A DNA stretch of 64,000 nucleotides from the IMG/VR virus record IMGVR_UViG_3300034684_000231; one strand, 5' to 3'. The translations under genes and the position numbers were made by a program. Of the stretch, positions 1-64,000 are shown in pieces (within the stretch, counting starts at the first letter, position 1; the number at the start of each line of letters is the position of its first letter). The stretch comes from an uncultured virus (IMG/VR IMGVR_UViG_3300034684_000231). Lineage: Duplodnaviria; Heunggongvirae; Uroviricota; Caudoviricetes. The notes under the pieces were generated by a model. It did not search any database and was not told the DNA's origin. It worked only from the letters and a program-made list of their open reading frames with translations.

Positions 1-70
1 TTGGATTTGTAATTCCTTCGTGTAACTATCTATATCCACCTATTGTAGTACCAAGTTTAAGTTCGGCCAT
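1..70 (-). CDS. 5' start of a tail fibre/hinge-connector-like protein (runs off the left edge)
   Basis: SD GGAGG then ATG at 70. Reads MAELKLGTTIGGYR*LHEGITNP, resembling the MAxLKxGTTIGG..xxHxG N-terminus of phage fibre proteins. Confidence 0.55.
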
Positions 71-87
71 GTATTACACCTCCTGGC

Positions 88-3000
88 TCATATCCATAGG
101 TTTATAACCTATTTACCTTTATACTCTGTATTGTACGGTGCCCCATCTTCATAAAGTATTTGTTGCCCGCGACCAAATGCCTAGTATGGAGATCTGTATG
201 ACAACGGCCAAATTTTTGAGCCCATTGCTTGAAGTTGATTTGTTAAGTCTGTGTTTGTATTAACAGCGTCGTACGATGTAAGCTACCAGTATTGCGTTCT
301 TTCTATCCCAGCAAGCTACGTTGCTAAATTAGTTCTCTATGCATTGTCAGCATATACATCGTATGTTGTGTCTGATAAAACATTAAACGAATTATCAAAA
401 ATCGTTAATCGTAAACCTCTACCCCCGGTATTGTAAATTTCAGTATCATTAATCTTAAGTATTCTATTACCACTCGTTCTGTTTTCTGGATAAGTTGAAT
501 CAAACTATGTACCCACCAAATAAATTTTGGTAAATTTACTATCCTCTTTAAACATTCTTGTGTGAACTCCTAGCGGAAAGATTCTAAATGGGCTAACATT
601 AGAATCAGAAACTTTTTCTATCTGTAAATCGTTTATATACAGTCTTGTACCATATTCGTCTGTGTCTGTATAAGTATATCCTATCTTGAATTCGCGCATA
701 CAATAGTATGTAACACCATCCGTGCCTGTTTGATACATGTAACCTTTTGGAATAGTAAATATCTATTCGTAATACTGCCAACCGTCTATGTCGTCGAATG
801 TATGTGTTATATAAGGCAAAAATAAGCCTGATAATCCTACTCCATTAGATACCCAGCCAACAGAATACTAAAAGTATATTTCAATCGTGTGTTGTGAATA
901 ACCTTTGTAATAAAAGCTTAAGCGATATGTCTATCCTTCTTCCCATATTTTGTCATCTGGAAAGATGAGCCTTAATCCACCCCAGTTCCAATTCGGACTG
1001 TTTAAAACATTAGGCTATCTTTTAACCATATAAGAATATGGCAAATGTCTAAAAGGACGCGGCACAAGCATTACTTTACAATTTGTTTGTTCATATTTAT
1101 TCCATATTCCTCCGAATTGTCCTGTAATAAACTATGACTCACCGTATCTGTCCAAGAGATTATCCCTTTCTTTTGCAATGTTAATTTTCTACCAGCCTTT
1201 GTTGTCTATGCTGAAAGTTCTTGGAATATATTTTGGTGCTTCTGAAGCATCTATAAATTTACTATACACATGCAATTCGCTAATTTTCTAGTTTTGCTAA
1301 TCTGTACCTTGATTCAAAAAACCGAGTCTCTAATAATCGAAGCCTTTGTCAAAATTGAAATCAGATGGTAAATCTTGAGAATATACCATTAAATCTTCGT
1401 GTGTAGTAAGATCGCGAATATATGCACTGATCTTCTTTGTTTTTGTACTAATAGATGCGAGAATAAATAGTTTATGCCCTATTCTGTCATTGATTCCATT
1501 AACGCTACTTTCATATGAATAATCTCTTGTGCTATCAATAACATTAAATAGTATTGTATTCTATGAAGACCAGCCATTTCCTCTGTAGATACCGAACCAG
1601 TCTTTTGTATGCCCGCTTGTCCACCAGTTTAATGTAAATATCTATGGATATGAACCATACGTATTGTCTGAAAGCGGTTCGTAAATAAATGATACCGTGA
1701 ATTCATCTTTAAAATTGTTGAATATATCAACAGGCAATTCTAGATAACTGACTCCTGCTGAACCATCTACATAGCTTAGAAGTTGATCGGTGTTATAGAT
1801 CTATACTGCCTAAATGTCGGCTTTTGTGTTTCCTACCTAGTATAAATGTCTTCCTCCTCCGGATCCATTAAATTTGCCTACCTACCATATCCATTCGCCA
1901 AGCTTCTTTCCGTGCTGTTGATAGTAAGATTCGTTTATGTAAAGTCTATTAGATGAATTTAAATCACCAAATTGAATTTCTCCGTAGTGAAGCCTGAGTA
2001 GAACTCCGTATACTATATTGCCTGATGTATTTCCTATGTTGCCACTAAACCATCCGCCCCAACCGTTCTTGTTTGTAGAATATGTAATGTTATCAAAGTA
2101 CTATGTAGCACCGCCAGAACCTCCAAATACTCTCAAGCCAACTCCGCCAGAAGAATAAGTCGCATCAGTATGCGATGCCACGAGCGTGTCGTTTATATAC
2201 TATTCATGAGATCCATTCGAATATACGACTTTTAATTTTACAGTTTGTCCCTAAGTATACGAAGTTGATGCAGATGCAAGCTGTGTCCACGAACCACTGT
2301 CTGCTGTGTTGCTTCCCTTACCCATTACAAGAGTACCGTTTCCTACTCCTACATAATATCCATATGTATCGTTTACGTCGTCAAACTATGTGGTCATATA
2401 TACAAAACCAGCATTTCCATCGCTTGGAATAGTAACATATGCTTCTATATAACCATAGCTGTTGCTTGGAATACTTTTTAATACAACCAACTAATGAGTA
2501 TTCTAAGAAGCGGTTAACTTAATCTTGTCATTTTCAATAGTTTGAGTACCACAAACTTTATATAGGTATCCAAAGTTATTATCTTTATTTAATGTTGTGT
2601 ATTTGTATGTTTGAATTCTTTGTGCCTTTGTAAGACCAGTAACAGGAATAGTACCATCATATATAATTTCAGTACTCCAATTACCAGAGCCAAACCTTTC
2701 TTCAAAATTGTTGCTAAAGCCACATACATTGCCGGTATAACCTATATCATAACTTTGCATGTTAGATGTAGAAATTTGATTAGTAACAGCGCCTTCAAAA
2801 GAAATCGAGTCATTGAATAATCTTAAATTGTCGTAATTAAACGCTGTAGAAATGCCTTGATAAATCTTTTTGCCTATTCCAACATAAAGCTATGGCTATG
2901 TGCCCCAGACATATTGTCCTGTGTTTGCCCATGTCCACTGAAAGCCAAAATAAAAATTATTGCGATATGCAGTATTTGTAATCTTTGTGCGATCTATTTT

Positions 3001-3501
3001 AAATGTATAAATATATCGCCACCAGCCATTGCCTAAGTAATATTTATATACTTGAGATTCGTACTAACTTGTATAATTGCCTTCTGTCCAAGGATATCCT
3101 CCACCCTAGTATGGATAATCAATCGGCTCTACACTTTCACTTGAATTAGAACTCTTGAAAACACCTGTTAATGTATATTCTTCTATATCCTAAATCTGTT
3201 CAAGCCCGCTTACATTATATTCATAGAAATAACCGGAAGCTGATGTCTATTTTTCTACTCTATATATAGGATTACCAAGGAATGTGCCGTCTTGTGTTAT
3301 ATTTGTCCAGTAATTACCTCCGCCACTCCAAGCGTAAAAATTTTGTTTTCCTATATCTTCAAGATAGTTATGAAGCGTTATTACCGAACCATGTAATGGT
3401 AAATAAGCAAGAAGGCGGTCATAGTCTGCCACCCCTTCTTCAGCAAATTCTTCTGGTATAAGAACAAAATCTTTAAACAATTTTATTCCAACAGCGGGCA
3501 T
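88..3501 (-). CDS. Large tail-associated beta-sandwich protein (CBM/LamG-like domains), ~1137 aa with TAG read through
   Basis: SD GGAGGG, ATG at 3501 (MPAVGIKLF). ORF fragments 3247-3522, 2503-2760 and 505-738 are all in this frame, ending TGA at 88-90. Contains HTDATYSSGGVGLRVFGG...YFDNITY and LamG-like KISELHVYS motifs. Confidence 0.7.
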
Positions 3502-3514
3502 AGGATCCCTCCTA

Positions 3515-5839
3515 TTATGCAAAGATAAAATCTATAGATTGATTAGTGCTATTATAAATAATATTGAAATTATTAAGTGTAAGACTGCCATTTATAGTCA
3601 CATCATTAGCTGTAATCATATTGTTGACTGTAATGCTTTTTGTAAATGTAATATTGCCATTAACAGTGTTGTCTATGTCACTTCTAACAAATTGTGTTGA
3701 ATCTAAATTGTCTAATTTATCAGAATTGCCTGCGCTAGAGGCATAACTAACCGAAGCGTTTGCAATATCTGTAATTGTGGATATTGTATGTGTGTGAGAA
3801 TCGTTCTAAACAGTTGTGCTGATTGTAATATCAGATGAACCATCAAAACTTGCTGAACCGCTTACGCTACCAGATAAAGCAATTGTTCTCTAAGTTTCAA
3901 GTTTACTCTATGTATATGCATTTCCATTTAAAGCACCGTTAAATATATTCTATGTTACAGCGCCATCAATTAGTGCGTTGCCGGCAACGTGTAATTTTTC
4001 AGAAGGCAAAGTAGTGCCAATGCCTACATTACCGTCGTTTCCTATTACATATAGCTAATTTTTGCCTATATTAGTTGCACCACCTCTGTATTGTATGAAT
4101 AACGTGTTTGCAGTTCCATCAGAATTGTACAAGTTGATTTCGTTATTATATTCAAATCTTGTATATTGTGAGGTTCCACCGTTCCATATTTGGACCGTTC
4201 CATTTACAACTAAATCGTTTGAGATACCAGCAGAACCATTTACATCAAGTTTGTATAATGGCATTGTTGTGCCAATGCCAATATTTCCATTGTCGTCTAT
4301 GAATAACAATGATATAGATTTGTTATGTTTTGTAATGCGAAAGTAATTAGCTGAATTATTATTAGAATCTATATCTAAAGTTATTGAACCTTGTGAGCTA
4401 ATTGTAAAATCAACATTAGCATTAGATTCAATATTTGAAGAAGAACCATTGAATGAAACTAAACCTGTAAATGATGTTCCTGATCTAAGGGCAAAATCAC
4501 TCGAATCATATCCATCTAGCTTATCTGAATTATTTGAAAATAAAACAAAAGCATTAGAAATGTCTGTAATTTCAGAAATAGTATGTGTATGACCATTAAG
4601 AGAAAACTATGTTGCCGGAAGTCCATTTAATGTCTGAGCATCAAAACGAAGCTATGTGATAAGAAAATTCCTCTATGAGTATATTGGGGTATTGTTGTAC
4701 ATACTAATAATAGTGTCGTTGCCAAGCAAAGAACCGTTGAAAGAAAGAACTGAAACAAAACCGTTTAATAATTTATCTATTGCTCCGTTGTTATATCCAT
4801 GCCCGACATATACTTTTTGGAATGTGGTGCTGTTGTAATCTAACGTAGTCTAAATTTGTGTGTCTAACACCTATGTATCGTTGATAAATAATTTGGCATT
4901 TATGTTGTTGGCATCTATTCTGCTGTATCCTAACTAGAAGAAAGTCCAACCGTCTGGATCATATGATAAAGTCTGTGCAGTGTGAACAACAGTATTTAAA
5001 TTATCACGTATGGTGACTTTCAATCCAGTGTAGTTATTTATAGTCTCTAATGTAATACTGTTCTATTCACTCGGTTTACCAATTGATATTACTACCTAAT
5101 CATTTTGCCTTTTTGTAGGTGGAACATAGAAATATCCGTAAACAGTTAATGATTCGTGGTATCCTATTGTCGAGATAATCTTCCCATCTGGTCTGGTGCT
5201 TGCAGTGAAAGATGTCCATGTGCTACCTTCTTCTAATTGTAAATACTGAAGGTATAACTGCTACTTTTTTGTTGCGTCAACTGTAAATGCGATTTCAAAT
5301 TCCACTTTCTAAGCATTGGATGGAGTAGTAAATGAAGCATAATATAATTTGCCATCTTCAAGTTTAGCTTGGAGAGCTTCAGTTATACTTAATGCTGTCC
5401 AATTTACAAGTGTTGTATCCTATGCATCCAATATTTTATACTTAATGGTTATTGAACCATATTGAGTAATATCTGCAACAAAGGATAGCGTGTATGTTGT
5501 GTTTTCCTATATATTTACTGCGTTGGTAGTAACAACCGCAGATGTGTTTGAAGTACCAGAAAGTTTGTTTTCAATGTAAATGTTAAAACCTGGTTTGAAT
5601 CCCTTTGTAATCCAATACTGCGATTTGTATATGTCTATTGAATTGTTGAAAGAAACTGAAGGCAAGAACAGATCTGGAATATTATCTCCATTGTCATCGC
5701 GGGACAAAAGAGCGAGAGAACCAAACAAGTTTGTTGTTCCTTTTTCAATTAGTTGTGAATATTTCTAACCTACAAATGGTAGTGGAGATGTGTACTGAGT
5801 ATATATTTGATCTGCATTAACTATTAAAGTTGGTATCAA
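3515..5839 (-). CDS. Tail fibre protein, ~774 aa
   Basis: Probable TTG start after GGGGTG. Fragments 5507-5728 and 4055-4309 are in frame, with TAA at 3515-3517. Fibre motifs: two GN(I/V)GIGTT repeats, NGNAYT*SKLET*RTIALSGSVSGSASFDGS, two HTHTIS.ITDI...NSDKLD repeats, and LQLEEG. Confidence 0.8.
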
Positions 5840-5890
5840 TATGATCACACCCCTTGTTGATAAGATATGCAGTTTCTATTAAATAATTAA

Positions 5891-5910
5891 CAGCGGGCAT
5901 ACGCCCGCCG
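5891..5910 (-). terminator. GC-rich hairpin after the rSAM gene cluster (probable intrinsic terminator)
   Basis: Minus strand CGGCGGGC-GTAT-GCCCGCTG followed by TTAATTATTT, immediately after the TAA at 5912-5914. Confidence 0.55.
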
Positions 5911-5911
5911 T

Positions 5912-6175
5912 TTACTTAGTTTGCCTAATTCTAATTGTTGTACCACTTGAATTTGAAATTAATTCTAGTTCTACATTCTAGTCTGAGGTTATTGTTAAAT
6001 CTCCCAAAATAAATTCAAATTGCGGATTTTTCGGCAGTGGTTTATATACAAAGTAATTTTGAAGAGTTAAAGTATATTCCTAGTTTTCTTTCCTGTCCAT
6101 AAAGGTTACGTTAGAAACTTTGTCTGTAAGGTCTTCTCCGTTTAATACAAACTTAGTTACGTTTGGAAACGACAT
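5912..6175 (-). CDS. Hypothetical protein, 87 aa
   Basis: SD GGAGG, ATG at 6175 (MSFPNVTKFVLNGEDLTDKV...), two in-frame TAG, TAA at 5912-5914. Confidence 0.7.
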
Positions 6176-6189
6176 GTTAATCTACCTCC

Positions 6190-7818
6190 TTATTTATTTT
6201 CTTTAGGAACTATTAATGTGAGCTATTGTGGCGGTAAAGTTCCTTTCTTTTGATACGGTTGTTGATGCTAATTGTTTCTGTGTTTAATATATGCTTGATG
6301 ATTCATTGCCACTTCTTGGTACATGTCTAATAAGATGTGTATTCCCTAATCTAACAGTTGTCTTTTTAAATCGTCTTTATCTTTTGCCGGAATATCTTTC
6401 ATCACTTCGTCAACACCTTTGAAATAGTAACTCCCTTGATTACACATGCATTTTTCAAACATATTTCCATTCATTCCTTGATAGTATTTTTTAATTGGTC
6501 TTCTATCGTTAGAATAGATAATATTGTGTCTGTTGTAATCGAATAGGCCATATTGTTTGAATAAGTCTATAATTCTTCGAGCTGCACTATATAATGTATG
6601 ATTCATTTTACAACTTTTTTCGTTTTTTGCATCTATTTTTCCTGCGTTGTCATAGTTAGAAGCATAACAGGAACCTTTGCAGTAGTATTTTAATTTGCAG
6701 TATTTACAATGTTCTAAATTGTTGACGTCCCAATCTCTTAATTTAGAAAGCAATTCTTCGTTGTGTATGCCTTCCCATACATTGCCTAACCATCCGTAGC
6801 GTTTTTCAAAATGAATTTTATATGGATCTAAACCGTGTTTATTAAATCTATGGCATACAAATATTTGTCCTTCTACGCTTACACCAAAATACGTGGAGCC
6901 GGCACCACATGGCTTTGGCAAATGCATACCTCTGGACAAAGTATGAAGTTTAGGATCATAACTTCCTGTTTTTTCAATTTCATCTAAATTGATTCCTTGT
7001 CTTTCTGCTTCTAAGATGTAATAGATCATATCATCTACAAATTTGTTTTGTATTGCAGGAAAACCGTTTTTGTAGTTAATTATCATTCTCTCATACAATG
7101 CTACTAATTGTTCTTCAAGTTCTTTGAAATGATCATTAGTCCAATTTGCCTCAAATACTGGTGAGAAGAAATATGACACAATTCCTTTTCCAAGTACATA
7201 TTCATAGCTTTTGATAATGTTTGGTATATAGTCTGGATGTAAAGACATTCTCAATTGCGGAGCATAACCATATACCTTCTTGTAAAGATCTATGTTTTTG
7301 TCGATAATGTCGAAGCTCCCTTTTCCATTTGGCAGAACTCTTTGTGCATCGTGATTTTCTTTTATGCCGTCCATAGATATAAGCCACGTGATATTGCGTT
7401 CTGCACACCAGCGAAGCCTTTCTTCTGTAAATTCTACAGCATTGGTAGTGCCGCCTATATGTCTAATTTTTTTGCCAGTTTCTTTTGATTTTTGCTCGAA
7501 GTATTCATATGTTTTTTTGATCATGTCAAAGTTATGAAATGGTTCGCCGCCCCATGGTTCAAATCCCAAACCGCCTTGCTTATTTACTTCTTCTACCGTT
7601 CCTGAGTTGCCGTCATCGAAAAGCCAATCAACAGCCTACATCATTACTTCTTCAGTAAGCTTTCTGTCCTCTCGTTTTTTGGCCTAAAAGTCAGCGAAGC
7701 AATACTTACATCTTAGACTGCACCCTTCTGTCATATCTAGACTGAGATTTAACGTTGATGCTCCTAATTCTTTAAGTTTCTTCCCCGGTTTGCCTAATAT
7801 AAATGGATATTCTAACAT
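6190..7818 (-). CDS. Radical SAM enzyme with C-terminal SPASM domain (anSME/ranthipeptide-maturase-like), ~542 aa
   Basis: SD GGAGG, ATG at 7818. The CSLRCKYC (CxxxCxxC) motif lies upstream of two TAGs, followed by WGGEP, TTN and ISMDG. SPASM motif CGAG...VCHRF...CKYCKLKYYCKGSC...C. Ends at TAA 6190-6192 after three further TAGs. Confidence 0.92.
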
Positions 7819-7842
7819 TTCAAAGCACCTCCTGTATTTTGG

Positions 7843-9717
7843 TTATTGTTGTATATCTGTAGTTGAATAACATTCGCAAGAATAATTAAGTGTTCCATTG
7901 CAAGTACATGAACTTGTTGTTGCAACTCCGTTTGTTGTTGCGCTAGAATAAGAAGCACAATTAGAGTAAAGACTACACCTATTAGTTACTTCTGTTACAT
8001 CCTCATTGCATGAACTTGGTGGTGTACCTGCTATATCGTAATCACAGCTTGTTGCAAACGTTGAACATGTTGTAAACTAAGAACATGTTTGTCGTATTGG
8101 ATCAAACGTGTATGTATCACACTAACTATCACACGGACAACTATAGTTAAATGAGGAACATGTATAGTTTTGAGAATAACATTGCCAGCATTCGAACGCA
8201 TACCACGATTCACATCCGCAGTTATACCCATGACAAGTGTAATCACACTAACAACTAGAAAAGTTTACACAAGATGAATTGCAAGGACAAGTATGAGAAA
8301 AACAAAAACCGTTGCATTTACATGTGACTGCATTACATTGTCCATTACACATACATAATGCATCTGTTGTTCCATCACACTCGCAGGTTTCGTGATAACA
8401 TGATGTTTCGCAGTTGCAACTATATCCATCGCATGCGTTGTAACACGAACAAGGCCCATAACCGTCACAGGACAAATTGCAGTCACAATTGTATGATTGA
8501 AGGTAGCAACTTCTATCACAAGTACACGAGGAATATACATCGCAAACTGTATAACAGTCACACGAATATCTATCACATGATCCGTCGCATTGGCATGTAT
8601 AAAAACCTGTTCCATCACACTAACAGAGATCAAAAGAACAATATGGTGTGTCTACATCACATGCACACGTACTATAAGACATACAACCAGAAACAGTGTC
8701 ACATGTATAATTGCATTTACACGACGCTTCTTTGTAGCACTAATAGTTGCATCTGCATGATACTGTGTCACAGGCAAAATCACAAACACACTATATATAA
8801 CTATCGCAAGTATGATCACAAGAACACGATTTAACCACCACACATTGATTGTTACATTCACAAACTATATATTGTGTTCCATCGCATCCGCAAAGTTGTG
8901 CAAATAGCTACGAATAACATTCACACGTAAGATAATTTTTGGAATTGCATTGGCATGATTGGCTATTACAAACATTATAACAAGAACAGTTAGAATATCC
9001 ATTGCATGTATTATTACACGAACACCCAATTTCGCTATCACAACTGCCATTGCAAGTGCATGGAGAATAATAATCACAACTGTAACAATATGCTATTGGA
9101 ATATATGATTGTATTCTGTTGTAGTATTCGTTTAACACCTCGTCGCTTATGATTACTTCTGAGTAATAATGACAAGTATAGGTAGTATTATATAATGTGT
9201 CAATTACACTTTTAATTTGATCTATTTTAGATTTCTATATTGTATCTTTTGTCAAAACTTTGGAAGGAAGCGACGGCAAATTGCCAATACCATCTTTAGT
9301 GCTTTTATAAGCACTGTATAGCTATTGCAATTTATCAATGATCTTATTGACGGAATCTTTTCTAACGACATTCTATTGAACACCTGCTTTTACAATTACT
9401 CTTTTAAGAGTCTAGCCATCTCCAGTTGAAGACCAAATCTGAACTTTATTAGTACCGTTAAGTATTTTTGGTATTCTAGCAGAAAAAGTCATTGTTTTAG
9501 TATCGTCGAATTTTAGAACACGTAGTTCTTGATCGTTGACTGCTACTCTTACTCCTCCTTCGGCGTCAACGACAGTAACATATACAACACCAGAAGAATA
9601 CTCCCGGTTTGTATTAAATGTATATACAAGAGCATTGGCAATTGTAGTATTGTTTGGAATGCCAATAGAAATTGAACCAGAATCGTATAGTGTTACTTGA
9701 TCTGTATTTAGCTACAT
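7843..9717 (-). CDS. Cysteine-rich repeat protein (about 88 Cys in CxCxxxC repeats) with ~210-aa N-terminal domain, 624 aa
   Basis: Hand-translated end to end. Starts ATG-TAG-CTA at 9717 after SD GGGGTG. Fragments 8908-9138 and 8248-8475 are in frame, ending TAA at 7843-7845. Confidence 0.85.
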
Positions 9718-9730
9718 TCATTTTCACCCC

Positions 9731-12700
9731 TTAATAGAGGAATATTAATCTGCGACCATCTTCAAGAATTTTAACTACTCTACCTATAATGTATTTGCCA
9801 ACTATTTTGTCTAGCCATGTAGCTACTTTAAGCTTACCATCTAGAGTTAAACATAACTCATCGTCAATATTCTATTTTAAATTAACTTCTACTGTTCCTG
9901 CCAACGCTACAGGCACAGAATTTTTTCTTCCTTTACCCATAACAAAACCTGGTTTGGTAGATACAATCCATGTTTTTTTCCATGGATTATACTATTGCAC
10001 TACTTTTCCTTTTTTTATTTGAACTGGTGTGCCCGGCTCAAATTTTTCATTACTCCAGATATATTCCTATAAGTCTGCAAAATATGCCTATGTAGCTACA
10101 CCATTGAAAGTTCTCTAATGAATGATGCCATATACATTGTTGCTAGAACTGTCGGGATTAAAATTAGTAAGAGTATCTCCCTATGCATCTGGATCTATTG
10201 TGATCATTGCTAGCTAATGTCCCATATCTTTTGTTGTAAAAGTGTAATGCATACCAGCATCTACCTGTGAACTCTATGGTTTATCTGCTATATAAGCTCT
10301 AGCTTTTATTTGTGTGATATCAGAACGCTATTGTAATGTTTTGCTTGTTGTTACGCCAGTTAATGAAACTGTAACTGTTCTATTCTAAGGATCAAATGAT
10401 ATTGTGACAGTGTTATTAGATTGTGTATACGACGTGTTATACAAGACATCGTCAGAAAAATCAAATATCAATGTCTGGTATGCATATTCTCCTTCTGATT
10501 TGCCTTTAAAGTAATCGGCTGGGAAGTATTTAAATACTTGAACTTCTATCTTGTAAAATACTGTGCCTGTCGCACTAGTTAAGCTTGTTCCAGAAGGATT
10601 TGTGATTGTAGTCCAATCTGTTACCTATCCTTCTGTTTTACTTCCTGTTTTTGGCGAGTAAACTCCCGCTGGTTTAATCTATGCGTTTTGCAAACTAACT
10701 ATATAATGTTGGTTTGAACCATATGTTCTTAGAAGTTCAAGACCTGTCTCTTCATATCTATATACTTGCGGAATATCCTATGCATATACTACGGAATTCG
10801 GATAAGTATTATCCTTTTTAATTTCTACATTATATAGGTAAGTATCTCCAATAAACTGTCCGAATAAGTCTCCAACCTAATGTGTTTTCGAACCATCGAA
10901 TTCAAGATATTTCTAATCTGCTCGATTCCCAACAACAAATTTATACTGAGAGCCGTCTTTACCTATCCAAAATCCAGCACCAGCATCGTCAAAATTCTAA
11001 TGCCCGCTGCTGTGCATATTACCTGTTATTTCTATGCTTTGAGAAAACAAGTTGTTTACATCTATTTTGCTCTAGGTGATAGTATTGTTTACTATCAAAT
11101 CTCCACTAATAGAGCCACCTTGTGCATATATATTTCCATATATATTAAGATTCTAACCATCCCACAAGATATATTGATTTGTGTTCCCAACTTTAAATTT
11201 TGGAGTAGTAGAATCTAGATACCAATAATTATTACTGTTTACTACAATTCCAGGTTTATTAGTTCCGGCCTAATTTTTGCCTATCATAATATTGCCTGCT
11301 TGCAAGTTTGCGTTTACAGCCAAGTCTCCATCTATTGTTCCGCCTTGTGCATATATATTCCCTTTCACAGCAAGACTGTTTTGTCCGTCCCATACTACAT
11401 ATGTATTGCTGTTTCCTACTTTAAATTCACCTGTGGTAAACCAATAATTATTTTCATCTAAGTATAATCCATCTTTGCCAGTTGTCACATTCTTTCCTAA
11501 AGCAAAAGCGATTTGATTTGAGTCGTTTTTGATGTATAGTTTGTTAGATATAGTTACATTTCCGCTATTATCCCATACTAATGTGTTTGCTAAATTACCG
11601 CTACCGTTTGTTTGCCATGTTATATTTCCACTTGCTAGTTGGCCAGAACCGTCTGTGTTAAGAACAATAGCTCCACTACCAAGATTAATAGTGCCATCGG
11701 TTAATTCAAATCCGCTGTTGTTTATTAATACACCGGTACTTTTTAGCTCAAATGTATTGGTGGTATCTACATCGAATTTGATATAAGACGTAGGATCACC
11801 GACAAAAAAATGCACGTTTTTATTTGAATCTGTGGTGACTTTAAAGAACTCTGTATCATCTTTTAACTATATAATTGCAGTGTCATAGCTATTGGTTTTA
11901 CCTTGTATATTATCAAGAGTTGAACCGTCACCGATATATACTCCGCTAAGAGTTCCATCTAAATCATTTTTTTGCCCGATAAATAATTTTCCTGTTGCAA
12001 TGTTCGCGTTGTCAATAGTTGTATTATTTTTCCAATCAGATAACCAACCATATAATTTGTTTTCTATAGTAACAGTTATAACCTTTTCTAATTCGATTGG
12101 TTCGGCCTAAGGTGTATAAGACGCTTTGACTAACAGGGCACACACAAATGACTGTGTTGTAATTTCAGATGGATCAATTAAAATGTTTAACGGTATTGAA
12201 ATCTTTGAGTTATTCAGAACAACATCATAGTATGTACTCGAATTTCTAATAACAGAAATTTCTATATTACTTGTAATTGAATTTTTTCCAAGCAAAACAT
12301 TTGGATAGAATTCAAGATTGATATCTGATAAGTCCGTAGTAGCATCAATACTATATTTGTAATGGTATTTTTCCGAGTTAACATCGGTCGGATCTGTTAA
12401 AAGCTTTAAAACGTATGTATCTGTTTTATCGATTATTGTAATTTGGTTGCTATAAACGTCCCCACCATATGTAGCTTCACACGTATAAGTTGCATACACA
12501 TCAACATTGCTGGTATCTATAGCCAGAGTATCTGATGTGACACCATCAATAGGATTTCCGTCTTTATACCACTTGTAGGTTACACCGTCTGCCTATGTTT
12601 TTACTTCAGAATTAACATATAGCGTCTATTTTAATGTGGTGCTTTGTAATTCATAAGTTAATTCGTTTCCGTTTGATGACGAGATAGCCAAAAATGTAGT

Positions 12701-14659
12701 ACCCGCGAGTTGAAGCTTACTGAGAGTGATGTTTGCAGTAAGCTCATTGTCTCCTCCTTGTAAATATAATACACGAAGAACCTAAGTCACACTTGGCATC
12801 TGGTTGTATGTAACATTGATAGAAGTAACTCCTTGCTAAATTTCTGTGCCATTTAAATACCAGAATATATTTTCTGTATCTATGATAGGTTGTTCTGTAT
12901 TGTTTTTAATGAACTTAACTGTAAAAGTTTTTGTTTCGTTCACATCCTATGTGGTATACACCACACCATTTGGCTAATCTATTGTTATGTATTGCGGTTG
13001 GTTTTCGGGCTCGGATATGATTGAAATTGGGACCGTTTTGCTAACTGTAATTTCTCCGTTTGTGTAAGTACATCTTACCTATAAGACATCGTTATAACCA
13101 TAATCAACAGTAACTGTTGCGGATAAGTCCTAATTTGTTGTTAAGTATGCACGAGGTATATTTGAAGTACTATTGATTAGCATTCCGTTGATTGTCTGGT
13201 TTGGTATGAGTTCCCATTGAATATTTTGCTGTTCTAAGTTTACAACGTTTCCCATTGAATCTTGTACAACAGGAATAAAGTTTAGTTGCTAACCAGCAGG
13301 GACCTATGTGCCATCAGAATAAAAGTATATAGAAGTGCCTTGTGGTGTTTCTATATCTAGCACATAACCATCATTAAGGTTATTTAATGTTACTTGCTAA
13401 ACGTGTGTTACATCAACAGCTTGTGCTTCTAAGATCTATGCTCCTTGGCTTGCTAAATCACTACGGTAAACAACAGCATAATATTTACCATCAATGTCTG
13501 TTGGTGTAATAGTTGTTGGAATATCATTTACTTTTAGTGTCCAAGTGACGTCGTTTGTTACATCTGTCACAATGCCCGGCTTTGTTAAATCAACCTTTTT
13601 CTATTTGAACTTAAGCTAAGTTTTTTTGCTTGAAAAGACTGTGCCATCAATTTGTTCAATTACTAATTGCTTTGTATAATTGTATGTTTTCTTTACATTT
13701 ACAATGTTTGAAACGAATTTGTTGTTAACAACACATCTTACCAACACATTATTTGATTGCGAAAAGATAGGTGCATTCACACCTATTGTTAATGTATCTG
13801 TTGTAGCACCTGTAACGTCATCTTTTGTGTCTGTTGGAGTATTATTATTTGTGTCTGTTATCGGTTGCCAACCATTGTTGTAGTATTCCCATTTGTATGA
13901 TGTGGATGTAATATTGTTCAGCTGCTATTTTAATTGAATTGTATCTGTGTTTACTTGCCCGTCTGTGAAAATGAATTCAGCCGGGCCATTAAAAGCATCT
14001 ATAAAGACAAATTGTGCTTTGCTGACGTCTGGAACTTCATATACTGGTATATTTACAGAATATGTTTGGCCCTAAACAATTGCATTTACTTTTATTGTAC
14101 CACTTGTAATAGTTGAAGGATCTATGGTTAATGTTGAACCTGTATATAAAGGGGTTACATCGTCGCCGTCATACCATTCAATTGTTGCTTGCTATGTAAC
14201 GTCTTGTCCTTTATAAATCAAAAACTAATTAATGGACTAAGTACCAGAAGAGCCCGCTGTATATACAATAGAACTTTTGTCAACAATTAGTGTTGGTTGT
14301 CCAGTAGAGTCAATTTTCTTGATAGTAACACCAGCGATTCCTATCTTAGTAGTTGCACCAACATTGTGTTCCCCTTTTACTACAAGATTTGTAGGCTACT
14401 GAGTCTAAGAAATAGAAATAGTTTTGTTCACATTGTCGATGGTACCAGAACCAGATACAATTGAAAAAATGGTGCTTGCAGTAACGTCTTCTCCGTTCAG
14501 ATATGCTTTTAAATCTGCAGTTATGCTACTTGGCGTATCCGTATTTAAAATCTAGTCGTGAAAAAATCCATCTTCTCCGTTTCTAAAATTTATTGTGATT
14601 TGCAAGTCTTTGAGTTTGTCAGTTAAGTCGTATACTACTATAGAATTTTTAGCGGGCAT
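9731..14659 (-). CDS. Large tail fibre/spike protein with repeated Ig-like segments and a C-terminal ADLAE-type chaperone-like domain, ~1642 aa
   Basis: SD GAGGTG, ATG at 14659. Fragments 12107-12499 and 11270-11815 are in frame. C-terminus FNGVAT*AYFADL*EYIWSNEKFEPGTPV...IVSTKPGFVMG...VPVALAGTVEV, TAA at 9731-9733. Confidence 0.75.
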
Positions 14660-14683
14660 TAATCTCACCTCACATTAGCATTA

Positions 14684-17365
14684 TTACTTCCAATCCTATT
14701 CGCATTCTATTTTTGCACAATCGTTGATCATACTTCTGTTTAATATAAGCTCTGGTTTATCTGCATATTCACTTATCTCTGTTTTTGTTCCTGATGTATC
14801 TACTATATACCAATGATATGTAAATTGATTGGTAGCTATAGTGTCATTAGAGTCACTCGTATTAATTTCTGTTCCACGTTGATAAATTCGCTATCTTATG
14901 GTTATACTCTACGTATCATCATCTAATATTGTGCCGTTTAACTAATCTAATTTAACCTCTATTTGATTAAGCGTAGATTCTATATCAGTAAATTTCTGCT
15001 TTGTAGTATTATCCAATGCGTCAAACTAGATAACACCGTTTCGGATTTCTATGTTACCATCAAATATGAATTTTCCGTTTTCCAATGAAAAAGATACGAG
15101 ATTTGTACCGTCCGATAATTTAAAATTATCTGCCTAAATTTCTATTGTGCCTGTATTTGTTGCATTAATGCCAAAACTGCCGGTTGTATCCCACCAGATC
15201 TTTCCTTTTGCTAAATATCCAGAGCCATCATTGTTAAAAACAATATGATATTGTCCTGTACCAGAATCATATCCGAGTTGCAAATCTCCATCTTTAATGT
15301 GAATCCCGGCACCGTCAATAGTAGTATTCCCGCCTGTAATACTTGCTTTCTACTAGTCTATTGTGCCAGATACAATCTAATCTCCGCTTATTTCAAATTT
15401 ATCTGAATTTGCAATTATCTTGCCATTTTGAACTGTAAGAGAAGTTGGGGCAGGCTGTCCTGTACCCTCATCAATCTATACAACACGGAGCTATATTTCG
15501 TCTGATAACTGTTGTATTTGAGATTGTGTTTGATTTTCTTGATTTACAACTGCGGTTGATATTTCATTTGCTGTTTGTGCTAACTAAGACTAAATTATAC
15601 TGCCTTGATCATATATTTCATATTTCTAATTAGCTGTATCGAATTTATCAAGAAGCATATTTGAATCAAGAGTAATAGTATCCATACTTACTGCAGAAAC
15701 TTTGTAATACCATACATATTTGTTATCAAAGATTTTAACAATCGAATTTACTGGAATGGTATCAAAATTTTCTCCCGTCTAGGTTATTTGTTTCGTGGCT
15801 GCAGAAATATTTGTTACTGCCCCAGTTTTAAGCGTAGTAAATGTTACTTTTTCAACCGTAGAAATGATGCTATCATAATTTTGAGATAATTGAGTTGCTA
15901 CAAATTGTGGCTAAGCATATATTGTATATGACACAGGTGTAATTGTTGGTGTGGATGTAAGAGTAATAGAATGGTTGCTTACAACATCTATCTTAACTGT
16001 TTCTTTGTTGCCACCCGCATCTTCGAAGATAACGATAAAAGTATTATCAATACCACGTTTGACAAAGTCTGGATCTATTAAATTGTCTATTAAAGTATTT
16101 CCAGAAATATAAACGTTTGCGCCGTCTATTGTTCTGGTAATTTCTGTTGAAAACAAAGCGGATACAGTGCTTTGGATACCAGTAGAAAGGGCATTTGTAG
16201 CTGTTGAATGGCCATATACTGGTGCTACTAAGTAGATTGTATCTCCTACCTATACAGTCGGATTAAGGTCATCAACGGTGACGGTTTTTGTACCATTATC
16301 TACAGATGTGATGTTGTATTCGTATACATAATTGTCGTGGACAACAACAGCAATAAATCCGGCTTGCTATTGTGATATGTCTACGTTATTAAGAGTTATC
16401 ACAGAACCAGAAACTGATTGTACTGTTGCTTGAATGCTTGTGGTACTATTTAATAGATTAACTTGCTATTCTGTGTTATTGATTTGCTGTTTAATTGTCT
16501 ATTCCTATTCGGAAAATGTCTGTGAAGAAATAGTAACTGGCGTCTATGTTGAAGTGTTTCCTGATGTGTCAACGACATATATATTTGCCTATACATTCGA
16601 AAATGTCTTTCCGACATATATATCCAAAATATTGTTTGTTGAAGTAAACTTGTATGTTTCGTCATCTAAATTAAAAGTTATATAACAGTAAGCAAAATCA
16701 TCTTCTGTAAAAGGCTAAAGTTCAATATGTGCGCCTAAATATCTAGGTTCGTTCTTTACAACAATAGCTGGTGATGGCGGAACAGTATCTCTTGCAGTCT
16801 ATGCTATATAAAAGCTATCTGAAAAACCAGAAACAGAGTTAAGGTGTTTTGCCCTCTATCTAATCCATATTGGAACATTGGGTACAACATCAATTGTTAC
16901 ATGAGTATCCATAGTATATATGGTTTTCTAATCCGAGAAGTCACCTTTGTATGAATATTGTATTTCATATACTGTATTTTGTGGTGTATTATTGGCCGGA
17001 GTAAGCGTAATATTTAACACCGACTTTTTTAATGTTGTATCGTACATAGAAGTTGCATTAATGGTTGGTGGATTTAACGAAGGTGATATATAGTCGTTTA
17101 CTATATCTTGGAAATTAATTGATAGATCTATAGGAATTGTAAGAGTAGGCACATTATACTGTGCCTTAATTTTTTGTATCTCTTGATACCATTTGTTGAA
17201 TTTAGATTGTCCAAGAAATGTTTTTAGCAAAGGAGTATATAAAGAACCAATATCAACATTTTTGGTGAAAGACACACTCTGCCCGTCTTGATCAACATAT
17301 GATACAACTAAATTAATTTTACCTAATGCTACAATTTGTCCGAGCAGAGTTAAAAGTTCGTTCAT
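14684..17365 (-). CDS. Tail/baseplate-associated fibre protein, ~893 aa
   Basis: SD GGTGGTGA, ATG at 17365 (MNELLTLLGQ). Fragments 16928-17452 and 15911-16156 are in frame, TAA at 14684-14686. Thr/Ser/Asn-rich and beta-like. Confidence 0.7.
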
Positions 17366-17439
17366 TAAATCACCACCCTGTATGCAGTTATGGTACACCG
17401 CGGATGATATATTAATAATGAAGGAAGTTACTATCTTCC

Positions 17440-17452
17440 TGTTAATTAACAA
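17440..17452. promoter_or_regulatory. Palindromic GTTAATTAAC in the divergent intergenic region (candidate bidirectional phage promoter)
   Basis: Variant of the TTGTTAATTCA motif found before three other transcription units. Sits between the divergent starts at 17365 (-) and 17487 (+). Confidence 0.4.
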
Positions 17453-17486
17453 CAGAATTCGAGATATTCAGAAAGGGAGTGGGATA

Positions 17487-17876
17487 ATGCCAAAGAATAC
17501 CTACACAATTTAGGAAGCATGCGCGGCTATTCGCAAACCGCCGATGTATATATGGCGTATTATTAATTATTTCCGTATTCCGTATGCAAAAGATGATAAA
17601 GGCAAAGTCTTAATTAATAAAACATACTTTGATTTTGTAGTTAGGCAACTAAGGCTTAAACGTTATGATAGCAAAGAACTTAAGAAAAAAGAAGTACCAC
17701 AAGAAATTCCTGTCGAATCTACAACAACCCAAGAAAACATATCTACTCAATCCAAAGAAGAATCTCAAAAAGAAGAAACAGCAAAAGAGGAGGTAAATAA
17801 TGGCAAAGAGACAAAGGCGAAAAGCAGTAAAACAAATCGTAATTCTAGATCGCGTGTCAAGAAAGCTAAATCTTGA
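17487..17876 (+). CDS. Putative HTH DNA-binding protein with charged low-complexity tail, 129 aa
   Basis: SD GGGAG, ATG at 17487. MPKNTYTI*EACAAIRKPPMYIWRII resembles an excisionase/MerR-like HTH start. Ends TGA at 17876. Confidence 0.55.
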
Positions 17877-18090
17877 TAAATAGGTTGTGGCTGCTATTCT
17901 TGGTGTTTATTGGGATGAAGTTATAGATTAGCTATTATTTGAAAAATCTGTATATACGGGCATAGGGAGGATTGATCTAATATGGAAAAAAGGATAGCCA
18001 TCACTAAGAATTCAAACTTCGGAGAATTCCAAACAGAAGCTCCGCAATCGGTAGCTAGAGTATCGGTTGCCGGATATAATGCAACCATAA
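17800..18090 (+). CDS. HU/IHF-like histone-like DNA-binding protein (divergent), 96 aa
   Basis: SD GGAGG, ATG at 17800. Reads KQIVILDRVSRKLNLDK*VVAAILGVYWDEVID*LLFEKSVYTGIGRIDL, matching the HU helix-helix-beta pattern. Has 4 TAG and ends TAA at 18088-18090. Confidence 0.55.
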
Positions 18091-18653
18091 AACTCTTCGG
18101 TGAAATTCCAGAACCTGATGATCCGTCTATCCTTGAAATAGTCGATACATTGGAGTCTTAGCAGTTTGAAAATATTGATGTAGTTATCAATACATTTGGA
18201 GGAAGTTGGGATACAGCAATTATGCTTCACTCTATGCTTAGGGCTATGCAGGCAACTACTTTTGTCAAAACTGTGGGAATTTCATCTGTTTACTCAGCCG
18301 GAATTATCATTTTTATGGCAGGACAAGAAAGACTAGCTTCTTACTATACCGATTTCTTGATTCACGTTACAAGAATTGCTATGCCTTATGAATCGTCTAC
18401 AAATTCTATGAATTATCTTAACAAACATCTTGGCACAGTCAAAAGAGTTATTAAAGATCTTTTTAGTGATTATCTAACAGAAGAAGAGATGAGATTAGTA
18501 ATAGATGCAAGCAGCGATTTGTATCTTAGTGAAATGGAAGCGCTTGAACGTGGAATTGTAACTCATGCCGGCTTTATCTATCCACAAAACTATTTATTAG
18601 CCGATCTTATGCCTGTGCAATAGAACTAGGGGGGAGAAACACATGGAAAATAA
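17982..18653 (+). CDS. ClpP-like (S14) serine protease, ~223 aa
   Basis: SD GGAGG, ATG at 17982. Motifs VVINTFGGS, VYSAGIIIFMAGQER (catalytic Ser), FLIH (catalytic His) and YLSEMEALERGIV. TAA at 18651-18653. Confidence 0.8.
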
Positions 18654-18939
18654 ATTGGAAGAACTAAAACAGCAAATATAGGAATTAAAAGAACAGCTTG
18701 AATCACTTATAAAAGATTACAAAACATTTTCTACACTAACAAACGAAACTATTACAAACATCATGCAATTCTTTATGCAATATGCAGCGCTTATAGAAGG
18801 AATCTATTCAGCACTTATTAGAGAAGGCATAATAGAAAAGAGACTTATTGATGAACTCGCAGAACAAATATATAAAGAGTTTATAGACAACATTGTTAAT
18901 ACAGCTCAAAATAGAGCAAAAGGAATGACAAAAGACTGA
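18643..18939 (+). CDS. Hypothetical coiled-coil protein, 98 aa
   Basis: SD GGGGAG, MENKLEELKQQI*ELKEQLESLI..., TGA at 18937-18939. Confidence 0.7.
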
Positions 18940-18955
18940 GAATATACATCATAAC

Positions 18956-18979
18956 AAGGTGCCATGTTAGGCACCTTTT
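18956..18979 (+). terminator. Intrinsic terminator
   Basis: AAGGTGCC-ATGTTA-GGCACCTT followed by TT, after the TGA at 18939. Confidence 0.6.
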
Positions 18980-18995
18980 ATAAGAGGTGATATAG

Positions 18996-19778
18996 ATGCA
19001 AGCATTCTTGCAAAAGCTTAATAACGTTGTGCAAGAGTATGTTGAAAATAACATACAAGATGAACAACTTGCTTTAAAGATACTTATATCTCACAAAAAT
19101 AGAACGCCGAATTCATTAAATATGTAGTATCTAAACAATAGGATGTCATTTGAAAAAGTGGCGTTTAACGAACACAATATATACTTTGATGTACAGTAGT
19201 TTGATACATTCGATGATGAAATATATATATCATATGTGCAAAACGCATTATATAAAACAGCAAGATATTTCTTACCATATGTCCAATCTCTTGCCGACAA
19301 ATTAAAAGAAGAATTCTACTTGCACGTTTGGTTTCCAATCAATTTTGATGAATCTGATGGAAGCACAAATGTGTTTGTGTATAAGTTAAATCAAAATTAG
19401 CCAATTACATCATTAACAATTGATGGCGAAGTAGTAAATTCCAATGATGGATATTACCAATTGAACGCAGGCACTCACACAATTATGCTTAATACTAACG
19501 AAGTAATTTTGGATTTATTTAATACCGCAATTATAAAAGATCACTTCTCGAATCTATATGTAGGAAACGGCTCGTCGATAGAAGTATATGTTCCAAAGCA
19601 GGCATAGATATATGCATTTACACAAAATACCTCTTTGTTAGAAATTAATCTTGGTGTTCAAGCTTACGTTCTAAACTATTTCTATTACTATGAAAGTAAT
19701 TACAATTAGGTTGTGTATTCCAATCACTTTTTAACTCCAATTGTGGCTCTTGAGCCACTTGGAGGTGTAAAAGCATGA
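18996..19778 (+). CDS. Hypothetical (probably structural) protein, ~260 aa
   Basis: SD GAGGTG, MQAFLQKLNN..., several TAG. TGA overlaps the next ATG (ATGA). Confidence 0.6.
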
Positions 19779-20590
19779 CAATAACAAACTTTGTGCCATC
19801 TGAATTGGATGCATAGTTTAAAGAATATTCAAACAGAATTTAGCAATTATACGAACAATATGAATCGATTTATGATAAAGTAAGCAAATTAAATGCACCA
19901 ACTTTATACTTCAAATTCGGAACAGAGGGAAAATAGTGCCTTACTAAATATATTGAACAACAGAAATCTTTGCTTGTACTTGACTTAAATGTACCAAACT
20001 TATAGACTGAATTCATTAGATCACTTTATGGTTTAACAAACACAAGAATTACAAGTGATAGTGATGTTTCTATATCATGTTAGTTTCTTGCTCACAAAGT
20101 AAATTTCGATAAGGCTATTCCTATTGTCAAAACATATGAAAGCGGCGTGCATAAAGCAATATGCAATAGGCCCAATACATTTTACGTTGTAAACGGAAAT
20201 CAGTTGACTGTTACTGTGAATAACAAAACATACATGGGTGAGGCTTTCGAATTTGTTACCATTCCAGAATTAGAAACAATTGTAGTAAGTAGCAACGAAG
20301 ATTTTGAAATATATTAGTACGAACTTGAAGAATATGGTGACACAGTTTCTGTATATTCAAATGCCGAAGGTTTTGTAGAATTTTCCTTTAAATCTTATAT
20401 TAATTAGCCTATCAAATTTTGGATTAATAGTGAATTACCAAAAATAGTAATTCCAACGGAAAATAATGTATATAAAGTTAAAACTGTAGTATCTCAAGGA
20501 GATACACTGAATTTTCAATTTGTTATTTCAAATCAAGAAGACAAGTAGTTTGACGGTATAATTCGTTGTATAAGGTGGTGGAACTTATGA
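19775..20590 (+). CDS. Hypothetical protein, ~271 aa
   Basis: SD GGAGGTG with ATGA overlaps at both ends. MTITNFVPSELDA*FKEYSNRI*QLY... Confidence 0.6.
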
Positions 20591-22404
20591 TAAATAAGCC
20601 GCATATTGCTGGCATATCGTTAACGCAGAATAAAGTATATGATGGTACAGTTTTGTCTGAAATTAATTAGTTTTTCTCAGAAGTAGATAGCCAATTGGAT
20701 ATTATAGAACGGCAACTTGAATTAGCTCAAATGTATAGCGATGCGTAGAATACAGCATTTCCATTTATGCGTCTGTGGGGGGTTCAATATTCTGATGGAA
20801 AGCTTGTAATAGACGAAACATATTTTAATGAAGCAACACAAAACATAGATTACAATCTAACACTTTCAAGCGGACAATACTCAATCACAAATTTAGCAAC
20901 CATACCATTGATGATATAGGTAGATATAGATGAAAATACCGGAGACTTTATCTATACAGATTCTAATAGTCAGACGCATACATTAAGTATTGACACAACT
21001 CAGGATTTACTGCCTTCATAGTACATTTTTATAGAACAAAATGCTACATTAACTTTGCCGTTAGGTATTACACAAAATGCTTTTACGGTTTATCTATAGA
21101 ACGTATTACCATTTTTTCAATTTGCATATACCGATTGGCACAAAGATACTATAAATACAACTGTGCCATTAATATTTAAATATTTTGTCACGACATCTGA
21201 TGGTGCAACAATTACACGTACAGAAAGCAGTACATTGCCTGCAAAAGTCTATACATTTGAAGACAAAACTATTGATTTATTTACTGCACCGAATACAACG
21301 GATAAAACTGTCGATTGGTAGAATTCATTAATTTTATAGAGTACAGCTGATGAAACAACTTCATATGGTAAGTACTTGTACACGGCTCAAGATGGCATTT
21401 TTACAAAGAAAACGTATATATACGATACAAACACAGGAGAAATTTCCGACGTATCAGATTAGGCTGGGGAAAGCTATAATGTAGTAAGACCATATAAGCA
21501 TATTACTGAATATGGCAATAAAGTAACTACAAAACTTAGACTAGAACACGCGTCGTTTGATGATCCTACCATTACGTTTATATCGTCATCGTCAAGCACT
21601 TATTTTTCTCTCGAACCAAAAACGCGTATTACAGATTCTGATATTACTGGGCTTGGTATTTCTGGTTAGTTCATTATTATATATGTTCTTAATAATACAG
21701 TTTACTAGGATTATTATGAAAACATTTAGGCTATGAATTCTTTCGTTGATTTACCAGAAAAACCTGATTACATGTGGGTTGTCGATGCCACATCATATTC
21801 CGGAATTTCACTTCCAGCTAACGGAAGACAAATAATTAATGTTACATATCCTTCAATATAGGTTATAGCACTCAATAATGGTAATACTCCTATTACTTTA
21901 ACTGGCAATAACATTGAAGAAGCAATGCTTGTCGGTGGCGCAAAACAAGATTTTGTTAAAGTGATAGTTTCCGATCCAACACAAAAACAACAGATTGTTT
22001 TAGAAAACCACAATGATACAGACGGAAGCGTTTGTTTATTCATTATTGAATACAAAACTGTGATAACGCCTGTTGTTGCTACAAACTACGGATATAAATA
22101 CAGTATTGAGCTTGTTGATCCAGATGATAATGTTCTTCCAACAAACAAAGAATGGTTATTTACAGAAAATAATATAAACAAAATCTTTGGTATCACGCAA
22201 TAGAAATTATCAGTTGTCGATTAGAGTTCTCACATTCGTGTTGATCATCAAATTCAAATTATACAAGAACCAACTGATGTTGATGCAAGTGGCAATTTCA
22301 AGTTTGTATTTGCAAAACGCATACATAAACTGATTGAATGTGTTTTACAAGCAAAAATAGGAGAGCTTTACTATACACCAATTGAAATCGGAAAAGTAAT
22401 ATAA
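20587..22404 (+). CDS. Hypothetical Thr/Ile-rich beta protein (probably baseplate/structural), ~605 aa
   Basis: ATGA overlap start, fragment 21925-22203 in frame, TAA at 22402-22404 followed by GGAGG. Confidence 0.6.
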
Positions 22405-22417
22405 GGAGGTAGATGCC

Positions 22418-22612
22418 ATGAATTATGAAGAGGAAATCACAAAACTCTATCAAGAAATAGCGGATTTAAAGAAATGGCTTTTGGATAATACCCCATCGTT
22501 GAACGAATTAGAATCATTAAATTAGAAGCTAACTTAGCAGATACAAAATTTAGCTCAGAAGATAATGGTGCTTGAGTAGAAAATAAGATTACTTGAATCA
22601 AAAATAAAATAA
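22418..22612 (+). CDS. Small coiled-coil protein, 64 aa
   Basis: SD GGAGG, MNYEEEITKLYQEIADLKKW...LE*KIRLLESKIK, TAA at 22610-22612. Confidence 0.65.
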
Positions 22613-22615
22613 TTA

Positions 22616-22637
22616 AAGCGGGCTTAAATGCCCGCTT
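22616..22637. terminator. Hairpin between convergent genes (bidirectional terminator candidate)
   Basis: AAGCGGGC-TTAAAT-GCCCGCTT between the stops at 22612 (+) and 22636 (-). Confidence 0.65.
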
Positions 22638-24603
22638 AGTTATTGTATATATACCTGATTTCTGTTTTGTCTGTTCTTGATACAAGTCCTATAATCCTTC
22701 CTGCCGATACGTTCCTGTCAATTAGTTTTTCAATCGTATATGTGTGAGCTTCAACTGGAGATGGCAGTACGGTTTTTGTGACATACAGTCTAGAATTGAT
22801 GTCTGTTATACTTAGCTATTCGTACAAATCTACCTTTGGATTTAGCCAATAATTTGGTTGAGTTGATGTTGCTTTGTAAACAAATTCATCTTCGATAACA
22901 AGATGTGTAAGGTAATACTTAACAGGTATAGTCCTTGTACCATCTAACAACACAAGCGGTTGCTCGATTGTGCCGTCTAAAGATACAGTAGCAACACGTT
23001 CGATTTGGTTATCATCTGCAATGCTTAATACAGTCTTGATTTCATTCTTTAATTCTGTGTCCGATGAAAATAGAGTTGTATAGTCGGTAATTTCTTCAAA
23101 TATCAGTTTATAATTTTGTGGTGTTAAAACGACATAATCAGCTGGTAAGGATGCAGGTGATAGAAGAGTTAGAATAGCATTATCTCCGTCTGCTGTGTAT
23201 GTAAAGTCAACTGGTATTGGATAGAGATAAGTCGGCATATACATACTTTTGCCAACGTTTTCAAGTTTGATTTTTACAAACAGTTCTCCAACGAATTCAA
23301 GATCTCCTCTTTCAACACTAAACAAATATGCAAGGCTATCTATATATGTCGGGGTAAGAAATACATCATCATATACAAAGTTATTAGAAATCGAGTTTGT
23401 AACAAAGTAGCTGTAATTGTTGTATTGTGTTTCAATAGATTCTTTTGGATTAATTAATTTGTTCTGCTATGTAGTAAACACGCGAATTAGATATGAATCA
23501 AGTTCATTTGAATCATTAAGCGGATCTGTAAGAGGTGTTCCGTTTTCTGTCTAATTTAAAATATTGATTCCATCAAATGGATGATTTACCTTAATTGTAT
23601 TGTTCGCTATATCTAATTGATATGATGCGTCAATTTTTTCAAATACAACAACTCCTTGTACATCATTTATGAGAAGTAGATTGCCAAGTATCTTAATACC
23701 TTGGATATCAATCGGATCATACTAAACTGGTGTGCTTTCAACGTCCTGTGTAAGAACGTTATACTTAACGAGCCACAGGTTGGTTTCTGTATTGTTTGCA
23801 AAGTTAATGAATTTGCTTGAAGGAGCTGCCGTTTTAATTAGCTAATAAATGTATTGCCCGTTGAAGTCTAGTCCGTAGAAGTCATCAACATTGTTCTATA
23901 CCTGCATTAGCTTGTACGACAAGCCAGTTTGTCCGCCGAATAAGTTGGCTTTTAATACTTTGCTGTCTAAATCTAACACAGGTTCAATCCACAGATCTTC
24001 TTCAATATCTATTTTTCCTTTAAGGTGTTTTATTGGTTTAATTGAATTGAACATATTGATGTTTGACTATGGAATAACACCGAATGGAATATACTAAGTT
24101 GTGCCAACTTTTACTTCAATATAGCCGTTGACATCACGTGATTTAATGTAAAAATACACTTTGTCTGGATAATTATTAAGATACGGAGCTAGAGTTTCAT
24201 CAACAACTGTAAATGTGCCTTCGTTTTGTTCTTTGATCACTTTATATAAATTTTTTAGCACAATTTCATCTATCTCATCGCCGATAGCCATTGCAAGGGT
24301 ATAAATGTTATTAAACTCTGTTGTGTTAATTAATCCGCTTATGTTTGTTAATATGTTTAAACCTGCTACAGAACCTGCGTGTTTTGTTGTATCAGGCAAG
24401 TGTTTGTCATCAATTGGCTATATTTTAAACTATGACACTTTCTAGTTATATTTTGCAAACACCAGCATTGGAGTTTGTATACTTGTAGGCTAATCCACTA
24501 ACACTTTTGTGCCGTCTGGCGTAATTCTATAATACTAAGTTGTTGTTTGTTCAGGTATATTCAGTGTATATTGGCCATTAGAAAGTTTTAAAAATACATT
24601 CAT
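22636..24603 (-). CDS. Baseplate-associated structural protein, ~655 aa
   Basis: SD GGGGTG, ATG at 24603. Fragments 24094-24399 and 22816-23325 are in frame. Follows baseplate J. Confidence 0.65.
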
Positions 24604-24616
24604 GATATGTCACCCC

Positions 24617-25807
24617 TTATATTGTGGTATACGTGACATTTAAGTTGTTCAATACTGGATATTGATCTTCTTTTATATCTATAGTAGATAATACGTTTCC
24701 AATCTAGTCTTTAACTTGCAATGAAGTAATTAATGCGGAAGGCCATACTGATGCAAACGCGCGTTTGATTTCTGATGTAATGTCAGCAACATCGAGGCTT
24801 TGCTCCGTTCCTATTTCAAGAGAATTGAGATAGTTAATAATTGTTGTTCTTAACGATTGTGTTATCGAATCTTCGCTGTCCTGTTCTGATGCATAGATTT
24901 CAATATTTACATCAATGTTTAGAACTATTTGCTCCGCATTCTTGAATAATATATCTACACCTAAAGGTAACTGTTGGCTTAAATTTTGTGCAACTTGTTC
25001 GGCTAATTGAATGTTTGTAATTAACATTTGATCTTCATTGTATATAGCAGAAATCTTTGGAAAGATAATAACATCGGCAGTCTATAAACCGCGGGCAAAA
25101 TTTTTTACTTTAACAAATCTGATATCATAAGTTGAGGAATAGACTGCGCTTTCAAGCCACGAGGTTGTTGGCCCGAACCTATTTTGTAATGCGGTTGCTA
25201 TTCTAAGCTTTAAGGCTTCGTCACTTTCATAGTTTACAAGCACATCTATTGTTTTTGTAGACTTTGCACTTAAATAATCATTTAAAATATCTGTGTCATA
25301 TGTAAACGTTAATTTTGTATCTTTTGGAACTAACACATTTGACACAGTGACTATTTCCTACGGAAGCACAATTGTTGACTATTCTAACGCTGTAAGGTTG
25401 CTATAATCAGGCAATGCCGCAAGTACAAGATCGTTGTATTGTACGTAAATTCTTGTTGGAAAATTGTCTTGGCTGCCATATACAGTTTGCAAAACAGTCA
25501 AAATACTTTGAGAAATATCATTAACAGATATGGAAATCTATGCAGGAATAACAAACCCTTCTTCAAATTGAGTGTTTGCAAGCCGTGCCATACCAACTAG
25601 TTCAGCTATTATGTCAAGTTCTTTATCATGCTATTCTAATAAGTCGTAATCTGGCTAATTTGTATATGTACCTTGTACAAGAAATTTTACTGTATCTATC
25701 TCGTTGCCAATCTATGTTAAGAGATGTCCTAATACAGAGTTAGGCATAATGCCCTAATATTTAGCATCAAGAGACTGTAGTCTGGATTTGAGAGCATTAA
25801 AACCCAT
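24617..25807 (-). CDS. Baseplate J-like wedge protein, 396 aa
   Basis: Motifs NSVLGHLLT*IGNEI...LE*HDKELDIIAELVGMARL, ESDEALKLRI, RGL*TADV, PLGV and IINYLNSLEIG. TAA at 24617-24619. Confidence 0.8.
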
Positions 25808-25812
25808 TCACA

Positions 25813-26208
25813 TCAACTCCTTTCGAGAGTTAAATCGATTTGTTTTGTGGCTAATAATTTGTTTTCTGTTTTCGAAGCAAAGGTTATTGTAAGCGTTGAA
25901 TTTTCTATTTTAATTGAAACATTAACATCTTGCATGCCTGGAATGTATTGAGACATGTACTGTCGTAAATATTGCTATAAGTATTCTGCAATATTTTCTG
26001 GATTTGAAACAGCAATTGCATTTGTTATAAAAGAAGAATTAAAGCCAAAACTTTGTTCGTGTATTATATCTCCTGGTTTTGTAGCGAGGTAGTGCATAAT
26101 TTCTTGCGCAATAAGATCAGCAAAAGTGACGATTTGTATGTCACTGTATAATGCATTATCTTGTCCGTATGATAATACTATATCTCCATTTGCAATTTTG
26201 ATATCCAT
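25813..26208 (-). CDS. gp25/GPW-like baseplate wedge protein, 131 aa
   Basis: MDIKIANGDIV...IAQEIMHYLATKPGDIIHEQSFG, directly upstream of baseplate J, TGA at 25813-25815. Confidence 0.7.
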
Positions 26209-26209
26209 A

Positions 26210-26602
26210 TTATCCCTCCAGTACTTCATCTACCTATTGTAAAAATTCAGCTAACGCAGCCATTTTTAATAGAACAGCAAGCCACGGAAGTTTGTCTGGT
26301 AAAGGAGTTACTATTGAACTTGGTATAAACATCTCTTTGGACACATTTTCGTTTTGAAGCATGGAATTCTTCTCACGCATGATATTTCCGCTGTTTAATA
26401 TGTTCTTTTCAAATGTTGTTCCTGTTTCATCAACTCTGACAGGTTCAACTCCGTTCTATTTCATCGATACACCATTATGAATTTGAAAGCCTGATTTTGT
26501 CGATCTGCCGTCTGTATACATTACGCCTTTATGTGAAGAAGGCTGTTGCTATTCATTGTATGCTTCGAGAATACTTTTCCCTATTTCTTCCTTGAAATTC
26601 AT
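26210..26602 (-). CDS. Hypothetical baseplate/spike-region protein, 130 aa
   Basis: SD GGAGGGG, ATG at 26602, 3 TAG, TAA at 26210-26212. Confidence 0.65.
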
Positions 26603-26620
26603 TTATATCCCCTCCGTTGA

Positions 26621-26842
26621 TTAGTCATTATCAATGTACGAGCGATATATCAGAATTCCGACAGCTTCATCGTAAGTTGGTCCTATAACTAAGATATCGA
26701 ATAATTCAGCATCCTTCTTTGAAGCTACTATATTACCATAGTAAGCTAACGGCACAACTTTTACATCGCCGTTAGCAATTTGTATCTTTGCTGTTTGTTT
26801 CTTCCAATCTATATCAAGCAGTTTTGCTTTATCCATAATCAT
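26621..26842 (-). CDS. Small protein, possible gpV/spike N-terminal OB-like domain, 73 aa
   Basis: Intact ORF with SD GGAGG. AKLLDIDWKKQTAKIQI pattern, positioned after the hub gene. Confidence 0.55.
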   Translation of the reverse strand: MIMDKAKLLDIDWKKQTAKIQIANGDVKVVPLAYYGNIVASKKDAELFDILVIGPTYDEAVGILIYRSYIDND

Positions 26843-29800
26843 AATGTTCCGACCTCCTTGAAGATCTTATCCAGATGTCTTTGTATATACCACGAGGTAC
26901 TGAACAGATTGCTAATTCCCTACATTTTCTGTAAGAATAAATGCATGCTTTCGGCCTACTAATTCTTAACTTCCTGCGAAATACTAATTTTATCAAAATA
27001 GCTTCCTTTTATACCAGCGACAAACGGCTGGCCGTATTCTGATAGGACAGATAACGTAACTGGATTGTATACTCTATCGAACCCTATTGTCTATGAATCA
27101 GAATCGTTGCCAGCCTAAGCATTATGAGTTAATAAGTTTGCAATTGATGTTATATTTGCCCAACTTTTTGGTATAGCTTTTAAAAACGGGAACTATTTAG
27201 CTGCAAATGCAACTCCTGAAAGTCCTAGATATATTAGCAATGCTCCTGCGGCATAATTGAATAAATTTGCAATAACATAATTAATTGAGTTCATATGTAA
27301 GTCTCTTGTATCAATTATTGGCATTACTTTAATTGACGTGACAAAACCATAATCTGGTGAATAAATGTGTGTAACTGATTTAACTCTCTATAATCCAATC
27401 ATCTATCTGAATGTGTCTTCGATGTAGATGTAATCATATGGTTTAATGCCAGGCAAACCTACTGTAATAATTTCGCCATCGTACATTTCTTCAAGACTCT
27501 TCTTTAAGAAGTGCGTTGCAATTAGTATCCTTACTTGCGGGATATTTCCATAATGAGTAACAACCGTTTTTGTGTTAGTATACTCATCTGGAATATCGTC
27601 ATCAAATATCTATTCTGTTACCTACATGTGTTTGCCATCTATTACCTCGTATCCAGAGCTAATTAGTGGAATAGCAGATTCCACAAATTTTGTTAACCAT
27701 GTCAAAAATCCGATTGACTGCATCCATGTTGGTGAGTAAAGTACAACTCTATTTGCAACATCATTATTGAGTATAAGCTTGTTTTTAATAATTAACTGAT
27801 TATGGATGTAATACAAGTCAGCAAATGGTTTTGTGCCTTCTGGATAAAGTTTTGGCTATAATGCATCAAGAAGGCCTCTTTTACCAAAATTGAATACTCT
27901 GAACACTTCATTTAACCTGTTGCTAGTGAATTCATTCATCAATATATCCATTGCTTCCGTTAGCATTTTTACCTGATCTTCTGAGTTTGTGTTTGCTCCA
28001 ATAACAGATGACGCTTTGTGTTGTACAACAATTGTTAAAGGATTCTTTAAAATATTGTATAACCCAAGAGTTTCGTTGTGAAGTTTGTTCCTTAATGCAT
28101 TGATTTGTTCTAACATATTGTTGTAATATTCTTCTTGTTTATCTGCAAGTTCTTTATAATATTCAAGTTCTTCATCGCTTATAAAAGAAACATAAGGCAC
28201 TTGTGACGCTATTTCAAGTCTTAATAAGAAATAAATAGTATATGCAACAAGCCATAAAATGTATTTGAAGTAGGTCTATATATATGCAAGAGAACTTGGA
28301 ATGCTTGTTGTTATTATTCTTAATGTTTTTAAAGAATATTCAATTGCTTCTACATATGTTTGCAACTATTGCACATTAATATCATCTTTGCTCAATTCAT
28401 TAACTAAATCATCGTATGCTTGATCAAAGTAATTGAATGCGTTTGTTACGTTATCTGATTCTTGCACAAAATGAGATTCTACATTTGCAACTATCTGAAC
28501 AACCTATTTCAACAATACAGATATGTCTTGTAATCTTGGTATACCATCGAAGATTGGTCTTTCCATTGTCTTGTGTTTTTTAACTATCTAATCAAAAGTA
28601 TCTCTTAATGATTGAACATTTGACACAAGCTACACAGCATCATCTGTTGTGAATATATCTGTACGAACATAATTGCGTGCAATTATATTAGAATTGATTA
28701 ACTCTTGCGCCGTTAAATGCTTGCTTTCTACAAATGAAATTGAAAGCAATGGAGAAATAATCTAATTTGCGCTTTGGAGTATTTCTTTCAAAGTCTATTC
28801 ATTTTCTTTGTTAATTTTGTGTACTCCGCGAACTAATGGAATAGCCTAATATGATTTTAACCATTCGAATATAGAGGAGATCTATCCATTTGGATCTATT
28901 TTAGACTACAACGAATCAATATCTTGTATGTGATTGTGAACTCTAATTGCATATTTTTGTATTGTATATACATCAACATCTTTTGCCACGGCAGCAAACA
29001 ATTGTCCAACGTCATCAATAATTTGATGAATTTGTTTATATTCAGGCGTCATTTTAAACAACTCATTGTGATGGATAGAATATGGCTAATAAGGATTATT
29101 GTTCAACTGATGTCCCACGGCTTGAGCTGTACGGAACAAATCTGTTGGCGCAAGATCAGTTAACGCCACCATTTGTAACACATATATATCTGATAAGAAA
29201 TTGTTAGGAAGCAACGCATCATTTGCCGTTTTAGCGATTCGAATAATATCGTCAAATAAACCAATTGTTAATTGTTCTACTATATCATCTAATTTCTTGC
29301 TGATTTCTTCATATGAATCTAATAGTTTTGCTGTTGTTGTAGTATATGCTTTATCGAATGTTATGTATCCCAGCAGTTTAACTAATTTGTCAGTGACAAG
29401 AGATTTCTTTTCTTTAAAGTATTTTCCCACTACTGCTTGAGTAAAATACTAAAGTCTGAACAACTCTTTTACTTTATCAAGCTGTTTTATGAGAATTTGT
29501 GGCAAATCTTTCGCCGAGTCATGTAAGTACTCCATTACATCATAGTTATCATCATAAACAGGTCTGTATTTAAATGGCCATGTTGGTTTACCAAAGAACA
29601 AACGTGCTTCGCCTGGTGAATCTATTGGTTCTACCTGCTAGATGAAGTCAGGAGACATAGATACCTAGTCATATATTACATCCCATGCAGATGACCCCTA
29701 TTTGATAGTGTAATTTGCAAAATGCATTTCAAAATTGGACCAGTATTGTTTGTTATATGATCTTAAGCTGGCCCAATATTCGCTTGGGAAATATAAGTTT

Positions 29801-32800
29801 TCTGCATATGGCTGTGCAGTAAGCTACGCTAAATATATTTTTGATGTTGTAGCAATTGAATATTTGTCAAGTATATTCCTAAATAGAGATTCTACCGTAC
29901 TTAGCTCTTTGTATCCTAAAGCTTCGCTTTTTACTTCTTCAAACTATTTAACAACCAAAGCGCGCGGCTCTGTAAAGAATTGATGGAACGTATCAGATTT
30001 CTTGAAAACAGGCCTTACTAAAACGCTTCCGTATCCTTCCGCAATAATAGTAATTGTGCCATTTTCGTTGCGTGCAACTTGTCTTATATATCCAGCAAAT
30101 ATTTTTGAAAGTTCGTCTATCTTCTTTGAATAACCTATTAAAAGCTCGATATCAGCCCCAGGTTGTAATAGCTATGTAACAGGAATATATTCAAGTTGTC
30201 TTGAATATAACTATATTTCACCCGCATCTCTAAAGAACGGCAAGTCTGGTATTGTAATCATCTATACGTCTACAGGATTATCTTTTTCTCTTGTTACCTG
30301 AGCTTCAATTACCTATGGGTAAATATATCTCTGTTTTGATACAGAGCCTCTTGTAATGAACGCAATAGCCTACTTTGGCTATAACAGCTACGGCATAGTA
30401 AATTTGTTTCTGAATTGTGCAAGATAGTATGCATTTAAGTACTATGCAGAAAGTTGGAATGCACGAGCATATAGTTTTTGTTTCGAGAGCTAGCTTAATG
30501 TATCAATATCTCTGTAGAATTCTTCAACTTTTTCGTTAGTAGAACTGCTGTTAGGTTTAAACAATGAAGCTGTTTGGAAAATCTACTTATTTGCTTCTTC
30601 ATCTCCTGCTTTTTTCTGGAAATATTTTCTGATTGTATCCTCAAGCAATGAGAATGAATCTGGTATATCTTTGCTGCCAGTTATAGCTAATTCAATGCTT
30701 TTCTTGTGGATTTCTGAAGTATTTTCTTTCTAACCAACCGGCATATTTGTTACTTCAATTGCTTGTGAAAATGGAACTGTATTTATATCGTTATAGCCAA
30801 GCAGCTAATTTGCAAGTTCAAAGTCTTGTTTTCCTGGTTTAGAGCCAATTATAGTAGAGAAGAAGAAATTGTATGCCTGCTAAATATTATCGCTCAAGTA
30901 AAGAGATGCAGTAGATGTGTTGTTGCTCGATAGATAACCAAGAATTTGTTTTGCAATATTGTTCTAAGATGAATTGCCAGCAATTAATGGAAGTTGCTAT
31001 TCTTTTGTGTCAAGCAATGTTTTAAATTTGTTTAAGACGCTTTTCATATACGTAGTATTTGTTGCACTTATTGTTTCTATGCTTTCTCTTGCCACGCCCT
31101 ATTCTGCGCTAATATCAGAAATGTAGAAATGATCAAAGGGAATTATAGGATTGCCTTCAAGTTCTCCCTGATATTCAGTTGACTAAACAATGTGGTAAAA
31201 CTTGCTGACTAAAGTCTTTTCTATATATGTGAAAAACCTTGTGGCATTATCTAAGAATGGTGTATATGTCGCATCGTATGAAATGAGCGTTTTATAGAAT
31301 GCTTTCCCTTCGATGTCTTTTGCAAATTCCTGTAAAAGCCCTTCAAACAATTTGTTAGCATGTACTATGAACTAGAATACTTTGTTGTACTGGTTATAGT
31401 CATTTTCATATTCTGATTTTATTCGTGACATAACAGCGTTGAATACATCTGGTGATATTACTAACCATTGTTTAATTGTAGGCACTATATCATCCTATAT
31501 GAATTCGTATACTCCTTGAGGAAGTACTTTCTTTATATCACTAATTTTTGACATCAAATTATCCAAATTGTTGAGCAAATCTTTAAATGACTCCTCTACA
31601 AATGCATTTACAAGAAGGCCAAACCATTTCCATGGCAAGAAAATGTATTGCAAGTTTTGCAACGTATGTTGCCATGTAAAGAACGTACCGTTTGTATATT
31701 GCTCGTTTTCGAAATTGATTACAAGTCCAAGAATATTGGAGATCATTATAAGATACTAAAGTTGTGCAAAAAACAATGTCACCTGCTTTTTCAATTCATC
31801 GTGTGAAATTTTTTCGATTTCATATTCTTTGTTGTTATCTATGCCAAATATGAGTTGATCCAATCCGAAAATATTAGTGTATTTGTCAAATATTTCCTAT
31901 GTTTTGGCAAACGTTTCGGATTCTGTTACGTACAAAGCTTTGATGGTGCGTCCATATAACGAGTAATACCTTGTAAACAACATGAATGAAATATACTATG
32001 CAGATATTTTGCTAAATGATTTAGAATTGCTGACGTGTTTTCTGACTACTGAGTTTTCGATCTCTCTGTGATAATTCATCTAGTTCTACAATAGCATAGA
32101 TGTAAAATACGTACTAATTTCTTGACGTTTGTTGTATTCTAAACCGCTGCTTGTGTCAAAGCCACCAGAAAGGTATTTGTCTAAATCTTTATGCGTAAGC
32201 TTGTCTGCAATTAAATCGCTTAGTTCTAAGTTCTATTGTAATATATCTTTGTTGTTGCCTTCTATTTGTCTAAGTTGATTATTTCTACCAAGTATATAGA
32301 AAGACATTGCCAAACTTGGTAATATGGAATCAGACAGATCTCTGCTGTACATGTTTACTGCTATATTCTATACATATGAGTCATCTAATGTGCCGTTATA
32401 ATCAAATGTCAAAAACGACATAGTAAGAGCGTTAACAATCTATGGTGTAAATACCACAGACTCTGATATCCACTTATAGTAAAAGAGCTAATTAGCTATA
32501 GATTGATTAATAGCATCGTTAATAGAAGAAGACGTTTGCAGATTTACAACAGCAAGTAATTTAAGAAATTCATTGGTAATTTTTTGATGTAACTCATCTG
32601 CACTTAGTTGCTCAAAAATATCTATATTTGGGTTTGTCTTTCGTTTTTCAACAACTTCATTGATATATGTCAATAAATTGGTAGATTTCTTCATTATTTC
32701 TTCAAGTTTGTCCATTACAATGCTTTCAATTTCAGCATCGCGTCGCGAAAGTAATAAGAAATCTACTTTGTCAATTGCACTAAACTGTGAATTCAAAACA

Positions 32801-34188
32801 AATGTGGAATTGCTATCTTCTACAAATTTAATGTCGAAGTTGTATAAATAAATATTTTCAAGTCCAAAGAAGTTACAAGTGCCTTCAACTTTTAAAGGTA
32901 ATAAGATTGATAGATCTTTATATGTTCTTACAATATCTTCGCTTATTCTCTTTAACTCCAGCAATCTATTAACTTGTTTCATCTATTGTTTATTTTTGTG
33001 TGTGTCTATAACAAAAGTAAAATTGCCTTGCCATCCGGATGTTCCTATATATTGTCTAAACGGCACAGATGAATTGGAAGATAGATGTGTAGAAAATGAA
33101 TTTTGATATGTAGCAGTCATTTCGATTACCTACATATCTTTGTAATATGGTGCAAATTCAACAGATATTGGTTTGTTTTCAATAGCCAAATGCATAATGT
33201 CTTTTACGGCATTTAAAAGATGTTGTACGTCTTGATAAACGCTAGATTGTTGCAACTAGTCGTTGTTTTTTATAAGTTCGTTAATTTTTGTCACAAGATT
33301 AGCAAATGTAACGTTTTGTGGGCTATATGAATTGAAATCAACCAACGGACTAAACAAGCTAAATATATGGTTGTATATGATCTTCTACATGTAATCTAAC
33401 TCAATTGTAAAACGGAGCCATGTATTGGCATCTGTGTTCTACACGTTTTTGATAATGTCTTCTCTGTATTTCTATATCATATTGAATATTTCTTGCGATT
33501 CAGCAAACACATTAGTATTTTTGCCAGAAACAAAATCCCTGAACAATACTGTAACAACACCGTCTTCTTGGTACTTTGTAATTTCAGTAGGCAAAAGCTG
33601 TACAGTAACTTTCAAAGCACCCGGCGCTTCTTTAATTGTTTGTATAGATACGCTTTGAATTGCCTAAAAGAATTCTGCGTCTTTTAAATTGCTTAAAAGA
33701 GGTTTGTTTGGATCTACTTCTGGATCTATGAACTATTTGAGCTTGTATGAATATACAGGAACTATAGGGAATAACTTAACTGTAGTTAAGAACGAGTAGA
33801 AGTCTATAAAGAATTTTTGTAATCCGTTCAATTTTTCAATTACCATTGGCTTCGACGAATTTACTAGATTGCTGTTAAAGATGGTAGTAATAATAATAGA
33901 AGTATCTCTTACGCCCGTACTAATTGTAAGATTTGTTCCAATTTGTGGAATACTTACTGGTTTGTTTTGCTAGAATTCTTGTATACTAATATCTGTGATA
34001 CCACCAACAAACGCAACATTGCCTAAAACGACACTAACGTCGCCTTCATAGTTGTAAGCTTTTACCTCATATGTCTTCTACTCTTCTCCCGACTTCTTAT
34101 CATAATAGACATATTGTTTTGTGCCTATCAGATATAAATCTTTTATAAATGTATGGGATTTGTTATCATGGAACTTCACGTTGGCCAC
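26839..34188 (-). CDS. Giant baseplate hub/tail protein, ~2449 aa
   Basis: SD GGAGGTG, GTG at 34188. Fragments 32488-32982, 31495-31746, 29086-29430, 27856-28200 and 27622-27816 share one frame. Hub-like motifs QPGADIELLIGYS...IFAGYIRQV...IIAEGYGSVL and GEIITVGLPGIKPYDYIYIED...VKSVTHIYSPDYGFVTSI. TGA at 26839-26841. Confidence 0.65.
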
Positions 34189-34217
34189 ATCAACACCTCC
34201 AGTTTGAGCATCACTGT

Positions 34218-34228
34218 TGAATTAACAA
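34218..34228 (-). promoter_or_regulatory. Candidate late promoter motif TTGTTAATTCA
   Basis: Exact 11-mer also at 47209-47219 and 56205-56215. Each copy is intergenic and 30-35 nt upstream of a start codon. Confidence 0.5.
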
Positions 34229-37200
34229 TTAGATATTCCTACCTGTAAATGAATTATACAAATGCTGTCTATACATGTCGGCCATAATAACAGATGTTGG
34301 AGATGTATTCACAACAGGTGGCAATTCTTTGTATTCATTATATTGAATCACACGTTTGAGATCTTCTATATCATCTCTGTGTTGCTGTCTTACACTAGCT
34401 CCAATAACTCCAAGTGCAAGTATTGAACCAGTTATCCATTTTGTTGTTCTAGGATGCGATTTAACAAGATCAAAAAAATCCTCTTTTGCGTTTTTTAGCA
34501 TTTGTATCCATTTTTCTGTTACAGAGATTGTTTCTTCTGCCTATTGTTTGCTGTCTTTTAATACATTTGGCTATTGATCAACCTAACTAGCTATTCCTTC
34601 TTTTACTTGATTAGCAGTATTTATTGCGTCTCCTATTATCTTTGTTCCTTGTGTGCCCGATAGTTCTTGTGCTTGTGCATTTCTAGCTGCAACAAATTCT
34701 CCGTGTCTTTCAACAAGATGTTCATCCCCGTGTTCAATTTGTCCTATAACTCCATCAAGAGTTTCTTCATCTTGAATAACGGGTTCTTTACTGCTGAACA
34801 ATACGGCTTCAATTGCTTCTGCATTGTGTTGATCTAGAACGACCGGTTTTCCTTTTTCTGCACTTAATTCATATCTTATTCTTCCATCTTGCCCTTTTAC
34901 AATAACTATCTTATTAACCACACCTTTTATTTCTTCTCCTCTTTCCTATGCTGCTTCAATTGCTCTTGCAATAGGTTCATAACCTGTTGGAATGTCTTGA
35001 GGTTCTGCAATTAATTCATCTACTACGTTTACCAAGTCGTCAAGTGTTTTAATCTTACCACTTTTGAAAGCCTATTCTAACATTTCCGGCAGTTGATCGG
35101 CGTTTTGCTATTGCAACATGTATTGTTTTGCTTTCTATGCTATTGCATCAAATTCAGAACCGAATTTAAATTGGACTGCTCCGCCGTACATTCTGTTTAT
35201 TAGTTCTAATTTCTATAACCCAACTGCAAATCCTTCTGTGCTAGTCATCATTGTTTTGAGTATCTGATCAATTTGCACTTTTCCTTGTTCTCCAACAACT
35301 TCATATGTAAAATCAACAAGATGTCTAAATCTGTTAAACTATTCATCACTTATACTTTCTAGTTGTGACTAAATAGTGTCTAAATCAGAATCCGCAGCAT
35401 GGGCTATTTTTGCCACAGCATCAGATAACGTTTCAAGTTTTTCTTTCTGTCCTGTTAAGGTTGCTTCTGCAGAAATTAAATTGCTTAGAAATGTAACCTT
35501 CTGTAAATCGTCGGTTGCAAAATTAAAAATATCTTCAAGCTCGCTTAATTTTGAAAAATTAAATATTTGATCAAGGCGTTCAAGATTTTGTTCATTAACA
35601 ACGCTTGTCATAATTTGATTGAGTATATTTTTAGTTGCATTAATATTTGCTATAGCTTGTCTACCGCCAACATGCATGCCCTATTTAATAGCCGTTTTCA
35701 TACCTCTCATTTGCTATTCTTTAACTAATTGTGAGAACTATGTTATTGTGTTTCCAAACTCAGTTGCTTTGCGATTTGATAGGACATCTGCAAGCTATCC
35801 AAAGAGCATTTGTTTGTCTTTGTTGCTTCCTTGTGATGTAAGATACAAGGCTCTATATGCAACATCAGCAGGCTTATTTAAAAAGCCTTTGATATACTAA
35901 TCTATATTTTTGCTTTCTGGCCCGGTTATTTGAAGCACATTATATAACGGAGCAAAGAATAATTCTGGCCTTGTGCTATCTGAGAAGAACGATTGCAAAA
36001 CTATTTGCATTGTATCTGTCTATTTAAACCTTGTGGAATATAAACCTGTCATTGTGCCAATGAATGTGTATGCATCTGTATTTAGTGTTTTTGTCAAATA
36101 GTCCTGCAAAGTCTTTCTTAATTTATAAGTATCATTCTACATCTATCCAACTATATCGTTTACACCTTCAAATATCTGTAAAGCCGCAAGACGATTTTCT
36201 ACAGCGCTGCTGTCTGCAAAGAAAACTGTTGCTCTTGCTGCATTAAGGAATGTTTGAAAATTACCCGGATTTTTAATTACAAAATCTATGAATTCATCAA
36301 TATTTCCTTTTGCAAGAGCATTAGCGGCTTTAAGAGCATTTTGTAATGGTTCAGCAAGTCCAACTGTATTATTTGCAAATACAAATTGTTTGGACACTTC
36401 TGCTATTTTGTCTACTATAGTTTTCTTGAACGTACTATCAAACTGCATCATTTTGTATATTTGCCCAGCTGGTTCATATGGCACTAGTGCTTTGGCTGCA
36501 AGTCGAGAATAGGTTTTCTTGCCTTGTTTTACTTTAACATATCCAAGGGATATACCGCCGGCTGGTATGGTAACAAACGTCTTACGTAAGATGTTTTTTG
36601 AAATTATATTAAATGTAAGGAAGCTGGTGTCTTTGCCAGCAAGGGCAGTATTTAGCTTGTTCACAAAGTTTAGATACCACTAATTGAGCACATTTTCTTC
36701 TGCTTCACTTAGTGCAATTCTGTTAATCGTTTTTGATTTATTTCCTTTAACTGTATAACGATTGACGTTAGAAAGATTCAATTTTCCTAACTATCCTGTT
36801 GTTACTCTTGATAAGAAAGCTTCAACAGATTCTGGGTTGTTGAAATCTGGAAGATGCTTGACACCAAGCATTTCCATTAAACTAGATAGGACAATCTATT
36901 TAACAGGTAAATCAACATTGTTTAGTATTGCCCTCAAATCTGTAGTTTCTTCTATAGCTTTTGGTACACTTCCATACATCTATGAATAGATCTATTTAAT
37001 TTCGTCTGTAACTAGTCCGCCAAGTTGTTGGTCAATAAGTTCGCCGTTGGCATTAAATAACAATTTATTAAGGACAGTGTCTATGTTTCCTGCGCTTCCG
37101 CCACTTAGCTAACTAATAATGTTGTATTGTATGTCTACAAGTTGGTTTAATGCCTGTTTTAACTCGTCGTCCGAAACACTATAAACATCAAAATTGAATA

Positions 37201-40200
37201 AGTTAGTTTTATTTAATGCTTTTGCTAATGATACTCTTCTTGGAATTCCTGCGCCTTTATCACGCTCGAACAATTCATTCTAAGTATTAAGTACATTGCC
37301 AACAATATTGATGTTTCTCCAAAAGTCTTTTGTTGCTATGTGATCTACAATCTTATATGCATTTTTCTCACCGAAGAATACAGAAAATGTTCTGTGCAGC
37401 GCCGCATATCTTTTTGCCAATTCTGGCAACATTCTCAGTTTAACTGATGGAGTCTACTTTTCGTATATTCTAAAGTATGTAAATGTTTCTGCAAATTCTC
37501 TTCCCTATTGTAGATATACATCTTGAAGTTCTTTAGGAAGAGTATGGAAAGGAGCATTTAGAGCATTGCTAAGACTTACCGCAAAGCTTCTAGCAATTGC
37601 TTGTCCTGTATCTGATGACATTCTCTTAGCTATTTCATCAGCCATGCGCTAATTAAATGCATCGCCTGTAAGGATTGATGGAATTGAATAGAAAAAGTCA
37701 AAATCAAAGTAAAAGTCTGCAGAACTGCCTGCAGTTTCTTTCATCTAATTAATTGTGTTAACGAATTCTGCTCTGACTCTACTTAATACTTCGCTTCTCT
37801 TTTTGTAATGTTCGCTAAATTTGAGACCGTATGCTAATTGTGTTGCATACAGCTGTCTTTGTTCTTCGGGTACCTTGGTTAAATACTTCGCTAGTTCATC
37901 AATGTTTTCTTGTTTAATGCTTATAGTGCCTTTTGTCTAAAGAGATGTTTCTATATCTTCAAGAATTTTAGCTCTTATTTCATATACGCTTTGTGCATTT
38001 TCATAATCTGTGTATTGCTTAATGGTGGACCATGTAGCAAGTTCAGAAAACATTTTGTATAATGTAGTATTTTGATAACCAGAAAGTTCTCCGAGCATTA
38101 TTGCTGAGCCGGGAGTTATTAATTTACTAAATGTTCCTAATCTGAGAGCTTCAATTGGAGAAAGTATTTGTCTAAGATCTTCAAGCAGATAGTCTTTTGC
38201 ATATGTGGACTAACCAGGTACAGTTTTATATACTTTCATTAATGTTGAAAAACGGCTATGCAAGAATTTCTTTCTAGCTTTAGGAACATCTTTTACTTGT
38301 GCGAGCCTTTCTATATATTCTTTCTAACCGGAATGTTGTAATGCAACATCGGCTGCTTCTACAAGCGGTTGATATGTTCTATGTTTAAGCTATTCGCCGC
38401 CTGACATCATATTTAGAAATCTTAATTCGTAGTATGACAAAGGTTTAGGTTGGCCTGAAAGCTATGCTTCATGGCTTTTCCTAACCTATTCTTGTGATGC
38501 ATGTATAGCAAATTGACTTGTTAACAGTGTTCCTATCATCTTTTGATGGAATGCGCGAGGTGTAAGCGCTTCAATTCCAAGCTTAACCTATTCTTTATAT
38601 CTTTCGTTACCACTAGCCACAGCGGATACAACTCTATAGAACTCAGACACGAATGTGGCGTTTTGAGATGATAGTGCTTCTGTTGGCTTTCTTTCTGCGT
38701 GTTTTGCTATAAACGACAATGGACTTTCTTTAGCAGTGCCAAAACCGTATAATAAGTTTGCAACTGTTATGCCTTTCTAACCGCTCCTGTTTGTTTCAAA
38801 CAACGCAATAATTCCTTTTACTACTTCTTCTGGTGTTAAAGTTTGTCCTCTGCCTGCATCAAACATTTTTTTGCTTTGTAATGTAATTCTTGCGTTCTTT
38901 ACAGCATTAATGTATGTCTGTAGCTATTCATCAGGCAATGCTTCATTGATAGTACTTACAAGTACATCTGGTAATTCTTCCGGAGTCATGCCCATCATTT
39001 GAGCAAATTGTTTTACTATATACTAACGAATGACATCTGTACCTTCAGTCCCAAAATCTATGAATAAAATATTTACATCTGATGGCAAAAGATTGTACAA
39101 TATTCTACGTGCATCTTCGACACGAATATCACCAAAGAGCTAATTAAGATCTCTTCCTTGAAGAGCTTTAAAAACAGGAAGAGTATTTAAATCTATTTTT
39201 GTTGGGGCATTGTCGATTTCCTTAGTGGTAAGAAAATTGATTATCTAATTGTAGTTACTTGTGATTTTGTTTAACTGATTAATATATTCACTTACAGGTA
39301 TGCTTGTATCAATAGTATTAAGCTACGATTCTACGGATTTAATTCTGTTGTATAAAATATCATGCTATCTTCCAACGAAGTTGCCTAATATATTAGTTTC
39401 TATGTTTCTTAATGATTGCTTAATTGTATCTTCTATACTTACAAATCTTCCGGCAAGAATATTTCTAAGATTTGGTATTTCGCCACTTTCTGCTAAGTTA
39501 ATCAATTGTTCCAATCTTTGTGGGTTAGTTTCAAGATAATTCCAAAATGCAGATGTAAGCTCTGTTGTTTTGGTTTGATTTAAGTTTGATAACACTTGTG
39601 TACCTTCTATACGAAGAAGAAAATCTCTTGCAGCTTCCAAAGCTTCTGGACTAATGTCAAATACCTTGCTTTCTCTTATTTGTTCTTTAATTACATTTAT
39701 TGGCTCTGCTTGTCCAAATCTTTCGATTTGAAGCTGTTGTACACGTTTAGCAAGCCTTTCTAAATTGGCACTAATCGTTTTTTGATCGGTAGAAGCATTA
39801 AGAAGAACAACTTTATCAGGATTTTCAATAATGTTACGCGCGATGCTGTCTAAGTATCTGCCTAGATCTTTGTCCATGTAATAGACATTAACAGAAGAGC
39901 GATTCATTGCTTCGCCTATCATATCTTTGAGTGTTTCAAACATTCTAAGTCCTTGCTTGTCTTCGGTTTGAACAACAGGAAGCCATGACAAACGTCTAAG
40001 TTGATCTGGGCTTGCTTGCCCTTCAATGATTCCATAAAGAGTCTTTTGAATTTCAGCAAGATCTTTTGCTTTGACTAATGTTGATTGTTCTGCGCCGCCA
40101 AGTTTGCCAAGTATGTCTCTAATCATCTAATGAGCACCGTATTCGTCTGTTAAAACGGTATCTATTTGAAATGGTACACCGGATTGTTTGTGAGTTAATT

Positions 40201-40813
40201 CGATGTTGAATACTGGATTAATTGCTTGAAAAGTAGAAATTTCGCCTTTTTCTATTTTCTAGATTAATGTATTAATATCTGCAAATTGCATATCTGCATT
40301 TGAGCCTATACGATAATAGAAACCTTTCAACTTTGCGTGTATATCATAATATTCACCAGAGAATACGTTGTACTGCATTGGAGCATCTTTGCCAAACTAT
40401 GCCATGTCGTCTAAGACAAATTGGTCTTTATTTCTATCAAACTTTAAAAACGGCAGAGAAATAGTAGGCAAAGCCAAACCTTCTTTGGCAATATCTGATT
40501 GCTACAACTATTTTAGTTTATTGATATCTGCTTTAAACAAGCCTTGTTCAAACTTGAAAGCATCAAAGATATTTTCGTCAATATCTGCTGGTAGCTCTTG
40601 GAACGGTAAGACATAACTACCAGACGGTTTTGCCTAGTAGTGTTGCAAACGTTGTATATATTTATTCTAAAGGTGTGAGCGGTCTATTGTTCTGTCTGGA
40701 TTATTGAACATCTATGTTCTTGCAGCGTCAACAAGATACATGCGTCTTTCATTTGACATGCCGCTAATTATTCTTAATAAATTTGAAATTCTAAATTCTC
40801 TGCCTTCCGCCAT
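34229..40813 (-). CDS. Giant helical virion protein (tape-measure-region / possibly ejected protein), ~2194 aa
   Basis: ATG at 40813 after GGTGA. Fragments 39365-40126, 36143-36664, 35369-35677, 34583-34921 and 34229-34501 share one frame. Hydrophobic segment near the C-terminus (WITGSILALGVIGASV). Confidence 0.65.
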
Positions 40814-40819
40814 TTATTA

Positions 40820-43800
40820 TCACCTACTCTAATAGATTTGTTCTCTTGCTTCTGCGTTTTGTCTTACGTAATACATCTATGAATCATAGTAGTTGTACTA
40901 CATTCTTGAATTAACTTGAAGCATAGATTGGAGCTATCGGGCCATCTGATTCTCGTAAATATTCATTATTGAAAGGTTTGATAAGTTGTTCATCTATAGC
41001 AGTGTTCTGTACTATTCGGGATCTATAAGATCGTATGTGCTCATTACATCCTATGGAATTCTTGATATTGCATCGTTGTACACATTTTGTTGATAGAACT
41101 GGATTGCATCTTCTTCTATTTCTGTTTCTGGATATCCTTCTTGTTCCATCTACATTTTAGCTTCATAGATTTCTTGCAACATTGGTTTCATGTAGTCTGG
41201 AGCAATAGTAAGTATTTTATCCCAATCTTTTGCAGGCTAGTTCTACAAGTGTTCAAGCTACCATTTGTCTCTAAGAGGTAAAAGCTTTTGCATTTGTCTC
41301 ATTGTAGGTAAGTTTTTGTAATCTGCAAATGTGCGTTTGCCTTGTAAGTGTTCAAGTGTAATAGTATCTTCTTCTATTTCACGTGCCTATTGTGTATCTG
41401 GATGTATTAGCGTGTCAGGAACGAATATAGAACCTATAAAGCTGAGTGTTGCACCCATACCTCCAAAAGCTGTCCTTGCAATAAAGTTAGCTCCCATGAG
41501 ATTACCAACAATTGCACCGTGTACAAGTGCTTCCACAGGATTAAGATGCACAGTATTTAAAACTGCCGGGAGCACAATGTCTGAAATTGGCTTTTGCCAC
41601 AATGCCCTGTATTGCCCGTAAGTGTAATACCTTGCATATTCTTCTTCCTACGATCTTACAGGAATAAACTTTTCATGGAAGAAACCAAATTGATGCTAGA
41701 AATGTTCCCACATTCTATTCCAAATTGTAGAGCGATGGTTCTATCGTATATCAACTGCAGTTTCTTCTTTCTACTATGCGGATGAATACTTTAGCCCAGG
41801 CATTATTGCCTGTGTTCTTATATCATCTTTACCGTAATATCTGTATCTTAATCCTTTATCCTTTGGAACTAAAACAGTAATTTCTTGTCCTTCTAAAGAC
41901 TGGAAGTATTCAGTTAAATTCTGTGCTTCTAATTGCGCTTGTCTATATGCCTCTTCAATCGAGACATTTTTTCTTTCAAAGATGCGTTTGGCAATATAAT
42001 CAACATCTGTTGAAAGCCCACGAATTTCTACTATTTCACCCTGTGCTGTTTCAAATTGTGTGCCGCCAAGATATTTTGTTACTTTGTAAGTTCTCTCTTC
42101 AAGTTTCATGTTAAACGGGCGCTCGTTGGGTCTAAATCCTTCTTGTATACGTTCTCTTTCTTCTTTCTACTGTTGAATAATGTATCTAATCCTCGGATCT
42201 GTTGTTTCATCTTTTTGAATCTTTTCTGCTATTTGCTGCTATACATCTGTTACTTTTGAGTAAGGCTATACATTTGCTAAAATTCTGAATATATCAATAG
42301 GTCCGTATTGATCTATTGAACCTCTGATGTATTCATATCCAGGTCCAGGAAGCCTTACTTCACCAAAGTTGACTTTCTAATACTAATCTCCTTGTAAGAA
42401 CCTATCAGGTAACCACGGGAAATTGAGTATCATATATGGATTTGGCAATGGATTAATCTGATACTCCATTCTTCTTTGTGACTGGTTCATACGTCTGTAG
42501 AATTCTGTTAAACCAAAAACGTTACCTAATTGTTGTTGATAATATAAACGCTCTGAGGTTCTATAATAATCCGAAGTCTAAATTTTAATCTCTCTCATAC
42601 CAGAAGTTTGGCCGAATGGGTTAAGCATATTCTATGCAAAACCGATAAAACCAAGATAGTCGGCAAACCAGTCTGCTAAATCCTGTATTCTATATACAGA
42701 ATACTCTATATTTTTAAAGTAATCGGCACTTAATTGTTCCGCTTTCTAACGAAGCATTAGCTGTCTAGACTATGTGTGTTCAGAATTAAATCCAACTGCG
42801 TTTCTAACCTATAGCTATCTTTCATTCAAATATTGCTATACAACATATGATTGAACCTACTCAACAGTTGGTTCTTGGTTATAAATCGTTAAATTCCTAC
42901 GTCTTAATTCTTCTGTAAACTCATCCAATAAACTTTCTCTTGGCATTAAAGCTCTAACAGCAAAGTTTGCTAATGCCCAGGCTGGATTATCTGTAAGCCC
43001 TGGCACAGCTAAGTTCATAAACGTATATGTGCCTGGTGGATTACCTGTCTATGGATATGGTCTGTACATTAATAGCTTTTTGTCATAATGATGTGAGAAT
43101 AAAGGTATAAGCCCAAACAAGTTTAAAGGAGTTGGATACGGCTGTCCAAAAACTTGATATTCGAGCTTTGAGCCGTACATAAGTGGTGTATACTGCCATT
43201 CTTTCTTTTGTAGGTACCACAAGGATGGACGATATTCTTTCACGCGTCCTCCCCAATAAGGTTCACGCCCAAATTCCCAGCCTTGTGCTTGATATACAGG
43301 TACATTCATTACACCTTCTGATTGTAAGACAAATTCGCGAGTGTAGGGTATGTGTTCCTATAATGCACCAAGACTCTAGAGGAAGAACATTCCTCTTATT
43401 CCACCCTACTACATACCATACAATGCGCCAATTGAAGAAATAAAGCCCGGCATTGTTTGATGTAAGTGTCTCTATGCAGGGCCTAGTCCAATCCAGTTTG
43501 CTACCTAAACAGCTCCTGTCTATACATTGTTCTATGCGCTAACTAGTGCTTGATGTGGATTAATTAATCCACCAGTTGCTGATGTAATAATCTAATCAGC
43601 TACACCTAATGTCTAAACAGCTGCGCCGATCCAAGAAAGTTTTTGAATAACTCCTTTGAATTCTTGCCACTAGTTGCGAGCTTGTAAAATGTTAATATTA
43701 CCTAAGCCCAATTCTTCTAATAACTTAGAAGTTCTACCAAATGCCCAATGTAAGAAAAGCGAAGGCATATTTTGCTTACCTATATCTGATTTTCGCTATA

Positions 43801-46800
43801 CCATGTCCGGGAACAATTGTCGCCAAATGTCTTTGATAGTTCCTTTAAGAGTAAATTCGCCCAATTGCAAGTATCTGTTCCCTTGAACTAAGATTTCATA
43901 ATTTTGAGTTAATGGAACTTCACTCGTTCTGAAATAATCACCGCTCATTAAAAGATTCATGAGTTCTGGATCAGATTCTCTAAATCTGTTGAGTTTGGGA
44001 ATACCGTATTTTAAAGATCTGTAAATATGTTCCATATATGATTTGCCAAATACAGATTCAAGCAAGTCTCTGTATTGCATGGATGTGATACTTGATAAGT
44101 ACTAATTAGCTTGCTTGTAGATCGGTTCAAGAGAATATGGCTCAAATATCTTGCTTATCTATTTCCCAAGTTCAGGATATACAACGTTAAACTCTCTTCT
44201 GCTTAACGTTGATACAAGAGTTTGTACCTAAGCAGTTTTTTCATTTAGCTATAGCCCAACAATAGTCTTACCAACTGTTTTGGCAAAATCTTCGTCTATT
44301 TTAAGTTCGCCGTATTTGTCAATTAATGTTTCAAAAAAACGAGTTAATCCATTGTCTGAACTGATTATCATATATGGAGATAATTGTCCGACAAGCTGTT
44401 TGGAGACAAAGTTTTCTATTTCATTTATGGCCTGCTATGTAGTAGCTCCACGGAAGAACTGTTGTGTAAGATCTTGTAAGTTTTTAACAATTACATCTTG
44501 TTCTTCTTTCACTACCTTACCAATTTGGTATAGATACTAACCGAAGTTTAGAAGTACTTGCTTGCGTGTAAGCCCATGGCTTGTTAATGGTTCTTCAAGC
44601 CAATCTTTTGAAATCGTTAACATTCCTTTTTGTATTCTTTGTACTAGTTCGCTGTATACTTTCTGTTCTGCCGGAGATAGTTCAAGTAAATTTGCAAGTT
44701 GTATAAAGACTCGCCTTTGTTCATCAGTTTTTGCAATAGAAGACATGTATTTGGCAAAGCCTTGTAATTTACCATAGTGATATAACTATACGCTTAAAGC
44801 CTGATATCCACTTTCAGGAAGGAGTTGATCTGTTGCAAATACAATATCAACGTCGGATAATGCTCTGCTGTATGTTCTTTTAAGCCCAACCGTATAACCA
44901 AGCCTTCCTTGCATATGAAGAGTAAACTACATATTTCCAAGTTGTTCTTCGTATTTGAATGGAGAGGATATTATATCCTAAATTTCGCCATAGAATGTTT
45001 TACCAATATTGAAGTCTTGATATCCCGGTACATTCCACAGCGCATTTTGTTTTGGTGCCTTTGTCATTCTTATTGCACCGGTTTGTTTTGCATATGTAAA
45101 TAGCATATCTCCACTTAGCTATGCTTTGCGTATATTAATTGCATAAGGTATCATGTTTGAGACGTCGTATGTTCTATTTCCAATGAGCAGCAAAGGCTGT
45201 TTTCCAATGTATATAAGCCTACTTTTAACTATTTCCTCGTTGACCGTGTTTATAAATTCCTGCTAATTTTTAGCAAGTCTTGTATATTTGTCTCCAAATG
45301 TACGCCTGAGTATAGAAGGCGGTTTTGCAACTGCATATACTAAGCCCTTTAACGTAAATGGATCCGGGCTTTCTGTGATTCTTATTCTATGAGCCAAACG
45401 GAATGTATTAAATAATTTCTTGGCATCGTAAGCACTTATTTCTCCAAACTGCTGTTTAACAGCATCGTTCTTTGTCTATATTTCAATAAATCGATTCATT
45501 GTTTGTTTAAATGTATCATCGTACTAGCCACGGCTCTAAATAGATATAAACGACTCGATTGCTTGTTCTTTCATGCCGGCGGCTTTTAGTATCTGTCTTA
45601 TTTGTGAGCCTGAAAGCATTGTATATTGTGATGCAATTGATTTTGCCCTCGAAGCCCTTGTTTTGTATAATATTCTCTCGGAAATCCAGCTAACAGGATG
45701 CCAGCCTTTAAATGTTTGAACAACTTTATCTGGTTCGTAATCAACTACAGCTTGTCTGTAAAATTGCTTTTCAAGCAGCTACGGCGCTTGAACTATTGAT
45801 AACGGGTTAAAACCAAGGTATGGAACAACAATGTTTTTAGACAAGTAATCTATAGATTTTAAAATTTGTAGTTTGTGTGGTGGGAGAGATACAAGTTTGC
45901 CCTAGCTGTTTTTAAATATACCAAATCCTATTGCGGCATCAGGAGATAAACCTTTTTCAATAAGCAAATGTGTAATATGCTGGATTCTTTTGTTTAATAC
46001 ATCTTTTGGTTCAATCCATGGAATTTCTACATAACCCATTATGTCTGTAAATTTAATGCTTCCGGCGGCAATATCTCTAAATGTAACAAATTCAAGTCCA
46101 GCTCTTTTGTAAGCTGCTGAAGTTTTATATTTTCCAAGTCTAGTATTGAGATCTTCTATAAAACCTTTTAATCGTTTGTCGTTTGGATCAGCTCGTTCAA
46201 GCCAGTGTAAGAACTACTAGAAGCCTTCTTCGCTTGCACGGCTTCTAACAGTTTCATCCATTATTCTGTTTTTTAATTTAAAGAACGACATATCTTGTGT
46301 AGAGTAAATCTTTGCAAGTTCAGTTCTTGATAAATACTGTTCCCATATATGTTTAAAACTCATTATTGCTTGTAATCCTACTGCGTTTTGCTATATCTCA
46401 CCGGCTGTAATAGCTTTTGCCATTTCGTATGTTGTGCCAATTGCTTCTGATGGTAGTAAGCCCATAAAACCAGTCAAAATTCTACTGAGTCCAAGAAGTG
46501 CATTGTCTTTTTGCTTTTTAAACTAACTCTTTATTGCCGTCTATGTACCTGCTGCAATATTAGTAAACTGCACACCGTAATACATAGTAAACTATGGTAT
46601 GAAATTGTACATATTGTGAACGAACTTGGTAGTAGAAACAAACTATTCCGGGAAGTATTCTGCATACTTTTCTTTTGCATAGCTTCCACCAAGATGCTAT
46701 GCTGTACCCATACCCATAGCAAGGAAATAGTTGCTTAGACTGAGTTTTGCGTTGGGCTAAAACATTTTCGTCATAATCTAATATGTAGCAAATGACTATG

Positions 46801-47176
46801 GATTGACATTAAGAAGTTCTTTTGAAGCATTGAAGAATTTGGTAAACCTAACAACAGCATCAGAGCCTGTGTATCTGTACTACTATGCCGCAATAAGATT
46901 TGATAAACTCTATGCAGATGCATTGCCTGTTCTTTTTGCGAATTCTTCAAGAAATGGAGATGTTAACTTTCTTCCTGTTGTTTCCAATACAGTACGCCCT
47001 ATCGCTTCGGATAGGCCTTTTAATGCTGGTTGTAAATACTTAGAAAATTTTACCTAAGCGAGCCCTGCTATGAATGTGGCAGCAAGAGATGGTGTGGTAA
47101 TATCTTTTACCTGCTCTTTGTGGAATTTTTCTACCTTTTCAAGTCGCTTTCGTTCTTTTTCGTTAAGTTCATCCAT
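40820..47176 (-). CDS. Tape-measure-like protein, ~2118 aa
   Basis: SD GGGGG, ATG at 47176, following the tail chaperones. Fragments 44537-44746, 43796-44080, 43049-43309, 41774-42109 and 41387-41602 share one frame. Ala/Gly-rich hydrophobic stretches, TGA at 40820-40822. Confidence 0.65.
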
Positions 47177-47208
47177 CAGCTAACCCCCTTACAGGAAGGT
47201 GTCATTTA

Positions 47209-47219
47209 TGAATTAACAA
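47209..47219 (-). promoter_or_regulatory. Candidate late promoter motif TTGTTAATTCA
   Basis: Directly after a terminator U-tract and 33 nt upstream of ATG 47176. Confidence 0.5.
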
Positions 47220-47294
47220 AAACAAAACCCGCCGTTGTATTGGCGGGTTGTATTCAAAAAAGGCGTTATTGGCCCGGGGGTAAACCAATAACGC
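47218..47294 (-). terminator. Tandem (double) intrinsic terminators
   Basis: GCGTTATTGG-12nt-CCAATAACGC followed by CTTTTTT, then AACCCGCC-8nt-GGCGGGTT followed by TTGTTTTT. Confidence 0.8.
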
Positions 47295-47333
47295 TAAAGC
47301 GGGCAATTAGGGAGGCACTTAATCGAGTCAATA

Positions 47334-47588
47334 TTATTTGCTCTTCTTGCAATGCTTGTTGTAAAGCCTTTTTGCTTTTGCATAAATAGAACTATAGCCG
47401 TGTTGTGACTATCTTGTCATTGCCTATCTAAGCCCACGGCATGATATTTTCCATTTGCCATTCACTTTTTTCTTGAATGGAAACTTCCTTTTGGAAGGAA
47501 GTAAGAACTAGTGGGATGGCATTTTTTCTCTTTTCTTTTTGGTTTTAGGAGGATTCCATTTCTTTTCCTTTTTAACAACGTTTGCCAT
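47334..47588 (-). CDS. Small very basic protein, 84 aa
   Basis: SD GGAGG. Reads MANVVKRKRNGILLKPKRKEKKMPSH*FLLPSKRKFPFKKKVNGKWKISCRGLR*AMTR*SQHGYSSIYAKAKRLYNKHCKKSK, TAA at 47334-47336. Confidence 0.75.
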
Positions 47589-47589
47589 G

Positions 47590-48234
47590 TCATTTACCTC
47601 CTTTTTCTTTAGCCATCATTGATAAAACTTCATCAAGCGATTTGCCTAAGTATTTCTTTACTTCTTCTGGATTTGGTGCAGTTTGTTGCGGCGGAGCTGA
47701 TAAAGAACCTATATTATTAAACTCTATATTTGGAATATACGGCATTTGCTGTTCTTCTTGTTGTTGTGACACACCTTTTTGTGCTAATTCTTGCATAACC
47801 TTGATTGTGCTGTACATTTCTAATACTTCGCTAATAGGCCTGTTATAAAATTCGTGTATGGTTGTTCCAGCAACTTGCGACCACAATTCAACTGCTATGT
47901 CCATTAAAAAGGTTCTATCACTATCAAGCAAATCAAGTAATTTGTTTTCAAGTTCTGCGTTTGTAAGCGGTATATCATCCAGCATCTATTCAGCAAGCAT
48001 TCTAATCTATTGTTCCGGAACTTCGTCTGGATCTTCTGGATATACAAGCGTTGCTCTTACAAGTTCATAGAACATTTCTTCTGTTGATAGATTAAACACT
48101 TTTTTGGCATCATACTAAGCCATAATTTCCAACAGTGTAGGTTGTCGTGATACATATAGCTTCTTATTAAATGTAATTACATACACGCCTCCATACTGCT
48201 ACTTTAGTTTAATTAATTGCCACGGCTTGAGCAT
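47590..48234 (-). CDS. Tail assembly chaperone-like protein 2, 214 aa
   Basis: ATG at 48234. LK*QYGGVYVITF...YVSRQPTLLE...RATLVYPE is paralogous to the upstream gene. Fragment 47590-47985 in frame. Confidence 0.6.
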
Positions 48235-48245
48235 GTTAGTCCCCC

Positions 48246-48710
48246 TTATAACTTAATAACAGGATTCTGAATACCAAAATTAGATACGTTAAGTATCAAT
48301 TCAAGCAATGTTGGGACAATGCCTGCTTTTAATGTATCTAATCTTTCTTTTGTAAGCTGTGGATATAATGTCGCTTTCAAGACTATTTGCTCACCGGCTT
48401 CTTCGCTATCCTGAGTCGAACTTACAACTTCTTTGTATTCAAATCTTGTAAGTGGCCTGTAAATATAGAATTCGTTTTCGTCAAAGAAATATACATATAT
48501 TTCTTCGTATTCTTCTTTTAACTTTTGAATCAATTCTTTAAGAGATGGGTCTTTTTCAAATAAAATCTCCTCTGCTGTTTTTCTTAGATTCTCCATTAAT
48601 TCTTCTGTATCAATCCATCCCCCGCTTGCGGAATCTTCTTGCTGAGTTTCTGTCTCCTATGCCTTTTCCTTTAATTCCTCTTCAGCTTTCTTTAAGAAAT
48701 CCATACTCAT
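48246..48710 (-). CDS. Tail assembly chaperone-like protein 1, 154 aa
   Basis: SD GGAGG, ATG at 48710, one TAG at codon 18. Contains YIYRPLTRFEYK...KATLYP...KAGIVPTL. Lies between the tubes and the tape measure. Confidence 0.65.
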
Positions 48711-49336
48711 GTTTTTGCGCCTCCTTTAGATAGATATTTCAAAATAGTATGGTGTTTTTTCATCTCTATATATGAATAATCAGCAAAGATAATGTCTTTT
48801 GCAACAAATGAATGAATGTATTGCGAAGGCAGTGATTCCTACTGCCAATTAGTTTCAAAACCGTATACAGTCACATCAGACAATATAATTGCAGACATAT
48901 GCTAAAACGTTTTCTCATTCATTAAAATAACAATCAAACTGTTGATAACTACGCCGGTTTTATTCGGTTTAGCTATATATATCATTGGATCAGACAATAC
49001 ATCAATTAATGTCTTTGCCGTCTAGTTTAAACCTATTTTCCCCTCAATCGCTTTTGTAGAAACTATATAAGAAGATTGCTCAGTTTTAAACACATCATGT
49101 ACAGGTATTAACTGCTGCGAAGGAGTAACGTTTAAGTATGTAGCGTTATCAAGATATACACTTGAATTAAGCACTTTTATCAAATCATCAATGGATGGTC
49201 TTGATTTAAATAGATGCTAAGAAGCATAAATAGACTAATCAAAGCCGTTGTAGAATGACTTTGACTATTGCTGACGGTATAAACTTAGTATGTACTCGTT
49301 AATAGTTAACGTTATTTCCCCGGGATCATATGCCAT
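48707..49336 (-). CDS. Tail-tube-like paralogue 6, 209 aa
   Basis: SD GGAGG, MAYDPGEI...FYNGFD*SIY...HSFVAKDI, TGA overlapping the next ATG. Confidence 0.55.
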
Positions 49337-49889
49337 TAGACATCGCCTCCGGATTTTTAATGGACACTTGTTCTGCAAAGAAACGTGATACAAAAACAAG
49401 CGGTTGCTAGTCAGCTATTATCGTAAACTATGGCATTGTCAAAAACAAATTACGAAGTTCTAAAAATGCTTTTAGTTGTGGCTTATTATATAATTTCTGA
49501 AGCAATTGTTCTTCTCTACTTGGACTAAATAGTTCAATTACACACCTTGGTAAGTAATAAATATGTTGATCGTCAACACGTTCCAACCCCAACGTGCCAA
49601 ATATATCAACTGCATTTGTAATGAACTATATTATGCCAGCATTTAGATTCTTTGTAGAACTGAAAAACACAGGTGATGTGTCCTAAATGTTAAACACGGG
49701 ATATTCAATTGATGTAGTTGCAAATTGTATTGCAAATATATTGTCCATGAAGATCAAATCTTCTGAAGGTGGGAAATGGTCCGTTCCTACAATATCAAAA
49801 TATACTTTTGAATTTATCCCATTTATAACTTGAAGCTGATTTGATTTTTGCTCTCCGTTAGTTGAAATGATTGGTTTCACTGATATCAA
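49326..49889 (-). CDS. Tail-tube-like paralogue 5, ~187 aa
   Basis: YPVFNI*DTSP...NAGII*F...SRFFAEQV, TGA at 49326-49328. Confidence 0.55.
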
Positions 49890-50569
49890 CCACCTTCATA
49901 GAGCTTTCTGATTACAAGATCTGTGAACTTTGTTCCGTATTTTGGATCTTCTATTTTTGTGATATCCAACAATAAAGACAAGTCTATGTTTAGCTTGCCA
50001 TTTTCCTGTGGAACTACAAGCAACTTTTGCCCTATGTAATTCTATACGAATCTATACAACATTAATTGTCCTTGCGGCGAAACAGCATTTAGATCTGCGG
50101 AAGTTTCTATAATCTTTACATCTTTAATCACATAGACAAACGTATTAACAACAGGATCATCTTTACTTAAATTTTCTGGAAGGCTTATTATAACAATATC
50201 AAAGAACGGTAAATCTTCTGCATTTGCAGTGATATATGGCAATGTGCTTTGTTTGTCGTCTGTTTCGCCTTTGTACTATTCTCTAATAACGTCAAACCAT
50301 GTTGTAAAAAGGTTAAATATAGAAGGAAAAGCGTTGGCTGGCACCTACATAGTGCCAGCGTATAATCTCTATCCGTATGTATATCCAAGCTATTCTTTTT
50401 GGCCGAGCTAAAGCACAGGCTTTGCATCAGCCGGTGTGGAGAAAGTAATCTGTGCTATATCATCAAGCAATTTGTATTCGATTAAAGTGGCACTCGTACC
50501 AATAGCCGGTACTTGTGCCACGCCGTAAATCCTAGCATTAGAAGGAGTGAAAAATCTATTTTGTGCCAT
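49886..50569 (-). CDS. Tail-tube-like paralogue 4, 227 aa
   Basis: MAQNRFFTPSNARI...KPVL*LGQKK*LGYTYG*RLYAGTM...DLPFFDIVI...YRFV*NYI. Confidence 0.7.
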
Positions 50570-50592
50570 TTATATCACCCGATTAGTATAAA

Positions 50593-51300
50593 TTATTCTT
50601 CTTTTTTCACCTTAATTACTTTGGTAACGCTTCTCTATAAGAAGTTAACTGCTTCAAATATTGCTTCGTTTCCGGCTTGAATTGCAAGATCGTTGTTCAA
50701 GAACTCGACACCATAAAGCGTAACTTCTTCGTATTTGATTTCTCCATTGTTAAATTCTAGTGGTGTAATTAGTTTTATGTCCGTTGGTGGAATTTCGTCT
50801 AAATACAATGGAGGTATTTTTAATGTTTCTGATAATGGCACGTTATTTCCATAGAATATTAAATCTTTTGCGATTTCAAAGTCTTCTTCTGATACTGTTT
50901 GTTCTTTACCAGTGATAGCTTGAACGTATGGTTTGACAAATTTTTCAATAAAGTTTGAAATATCGTATTCGTTTTTGCCTTGGAGTCTATATATTCCGTT
51001 TGCTGATTTTAAGTATTCTTCGCCCTATGCCCAGAAGTATGCCATCAATTTGTGGAAGAATGAATCTGCAAGAACTACGCCTTGCATTGATCCTGCTACA
51101 CTTCTTGCGCCTTTACCAATAGTAATTGGTTCTGCGCTTCCTATAACATAAATAGGTGCTTTTGCACGTCTTACTTGGTATGCAAAACTTTGAACATTAC
51201 CAAGTGTAACGTCTACTACTTCTGTTTTGTTATTAGCGTCATTTCTTTTAATCGATACTGTAATCAGCGTGTTCTATGGAGTACCTAAGAATTCGGCCAT
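50593..51300 (-). CDS. Tail-tube-like paralogue 3, 235 aa
   Basis: LGNVQSFAYQVRRAKAPIYVIGSAEPITIGKGARSVAGSM...YLDEIPPTDI...LYGVEF...NFL*RSV. Confidence 0.75.
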
Positions 51301-51323
51301 TATTTATCACTCCTTTATGAAAG

Positions 51324-51908
51324 TCATTCATTGGTTTCTATGTTCTTAACTTTTGTCCAAGGTGTGATTCTTTGTGCTACCCATTCTGCTCTTTGTGCAA
51401 GCGCAACGTCGTTTATTGTTGCAACTAACGAAGAGCTTGTAAATTCTAGTCCGTAAATTGCCATACCGCTGAATTGTCCATCTTCATCAACACCAAATAC
51501 TAGTATATCCAATGGTGGAAGCATATCAAGAGTGGTTGGCTTCATTTTTCTAAATTTAGCACCTTCTACATCATATTCTTTGTTTGCAGAATCGTTTGTA
51601 TCGTTATAAAGTGCATTTTCAATAGGATTCCATTTTTCAAATTCTTCGTCTGCAAGAATAATTTCTCCAACGTTTTCTAAACCTTCATTGATTTCAAGCA
51701 ATAGATCTTGATTTAAAATGACGTAGTCGATTATACCGGATATAATCCTAAAGCCTCTTCCATAGCCAAGAGGTTCTGTTCTACCCAATGCAAGGACAGG
51801 AAGTTTTCTTCTGTCAACGTTTACCATGAAGTTTGTCTAACTACCTATTACTTTTCCTGTATCTAACAAAGCTATTGCTACACTATTAGGAGAAAGTGGT
51901 GTTGCCAT
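51324..51908 (-). CDS. Tail-tube-like paralogue 2, 194 aa
   Basis: SD GGAGTG, ATG at 51908, single TAG at codon 24. Contains PVLALGRTEPLGYGRGFRIISG...LDMLPPLDI...IYGLEF...WVAQRI. Confidence 0.75.
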
Positions 51909-51935
51909 TATATGTCACTCCTTTCAAATCTTTTA

Positions 51936-52514
51936 TTATTCGTTAACGTCTTTGTATTTAGTTGTTGTTGGTGCAATTGAACGCGCCATGAAACTGACTC
52001 TTTCTAGCTATGCTACGTCATTAATTTGTTTTGCGTAACTGTAATCATAGAACTGAACATCATACAAGACTATTTCAAGGTATTCTAACTTTGCTTTACC
52101 GTCAATTTCTTTTGGTTGAGGATTCTATGAAATCAATATCAATTTGGAAAATTCTATATCATCGATATTGGAATCTATTGTGTAATATGCATTTACTGGC
52201 GTTCCATATATTTTTTGTTCTGACAATACCTCGCTTTCAACAAGATTTGATTCTACTTCTGTAATGTATCTTTTGTTTTGCATACTAAATTGATTTAAAA
52301 AGGTTTCGTTAAATATAACCATATCAATGGATCCGCTTATAAATCTCTAGCCACGTGCGTTTGCTCTTGGTAACGCACTTCCGAATGTAAATATTGGTAT
52401 TTTTCCTCTAGTGGTTTCAATAATGATATTAACCGCGTTCCCTATTACTTCATGAGTTCCATCTGGCAATTCCTATATCAGCAACTAGTTAGAAGGAGAA
52501 TATGTCAACGACAT
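51936..52514 (-). CDS. Tail-tube-like paralogue 1, 192 aa
   Basis: SD GGAGGTG. Reads MSLTYSPSN*LLI...IGNAVNI...PIFTFGSALPRANARG*RFISGSID...FMARSI. Confidence 0.75.
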
Positions 52515-52538
52515 CGATTAGTCACCTCCGAGAGAAAT

Positions 52539-52565
52539 GGGACGGGGGGTCTGCCCCCCGTATCC
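52539..52565 (-). terminator. Strong GC hairpin between the sheath and first tube gene (terminator/mRNA-stabilising)
   Basis: CGGGGGG-4nt-CCCCCCG stem with only a weak pyrimidine tail (CATTTCTCT). Confidence 0.55.
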
Positions 52566-52574
52566 TGCAATTAA

Positions 52575-54041
52575 TTATGCCAATGCGTATTCAAATTTAA
52601 CGCTGATGTTAATTACCTCGATTTCTGCAAATGCTCTGATTTGTGCTTTAACGTTAAGAGCATTGATTGCACCGCTTGCTACATCTGGTTCAACTGTTAC
52701 TGTACCGCCTGCAATTTTGCCAGCTTGTTTCATGCTGTTTGTAAAGTTTTGCATTGTTGATTGCATGCTCATTCTTACTGTTCCGCTGTTTGGTTTTCCT
52801 AAGAATTTATCAGCAATTTCTTTCAAGCCATTGATGTATTCGTTAATGACTAAGATGCTGGAAATTTTTGTTAATGGTGTTGCTCCGGCAGAAGCTGTTC
52901 TTCCAACTATAATCATTGGTTTCTTTTGATATCCTGGTTTGTTGTAGAGAGCTGTAATTCTTGCGCCTGCTAATTTGTTTGCTTGTTCTAAGGTAATTGA
53001 TTCTAACAATGTTACTCCATCAAGCGCAAAATTGATTGGCCCTGTGTAAATATTGGATTTGTGAATATATGCCGCTACAAAGGATGCCAAGTCAACAACA
53101 TCTGAAGATACATTGTTTACAGTTCCGTGTCCTGCAACAACAACCAATCTGTGGCCAAGATCATTTCCTGTGTCATCAAGAATTCCGTTTTTAAAATCGC
53201 CATTTTTCATTAAGTTTTCGAGGTTGTCAACCCATGTTTTAATTCCACTGAAGGTATAGCTTGCTGGTTCTTTTGTGCCTATGAATGCTAATACATTCTT
53301 AAATTGGTTACTTTGTTTTTCTGCAAATTTTGCAAGAACATTTGCAAAGTGAGTTGAAGTTCCTGCGTCGTCAAGTACCGCATCAATAGCATAAACATAA
53401 TCTACTTCTAAACCGAGCAATTCATTAAGAGCAGTTTCAAGAGCAGCTATTTTTTCATCGTCTGTTGTTGGTTCAACTGCATATTGGAACACAAAGTATG
53501 CATCTGCTGTTGAAGGTGTTCCACTTATTGTTAATCCATATGCACTTAAATCTGATACTTCTACATCGTTAACATAAACTTTTCCATCTAATTGTGATAC
53601 TTTTATTACAAAATTTTCTTTCCATGTTGGCTCACCAGTCCAAGAAATGGTTACGCCGTCTAAGGTTACACTGCCATCTGCTGTAGCTGGAGCTAATGAG
53701 GTTTTTGCTGAATCTACATCTGTACCTGCACCTGCTTTTATATCTACCTTACCTACTCTTACTACTACAGGAATAACATCCCATTCTGTAGTTTCTCCAA
53801 CTATTTTTGCGTGAAGTCCTAATTTTTCTGTGGTACCAAACATATCAGAAAGCATTGTGCTATTTACAATGAAGTATGGTTCGTTAAATTTGATAGGTGT
53901 TCCGTCTGCAAACTAATCGTTTGGATACCAACCAAGTAACAAGAACTTTGGTTTAGAATCATCATATACTGGTGTTTGAGTTTCAACAGAAATGCTTGAT
54001 ACTACTCCTGGAAGATTTGGATAAATCCTTAATTCTGCCAT
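52575..54041 (-). CDS. Contractile tail sheath protein, 488 aa
   Basis: SD AAGGAGG, ATG at 54041 (MAELRIYPNLPGV), one TAG at codon 43. The C-terminal sheath domain reads FLGKPNSGTVR...IRAFAEIEVINISV. Confidence 0.85.
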
Positions 54042-54064
54042 GTTAAACTACCTCCTTTATAAAA

Positions 54065-54652
54065 TTAAGAGATCATTTCTACATAGGTATCAATCTTACG
54101 TATTACATCTATAGATTTTGTGATTGTTTGCTCAGTCTGTACCTAGTACAACAGTGTTGTTTTATATAACTTTGTTCCGCCAATATCTTCTATCTCATCT
54201 TCTTTTTGCTCCCAAAAGACAGGAATCTGATATCCGTTTTTTGTAAAAACATTCGATGTTATGTTTAGCATACTCATATAACTGATAAAATCTTCTGTTG
54301 CCCTGGACACTAATGAGTAATCCGTTGAATATAAATCGAACTCAATCATGTTATCTAAGAAATATTTAAACTGTTGTTCCTATGCTATACCACCTGCACC
54401 TATACTTAAATTAACAGGAATGGGACGCATGAAAGTGCGTTCTTGAAATGGCATTTTCTGACTGCCCTACTATCGCCTCTGTAATTTGTAAATTAACAGC
54501 ACGTTGTTTGCCTATGGATTTGCCTCTTTTAATAAAGCAGGAGGTTTTACTGTGACTTCATAACCTAATTGCTTGGCCTCAACATACTAAGTAAATGCTT
54601 TGGATATAAGCCCCACGACGTCAAGATAAGATTGCAATTCAGTCTTTAACAT
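54065..54652 (-). CDS. Tail completion/terminator-like protein, 195 aa
   Basis: SD GGAGG, ATG at 54652, fragment 54143-54349 in frame (DNMIEFDLYSTD), directly upstream of the sheath. Confidence 0.6.
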
Positions 54653-55022
54653 ATTTTCTTACCTCCTATGTGTTGCAGTATAAAAGGTATCCAAGGAGTT
54701 TGCCTTCTACTATAGTTTCTACAATAGTGCCTATTTCATATTCGTCTGTAAATTCAAGAGAACCATCATCTTTTTTGCGGACAAGCTACACGTGTCCTTC
54801 TTTTATAGGCTCAATTCCGTATTTTGACTAGACAAATATAAGAAGTTTTAAGTTTTCGGTTACGAATGGCTTTTCTATATCCTTTGGTTGAGCAACAGAT
54901 TGATAGTTACTTGTTAAGACAGCAGGCTATTTTAATACATACTATTTCCCATCTTTCTATTCAACAAGAATAGGACGCTATGCCATATCAAGCATGTAAT
55001 CTATGAGAACTTCGTAATCCAT
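54639..55022 (-). CDS. Head-closure/neck-like protein, 127 aa
   Basis: TAATG overlap start, hand-translated with 7 TAG, TGA at 54639-54641. Function inferred from position only. Confidence 0.5.
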
Positions 55023-56170
55023 TAGATTTCACCACCGTATCCGAAAATTTCTTCCCATGCTTTAATCTACTGCAATGCTTTTGTGTTTGCTGGATACATT
55101 GCTCCTTCGGATTTGCTCTATGATATTGGAGAAAGTCCACCAAGATATTCCCTTATCAATTCGTCTTTTTGCACTTTTAAGAAGTCAATTTGGGATTGAT
55201 TTACTCTACCAAATGTTACGCTTGCTACGCCTGTATTTACTTGGTTTCCTGAAGAAAGCATTTTGCGATTCAAAAGCAACGTGAGAAGTTCATAATACTA
55301 GTATTTTTCAAGGAACAAACGAGTTTTTGAATCAATTATAGTTTTGCCTATAATTGTTTCTCCTATAATTTTTTCATATACAACCATCTATGATAGAGAG
55401 GCATAATAGATGTCTGCATCTGTGATTTCGTTATAATACTTGCCTAACTGCGAGCCGACATGTCTTACGTTAATATAAGGCTTTAATGTAGTAAGAGCAA
55501 TGAATTCAAACGTGTCTTTTCGCCCATTTTCAAATTCAATTTCACTTGTAGTGATATAAACAATCTAATTATTTACATATGTAGGCATTATGTAGTGAAG
55601 TTCATTTTGTACAAAAAACGCGCTTTCGCTTGTGTCTGTTACGTCGTGTGTGTATGTGGAAGCTTCTCCGTCTATTCTGTCTATTGTGACGTAAATTTTA
55701 AATGGCTTAGCTATTGCGCTTGAAAATGTCTATACAAATTCTGCTGTGTTTAAAAGCTTAGTATAAGTAACAGTCACAGGACTGTCATCTAAAACTACAA
55801 TTGGCTGTGGTGTTGTATCGCTTTGTGTAGGTGTATCGTTTGTTCCGTTGGATACTTCGCCTGTCACTGTAAACTCTAATCCGAAAGTGGATGCTTGATT
55901 GCCCGTTGTGCTTAAAAGATATTTGTTATTGAGCAAATCATAACCAGAAAGATACAAATAATAAGTTCCCTAAGATGGATTCTTAGGTGTAATAGTCAAG
56001 TCATAACCGCTTATTGAGTAATCATATTCAACAGATGCACCGTTCTTTTCTAGAATGAGCATCTATGGTGTAAACGTATTTGCGTCTATTTTCTCGTCGA
56101 ACGTAAGAACTATACTTTCATTGATGCCTATATTCTAACCGTTAGCCGGATATGTTGACACGACTTTCAA
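55022..56170 (-). CDS. Neck/adaptor-region protein with N-terminal Big_5-type Ig-like domain, 382 aa
   Basis: SD AAGGAG, TTG at 56170. MKVVSTYPANG*NIGINESIVLTFDEKIDANT. Hand-translated to TAA at 55022-55024. Confidence 0.7.
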
Positions 56171-56204
56171 GGAGACTCACTCCTTTCGTTTTGCAATCTA
56201 TCAT

Positions 56205-56215
56205 TGAATTAACAA
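56205..56215 (-). promoter_or_regulatory. Candidate late promoter motif TTGTTAATTCA
   Basis: After the capsid terminator and 35 nt upstream of TTG 56170. Confidence 0.5.
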
Positions 56216-56234
56216 CTAAATATGTGCTAACAAC

Positions 56235-56262
56235 AAAAAGCCGTGGCTAAATGCCACGGCCT
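56235..56262 (-). terminator. Intrinsic terminator after the major capsid gene
   Basis: GCCGTGGC-ATTTA-GCCACGGC followed by TTTTT. Confidence 0.85.
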
Positions 56263-56280
56263 TATTTTAGTTTCTTATTA

Positions 56281-57486
56281 TTATACAGTGATTGTGCTTA
56301 CTGCGAGAGGATCAAATGTTTCGACAACTTTGACATCTTTTATGACTCCGATTGCAGATCCGTCGAATTTTGGAGCCATACCGTATCTTTCTCTAATCTT
56401 GAAGCGTTTAATGTCTCTTGCAGGATCATTGAACTCTTCTGTTGTTGGCCTTTCTGCTGTGATTAAGTATCCGAGATTTTCGCTGTCTACAACTATAATG
56501 TCTGTTAATTTGTTGTTTTTGTCGTATCTTGCTGCTGGTGAAAGTATTAATCTGAGTGGTTTTCCAATTATACCAGTTGGAAGTTCAAAGCTTACAATAT
56601 TTCTTCCGTTGAGATCTGCTGTTTTACCCATTACTTCGTAAATTGATGGCTGTCCGCCTTTTGTTGTTGGCCAATTGAATAGTGATCCTTTTTCTCCCAT
56701 TGATCTGAAGAAGAAGCTTCTTAATGTTCCGTTCTTTGCAAAGATTGGATATGCAAGTGGGTGCATGATTATGGTGTCAACATTGAATCCTTTGTCCATG
56801 AATTGAACTGCAACATCTATAATGTCATCTAATGAAAGTCCTTGGTTTGGATTTCCGCTGATGTCAACACCAGAACCGCCGTTCTTGAGTGTCTTTGCGC
56901 TTTCGTAGAACATTTTGACAGCTTTTCTTTCTTTCCATCTTGCCAATGCTTTTAATGCTTCTTTTATTGCTGCATTGAAGATGTCAAATCTTGAATATTT
57001 GATTGCTTCCTCTGTCAATGATACAGCTATACCTGATTTTCCAATTGTGACTGTTGCAACAGCTCCTCCAGCGACTTTCAATTTTATTTCTGGGTATTCG
57101 CCAGCTTCTCCTACATCTAGGCTTTGTCCAAATGCACCAACGAATTGTGGAACGTGAATTGTCAATGATGGTCCTGGATCTACTTCGATTTCTTCAAGTA
57201 ATGATGTGATAACAAGTTGGTTTTCAAATACATCTGTTGCCATCTTTGTAATAACTTTTGGGAAAAAGTAACCGAATTCTGGTGATGTGATTAAGTCTTC
57301 CATAGAATATTTTTTGGAAGCTATTTTGTTGATTTTTCCGTGATTTTCTATAAGTCTTTTGTAGAGTTCAACTTTCTAATCTTCCTCTGCAACCTTCTTT
57401 AACTATTTAACTACATCAGAGTCTCCAACTATGATTTCTTGTATCTTCTCTTCTACTATTTCGTTGATGTAATCTTTGAATTCCAT
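56281..57486 (-). CDS. Major capsid protein (HK97 fold), 401 aa
   Basis: SD GGAGGG, ATG at 57486 (MEFKDYINEI), TAG at codons 28 and 37, in frame with ORF 56281-57303. Motifs VGEAGEYPE, IGKSGIAVSLTEEAI, IIMHP and KIRERYG. Confidence 0.9.
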
Positions 57487-57525
57487 GTTATATTCCCTCC
57501 TCATCTATTTAATCAATGATTTTTA

Positions 57526-58344
57526 TCAGAACCAGAGTTGGATTAACAAGCCTTTCTTGGTTGTAAGATCAATACCATCTGTTACACCATCGGTTGGTTT
57601 TCCAGGTAATCCACTTGCAAAGTCGTCTGGTAAGTATTCAACTGTTTCAAGTGCTCCTGTGAAATCTGGTTCTTTTACAAGATCAATAACTTTGACAAGT
57701 CTTCCTACACCGTATTTTAAGTTCTCTAATGAAGCGGCTACTGTTGATGCATCTGTGTTGTCAACTGTAAATGGTACAGGGAATCCTTTGTCATCAAGTA
57801 TCAAAATATCTCCTGCTTCATAATTGACTGCATTGTGATCGTTATCAACTGCTAAGAGAATCATTCTGTCAGCTAAAATAGTTATAGGATCTTGCACTTG
57901 ATACCAAGGATCTTTGCCCATATCCCATGCGTATACATCAAACATTGCAACACCAAGTGGTTTCCCTATCTTTATGTCTGCTGTTGCTGTTGTTCCAAGT
58001 TTCTTTGTTGAATCTCCTGCTGCTGAAACTACTGGGTCATTAGCGTTGTTTGTAAATCTGTCAATGTGTTTTACTCCCGCATCAATGTCGTATTGTCCAT
58101 ATGTAAGAGTTTTTTCTCCTACGAATGCTGGTACTACATAACCATATTTGTCAAGAGTTACAAAGTCGCCCTTTTTGATAACAATTCCTGCGTTTACGTT
58201 CTTGTCAAATTCTTTAATTGGCAAGTATGGTGCTGGTCTTAATTCAAGTCCACCGCCGATTCTAATACCATCAGAATATTCTCTCATCTTTTCATGCTTT
58301 GCTTCTGGATAAAGTGGTATGCTGTTGTTTAAAATCCTTGCCAT
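57526..58344 (-). CDS. Capsid decoration/cement-like structural protein, 272 aa
   Basis: Intact ORF with no TAG, SD GGAGG, TGA stop. Lies between the scaffold and the MCP. Confidence 0.65.
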   Translation of the reverse strand: MARILNNSIPLYPEAKHEKMREYSDGIRIGGGLELRPAPYLPIKEFDKNVNAGIVIKKGDFVTLDKYGYVVPAFVGEKTLTYGQYDIDAGVKHIDRFTNNANDPVVSAAGDSTKKLGTTATADIKIGKPLGVAMFDVYAWDMGKDPWYQVQDPITILADRMILLAVDNDHNAVNYEAGDILILDDKGFPVPFTVDNTDASTVAASLENLKYGVGRLVKVIDLVKEPDFTGALETVEYLPDDFASGLPGKPTDGVTDGIDLTTKKGLLIQLWF

Positions 58345-58379
58345 GGTAAAATACCTCCTTTAATTTCGTGTGATTTATC

Positions 58380-59696
58380 TTATTTTTTAAAACCGAGAAC
58401 TTGATCAATTAAATCTAATGTGCTGTCAACTAAGTTTGTAGTTATAGGATTCATTTCTTTTTGTAAATTAACTTCATCTTTGTGTTCGAATTCAACATTT
58501 TCGTCATTTGCTTCTTCTTCGATTTTTTCTTCCTTTTCTTCGTCTTCTTTTACCTCTTCTTTTAGTTCTTCTTCAACTGCTGGTTCTTCTGTTTTGTCTT
58601 CTCCTTCTTCTTTGCATTCTTCGCATTCTGCATCCTCTTTTTCAATTAACAATGAATCAACTAATGCTTTATACTCTTTTTCAAGCGTCTTTAATGTGTC
58701 AATTGAATAGTCTTTGATTCCTTCTTTAATTTTTTCTACTGCTTCTGCATCTTCAATACCAAGAATAATTGCTTTTAATCCTGCTACTCTGTCAATTAAG
58801 TCTTCTTTTAAAACGCCTAAAAGTTTATCGTGTGCTTCTTTTAACGCATCGTATTCTGCAACTTTCTTGTTATATGCATCTTCAAGTTCTTTGTACTTGC
58901 TTTCAAGTTCAGTATATGCGTCTTGTAATTTCTTGAGTTCTTCCATATCAGAGCCCTCCTTATCTGAATTAACATTAACATCACTATCGGTCATTGTTGA
59001 ATTAACATCTTTATCTTGTCCGAATGGTTCGTTTTTGATTTCTTTGAGAGCTTCGTCTAAAGAAGTGACTTCTAACCTTGCTATTCCTGCATATGAATCT
59101 GCTGGTGTGTTTACAAAACTAATTTCTCTGTATTGAATTCCCAGTGGAACGTCGTATGCAATTACTCCGTCATATTCATGTCCTGTTTCATGAGGACAGA
59201 AGTCAATTTCCTCGTCTGGTTCATCGAAAATCCCAGGTTTTGGTTTGCCACATATGTTACATACAAGCGCGTCTGCAAAAAAGCCAACACTGACTGTTGT
59301 GTAATTACCGGCCATGACTTTCTTTATAGCTTCTTCATCTGTCACGTATGCTTTGAGAAGAATGCCTCCAGAGGCTTCAGCGGGCAGTTGAATCTTTTTG
59401 CCTGTTAAGGCTTTCACTTTTGCGTCCCATTCCTGTCTGTCAATGTAGTAGGCTTCAACTACTCTACCAATTGCATCAGTGTAATTGTCATGATGTCTAA
59501 GCACAGGTTTTTGGAAAGGATGTGTCCAAGTGGCAACAGCTTTTTTTATTTCTTCTTTCTTGTAAATTCTCATGTTAATAGGCATATCGCTATGTGTGGC
59601 AACAATCCAAAGCTTTAACTAAGATGGTGTTTCCTAATCTTTAAATGTTTTGTCTACTTGAAGCTGAGTGTAAACAAAATATTCCTTTTGCTGCAT
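58380..59696 (-). CDS. Prohead protease fused to an acidic coiled-coil scaffold, 438 aa
   Basis: SD AGGAGG, ATG at 59696, TAG at codons 21 and 26. Motifs PVLRHHD...AIGRV, YTTVSVGF, CNICG...CPH and REISFVNTPAD. E/K-rich C-terminus. Confidence 0.85.
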
Positions 59697-59739
59697 TGTT
59701 ATACCCTCCTTTACTTTCGCTCGATCTACATTTGTTAAA

Positions 59740-61194
59740 TTAACTATTTTTAGTGTGTTGATTTTGAGGATTTACTTTATTTTCTGTTTCTGCTGAATTC
59801 TCCGGTTCGGTATTTATTAAACCTGGCTTTGCTTCCGCTTGCCATTCTACCTGTGGCTTTTTAACGTGGTAAATGTACATGTCTTCTTCATCCACTTCTG
59901 TGTGCATACCTAATTGTTCTCTCATTTCAGAGAATGTGATCGCACTATGTTCATACAAGTAAACAGCTTGGTTTTGTAGTTTAACTAATGTGTCTACATC
60001 AGGATCGTTAAATATAAGTTTCGGCATTTTATCGCCAAGAGTCTTAGGATTGTATCCCATATCAATAACTATATGTTCCAACACTTCATGTTGGAATTGC
60101 TATGCAAACAATTTTTGAAATTCTTTTGCTTTAAGGAGAGCAAAGTTAACGGAGGTTTCAGCAGTAGCACGGTTGGCCTAACCTGCTTCGCCCATCATAA
60201 CGGAAGAAAGACCAAGAGCACCGTAAACTCTGTGCCTAATCTTGTCGTAGAAAACTAGAATATCTTGGAGAACATTGTTAGCGCGCGTTTCTATATCATG
60301 GTTGTGAGGAGCAACTATTGTGTCATATGGCTCCATGCCTTCTAACATTTTCTTTGTTTGAATCAATTCATCTTTGGAACGTGCCGGCATTTTATCGTTT
60401 CCAACTTTATAAATAGAATACATTACTTTACCTTTCTCAATAATGTGTTCAATTATACGTTCAATCTTTCTGAGAATTAACAAATCATCTATTGCTTCAA
60501 AATAGAATGGTCTTCCAAAACCTGTAAGTATATCTTCGTCGTATTTAAAGTGCGCAACTTCATATCTATAAAACTTGCGTGAAGTGGTTGTTCCGAAAAT
60601 ATCGCCGATAAAAAAATTGAGTTCGGGATCATGCGCAAAAAAGCTGTATTGTCTTTGTAATAGCGATAAATCTTGTTTGTAAGCAACAGTTTCTCCAAAT
60701 GTATTCCTTTGAATAGCCATTATTATTGGATGTGTTACAAAGATACCAGAAATTGGATCTAAGTTCTTGCCGTTGTATACGTATGATTTTCCAGAAACAG
60801 CATTTTTGCTTCGAGAGAAAACTAACATTGCATTACCAAATGCAATAAAATGTTTCATAGCATTGCGTACAATTTCGTACATAGTAAGATTGGAGTTGAA
60901 TTCTATTTCACTTAGCCTTTTCTTTAACTTCTTATTAATTTCTGTATCTGAAGACATAATGTAAAAGCCGTTGTTAATACAAAGCTCTGTATACATCTAA
61001 ACGGTTTGCTTCAGAATACTATCAGCTCGATAAATTCTGTAAGCATCAATAAGACCAGTATTTGCTTCATATTGTCCTTCGGGTGTTTTTGTTCCCTACT
61101 ATACCTGTTTCTTTTCTTTTATTAGATTTGATTTGCTCGCTGCATCCTACATAATTGGCTCTTCTTTCTTCTTAAACCAGTCAAAGAAGCCCAT
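59740..61194 (-). CDS. Portal protein, 484 aa
   Basis: SD GGAGG, MGFFDWFKKK. Fragments 60178-60996 and 59740-60084 are in frame. Motifs FGNAMLV, VAHFKY...GFGRP, ANRATAE and AITFSEMREQLG. Confidence 0.85.
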
Positions 61195-61196
61195 AT

Positions 61197-63338
61197 TTAT
61201 TCCTCCTTGCTAAATAGTTTTTCTAATATATCAAACATTGCGCTTAATGGCTCACGTAAGAATTCCGGAAGACTGTTAAGCTATTCTTTTTCATCTTTAT
61301 TCAAAGTCATTGAAAGACTAGACGTATTTATTATACATTTTTTGTATTTTTCTATTACGTTTGTATTTACTATGTATTTGTAGAATACATCAAGCAATTT
61401 CTTAATTCCATCTATGTATCCTTTTAAGTTTAAACGCGGTTTTTGTAAATCCAATTCAAACATAAGTTCTTCAAACATCTTATCTATTTTATCCATTTGA
61501 GAAAACATAGACATAAACAATGGTTTGATGAGTTCTTTAACTATCTATGCAACAATGTATGTCCAGATGGTAGGATCTAAAAACATTGCACCTTGCATTG
61601 TCATTGTATATAATGTACCGCAAGTTTGTTTTAGCTTTTTCTGTTTAATAACTGGAGTTTCTACTGCGTATTTAAGTAAGTAATATACATAATAATCGGC
61701 TGTTGATGGTTCTAAAGATGGGTTCTCTCCGTATGTATTCTTGATATAATTTGCCAATGCTTGTCTATATTTTTCACCTAAATAAGCAATTTGCTGCATT
61801 AACAATCCCATGAATATAACTGTTGAATCGTGTAGTAATAAAGAAGCTAAGTGTTTGTTTTTGCCTTGTAGAATTTTTGGTCCGTATTTTGTTATTGCTT
61901 TAGTCATTGCCGAGAGATCAGAATTTAGTGCGCCCTAAAACAATTCTTTTATTAAAAGGAATGATTCACCAACTCCGGTCGAATCCATGAGCAATTCGTT
62001 TGCTATTTTTGTAATTAACTTATCTACATCAGGCATTTTTCCAGTTTCCACCATTTCTTGCTTAGCAGATATTAGAGTTTCCTATACAGCAGCAGCGGAT
62101 TCTGCAATCTTTTTAAATGGTCTTGGTAATTTTGGTTTGTTCTTTAATAGCGCAGATACAAAGCTTTTGTATGGCTACACAAAAGGAGAAGTAGTATTTT
62201 CAATATTCAGTTCTTTGCTTGCAAATCTTTCAAATAGCGAACTTAATATTTGAGATTCATCGATGAATTTGTTGACATCAAACAACGACATTAATGCCTC
62301 TTTAGAATATGTATCTCCGTAAAAAGCTGTGAATATATACATGAATTTGTGCAAATCTTTTATGTATTCTTTTAAGTATTCATTAGCTTCTAATCCTTCG
62401 TTTATATTGTCTGCGATAGTATCAACTCCGTGGAGTATTAAACCTAAAATTGATACCATAATATAGGCAAATAACATTTGAACTAATCCTTCAAGCACAG
62501 CACTCATTGGATCTGGGTTCTTTGTAATATTCCTAAAGAAATCCCCGGTTGCGTTCCATAAAACGTACATATTAGCATATGTGGCTTCTAAAACATCTAA
62601 TGTCGTGACTGTATCATCAAGAAATTTATAAATTGACTCTTTGTTGTCCTTTAACATTTTAATCAGAGGAAGATTGTTATATTGACTTGTCCACGTATTG
62701 ATTGTAGTTTCTACATAATCTTCAAATCGTTTATAACTTTCTTCGTTGGAATAATTATTAAAGATTTGAGAATAGTAATTCTTGTATGCAGTAATGTAAA
62801 AGCCCCAAAAAGAAATATATTTAATTAAACAACAAGACGGATTTGAGAATATTACATCTAACAACGCATCAGCGGTTTTGTCTAAATTGTTAGCTAACCT
62901 TTTCAGGCCTTCTTGTACCGCATTTTGTGCATCTGTTTTTAATTTGTTTACTACTGAATTTTCATTATCTGCAGATGTTGTTGATTTTTGTTGTGCTTCC
63001 GGACTAATAATTTCATATTTAGATATAGTATCTGTAAGTTCATTCACTAATACAACTTTGTCTTCGGTGTAATGAACTGCATATGCAAGATCTATAACAG
63101 AGCTTAAAGTGTTTTTGTGCTCTGACTCTAAAGACAACATCTAGTTATTTGCGCTGTTGATAATGTATCCTACAGCATTTAATACCTCTGGATATGCATA
63201 CTACACGTGAGGATCCATTATATCTGAAAATGCACTATATTTTGCAAACATGGATTGTCCACTGTTAATATAGAAAACTTTCTATTTGCCTTGCTTTTTA
63301 GCGATTTCTAAACATTGTTTAATGTCTCTTGAGGCCAT
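61197..63338 (-). CDS. Hypothetical helical protein, 713 aa
   Basis: SD GGCGGTGA, ATG at 63338. Fragments 62175-63140, 61545-61907 and 61281-61520 join via TAG. TAA at 61197-61199 abuts the portal SD. Confidence 0.7.
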
Positions 63339-63350
63339 TTAATCACCGCC

Positions 63351-64000
63351 TTATTTAAGAATGTTGCCAAGTGTTCGTTTGATGTCTGTTTCAGAATAAT
63401 ATTTTCTGCCATATCTGTTATATCCAAGCTATACAACAGCAAGCATCTTACGTTGTGTAATTGACAATTTGTTACTTGATACAGTCTTTTTGCCACTCAT
63501 TACTTGATCAAGAAAATAAGGAGTTGAATCTGTTCCTAGTGTTAGGCCCTTTGGAATCCTAAAGAATGAACACATTAATTCATATTCCCTTACAGCAAAG
63601 AACCATACTATATGTTCCCATACTGTAATGAGTGGTATCCACTTGAATGGATACCAACTAAAGTTAAATCCCCAAAACGAAAAACTAAATCCTATATTCC
63701 TAATTTTGCCTAATATCCAGTTCATAATTTGTTCAAACGGCAATATAGTCCATGAACCAAAGATCCTAATGATATCAAGTTTTGCTTCAAAGTTCATTAA
63801 TAATTTCCAAAATAATATTTGGAACCAATCAACATTGAATACACAATCTAGAGATGGAGCTTCAACCGGCTTTACATTTGCAAGTTTTACGCCGGTTGAC
63901 TTTTCCTATACGCGAATCTATTTTAATCCTTGTTTAACGCTCTTAGTATTTCCAGCATGTCTAGTTATATCTTTTTTAAATTGTCTAAATGTACCGTTAT
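63351..64000 (-). CDS. 3' part of a hypothetical protein with an aromatic/hydrophobic segment
   Basis: Frame open (TAG only) from the right edge through ORF 63429-63797 to TAA at 63351-63353. Confidence 0.65.

Follow-up and report, generated by a model that had tools for sequence, protein, structure and literature searches.

In the uncultured virus IMGVR_UViG_3300034684_000231 (IMG/VR), analysed here over a window of 64,000 nucleotides, TAG is read through within genes and is evolutionarily interchangeable with alanine codons. Comparison with relatives supports TAG standing for alanine in this phage, and the explanation that best accounts for the data as a whole, to which we assign a probability of roughly 0.82, is that UAG is decoded mainly or only as alanine in the phage and its whole clade, likely by a CUA tRNA derived from tRNA-Ala. 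This reading had been proposed in an initial annotation made from the sequence alone, and alanine indeed ranked first in every quantitative test that was run.

TAG as a sense codon in the virion module

In architecture the window follows the 0305phi8-36 type and represents the virion module of a divergent myovirus; the in-frame TAGs that the initial annotation had noticed throughout it were confirmed. Our gene set of the 64-kb window contained 463 in-frame TAGs across 36 genes, while an automatic ORF set (37 ORFs) contained 443 among 19,818 codons (2.24%). The window genes ended on TAA (25) or TGA (12) and never on TAG, and once TAG was read through, 37 ORFs instead of 15 reached 150 aa or more, with a maximum of 2449 aa. 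With conserved genes full of in-frame TAGs that terminate only at TAA or TGA, the window belongs among the TAG-recoded phages. The main features are as follows.

1..64000, no strand assigned: virion-gene module with TAG as a sense codon, from ORF and stop-codon counts
3515..5848, minus strand: tail fibre protein (phrog_11011), C-terminal fibre repeat with TAGs at 3908 and 3890
6190..7818, minus strand: radical SAM enzyme (phrog_1802) with Cys-rich C-terminal region; 5 TAGs
17800-18090, plus strand: HU-like ORF
17982..22404, plus strand: ClpP-like protease and three unknowns, with 3, 6, 8 and 14 TAGs as sense codons; outside the coverage of the relatives' DNA
24617..25807, minus strand: baseplate wedge (J-like) protein (phrog_6); 9 TAGs
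26839..47176, minus strand: three giant virion proteins of 2449, 2194 and 2118 aa with 66, 51 and 74 TAGs, matched in part by gp145/gp147-type proteins of 0305phi8-36, MTATph1 and KLEB27-3
48707..52514, minus strand: six tail-tube paralogues (51936-52514, 51324-51908, 50593-51300, 49886-50569, 49326-49889, 48707-49336) with TAG/Ala swaps between copies
52575..54041, minus strand: tail sheath, 488 aa; 1 TAG (residue 43), TAG share 0.02
56281..57486, minus strand: major capsid protein (Pfam Phage_capsid_4); 2 TAGs
58380..59696, minus strand: prohead protease/scaffold-like protein; 2 TAGs, TAG share 0.06
59740..61194, minus strand: portal protein (phrog_9232); 6 TAGs

Over the 36 genes, TAG made up 29.6% of all TAG and GCN codons. 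Its use was uneven across the window, which spans only virion genes and their neighbours, with few TAGs in abundant virion proteins and none in the gene at 57526-58344; the proteins made in greatest amount, namely sheath, capsid and main tube, avoid it. Public protein predictions for the clade have Q written at TAG sites, which is the gene caller's assumption.

All 15 positions at which the initial annotation had placed a TAG (1801, 2890, 3890, 3908, 10067, 25082, 25631, 49683, 50042, 50408, 50635, 51274, 51837, 52485 and 56135) were in-frame TAGs on the minus strand with the peptide context it described. The motifs that it quoted by peptide only could also be located, namely VIDXLL (17920-17937, plus strand), FIAGLAXVK (47048-47074), IGAAVXTLGVADXII (43586-43630), VVKXLKK (57394-57414) and PNDXFADG (53901-53924), with X denoting TAG. 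Among the tube paralogues, a MAFFT alignment of the six copies reproduced the proposed TAG/Ala columns FMARS/WVAQR/FLXRS, PVLALG/PVLXLG, IGNAVN/IGSXTN and KGARS/RGXRF/YGXRL, but FVXNY did not align cleanly.

Exchange of TAG with alanine codons

The tail sheath gene (52575..54041), used as a probe, fetched 13 related metagenome loci, and all 13 were TAG-recoded as well. Of 243 HSPs, the 116 that were reciprocal best were retained and collapsed to six lineages, yielding in-clade evidence confined to window positions 40.8-64 kb. Apart from TAG itself (106), the partners of the window's TAGs were most often Ala (44), followed by Ser (24), Thr (17) and Gln (13), and the TAGs of the relatives in turn faced Ala (114), Ser (56), Thr (36) and Gln (23) in the window. 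A likelihood test whose substitution matrix was estimated from these in-clade alignments (n = 667) placed alanine best, with Ser at –143.8, Thr at –206.1 and Gln at –331.8 lnL; as a control, the procedure recovered 59 of 60 sense codons. The partner codon seen most often was GCA, which has a different base from TAG at each position, so the alanine pattern is not accounted for by mutational proximity.

Otherwise-invariant columns containing a TAG held Ala in 16 of 32 cases (Ser 6, Gln 1), compared with 46 of 907 (about 5%) for invariant columns lacking TAG (binomial p = 5e-13). Alanine was the top sense partner in six of six lineages and in 13 of 18 genes, the other five being led by Ser (four) or Gly (one); in lineage B, Ser came to 18% of TAG partners versus 21% for Ala. 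As a calibration, TAG paired with either Ala or TAG at 42.0%, which compares with 49.3% for GCN codons and is in line with an alanine codon. The composition of orthologues pointed the same way, as the TAG count fell when the Ala count rose (r = –0.69, slope –0.69, 63 pairs), while Gln and Ser counts showed no such trade-off with TAG.

At the level of single genes, both TAGs of the major capsid protein lay at columns with Ala in relatives, and its family had Ala in 11 of 15 TAG/sense pairs. The corresponding figure for the prohead protease/scaffold-like protein was 13 of 36. The TAG in the portal motif GEAGXANRATAE was kept as TAG in four lineages and was replaced by Ser in the distant locus L021.

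Eight standard-code relatives (about 25% identity) provided 159 aligned cells at 67 TAG sites, in which Ala accounted for 24 (15.1%, against a background of 7.5%; p = 9e-4), Ser for 10 (6.3%) and Gln for 4 (2.5%). Alanine again had the best likelihood, with Thr at –9.8, Ser at –19.4 and Gln at –24.1 lnL. At this distance the agreement with an alanine codon was partial, TAG matching Ala about half as often as true alanine codons do (15.1% versus 27.9%).

Finally, 13 proteins were scored against the top PHROG family of each with TAG translated as A, S, Q or L. Such a profile comparison had been suggested in the initial annotation, and it favoured alanine in total (709.3 bits, versus 689.9 for S, 688.0 for Q and 680.3 for L) and in 8 of the 13 proteins; three proteins scored best with Leu and one tube paralogue with Gln, while the portal scored highest with Ser (86.3 versus 83.2). 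The tail fibre family phrog_11011 gave 53.6 bits with A (S 45.9, Q 45.7, L 43.0), which agrees with the proposal that the TAGs of the fibre repeat occupy Ala positions. The preference was smaller for phrog_6 (A 66.1, S 64.0, L 61.7, Q 61.4) and phrog_1802 (A 94.3, Q 92.9, S 92.3, L 91.9).

A candidate decoding tRNA and rival readings

Neither ARAGORN nor an Rfam E-value scan revealed a tRNA of any kind in the 64-kb window, and none was found in the relatives' loci L001-L013, L017 and L021 (L040 left out). Because these sequences yielded no suppressor tRNA, the tRNA mechanism of the clade, comprising possession of a tRNA-Ala(CUA) and its charging by a host enzyme, is one that we infer. Published surveys report a suppressor tRNA in only 35-52% of recoded phages (10.1101/2021.08.26.457843, PMC11210395). 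The most likely agent would be a phage-encoded tRNA that arose from tRNA-Ala, acquired the anticodon CUA and kept the acceptor-stem identity set G3:U70 and A73. It would be charged by the host alanyl-tRNA synthetase (AlaRS), blind to the anticodon, and would compete with release factor 1 (RF1) at UAG, with UAG then supplying about 30% of the alanine positions in virion genes.

Two TAG-recoded phages unrelated to the window, G006 and G007, do carry a tRNA of this design, and their TAGs align to alanine. A structural pattern scan of TAG-recoded viral records revealed tRNA(CUA) genes with G1-G2-G3:U70-C71-C72-A73 on G006, G007, G008/G009 and loci L089 and L092, all standard cloverleaves that bear the alanine identity elements G3:U70 and A73. 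No protein of the phages bearing them, MCP and sheath included, matched the window, to which these phages are thus unrelated. The TAGs of G007 faced Ala in 83 of 270 aligned cells, its own Ala codons matching Ala at 34.4%, and Ser and Gln fell behind by –86 and –128 lnL; in its ribonucleotide reductase, however, none of eight TAG columns had Ala in solved RNRs. At 22 TAG columns of the G006 terminase, 29 of 86 cells held Ala and none Gln, with Ala at four of four invariant columns. TAG-free genes alternate with TAG-rich ones in G006 and G007, and G006-G009 encode no AlaRS or release factor genes. In E. coli, G3:U70 tRNAs with a CUA anticodon have been reported to put alanine at amber codons (PMC5389517). 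We consider it likely that UAG-to-Ala is a real, previously unrecognised phage code of at least three independent origins (the 0305phi8-36-like clade, G007 and G006), operating via tRNA-Ala-derived CUA suppressors that would use the anticodon-blind host AlaRS.

Serine decoding, or ambiguous decoding in which AlaRS and SerRS share one CUA tRNA as substrate or two different suppressor tRNAs coexist, is the best-surviving rival, although we judge it unlikely. The caveat on serine in the initial annotation was a fair one: Ser was the second-best partner in every test, moved ahead in four poorly conserved genes and gave the highest portal profile score, a pattern by which minor or ambiguous Ser decoding may accompany that of Ala. 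Moreover, a review cites a survey of phage UAG-to-Ser with tRNA-Ser(CUA) (PMC4695839), and in E. coli, Ala and Ser were reportedly the main residues inserted by allo-tRNAs with G3:U70 and CUA (PMC5389517). However, pure serine decoding trails by 143.8 lnL in-clade and 19.4 against standard-code relatives, where TAG matched Ser at 6.3% versus 28.8% for true Ser codons. Ser is also the usual replacement for Ala, and TCG is one mutation from TAG, so some Ser enrichment is expected from that alone.

It is slightly less probable still that an undescribed bacterial host lineage itself reads UAG as alanine and that the phage merely matches it, needing no tRNA of its own. The lack of tRNAs in the 64 kb of the phage and in fragments of relatives totalling about 120 kb would fit such a host, as would recoding that extends clade-wide to relatives of only 26-35% identity. 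The fragments searched nevertheless represent virion modules, a part of the phage genome in which tRNA clusters are rare, and we know of no bacterial UAG-to-Ala code. The avoidance of TAG in highly expressed genes further points to a suppressor in limited supply and not to a codon that is fully native, and G007 carries its own CUA tRNA while its relatives use the standard code. From the literature, phages sharing a variant host code are described for code 25 and code 4 (10.1101/2021.08.26.457843, PMC11210395), but in a Codetta screen all known bacterial changes were reported to reassign UGA (PMC8629427).

Glutamine, the reading under translation table 15 that is known from recoded phages such as the crAss-like and Lak groups and assumed by public gene callers, is very improbable here. 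It is reported as the sole experimentally validated phage TAG code (PMC9523058), the Q in the clade's public proteins accords with it albeit by assumption, and Q scored best for one tube paralogue. Gln was also mildly enriched among TAG partners (2.8% versus a baseline of about 1%), as is expected with CAG and TAG one step apart. Against this, its lnL deficit, 331.8 within the clade and 24.1 in the comparison with standard-code relatives, places the window outside table 15. Dominance of Gln at TAG columns, which the initial annotation had named as the outcome that would speak against alanine, was not seen, Gln holding 1/32 invariant columns and 4/159 standard-code cells; TAG matched Gln at 2.5% versus 14.0% for true Gln codons, and 3.8% of window codons are Gln codons already. 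Pyrrolysine, another non-standard residue or no fixed meaning is hardly credible, since, although an archaeal code with all TAGs as pyrrolysine has been proposed (10.1101/2024.09.30.615893) and ARAGORN labels any CUA tRNA 'Pyl', the partner spectrum of TAG is Ala-like (Ala far ahead, Ser and Thr next), being neither Lys-like nor flat, and the CUA tRNAs of the other phages are standard cloverleaves with alanine identity elements.

Relation to known codes and phages

The alanine reading shares much with the table 15 phages (crAss-like, Lak, Agate/Garnet/Topaz and phAss-1), in which late and virion genes likewise use TAG as sense throughout and stop at TAA or TGA, and suppression by a phage tRNA is the same model; G006 and G007 resemble them further in carrying tRNA(CUA) amid other tRNAs and in leaving some genes TAG-free. 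It differs in the residue, Ala instead of Gln, and in charging, which would use acceptor-stem recognition by AlaRS rather than GlnRS. Mitochondria of some green algae (chlorophycean) share both codon and amino acid with the phage, but these are eukaryotic organelles, whereas the virus uses a bacterial ribosome with RF1, and the origins are independent; 'UAG Ala' is an entry in a review's table of stop-to-sense changes in mitochondria (PMC4695839). Classical tRNA-Ala(CUA) suppressors and allo-tRNAs have the same design as the phage tRNAs on L054, L057, L061, L089 and L092, and a CUA anticodon on a G3:U70 body inserts alanine because AlaRS ignores the anticodon (PMC5389517). Those suppressors and allo-tRNAs, however, were laboratory constructs or orphan tRNAs with no dependent genome shown, while whole phage proteomes would depend on the Ala reading. 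In some budding yeasts, a natural change to alanine is commonly ascribed to anticodon-independent AlaRS recognition. That change, CUG-to-Ala (PMC8629427), is sense-to-sense in a eukaryotic nucleus, unlike the stop-to-sense case of a virus.

In gene order the window resembles Bacillus phage 0305phi8-36, KLEB27-3 and Moorella phage MTATph1, with the sheath, several tube paralogues, tail chaperones and three giant proteins followed by the baseplate. Identity to this group is 22-29% for sheath, MCP, portal and tube proteins. Unlike the window, its members use the standard code (0.98-0.99 of bases in standard ORFs), and the window's clade is far diverged, with most proteins lacking a Pfam family.

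A survey reports only TAG-to-Gln and TGA-to-Trp in phages with a code unlike that of the host (10.1101/2021.08.26.457843), and our search of the literature for a phage TAG-to-Ala code found no report. TAG as alanine would be a genetic code so far undescribed in phages or bacteria, the residue differing from the glutamine that is assumed for all such TAG-recoded phages. If true, current pipelines silently mistranslate such phages under table 15, writing Gln at 1-4% of residues.

TAG read-through and gene content

TAG is a sense codon in the window. Near-complete coding density of this stretch (GC 33–37%) appeared only on reading through TAG, upon which the number of ORFs of at least 150 aa rose from 15 to 37 and three proteins of 2118–2449 aa emerged. 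An automatic set of 37 non-overlapping ORFs contained 443 TAGs in 19,818 codons (2.24%) and ended in 25 TAA, 12 TGA and no TAG stops, while a curated set of 36 genes held 463 in-frame TAGs. The initial annotation had read TAG as alanine from the window's own paralogues and from family consensus motifs; an in-frame TAG was present in the described context at 15 of its 15 coordinates, and the motifs for which it gave no coordinates were located in the window as well.

The window genes form a virion module, with Pfam or PHROGs matches to a capsid protein, portal, ClpP-like protease, baseplate wedge, tail-fibre repeats, radical SAM enzyme and Ig-like domain. The sheath was 26–27% identical (tblastn) to those of Bacillus phage 0305phi8-36, KLEB27-3 and Moorella phage MTATph1, whose annotated maps follow the order of the window (sheath, tube paralogues, chaperones, three giant proteins, baseplate) and share its unusual layout of a row of tube paralogues and consecutive giant proteins. 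Features noted in the window were:

6190–7818, minus strand: radical SAM enzyme with a Cys-rich C-terminal region
7843–9717, minus strand: 624-aa tail-module protein, directly upstream of the radical SAM gene
17800–18090, plus strand: 96-aa ORF with 4 TAGs, containing the VIDXLL motif that the initial annotation called HU-like
26839–47176, minus strand: three consecutive proteins, each of more than 2100 aa
48707–52514, minus strand: six consecutive tail-tube paralogues

The last 450 residues of the 624-aa protein consist of dense CxC/CxxxC repeats, and its pairing with the radical SAM gene (6190–9717) is suggestive of enzymatic cross-linking of a virion protein. The annotated start of the ClpP-like gene (17982) lies inside the 96-aa ORF in a different frame; either that start or the ORF's own is probably incorrect. 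An Rfam match to antisense_SR1, at 29.4 bits below the gathering score of 45, was taken as chance.

The residue at TAG positions

Scanning metagenome contigs with the sheath alignment yielded 13 related loci (L001–L013, 1.4–21.5 kb, sheath identity 54–71%), all of them TAG-recoded, with TAG making up 1.3–4.2% of codons in long ORFs. These loci cover window positions 40.8–64 kb, the part to which the in-clade tests apply. Sheath-based scans of viral contigs and of species genomes returned no relatives, nor did an MCP-based scan of species genomes. When viral contigs were scanned with the MCP and the portal, the only recoded matches were three short fragments (L017, L021 and L040), the others being standard-code relatives. 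L021 and L040 are much more distant relatives (GC 30%; L021 26–35% identical to window proteins), and the TAGs of L021 stood opposite Ala (6), Ile (4) and other window residues (1–2 each). Because these distant fragments are recoded too, the code is an old feature of the clade; relatives one step further out use the standard code.

Glutamine, the usual meaning assigned to TAG, was seemingly favoured by public proteins. A large protein collection held 8 sheath homologues, and the residues opposite the single TAG of the sheath in the seven database homologues were Q, A, K, Q, Q, Q and S. However, one of these public predictions (P0005) proved to be the sheath ORF of L007 with Q written for 3 of 3 TAGs, which indicates that the clade's predictions were made with translation table 15 and that their Q is an assumption. 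The Q in 4 of 7 homologues was thus rejected as circular evidence, and since the Q of database proteins is assumed rather than read, calling the residue required the DNA of relatives. Both P0001 and P0005, public predictions of the window's clade, carry Q at TAG sites.

The alanine reading was supported by four largely independent tests. Thirteen window proteins with PHROG matches were translated with TAG as A, Q, S or L, and the top family per protein was summed. The bit sums were 709.3 (A), 689.9 (S), 688.0 (Q) and 680.3 (L), so that alanine, rather than glutamine or serine, scored highest overall; A was the best translation for 8 of the proteins and L for 3, with Q and S leading for one each (S for the portal). 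The tail-fibre repeat that the initial annotation had pointed to gave the largest gain with alanine (phrog_11011: 53.6 for A, 45.7 for Q, 45.9 for S and 43.0 for L).

The window was further compared with eight standard-code phages, namely 0305phi8-36, KLEB27-3 and MTATph1 together with five viral contigs (G001–G005) found via the capsid protein (MCP identity 23–34%). Across 67 TAG sites and 159 alignment cells, the opposing residue was Ala in 24 cells, Leu and Asp in 16 each, Thr in 12, Ser in 10 and Gln in 4, which places Ala at 15.1% against a background of 7.5% (p = 9e-4); an earlier pass with three phages only had given Ala in 18 of 86. Alanine had the best likelihood; Thr trailed it by 9.8 lnL units, Ser by 19.4 and Gln by 24.1. 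A site-wise majority could be taken at only 10 sites and was uninformative. When calibrated against the rate at which each residue matches itself, alanine was the sole candidate near its own rate, yet at about half of it, suggesting that TAG sits at less constrained alanine positions.

Match rates in standard-code phages (residue: TAG sites; the residue's own codons)
Ala: 15.1%; 27.9%
Ser: 6.3%; 28.8%
Thr: 7.5%; 24.3%
Gln: 2.5%; 14.0%

Within the clade, translations with TAG as X were compared by BLASTP without composition correction, pairing window minus-strand ORFs of at least 120 aa with plus-strand ORFs of each locus as reciprocal best matches per locus. This retained 116 of 243 HSPs, and each site was counted once per lineage across six lineages.

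TAG partners within the clade
Window TAGs (127 sites) versus relatives: TAG 106, Ala 44, Ser 24, Thr 17, Gln 13, Asn 12, Gly 12, Val 10
Relatives' TAGs versus window residues: TAG 106, Ala 114, Ser 56, Thr 36, Gln 23, Lys 26, Val 26

The top partner codon of TAG was GCA, and because it differs from TAG by three mutations, mutational proximity does not explain these partners. With an exchange matrix measured on the same alignments (n = 667), alanine was again the best candidate, ahead of Ser (–143.8), Thr (–206.1) and Gln (–331.8). As a control, each sense codon was treated as unknown with its own data left out, and 59 of 60 were recovered, the sole miss being ATG, a codon without synonyms from which its residue could be learned. 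The partner of TAG was either TAG itself or Ala 42.0% of the time, compared with 49.3% for true Ala codons, and the TAG-partner share was by far highest for Ala (7.2%), followed by Ser (3.5%) and Gln (2.8%), with most residues near 1%. Multiple alignments of 12 families provided 220 columns with TAG and two or more sense residues. In 32 of these columns the sense residues were all identical, being Ala in 16, Ser in 6, Pro and Lys in 2 each and six others, including Gln, in 1 each; given 46 Ala among 907 invariant columns lacking TAG, this is a marked excess (p = 5e-13). Ala was the top partner in 6 of 6 lineages and, among the 18 genes with 8 or more pairs, in 13; in the other five genes it was Ser (four small, poorly conserved genes) or Gly (one). 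A compensation test between orthologues also supported Ala and was given little weight, since drift in composition (correlations were seen for Asn and Asp too) and the influence of a few long pairs confound it. Taken together, these sequence comparisons support alanine as the meaning of TAG in this phage, beside which minor decoding as serine may occur.

Ala-type tRNAs with a CUA anticodon

The initial annotation had proposed a tRNA-Ala(CUA) carrying G3:U70 as the mechanism, and alanine is reported to be inserted in E. coli by G3:U70 tRNAs with a CUA anticodon (PMC5389517). No tRNA genes were found in the 64-kb window or in the fragments of its relatives (L001–L013, L017 and L021). Unrelated tRNAs occur in two of the standard-code relatives, a tRNA-Thr(UGU) in G001 and, in the distant G002 (131 kb), a tRNA with the opal-reading anticodon UCA (SeC according to ARAGORN; L027 1498–1574); genes in the fetched region of G002 did not lengthen when TGA was read as sense.

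Viral contigs were scanned with a tRNA pattern (G1–G4, U8, YU-CUA-R loop, GTTCRANNC T-loop and C69-U70-C71-C72-A73), which returned 9 loci, or 13 in a relaxed form. A CUA tRNA with G3:U70 and A73 was present at six loci: the near-identical L054 and L056 (records G008 and G009), L057 (G007), L061 (G006), L089 and L092. Matches at L053, L055, L060 and L090 were tRNA-Arg(UCU) and were discarded. The tRNA-like genes with Ala-type acceptor ends at L058/L059 10000–10075 and L091 1857–1928 were assigned a four-base anticodon, UCUA, by ARAGORN and could be suppressors that read quadruplets or have unusual loops. The tRNA(CUA) lies close to a normal tRNA-Ala(UGC), separated from it by 7 bases in G007 and by about 170 in G006; it folds as a canonical cloverleaf in G006 and G008, while its lowest-energy fold in G007 is a non-cloverleaf. 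In G006, a provirus according to IMG/VR with TAG-free stretches at both ends, both tRNAs and a tmRNA gene (tag ANEYIPLAA) fall within 700 bases (L061 9753–10442). No release factor or AlaRS genes are encoded in G006–G009, so charging must fall to the host AlaRS.

G007 (116 kb, complete) and G006 (135 kb) contain 689 and 408 in-frame TAGs, respectively, and neither is related to the window. The twelve relatives of G007 (five lineages) are essentially standard-code, and across 86 TAG sites and 270 cells they showed Ala 83 times (30.7%), Ser 27 and Gln 17, compared with 34.4% Ala opposite G007's own Ala codons; Ser and Gln trailed alanine by 86 and 128 lnL units. The ribonucleotide reductase of G007 counts weakly against alanine, with Ala at 0 of 8 TAG columns in comparison with solved RNRs (~40% identity). 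Two otherwise standard-looking relatives of G007 (L085 and L086) contain 13 in-frame TAGs, opposite Gln (6) and Lys (3) of G007, and sister lineages in this group may use TAG with different meanings, Gln versus Ala. G006 had no usable homology to the other tRNA-bearing loci, and its T4-type terminase (22 TAGs) was instead compared with four standard-code T4-type terminases. Ala occupied 29 of 86 cells (background 5.7%) and 4 of 4 invariant TAG columns, and Gln none of the cells. With an Ala-type tRNA(CUA) and a TAG=Ala proteome coinciding in two independent phages, the best inference is that such a tRNA plausibly decodes TAG in the window's clade as well.

TAG usage and implications

With TAG as alanine, the alanine content of the window would rise from 5.4% to 7.6% of residues. 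TAG accounts for 29.6% of TAG and GCN codons overall and is far rarer in abundant virion proteins (2% in the sheath, 6% in the protease/scaffold, 7% in both the capsid protein and one tube paralogue, 0% in gene 57526–58344), which fits a codon that is decoded less efficiently than GCN. The base 3′ of TAG showed a mild bias (C 22% versus 13% for all codons, G 22% versus 29%), from which no conclusion was drawn.

Full-text literature searches, covering main texts, turned up TAG-to-Ala for no phage or bacterium. The main survey gives only TAG-to-Gln and TGA-to-Trp for phages that differ from their host's code (10.1101/2021.08.26.457843), and a review lists UAG-to-Gln and UAG-to-Ser for phages and UAG-to-Ala for mitochondria only (PMC4695839). 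Against these published meanings, Gln plus Ser from one cited survey, Ala would be the third. Annotation tools, as described in PMC11210395 and PMC13037316, treat TAG recoding as table 15. If the alanine reading is true, gene callers aware of TAG recoding write the wrong residue at 463 window positions, and database sequences of such phages are wrong at 1–4% of residues, an error that would touch structure prediction, profile building and proteomic searches in every such phage.

The natural, compact tRNA-Ala(CUA) genes, which apparently work with the host AlaRS, could serve as ready-made amber suppressors. A codon that provides 30% of the alanines in an AT-rich genome and is shunned by abundant proteins would also offer a natural setting in which to follow the spread of a reassigned codon and the factors that restrict it. 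If true, moreover, phage recoding is not bound to one synthetase, and a suppressor could be made from every kind of tRNA that has its identity elements elsewhere than in the anticodon, as is so for Ala and, on this reasoning, for Ser and Leu.

Follow-up and report, generated by a model that had tools for sequence, protein, structure and literature searches.

The stretch of DNA studied here, which is 64,000 nucleotides long (1..64000; hereafter the window) and comes from an uncultured tailed virus (IMG/VR record IMGVR_UViG_3300034684_000231), holds a virion morphogenesis module that appears fragmented under genetic code 11, which raises the question of whether TAG is a sense codon in this virus and, if so, for which amino acid. 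With code 11, stop-to-stop open reading frames (ORFs) of at least 100 aa covered a fraction of 0.378 of the window, and coverage rose to 0.979 when TAG was read as sense; the control readings with TGA or TAA as sense gave 0.492 and 0.785, respectively. For ORFs of at least 300 aa, the coverage was 0.093 under code 11, 0.801 with TAG as sense, 0.093 with TGA as sense and 0.096 with TAA as sense. An earlier examination of the letters alone (the sequence-only reading) had proposed that TAG is sense throughout the module while TAA and TGA still stop, and had named this comparison of codes as the check; the gain was large and came with TAG only (from 0.38 to 0.98), and all 40 complete ORFs ended in TAA or TGA. 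In total, 473 in-frame TAGs were counted in 41 ORFs (21,080 codons, 2.2%), at least one of them in 39 of the 41 ORFs, and they were evenly distributed along the genes (KS p = 0.35). Both strands were recoded, as had also been proposed, with 37 TAGs in the 7 ORFs of a plus-strand cassette (17.4-22.6 kb). TAG is thus an ordinary, frequent sense codon in the window, and TAA and TGA terminate.

With TAG as sense, the portal, capsid, sheath and baseplate genes were each a single ORF of a length matching its homologues (all features below lie on the minus strand unless stated otherwise). At the upper end of the window, a 713-aa ORF and a 5'-open ORF that leaves the window (61197..64000) contain 8 and 3 TAGs, and in relatives the gene for the terminase large subunit comes next after the matching region. 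The portal protein (59740..61194; 484 aa, 6 TAGs; phrog_9232, E 2.4e-23), which served as the bait for finding relatives, is followed by a 438-aa protein in the scaffold/protease position between portal and head genes (58380..59696; 2 TAGs, no family match), by a 272-aa head-module protein (57526..58344; 0 TAG versus 22 GCN codons) that adjoins the capsid gene in relatives too and is nearly TAG-free there as well, and by the major capsid protein (56281..57516; 3 TAG versus 28 GCN; PF25209, phrog_3922). Three ORFs of 195, 127 and 382 aa (54065..56170; 6, 7 and 9 TAGs), the last with a Big_5 Ig-like domain (PF13205), lie between the capsid gene and that of the tail sheath (52575..54041; 488 aa, 1 TAG versus 47 GCN; phrog_16991, phrog_23). 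Next come three tail-tube-like proteins, paralogous by alignment (50593..52514; 235, 194 and 192 aa with 3, 1 and 5 TAGs). The label of 'major head protein' given to the tube genes by phrog_9206 received no support from the fold, since a predicted model of one of these proteins (mean pLDDT 64) matched tail-tube-type chains only, at TM scores of 0.3-0.5. The claim that essential genes carry in-frame TAGs therefore held for portal, protease, capsid, sheath and baseplate, and was left qualified for the tubes, where the PHROG label differs and the fold matches have low TM scores.

Six small ORFs (47334..50569; 3, 4, 1, 6, 4 and 6 TAGs) lie between the tube genes and those of three giant proteins, namely a 2118-aa member of a large family (40820..47176; 74 TAGs; 904 representatives at E up to 1e-3), a 2194-aa protein with no family match (34229..40813; 51 TAGs), and a 2449-aa protein (26839..34188; 66 TAGs) with a homologue in the standard-code relative G002 and a C-terminal part that resembles phrog_20474 (labelled endolysin). 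At position 42634, a population variant (run X6) changes TAG to CAG, which would be synonymous if TAG were glutamine. The baseplate region (22636..26842) encodes a 655-aa protein with 13 TAGs, a baseplate wedge/J-like protein (24617-25807; 9 TAGs; phrog_6) and three small ORFs with 1, 3 and 0 TAGs, and the plus-strand cassette (17382..22612) includes a gene for a ClpP-like protease (17982-18653, plus strand; 3 TAGs; PF00574, phrog_1827). The remainder of the window contains two large proteins that match no known family (9731..17452; 1645 aa with 43 TAGs and 922 aa with 27 TAGs), a 624-aa protein with a tail-protein N-terminus (phrog_23593) and, in its translation, an extremely Cys-rich repeat region (7843..9717; 12 TAGs), a radical SAM/SPASM peptide-maturase-like enzyme (6190..7818; 5 TAGs; PF04055 and the NCBIfam PapB/SCIFF/SPASM models), a 777-aa tail-fibre protein (3515..5848; 18 TAGs; families phrog_972/7389/21722) and a 1167-aa virion protein of unknown role (88..3591; 34 TAGs; phrog_38688, unknown function). 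In the radical SAM ORF, the CxxxCxxC motif (residues 33-40) lies upstream of TAGs, as had been noticed beforehand, and in fact precedes all five (codons 45, 61, 491, 517 and 532). A Shine-Dalgarno sequence had been described ahead of every gene; this applied to 27 of 40 ORFs, in which an SD-like motif stands ahead of the earliest in-frame start codon, and not to the other 13, the count being one that took the first in-frame start of each ORF and kept that start in the 13 as well.

The fragmented appearance of the region under code 11 could also come from a decaying prophage, from faulty sequencing or from genuine stops that are occasionally read through. These explanations, to which we give practically no weight, were ruled out by several observations. 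The frames were interrupted by TAG only, and no gene in the 64 kb required a frameshift or an in-frame TAA or TGA, so that the test for pseudogenisation or sequencing error set out in the sequence-only reading was passed. In addition, 129 TAG positions fell within full-length alignments to standard-code homologues, and homology therefore runs on at both sides of them. When the window was compared with recoded relatives (45-77% identity), TAG was kept in 181 of 444 aligned codon pairs. Finally, assemblies from four other studies were mostly at least 99% identical across 34229-54041 and differed there by only three indels, all of them intergenic. The recoding is real; phages with TAG as a sense codon are already known, and the new element is the probable alanine meaning.

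The sequence-only reading held that TAG is sense whichever amino acid is inserted, which was upheld, and it did not decide which one this is; four alignment tests now indicate alanine. In the first, standard-code relatives (G001-G004) were aligned to the window proteins, and the partners at the 129 TAG positions were Ala in 31.7%, Lys in 7.8%, Val in 7.0%, Ser in 6.5% and Gln in 1.4%. For calibration, the window's own GCN codons paired with Ala in 30% and its own Gln codons with Gln in 15% of cases. Alanine had the best log-likelihood over the 129 positions, with Gln at -45.5, Thr at -47.8, Ser at -54.6 and Leu at -78.6 relative to it, and alanine won 1000 of 1000 bootstraps; a control recovered each amino acid, with training positions that were also the tested positions. 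By genome, the partner was Ala at 28/75 positions in G001, 33/108 in G002, 2/3 in G003 and 0/10 in G004. At 18 of 54 positions G001 and G002 had the same residue, which was Ala in 12 and Gln in none. In the second test, 40 TAG-containing columns from the 2118-aa protein (74 TAGs in all) were examined in the best 150 of the 904 representatives, which came from a search of 1.8 billion representatives; Ala made up 19.5% and Gln 2.7% of residues, and Ala was the majority residue in 13 of the 40 columns. The third test was made within the recoded clade, using the 60 columns in which all non-TAG codons specified one amino acid: this was Ala in 33 columns, whereas Ser, Lys and Pro each accounted for 5 and Gln for 2. 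In the fourth, the recoded relatives' own TAGs paired most often with Ala in 18 of 20 loci.

Glutamine is the meaning that NCBI table 15 and the published recoded phages (crAss-like, Lak and others) would give to TAG, and the phage literature that we searched assumes or reports it. Database translations of the relatives also show Q at TAG, by convention only, and one TAG-to-CAG variant occurred in an independent assembly. Nonetheless, we regard this reading as very improbable. At 1.4% of partners versus 31.7% for Ala, the window departs from what code 15 specifies, and the share is far below the 15% at true Gln codons; Gln was the majority in 0 of the 40 columns of the second test, and the few columns with Gln as the only partner (2 of 60) stand against 33 for Ala. 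The codon shares in the window were 5.4% for GCN, 2.2% for TAG and 3.75% for Gln codons, compared with 6.7% for GCN and about 3% for Gln in standard-code relatives, and a glutamine reading would bring the window to about 6% Gln, twice the content of its relatives. GpC dinucleotides were not avoided in the window (odds ratio 1.27).

Serine or another small residue, or an ambiguous mixture such as Ala plus Ser, was also weighed and is judged improbable. In a first, small set of 31 positions Ser equalled Ala (0.20 each) and Ala led by just 2.6 log units; Ser was moreover the runner-up in most recoded loci (0.09-0.18), and seryl-tRNA synthetase, like the alanyl enzyme, ignores the anticodon. Against this, Ser accounted for 6.5% of partners at the 129 positions versus 29% at true Ser codons (log-likelihood -54.6), its share at TAG equals its share at true Ala codons (8%), and it was the single partner in 5 of 60 columns versus 33 for Ala. 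Overall, the alignments indicate that TAG is probably read as alanine and that TAG and GCN codons replace each other among clade members. We put the probability at roughly 0.8 that the window holds the structural module of a large contractile-tailed phage and that amber has been reassigned to alanine throughout its clade.

In the portal tree, the 17 recoded rows were grouped together by a branch supported at 100/100, and the standard-code relatives terminate genes with TAG (40/116 in G001 and 7/55 in G002), so the reassignment arose once, within a family whose other members keep TAG as a stop. The recoded relatives were read as structural modules only, up to about 21 kb each, and all genes seen in them were TAG-rich, terminase included. 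The clade was sampled from subsurface, oil, shale-gas, wastewater and sludge sources. Bulk metagenome contigs supplied 19 of the 20 recoded relatives and a viral contig collection just 1, suggesting that such phages may be under-counted. Among cultured phages, the portal matched those of the large Firmicutes myophages Bacillus phage 0305phi8-36, Edson, vB_BceM_WH1, vB_BauM_KLEB27-3 and Moorella phage MTATph1 (tblastn; 22-27% identity over 84-99% of the length, E 2e-29 to 5e-19). The records of these distant relatives are 177-234 kb long and have ordinary genes annotated at the matched places, and the order of terminase, portal, capsid, sheath and tube is similar to that of 0305phi8-36-like myophages, the sequence comparison being one of portals only. 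Judged by its portal sequence, the phage has Bacillus phage 0305phi8-36 and Moorella phage MTATph1 as remote relatives.

No tRNA, including the expected tRNA-Ala with anticodon CUA, was found in the 64-kb window or in the 20 recoded loci, which are structural modules, and there were no Rfam matches in the window or in four long recoded loci. Similarly, a domain search detected no release-factor domain among 40 window proteins. Because no suppressor tRNA was seen for the clade, the mechanism is one that we infer. The phage would supply a tRNA with the anticodon CUA and alanine identity (the G3:U70 pair of the acceptor stem), and the host alanyl-tRNA synthetase would charge it, since this enzyme does not read the anticodon. 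In laboratory amber-suppressor tRNA-Ala, the swap to a CUA anticodon leaves alanine charging intact because identity lies in G3:U70; the mechanism proposed here is the same, although such a tRNA was not seen in the phage clade. An unrelated, partly TAG-recoded IMG/VR contig encodes a tRNA(CUA) with G3:U70, A73 and CCA. The phage tRNA would then compete with host release factor 1, and full translation of the virion genes would occur only once the phage decoding apparatus was present. The abundant virion proteins contained 15 TAG versus 171 GCN codons, compared with 458 versus 958 in the remainder (Fisher p = 9e-14), and C was the next nucleotide after TAG in 22% of cases versus 13% after GCN (p = 9e-6); both features hint at competition with termination. 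Competition with release factor 1 would explain the near-absence of TAG from the most abundant virion proteins as well as the enrichment of C.

The lack of a phage suppressor tRNA in the window and the recoded loci, together with the TAG-rich state of every clade gene seen (terminase included), would also fit a host that itself reads TAG as alanine, with the phage mirroring its code. This is unlikely, in our view: the missing tRNA carries little weight, since the genomes were seen only in part, we know of no bacterium that reads TAG as alanine, TAG is strongly avoided in the abundant virion proteins, and sister phages from similar samples stop at TAG. For the whole clade (subsurface, oil-field and wastewater), we consider it likely that amber means alanine by way of a phage tRNA-Ala(CUA) and an anticodon-blind host alanyl-tRNA synthetase. 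The clade would thereby offer a natural test case of a virus that lives with a code not shared by its host and whose most abundant virion proteins avoid the reassigned codon.

The window resembles the 'genetic code 15' phages (crAss-like, Lak, Agate and Garnet, among others; Borges et al., 10.1101/2021.08.26.457843; Peters et al., PMC9523058; Cook et al., PMC11210395) in having in-frame TAGs in virion genes, TAA and TGA as stops, a low G+C content, genes that are fragmented by code-11 gene calling, and both recoded and standard-code members within one family. Suppressor tRNAs with the anticodon CUA were reported in only 40% of TAG-recoded genomes (Borges et al., 10.1101/2021.08.26.457843). The differences lie in the amino acid (alanine here, glutamine there), in the habitat (guts there, the sample types listed above here) and in TAG density, which is 2.2% of codons in the window and reaches 4-8% in its relatives, with up to about 8% in single genes. 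One paper on phage recoding lists TAG-to-Gln and TGA-to-Trp as the only reassignments observed, and in the literature searched no stop-to-alanine code was reported for any virus and TAG in phages was given only as Gln. If the alanine reading is true, phage recoding has options beyond Gln and Trp, and its route is set by the synthetases that disregard the anticodon, not by glutamine as such. Annotation tools apply table 15 automatically; such translations would be wrong at every TAG, about 470 in the window, an error that would affect 2-8% of positions across phages of this kind.

A further parallel is found in an organelle rather than a virus, in that UAG is sense in chlorophycean mitochondria, where it means Leu in Scenedesmaceae and has been claimed to mean Ala in Hydrodictyaceae. 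In both systems, a stop codon would have been captured by a tRNA with an anticodon-blind synthetase, and the amino acid was assigned from alignments. The alignment-based Ala assignment in Hydrodictyaceae came into doubt with the later discovery of a Leu-type tRNA(CUA) (PMC4159012), a precedent for failure of this kind of assignment. Unlike in the Hydrodictyaceae, Leu is excluded here by the alignments themselves (4% of partners, log-likelihood -78.6).

When the window (G+C 34.6%) was read from stop to stop under the standard code (code 11), open reading frames (ORFs) of at least 100 aa covered a fraction of 0.378 (longest 446 aa) and those of at least 300 aa covered 0.093. Reading TAG as a sense codon raised these fractions to 0.979 (longest stop-to-stop frame 2461 codons) and 0.801, while reading TGA as sense gave 0.492 and 0.093 and reading TAA as sense gave 0.785 and 0.096. 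The TAG read-through listing yielded a compact operon layout, mostly on the minus strand apart from a single cassette on the plus strand (17.4-22.6 kb). The set of 41 window ORFs contained 473 in-frame TAGs in 21,080 codons (452 in 20,239 in a cruder greedy ORF set), 39 of the 41 carried at least one TAG, and all 40 complete ORFs terminated in TAA or TGA. The gain in coding density and the choice of terminators bear out the sequence-only reading, which held that TAG is a sense codon throughout the morphogenesis module and that TAA and TGA remain stops, leaving the amino acid open; that finding is correct, and the recoding of the window belongs to a known kind of system. Its claim that the CxxxCxxC motif of the radical SAM enzyme lies upstream of two TAGs was also right (motif at residues 33-40, TAGs at codons 45 and 61). 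Every gene was said to start behind a Shine-Dalgarno (SD) motif; an SD-like motif stood ahead of the earliest possible start for 27 of the 40 ORFs, so "every" was too strong, at least for naive starts. Since TAG positions were uniform along the window genes (KS p = 0.35), nothing points to a gating role of TAGs close to the starts of genes.

Decay or sequencing error, as an alternative source of the interrupted frames, was rejected, the interruptions being TAG alone. In alignments with standard-code homologues 129 window TAGs lay inside the aligned region, so homology runs on across them, and in comparisons with relatives whose portals are 42-77% identical, TAG was found again at the aligned codon in 181 of 444 pairs. 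Contigs from four further studies, on shale gas, crude oil, wastewater and an oil production facility, served as independent assemblies and were compared over 34229-54041, where 5 of 7, 8 of 9, 41 of 46 and 27 of 30 pieces were at least 99% identical to the window; two wastewater runs with small shares of the DNA were left out. Only three indels were present among these assemblies (47256, 47276 and 52543), all within two intergenic gaps (47177-47333 and 52515-52574). Population variants occurred at 163 places in the compared runs; the split among the 40 listed, 15 synonymous versus 25 non-synonymous, discriminates no reading of TAG from another.

The gene identities proposed from the sequence hold by PHROG and Pfam matches for the portal (phrog_9232), major capsid protein (PF25209), sheath (phrog_16991), baseplate wedge (phrog_6) and ClpP-like protease (PF00574), and matches were also obtained for the radical SAM enzyme (PF04055) and a tail fibre (phrog_972). 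PHROGs gives the label 'major head protein' to the three small paralogues that follow the sheath; the predicted model of one paralogue (mean pLDDT 64) matched only tail-tube-type chains, from phages, tailocins and injection systems, with TM 0.3-0.5, and a sequence search of a tube candidate against solved structures gave no match. Three successive giant genes (2449, 2194 and 2118 aa) occupy 20 kb (26839-47176, minus strand), flanked on one side by the baseplate genes and on the other by the small ORFs ahead of the tube genes. In the 2118-aa protein, the C-terminal half is a member of a very large family (904 representatives, E up to 1e-3) with lengths of 1400-2900 aa, and the window copy has no Pfam match. 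The radical SAM/SPASM enzyme is encoded directly downstream of the gene for a 624-aa protein (6190-9717, minus strand) that combines a tail-protein N-terminus with about 400 residues of dense CxC/CxxxC repeats. The enzyme is closest to the ranthipeptide, SCIFF and Cys-rich-peptide maturases, scoring 193 bits with the PapB model, below the cut-off of 340, and above the cut-off of the SPASM domain. This arrangement suggests that the 624-aa virion protein may be cross-linked by a phage-encoded thioether-forming enzyme. In one recoded relative, a 223-aa ORF (L010:3575-4243, minus strand) translated with TAG as alanine consists of a long AAQQ-type repeat run followed by a hydrophobic tail.

Cultured phages gave distant matches only (portal 22-27% identical, 6 records), namely Moorella phage MTATph1, Bacillus phages Edson, vB_BceM_WH1 and vB_BauM_KLEB27-3, and 0305phi8-36. 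Species genomes were scanned twice, using the portal and capsid alignments, and yielded no relative. Searching with a portal alignment (A1) gave 41 loci, 29 of them on metagenome contigs and 12 on viral contigs. Judged by ORF coverage, 20 are TAG-recoded (0.00-0.52 under code 11, 0.64-1.00 with TAG as sense) and the other 21 use the standard code; portal identity to the window separates the two groups, at 42% or more for recoded and 39% or less for standard loci. In a portal tree of 33 rows, from which nine rows were left out (7 short and 2 duplicates), a branch supported at 100/100 set the 17 recoded rows apart from the rest, and a single change suffices to place the code label on the tree. 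TAG terminates 40 of 116, 7 of 55, 9 of 27 and 5 of 16 genes in four standard-code relatives (G001 to G004, respectively). Together, the single supported branch and the TAG-terminated genes of these relatives indicate that the reassignment arose once, inside a family that otherwise uses TAG as a stop. The terminase large subunit gene (PF03237), found upstream of the portal in relatives, is just as TAG-rich, and the TAG share reaches 4-8% in single genes. A locus from the first peptide scan (L001) was rejected as a relative, sharing an N-terminal motif only and using the standard code.

The 20 recoded relatives came from bulk metagenome contigs in 19 cases and from a viral contig collection in one (L031, 4.7 kb), the single recoded contig in viral-contig scans that used the portal and the capsid alignments; of the 21 standard-code relatives, 11 were from the viral collection. 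Recoded phages may be under-sampled in virus catalogues. Near-identical DNA was present in runs labelled as subsurface, soil, shale gas, crude oil, oil production facility, wastewater and sediment metagenomes, with no RNA data among the listed runs, and six studies other than the possible source study contain at least 46% of the sampled window words. The contig names of several relatives include 'activated sludge'. As to the host, the only hints are the strength of the SD motifs and the presence of Firmicutes phages among the distantly related ones.

Since glutamine at TAG sites in database translations of the relatives reflects the table-15 convention only, codons were paired directly with their aligned partners. 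All window ORFs, with X at TAG, were compared with the ORFs of the standard-code relatives G001 (99.9 kb), G002 (65 kb), G003 and G004. At 129 TAG positions the partner was Ala in 31.7%, Lys in 7.8%, Val in 7.0%, Ser in 6.5% and Gln in 1.4%, close to the profile of the window's own GCN (alanine) codons at 366 positions (Ala 30%, Val 8%, Ser 8%), whereas the window's Gln codons (208 positions) had a Gln partner in 15%. Scored by each amino acid's own partner profile, Ala had the best log-likelihood (Gln -45.5, Thr -47.8 and Ser -54.6 relative to it) and was best in 1000 of 1000 bootstraps of this set; the control regained all 20 amino acids 100 of 100 times, and is lenient because it was trained on the same positions. 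By genome, Ala was the partner at 28 of 75 positions in G001, 33 of 108 in G002, 2 of 3 in G003 and 0 of 10 in G004, and where G001 and G002 share a residue (18 of 54 TAG positions) it was Ala 12 times, Val and Ser twice each, and Glu and Phe once each.

In a library test, residues 1001-2118 of the 2118-aa protein were compared with 1.84 billion representatives, and the best 150 of the 904 matches were used. Among these, 40 of 45 TAG columns had at least five partners, with Ala at 19.5% (25% for the protein's own GCN codons) and Gln at 2.7%; Ala led Thr by 5.1 log units, and the majority residue was Ala in 13 columns, Gly in 7, Pro in 4, Tyr in 3, Leu in 3 and Gln in none. A within-clade test used the window and 8 representative recoded loci, giving 306 columns with at least one TAG. 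The non-TAG codons all encoded one amino acid in 60 of these, namely Ala in 33, Ser, Lys and Pro in 5 each, Asp in 3, Phe and Gln in 2 each and five others in 1 each, and control codons likewise paired with their own amino acid. As a change from TAG to GCN requires at least two base changes, this pairing reflects selection for alanine rather than mutational proximity. When each recoded locus was analysed by its own TAGs, Ala ranked first among the partners in 18 of 20, all except L018 (n = 12, Ser 0.23 versus Ala 0.21) and L027 (n = 2), and the Gln share was at most 0.05 in 19 of 20.

The alignments show TAG to be a frequent sense codon, equivalent to GCN. In the window, GCN makes up 5.36% of codons, TAG 2.24% and Gln codons 3.75%, so that TAG as alanine gives 7.6% Ala and TAG as glutamine 6.0% Gln; the standard relatives have about 6.7% GCN and 3% Gln, in ORF sets that include some spurious frames. 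Against alanine stand a first small set of 31 positions, in which Ser tied with Ala, the result for G004, and one population variant from TAG to CAG. With three concordant alignment tests, we conclude that a monophyletic phage clade probably reads TAG as alanine, through a decoding tRNA that is inferred.

The window contains no tRNA genes. ARAGORN returned nothing relevant as a suppressor tRNA in the window and 26 loci, with none in the 20 recoded loci, which are structural modules only, and Rfam gave no match in the window and 4 long recoded loci. Since alanyl-tRNA synthetase identifies its tRNA by the G3:U70 pair rather than by the anticodon, one change to the anticodon of a tRNA-Ala gene would suffice for TAG to become alanine; TAG would then be decoded by a CUA tRNA of alanine identity. 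Viral contigs were scanned for the motif of a tRNA(CUA) whose 3' end is of Ala type; the 80 loci covered, of 113 matching stretches, contained 6 CUA tRNAs, of which only those of L077 and L104 were of Ala type, with identical sequence (G1-C72, G2-C71, G3·U70, A73, CCA). They lie inside a tRNA cluster (L077:5969-6044; L182:7925-8000, which equals L104:5969-6044 on contig G006), and the contigs are viral, of 76 kb and 103 kb (G006). Neither locus matched the window by tblastn, and they are unrelated to it. G006 is partly TAG-recoded (181 in-frame TAGs, mostly in the first 35 kb); its homologues found are close relatives only, all translated by convention, and so assign no amino acid to its TAG. 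These two loci show that tRNA(CUA) genes with alanine identity marks exist in viruses. A tRNA called Ala by its anticodon CGC in the standard-code relative G001 (L048:17817-17892) was rejected as an ancestor with alanine identity, having G1·U72, G3-C70 and G73 and lacking the usual alanine identity pair. Drift towards A+T may lie behind the reassignment; G+C is 34-44% in recoded and 34-53% in standard loci. Avoidance of the GpC step was rejected as a reason, the GpC odds ratio of the window being 1.27.

Abundant virion proteins (sheath, capsid, 272-aa head protein, 438-aa protein and the three tube paralogues) contain 15 TAG versus 171 GCN codons, compared with 458 versus 958 in all other ORFs (Fisher p = 9e-14), and the same set is nearly TAG-free in relatives. 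The base after in-frame TAGs of the window is C in 22% (13% after GCN) and G in 22% (30% after GCN; chi-square p = 9e-6). The scarcity of TAG in abundant proteins and the enrichment of C after TAG suggest that its decoding is in competition with a host that still terminates translation at this codon.

Stop-codon recoding in phages is known, and what is added here is a clade reading TAG as alanine. In the passages of Borges et al. (10.1101/2021.08.26.457843) on phages coded differently from their hosts, only TAG-to-Gln and TGA-to-Trp changes are observed, and TAG suppressor tRNAs are given for 40% of TAG-recoded genomes; TAG is treated as Gln in the relevant text of Cook et al. (PMC11210395) and of a 2026 jumbo-phage survey (PMC13037316). 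A full-text phrase search returned no phage paper with UAG or TAG read as alanine, and supplementary tables could hold exceptions. UAG as alanine does appear in print for algal mitochondria, where, according to the section of PMC4159012 that deals with it, the claim came from alignments, as for the window clade, and was later doubted, a Leu-type tRNA having been seen, which counts against alanine here. In the phage papers covered TAG is taken as glutamine, whereas in the window clade the alignments point to alanine.

Follow-up and report, generated by a model that had tools for sequence, protein, structure and literature searches.

Radical SAM/SPASM thioether enzymes are known for their action on small modified peptides and on one enzyme subunit. 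At positions 5912..9717 of a 64,000-nucleotide stretch of DNA from an uncultured myovirus (the window), the gene of such an enzyme follows directly upon that of a large cysteine-repeat protein, among tail-fibre genes, which raises the question of what a phage makes with a maturase of this kind. The most likely answer, which we regard as rather probable, is a fibre-type protein stapled by a RiPP-like maturase, with a presumed thioether chemistry and a presumed location in the virion. Here we present the features of the three genes, their distribution, and the alternatives that have to be weighed.

Under translation table 11 the region is broken into fragments. Table 4 leaves all three ORFs closed, and a recoding of TGA was dropped on that account. 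With TAG read as sense, three tightly packed minus-strand ORFs with 12, 5 and 2 in-frame TAG codons open, exactly at the coordinates given in a preliminary description of this DNA (Table 1). The spacer between the Cys-repeat gene and the radical SAM gene contains AGGAGG and measures 24 nt, one less than the 25 nt first stated; the complete radical SAM/SPASM gene is followed, as described then, by an 87-aa gene and a terminator-like hairpin. Homologues of the 87-aa gene follow the radical SAM gene in nine loci (L001, L002, L004-L010), and profile searches of the Pfam/NCBIfam/PHROG type assigned it to no family at the significance level used. The three genes would form a late operon within the tail-fibre cluster, readable only when TAG is sense.

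Table 1. Features of the locus and its immediate neighbours, in the order of transcription (aa, residues of the encoded protein)
Feature	Position	Strand	Evidence and remarks
Upstream 1645-aa ORF (context)	9731..14668	-	without family match
Cys-repeat protein, 624 aa	7843..9717	-	12 in-frame TAG; P0001 with TAG=Q, P0068 with TAG=A
N-terminal beta-sandwich domain, aa 5-113	9379..9705	-	AF2 pLDDT 71-84; phrog_23593 'tail protein', E 4.7e-9
Helical linker before repeats, aa 117-215	9073..9369	-	AF2; helices 117-138, 162-176, 192-215
Cys-repeat region, aa 211-533	8119..9087	-	units C-[ST]-C-[NDY]-x-[TS]-C-[YDNH]-[GS]-[YD]-[ST]-x, period 11-12
C-terminal Cys-containing tail, aa 534-624	7846..8118	-	
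Radical SAM/SPASM enzyme, 542 aa (P0002/P0069)	6190..7818	-	PF04055, TIGR04085 matches
CxxxCxxC radical SAM cluster motif, aa 33-40	7699..7722	-	CSLRCKYC; C33, C37, C40
SPASM region, aa 304-403	6610..6909	-	C304, C322, C371, C374, C380, C384, C403
Substrate-like unit in C-terminal extension, aa 457-464	6427..6450	-	C-x-C-N-x-x-x-Y
87-aa gene (P0003/P0070)	5912..6175	-	14 nt after radical SAM gene
Terminator-like hairpin	5889..5912	-	10 pairs, 7 G-C; directly after 87-aa gene
Downstream 777-aa tail-fibre protein (context)	3515..5848	-	phrog_972, 7389, 21722 and other tail-fibre families

The first gene would encode a modular protein composed of a lectin-like beta-sandwich, a helical linker and about 30 units of the form C-x-C-(N/D/Y)-x-x-C-(Y/D/N/H)-G-Y-x-x. 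It contains 89 Cys in total; residues 1-210 have just one and the remaining 414 residues 88, the latter figure in agreement with an earlier hand count of about 88. Cys-Cys spacings are mostly 2, 4 and 5-6 residues. The unit C.C[NDYH]..C was found 18 times, compared with 0.9 +/- 0.9 (maximum 6) in 2000 composition-preserving shuffles, which establishes that the unit of about 11-12 residues proposed in the preliminary description is real. Across the family the distance from one CxC start to the next is 11 residues (214 cases) or 12 residues (185 cases). A tandem repeat at the DNA level was looked for in the repeat region and is absent; the periodicity is therefore maintained at the protein level, and a recent DNA-level duplication was dropped as the source of the repeats. 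The spacing [N/D]-x-x-C occurs 22 times in the repeat protein versus 12.8 expected. The motif of freyrasin is CX3D, and the corresponding spacing CX3[DN] is not enriched (9 observed, 12.8 expected). Tyr is common at unit positions 8 and 10. A conserved motif with the consensus 'CxxCYxxxYxCxxFxxxCxCDxxCxxY' starts around residue 510 and extends into the C-terminal tail.

The presumed substrate is, as had been proposed, no short peptide but a large protein; it has several domains, of which the N-terminal one is folded. Precursors of ranthipeptides and sactipeptides are short (under about 100 aa) and consist of leader and core, which the 624-aa protein is not, and a profile search matched it to no precursor family. 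P0079 (606 aa, 50% identity) is a full-length homologue. The N-terminal domain is common to proteins of up to 4552 aa; its fold look-alikes are a CBM, a TNF-lectin and a phage-fibre domain, all weak (Z 7-8). AF2 gives no confident fold for residues 207-624, with a pLDDT of about 30 in the repeats, so that the fold searches inform, weakly, on residues 2-115 alone and a repeat 'rod' is conjecture. For the repeats of P0092 the ESM Atlas gave no usable look-alike. Some relatives are short, with 136 aa (L098) or 228-271 aa (L011-L016); in short relatives a similar helical lead-in seems, by eye, to stand before the repeats.

The class of the enzyme is established. It scores 43.5 bits against PF04055 (cut-off 29.5), which makes it a member of the radical SAM superfamily, and 44.9 bits against the SPASM model TIGR04085 (cut-off 27), with the full set of seven Cys. 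C33, C37 and C40 are invariant in 20 sequences; in the SPASM region C304, C322, C371, C384 and C403 are invariant, C374 and C380 nearly so. The top-scoring NCBIfam family is PapB (NF047865, 194.8 bits, equivalog cut-off 340), followed by the nif11-type (147.8 bits), SCIFF (TIGR03974, 140.1 bits, cut-off 425), QhpD (TIGR03906, 126.1 bits, cut-off 453) and CcpM (121.9 bits) families. The enzyme falls short of the curated cut-off for every named thioether family, and the best full-length families all make Cys thioethers or act on Cys-rich targets. The AF2 model (pLDDT 79.8) has its nearest solved folds in CteB, anSME, ChlB, TigE and SuiB, with CteB 5wgg at the top (E 8e-19). Profile scores and fold agree with the earlier placement of the enzyme in the thioether-forming SPASM neighbourhood.

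The match to the SCIFF and QhpD profiles begins at profile position 95-98, which corresponds to residue 24 of the protein, and the first strand of the AF2 model (E24-28) directly precedes the CxxxCxxC motif. An N-terminal RRE, a winged helix of about 90 aa before the radical SAM barrel, is absent; an RRE may lie elsewhere, e.g. in the C-terminal extension. Two distant phage enzymes, those of L103 and L165, share the substrate-like unit of that extension. The second gene would thus encode a dedicated radical SAM/SPASM maturase with three predicted [4Fe-4S] sites and no N-terminal leader-recognition domain, the C-terminal extension of which bears one unit resembling its putative substrate.

The pairing of the two genes is conserved. 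The enzyme led to 43 metagenome loci, about 15 of them distinct at <90% identity. Upstream sequence of 150 nt or more exists for 35 of the 43, and in all 35 a Cys-repeat ORF lies directly upstream of the radical SAM gene; the other eight have less than 150 nt and were left out of this count. One contig with the enzyme gene measures 93,436 bases, and L021, of the TAA-reading clade described below, is a 45-kb contig. From the side of the repeat, a degenerate pattern delivered 121 IMG/VR loci, mostly with simple TGY-type repeats. Three of these (L103, L098 and L116) hold Cys-rich repeat ORFs (>8% Cys), two (L112 and L082) a shorter repeat stretch with 4-8% Cys, and two (L113 and L110) tail-fibre proteins with just 10-11 Cys. 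A match to the radical SAM family HMM lies within the locus in six of these seven, and L112 has a related radical SAM gene about 5 kb off in the same record; none of the remaining loci of the 121 scored with this HMM. In L103 the genes of substrate and enzyme are not adjacent, as two unrelated ORFs lie between them. The co-occurrence of this enzyme clade with Cys-repeat genes, suggested at the outset as a check, is thus seen both ways, in 35/35 loci via the enzyme and in seven loci via the repeat.

The family is rare, with 34 matches in 1.84 billion representatives, about 10 via the repeat, and one occurrence of the radical SAM family in 185,579 species genomes. IMG/VR scans with both proteins and with the enzyme alignment gave no relatives, and a tblastn search of GenBank phages returned just distant radical SAM proteins (24-28% identity) and the N-terminal domain. 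Near-identical DNA was found in non-source runs labelled as shale gas, crude oil and oil production facility metagenomes; because of these habitat labels an anoxic host fits, and the anaerobic host assumed in the preliminary description is consistent with them. The runs listed for the region include no RNA data set.

Variation among strains separates the Cys from their surroundings. The share of aligned cells that differ in 39 close pairs is 0.7-1.2% for unit Cys positions 1 and 3, compared with 16-32% for the other unit positions. The 40 listed strain differences include 27 nonsynonymous and 4 synonymous changes in the Cys-repeat gene and 3 nonsynonymous and 5 synonymous changes in the radical SAM gene, and not one of the 40 alters a Cys codon; the Cys are invariant beside fast-changing neighbours. 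At the candidate acceptor positions N, D, Y and H replace one another freely, and they do so between near-identical strains too. A strict rule of Cys-to-Asp/Asn linkage, which had been envisaged at dozens of sites, is therefore too narrow. The count for CX3[DN] weighs against the thioether reading. The interchange demands a very tolerant enzyme if these positions are acceptors; the same residues could alternatively be surface or ladder residues and not cross-link sites. A DGR-type origin of this variation was considered and set aside.

We infer the following course of maturation. The enzyme would work processively along the unfolded repeat region and in each unit abstract a hydrogen from an acceptor residue, which would then join the sulfur of a neighbouring Cys as a thioether. 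For the acceptor, the N, D, Y or H three positions before the third Cys is the strongest candidate, with the N-x-x-C spacing as in NxxcA. The product would be a multiply stapled, reductant-insensitive rod in the role that disulfides fill elsewhere, and might, in an anoxic habitat, provide a fibre with its shaft or adhesin. The interpretation first given to this locus keeps its pairing, its enzyme neighbourhood and its large multidomain substrate, and loses its strict Asp/Asn acceptor rule.

A different chemistry in a genuine pair is unlikely, be it the oxidation of Cys to formylglycine as by anSME, an epimerisation, or an aromatic C-C cyclophane formed via the conserved Tyr of Y-G-Y. The enzyme has anSME among its best structural matches and the substrate has its frequent Tyr at positions 8 and 10, but the cyclophane-forming YhhB and GrrM families and the sulfatase maturase family, which also score, reach 36-50 bits where PapB, SCIFF and QhpD reach 126-195 bits, and the invariant feature of the repeat is Cys, not Tyr.

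CxC motifs are typical of metal-binding proteins, and with three Cys per unit the repeats might form a metal-thiolate array (Zn, Cu or Fe-S) of unmodified thiols, in which case the radical SAM enzyme would have another target or need the protein as a partner. The failure of AF2 to fold the region without cofactors would suit such an array. Metallothioneins are not typically rich in Tyr, as this region is, no metallochaperone or other candidate substrate is conserved alongside, and one radical SAM/SPASM lineage is kept in all 35 testable loci, with independent lineages in addition; we consider the array quite unlikely.

A further part of the proposed reading is the location of the product in the virion. 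The Cys-repeat gene sits in a fibre cluster, and its N-terminal domain matches a 'tail protein' family (Table 1). Relatives of the protein join the repeat to modules of phage adhesins or fibres; they carry F5/8-type-C domains, with weak, sub-threshold matches to C1q and collagen-trimerisation domains, and a Peptidase_S74 chaperone occurs on the Cys-poor fibre proteins of L113 and L110, the genes of which lie beside related radical SAM genes. The location between two fibre genes given in the preliminary description is confirmed on the downstream side, where the 777-aa ORF matches tail-fibre PHROGs; the upstream 1645-aa ORF has no family match. A crAss-like identity of the phage was dropped, as sheath and baseplate genes mark a myovirus. 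From gene neighbourhood and shared domains we infer a virion location of the Cys-repeat protein. Alternatively it could be a secreted or intracellular protein, such as a host-directed factor or a multi-core precursor that is cut into small modified peptides, as RiPP maturases normally act on peptides and some relatives are short (136 aa; 228-271 aa). With no protease or exporter conserved in the operon, fibre genes around it, N-terminal as well as fused domains that are those of adhesins or fibres in type, and a strain-level replacement pattern like that of receptor-binding proteins, such a role outside the virion appears improbable.

That the ORFs are artefacts of reading through TAG in a decayed gene cluster, which would explain genes broken under table 11, is extremely improbable and on sequence grounds already contradicted by 431 in-frame TAG codons in 32 long ORFs of which none ends in TAG, by full-length homologues, by a suppressor tRNA(CUA) in relatives, and by near-identical copies across several studies with no indels listed.

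A separate observation concerns the genetic code. The genes are indeed invisible under the standard code, as had been stated, but TAG in this phage most likely means Ala and not Gln. Among stop-bearing alignment columns with at least 70% consensus, Ala is the consensus in 7 of 11 TAG-bearing and 7 of 12 TAA-bearing columns, and Q ranks poorly. GCN and TAG (and TAA) codons add up to 11-17 per enzyme core in TAG-reading groups; cores of the TAA clade have a GCN count of 0 and reach a sum of 22-29. Columns with GCN-Ala in the window face a printed 'Q' of the relatives in 17.9% of cells, compared with 9-10% for T, S, K and E columns. The tRNA(CUA) of relatives has A73, G2-C71, G3.U70 and G4-C69; a tRNA search of the window found none. 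Genetic code 15 (TAG = Gln) does not describe these data. In a sister clade TAA is a sense codon too, and GpC is nearly absent; once TGA is the sole stop, spurious frames open everywhere and the density of ORFs is no guide. In the preprint of Borges et al. only TAG-to-Gln and TGA-to-Trp reassignments are reported and the word 'alanine' is absent from the text, and a full-text literature search retrieved no description of a natural TAG-to-Ala phage code. If TAG is Ala, gene callers that print Q at TAG get about 2% of the residues of these phages wrong.

At this locus, and in several divergent phage lineages, the radical SAM/SPASM machinery is tied to a large fibre-type repeat protein, a module of which a full-text literature search found no description. 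If the staples are real, they would stabilise extracellular parts of a virus in a new manner, under conditions that preclude disulfides, the enzyme would be a naturally processive, leader-independent maturase for about 30 sites per chain and of interest for peptide and protein engineering, and the repeat would offer a new scaffold in which the Cys are invariant and the surface positions free to vary. If the stapled-fibre reading is true, it would describe the first virion fibre to be cross-linked by an enzyme, and RiPP chemistry would here make a structural material. We put forward only tentatively the wider picture of unnoticed but widespread phages of anoxic habitats that build a fibre shaft from a Cys-stapled repeat with tens of radical SAM-made thioethers per chain, read TAG as Ala, and have a GpC-free sister clade that writes Ala as TAA and TAG.

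Among known systems PapB/freyrasin is the most similar by profile, as PapB is the best NCBIfam family for the enzymes of the window (194.8 bits), of L103 (197.8 bits) and of the L112 record (261.8 bits). According to a review (PMC8326336), freyrasin has six Cys-Asp bridges with Asp as the acceptor; both systems combine a radical SAM enzyme with full SPASM and a substrate with many repeated Cys sites. The phage system differs in scores below 340 bits, in a multidomain substrate of 624 aa with about 30 units instead of a short peptide with six links, in the lack of CX3[DN] enrichment, and in being phage-encoded among fibre genes. NxxcA, the substrate of NxxcB, is described in the same review with a Cys23-Asn20 C-beta thioether. 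The phage unit holds [N/D]-x-x-C, the spacing of Asn20...Cys23; NxxcA, however, is a small peptide with a single link, whereas the phage acceptor varies among N, D, Y and H, and no NxxcB model is among the profile matches listed for the phage enzyme.

QhpD forms Cys-Asp/Glu thioethers within a protein (PMC8326336). QhpD/QhpC resembles the phage pair as a radical SAM/SPASM enzyme placing thioethers in a protein subunit and not in a leader-bearing peptide (TIGR03906, 126 bits here, below 453 bits), but the links made by QhpD number three and lie in a small enzyme subunit, compared with dozens of units here, and the phage locus has no dehydrogenase context. No solved fold comes closer than that of the SCIFF maturase CteB (PDB 5wgg, 5why; TM 0.68-0.71 on the target). 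The phage enzyme lacks the N-terminal recognition domain of CteB, because it starts about 75-95 residues later in the family profile, and has a C-terminal extension of about 120 aa with the CxCNxxxY unit. Like the 'code 15' phages (crAss-like, Lak, Garnet, Topaz and others), this phage group uses TAG as a sense codon in its late and structural genes and has a phage-encoded suppressor tRNA(CUA); it differs from them in that TAG tracks Ala columns and the tRNA has an alanine identity set.

Under the bacterial code the interval 5912-9717 yields fragments only, in agreement with the preliminary description, which had called its genes unreadable under the standard code. With TAG read as sense, all three ORFs of this interval open, as do long minus-strand ORFs over the entire 64-kb window; reading TGA as Trp does not open them. 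In-frame TAG accounts for 431 codons, or 2.25% of the codons of the 32 long ORFs, which end in TAA (21) or TGA (11) and never in TAG. PHROG matches of the predicted proteins identify a myovirus structural module. The three genes are separated by spacers of 24 nt and 14 nt and followed by a GC-rich hairpin. They had been placed between two fibre genes, which holds for the tail fibre on one side; the 1645-aa ORF on the other side has no family match. The 87-aa gene is kept in the nearest subclade only (nine metagenome loci, L001, L002 and L004-L010), and no role could be assigned to it.

Features of the window and of the related metagenome loci L002 and L004
Feature	Record	Position	Strand	Remarks
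Tail fibre, 777 aa	window	3515-5848		PHROG match; one flank of the three-gene set
87-aa gene	window	5912-6175	minus	
Radical SAM/SPASM enzyme, 542 aa	window	6190-7818	minus	AGGAGG ahead of gene
Substrate-like core of the enzyme	window	6427-6450	minus	aa 457-464
Cys-repeat protein, 624 aa	window	7843-9717	minus	
Baseplate wedge	window	24617-25807		PHROG match
Three giant consecutive ORFs	window	26839-47176	minus	2449, 2194 and 2118 aa
Probable high-expression genes	window	52575-58344	minus	TAG scarce
Sheath	window	52575-54041		PHROG match
Major head protein	window	56281-57516		PHROG match
Portal	window	59740-61194		PHROG match
tRNA, anticodon CUA	L002	3920-3994		suppressor
tRNA, anticodon CUA	L004	3433-3507		suppressor
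HEARO RNA (RF02033)	L002	5124-5348		161 bits
HEARO RNA (RF02033)	L004	3705-3934		147 bits

The giant ORFs contain 66, 51 and 74 TAG codons, respectively, and have almost no family matches; the 2449-aa ORF includes an endolysin-like stretch at aa 2211-2302. About 2-3.5% of codons are TAG in the fibre genes and the giant ORFs; among the probable high-expression genes TAG is rare, with 1 in 488 codons of the sheath gene, 3 in 411 of the head protein gene and none in a 272-aa ORF.

Comparison with relatives indicates that TAG in the window most likely encodes alanine, not glutamine, a reading which alters the protein sequences. Among stop-bearing columns of the enzyme family with a sense consensus of at least 70%, the consensus is Ala in 7 of 11 TAG-bearing and 7 of 12 TAA-bearing columns; in the BLOSUM sum over stop-bearing columns A and S rank top and Q is poor. 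Relatives without in-frame stops have 13-17 GCN codons in the enzyme core, those with 9-15 TAG have 2-4, and a clade with 22-29 TAA/TAG has none. Where GCN-using relatives have 'GYSACSC' in the repeats, recoded ones have 'GYS-TAG-CSC' or 'GYV-TAA-CSC'. In the 2118-aa protein, 17.9% of the cells that face GCN-encoded Ala columns hold a printed 'Q' of the relatives (their TAG), as opposed to 9-10% for columns of T, S, K or E; at its TAG columns, three of four relatives have A more often than any other residue except Q. The suppressor tRNAs of L002 and L004 follow the enzyme gene at a distance of about 1 kb and carry A73, G2-C71, G3.U70 and G4-C69, which together form the set of alanine identity elements in bacteria, none of them in the anticodon (PMC9976931, Table 1). 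The phage reassignments in the preprint of Borges et al. are TAG-to-Gln and TGA-to-Trp only, the word 'alanine' being absent from its text, and literature searches found no natural TAG-to-Ala phage code. The HEARO RNAs lie close to the suppressor tRNA and suggest an IscB/HNH-type mobile element in the L002 and L004 phages.

The TAA clade (metagenome relatives L018-L036, L038 and L040), a sister clade of the window's phage, uses TAA, with a few TAG, as sense codons. Its GpC observed/expected ratio is 0.08, compared with 0.66 in TAG-heavy relatives, 0.89 in relatives without in-frame stops and 1.28 in the window; TGT outnumbers TGC by 938 to 14 and AGT outnumbers AGC by 375 to 15. On the evidence of two genes, the genome of this clade seems free of GpC, with Ala written as TAA/TAG and TGA as sole stop. 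With its ratio of 1.28, the phage of the window appears to keep TAG for Ala without GpC avoidance.

The giant CxCxxxC-repeat protein of the preliminary description is borne out by counting: it contains 89 Cys, 88 of them within the last 414 residues, and there are 18 copies of the unit C.C[NDYH]..C, far above the 0.9 +/- 0.9 expected from 2000 shuffles. Units follow one another with a period of 11 or 12 residues, and 279 distinct ones from the family give the consensus C-[ST]-C-[N 51%, D 26%, Y 14%]-x-[TS]-C-[Y 44%, D 19%, N 19%, H 14%]-[GS]-[YD]-[ST]-x. No DNA-level tandem repeat was found in the repeat region. AF2 predicts a beta-sandwich for residues 5-113 (pLDDT 71-84) and three helices within residues 117-215, with no confident fold for the repeat region. 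In fold the sandwich is like carbohydrate-binding modules, TNF-like lectins and the tip domains of phage fibres (Z 7-8), a likeness that may reflect a common arrangement only; its sequence has a match in a PHROG 'tail protein' family, and the domain recurs in proteins as long as 4552 aa. The whole protein has only 34 matches in 1.84 billion representatives, about 10 of them via the repeat.

Relatives using the standard code fuse the repeat 'CSCNxxCYGYxA' to other modules. P0091 has an F5/8-type-C domain, which matches a 'host range and adsorption' PHROG; weak, sub-threshold matches are C1q-like in P0092 and the IMG/VR locus L112, and to collagen trimerisation in P0085. At the IMG/VR loci L113 and L110, Cys-poor fibre proteins with a C-terminal endosialidase-chaperone domain, typical of tail fibres, adjoin related rSAM genes. 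From the neighbourhood of its gene and from shared domains we infer a virion role of the Cys-repeat protein.

In 39 close-relative pairs, Cys positions 1 and 3 of the unit differ in 0.7-1.2% of cells and Cys position 7 in 8%, while positions 4 and 8 differ in 16-24%, nearly always inside N/D/Y/H. Operon copies about 99% identical occur in contigs of runs of other studies, labelled shale gas, crude oil, oil production facility and wastewater. Among the best-supported 40 of 140 differences between 5912-9717 and four such runs (X5, X7, X8 and X9), 27 nonsynonymous and 4 synonymous changes fall in the Cys-repeat gene, 3 and 5 in the rSAM gene, and 1 and 0 in the 87-aa gene; none of these 40 alters a Cys or TAG codon. 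A constant Cys scaffold with fast-changing surface residues, in this small sample of non-independent contigs, is the pattern one would expect for a receptor-binding part.

The enzyme has about 20 close homologues in the protein database, and among 185,579 species genomes its family has a single occurrence, on a MAG contig of 3.6 kb. A metagenome scan via the enzyme gave 43 loci (about 15 distinct sequences at <90% identity). The proposed co-occurrence of this rSAM clade with Cys-repeat genes is confirmed at all 35 loci that extend 150 nt or more upstream, each of which has a Cys-repeat ORF immediately ahead of the enzyme gene; the remaining eight are cut too short for the count. The repeat proteins vary widely, some having 28-40 Cys in 228-271 aa and one, a partial ORF, as many as 132 Cys; two consecutive repeat genes also occur. 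The reverse search, in 18 of 64 parts of IMG/VR, used a degenerate DNA pattern covering two units in a row and gave 121 loci, mostly simple TGY-type repeats. Seven with a related rSAM gene stand out, with uneven repeat quality: the repeat ORFs are Cys-rich (>8% Cys) in L103, L098 and L116, the repeat stretch is shorter (4-8% Cys) in L112 and L082, and L113 and L110 have tail-fibre proteins with only 10-11 Cys. The enzyme-family HMM matches within the locus in six of the seven; for L112 a PapB-like gene (261.8 bits) lies about 5 kb off in the same record. No other of the 121 loci matched this HMM. Two adjacent rSAM/SPASM-like genes, one strong and one weak against the HMM, are present in L098, L110, L082 and the L112 record G001.

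The best reading, well supported by synteny, is that the two proteins form an enzyme-substrate pair, since the class of the enzyme, its lack of a leader-recognition domain, the invariant Cys and the strictness of the synteny all point this way. The enzyme would be an rSAM/SPASM thioether-type maturase directed at a giant repeat protein that is encoded in a phage fibre cluster. Examples described in PMC8326336 include NxxcB, with Cys23 joined to the beta-carbon of Asn20, freyrasin, with six Cys-Asp links, and QhpD, which forms Cys-Asp/Glu thioethers within a protein. As the unit holds [N/D]-x-x-C, observed 22 times versus 12.8 expected in the Cys-repeat protein, a first guess is one thioether per unit from position 4 to Cys 7. 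N, D, Y and H each have a beta-methylene beside an sp2 carbon, and this could lend stability to a beta-radical. Points against the thioether reading are that the presumed acceptor positions vary, that the repeats lack a predicted fold and that the CX3[DN] spacing is without enrichment, the freyrasin motif being CX3D; the units may instead bind metal. With thioethers, dozens of staples would turn the repeats into a stiff rod that withstands reductants, an advantage where disulfides cannot form, and the habitat labels of the runs fit an anoxic setting.

The enzyme contains the CxxxCxxC motif and all seven SPASM Cys, and both domain scores exceed their cut-offs. By sequence it is a neighbour of the PapB (194.8 bits, curated cut-off 340; best full-length family), nif11-type (147.8; 518.7), SCIFF maturase (140.1; 425), QhpD (126.1; 453) and CcpM (121.9; 500) families and a member of none, because all five scores are below the curated cut-offs. 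The AF2 model (pLDDT 79.8) is closest in fold to CteB (5wgg, E 8e-19), followed by anSME, ChlB, TigE and SuiB. A C-terminal extension has the conserved core C457-x-C459-N-x-x-x-Y464, resembling one substrate unit; L103 and L165, whose phage enzymes are divergent, retain the form C-x-C-[NDY]-x-x-x-Y in them, and we would guess at a pseudo-substrate or docking strand. The SCIFF and QhpD profile matches begin at profile positions 95-98, corresponding to enzyme residue 24, and the N-terminal leader-recognition domain is therefore missing. Whereas the SCIFF maturase and QhpD possess such an N-terminal domain, the phage enzyme has the C-terminal extension in its place.
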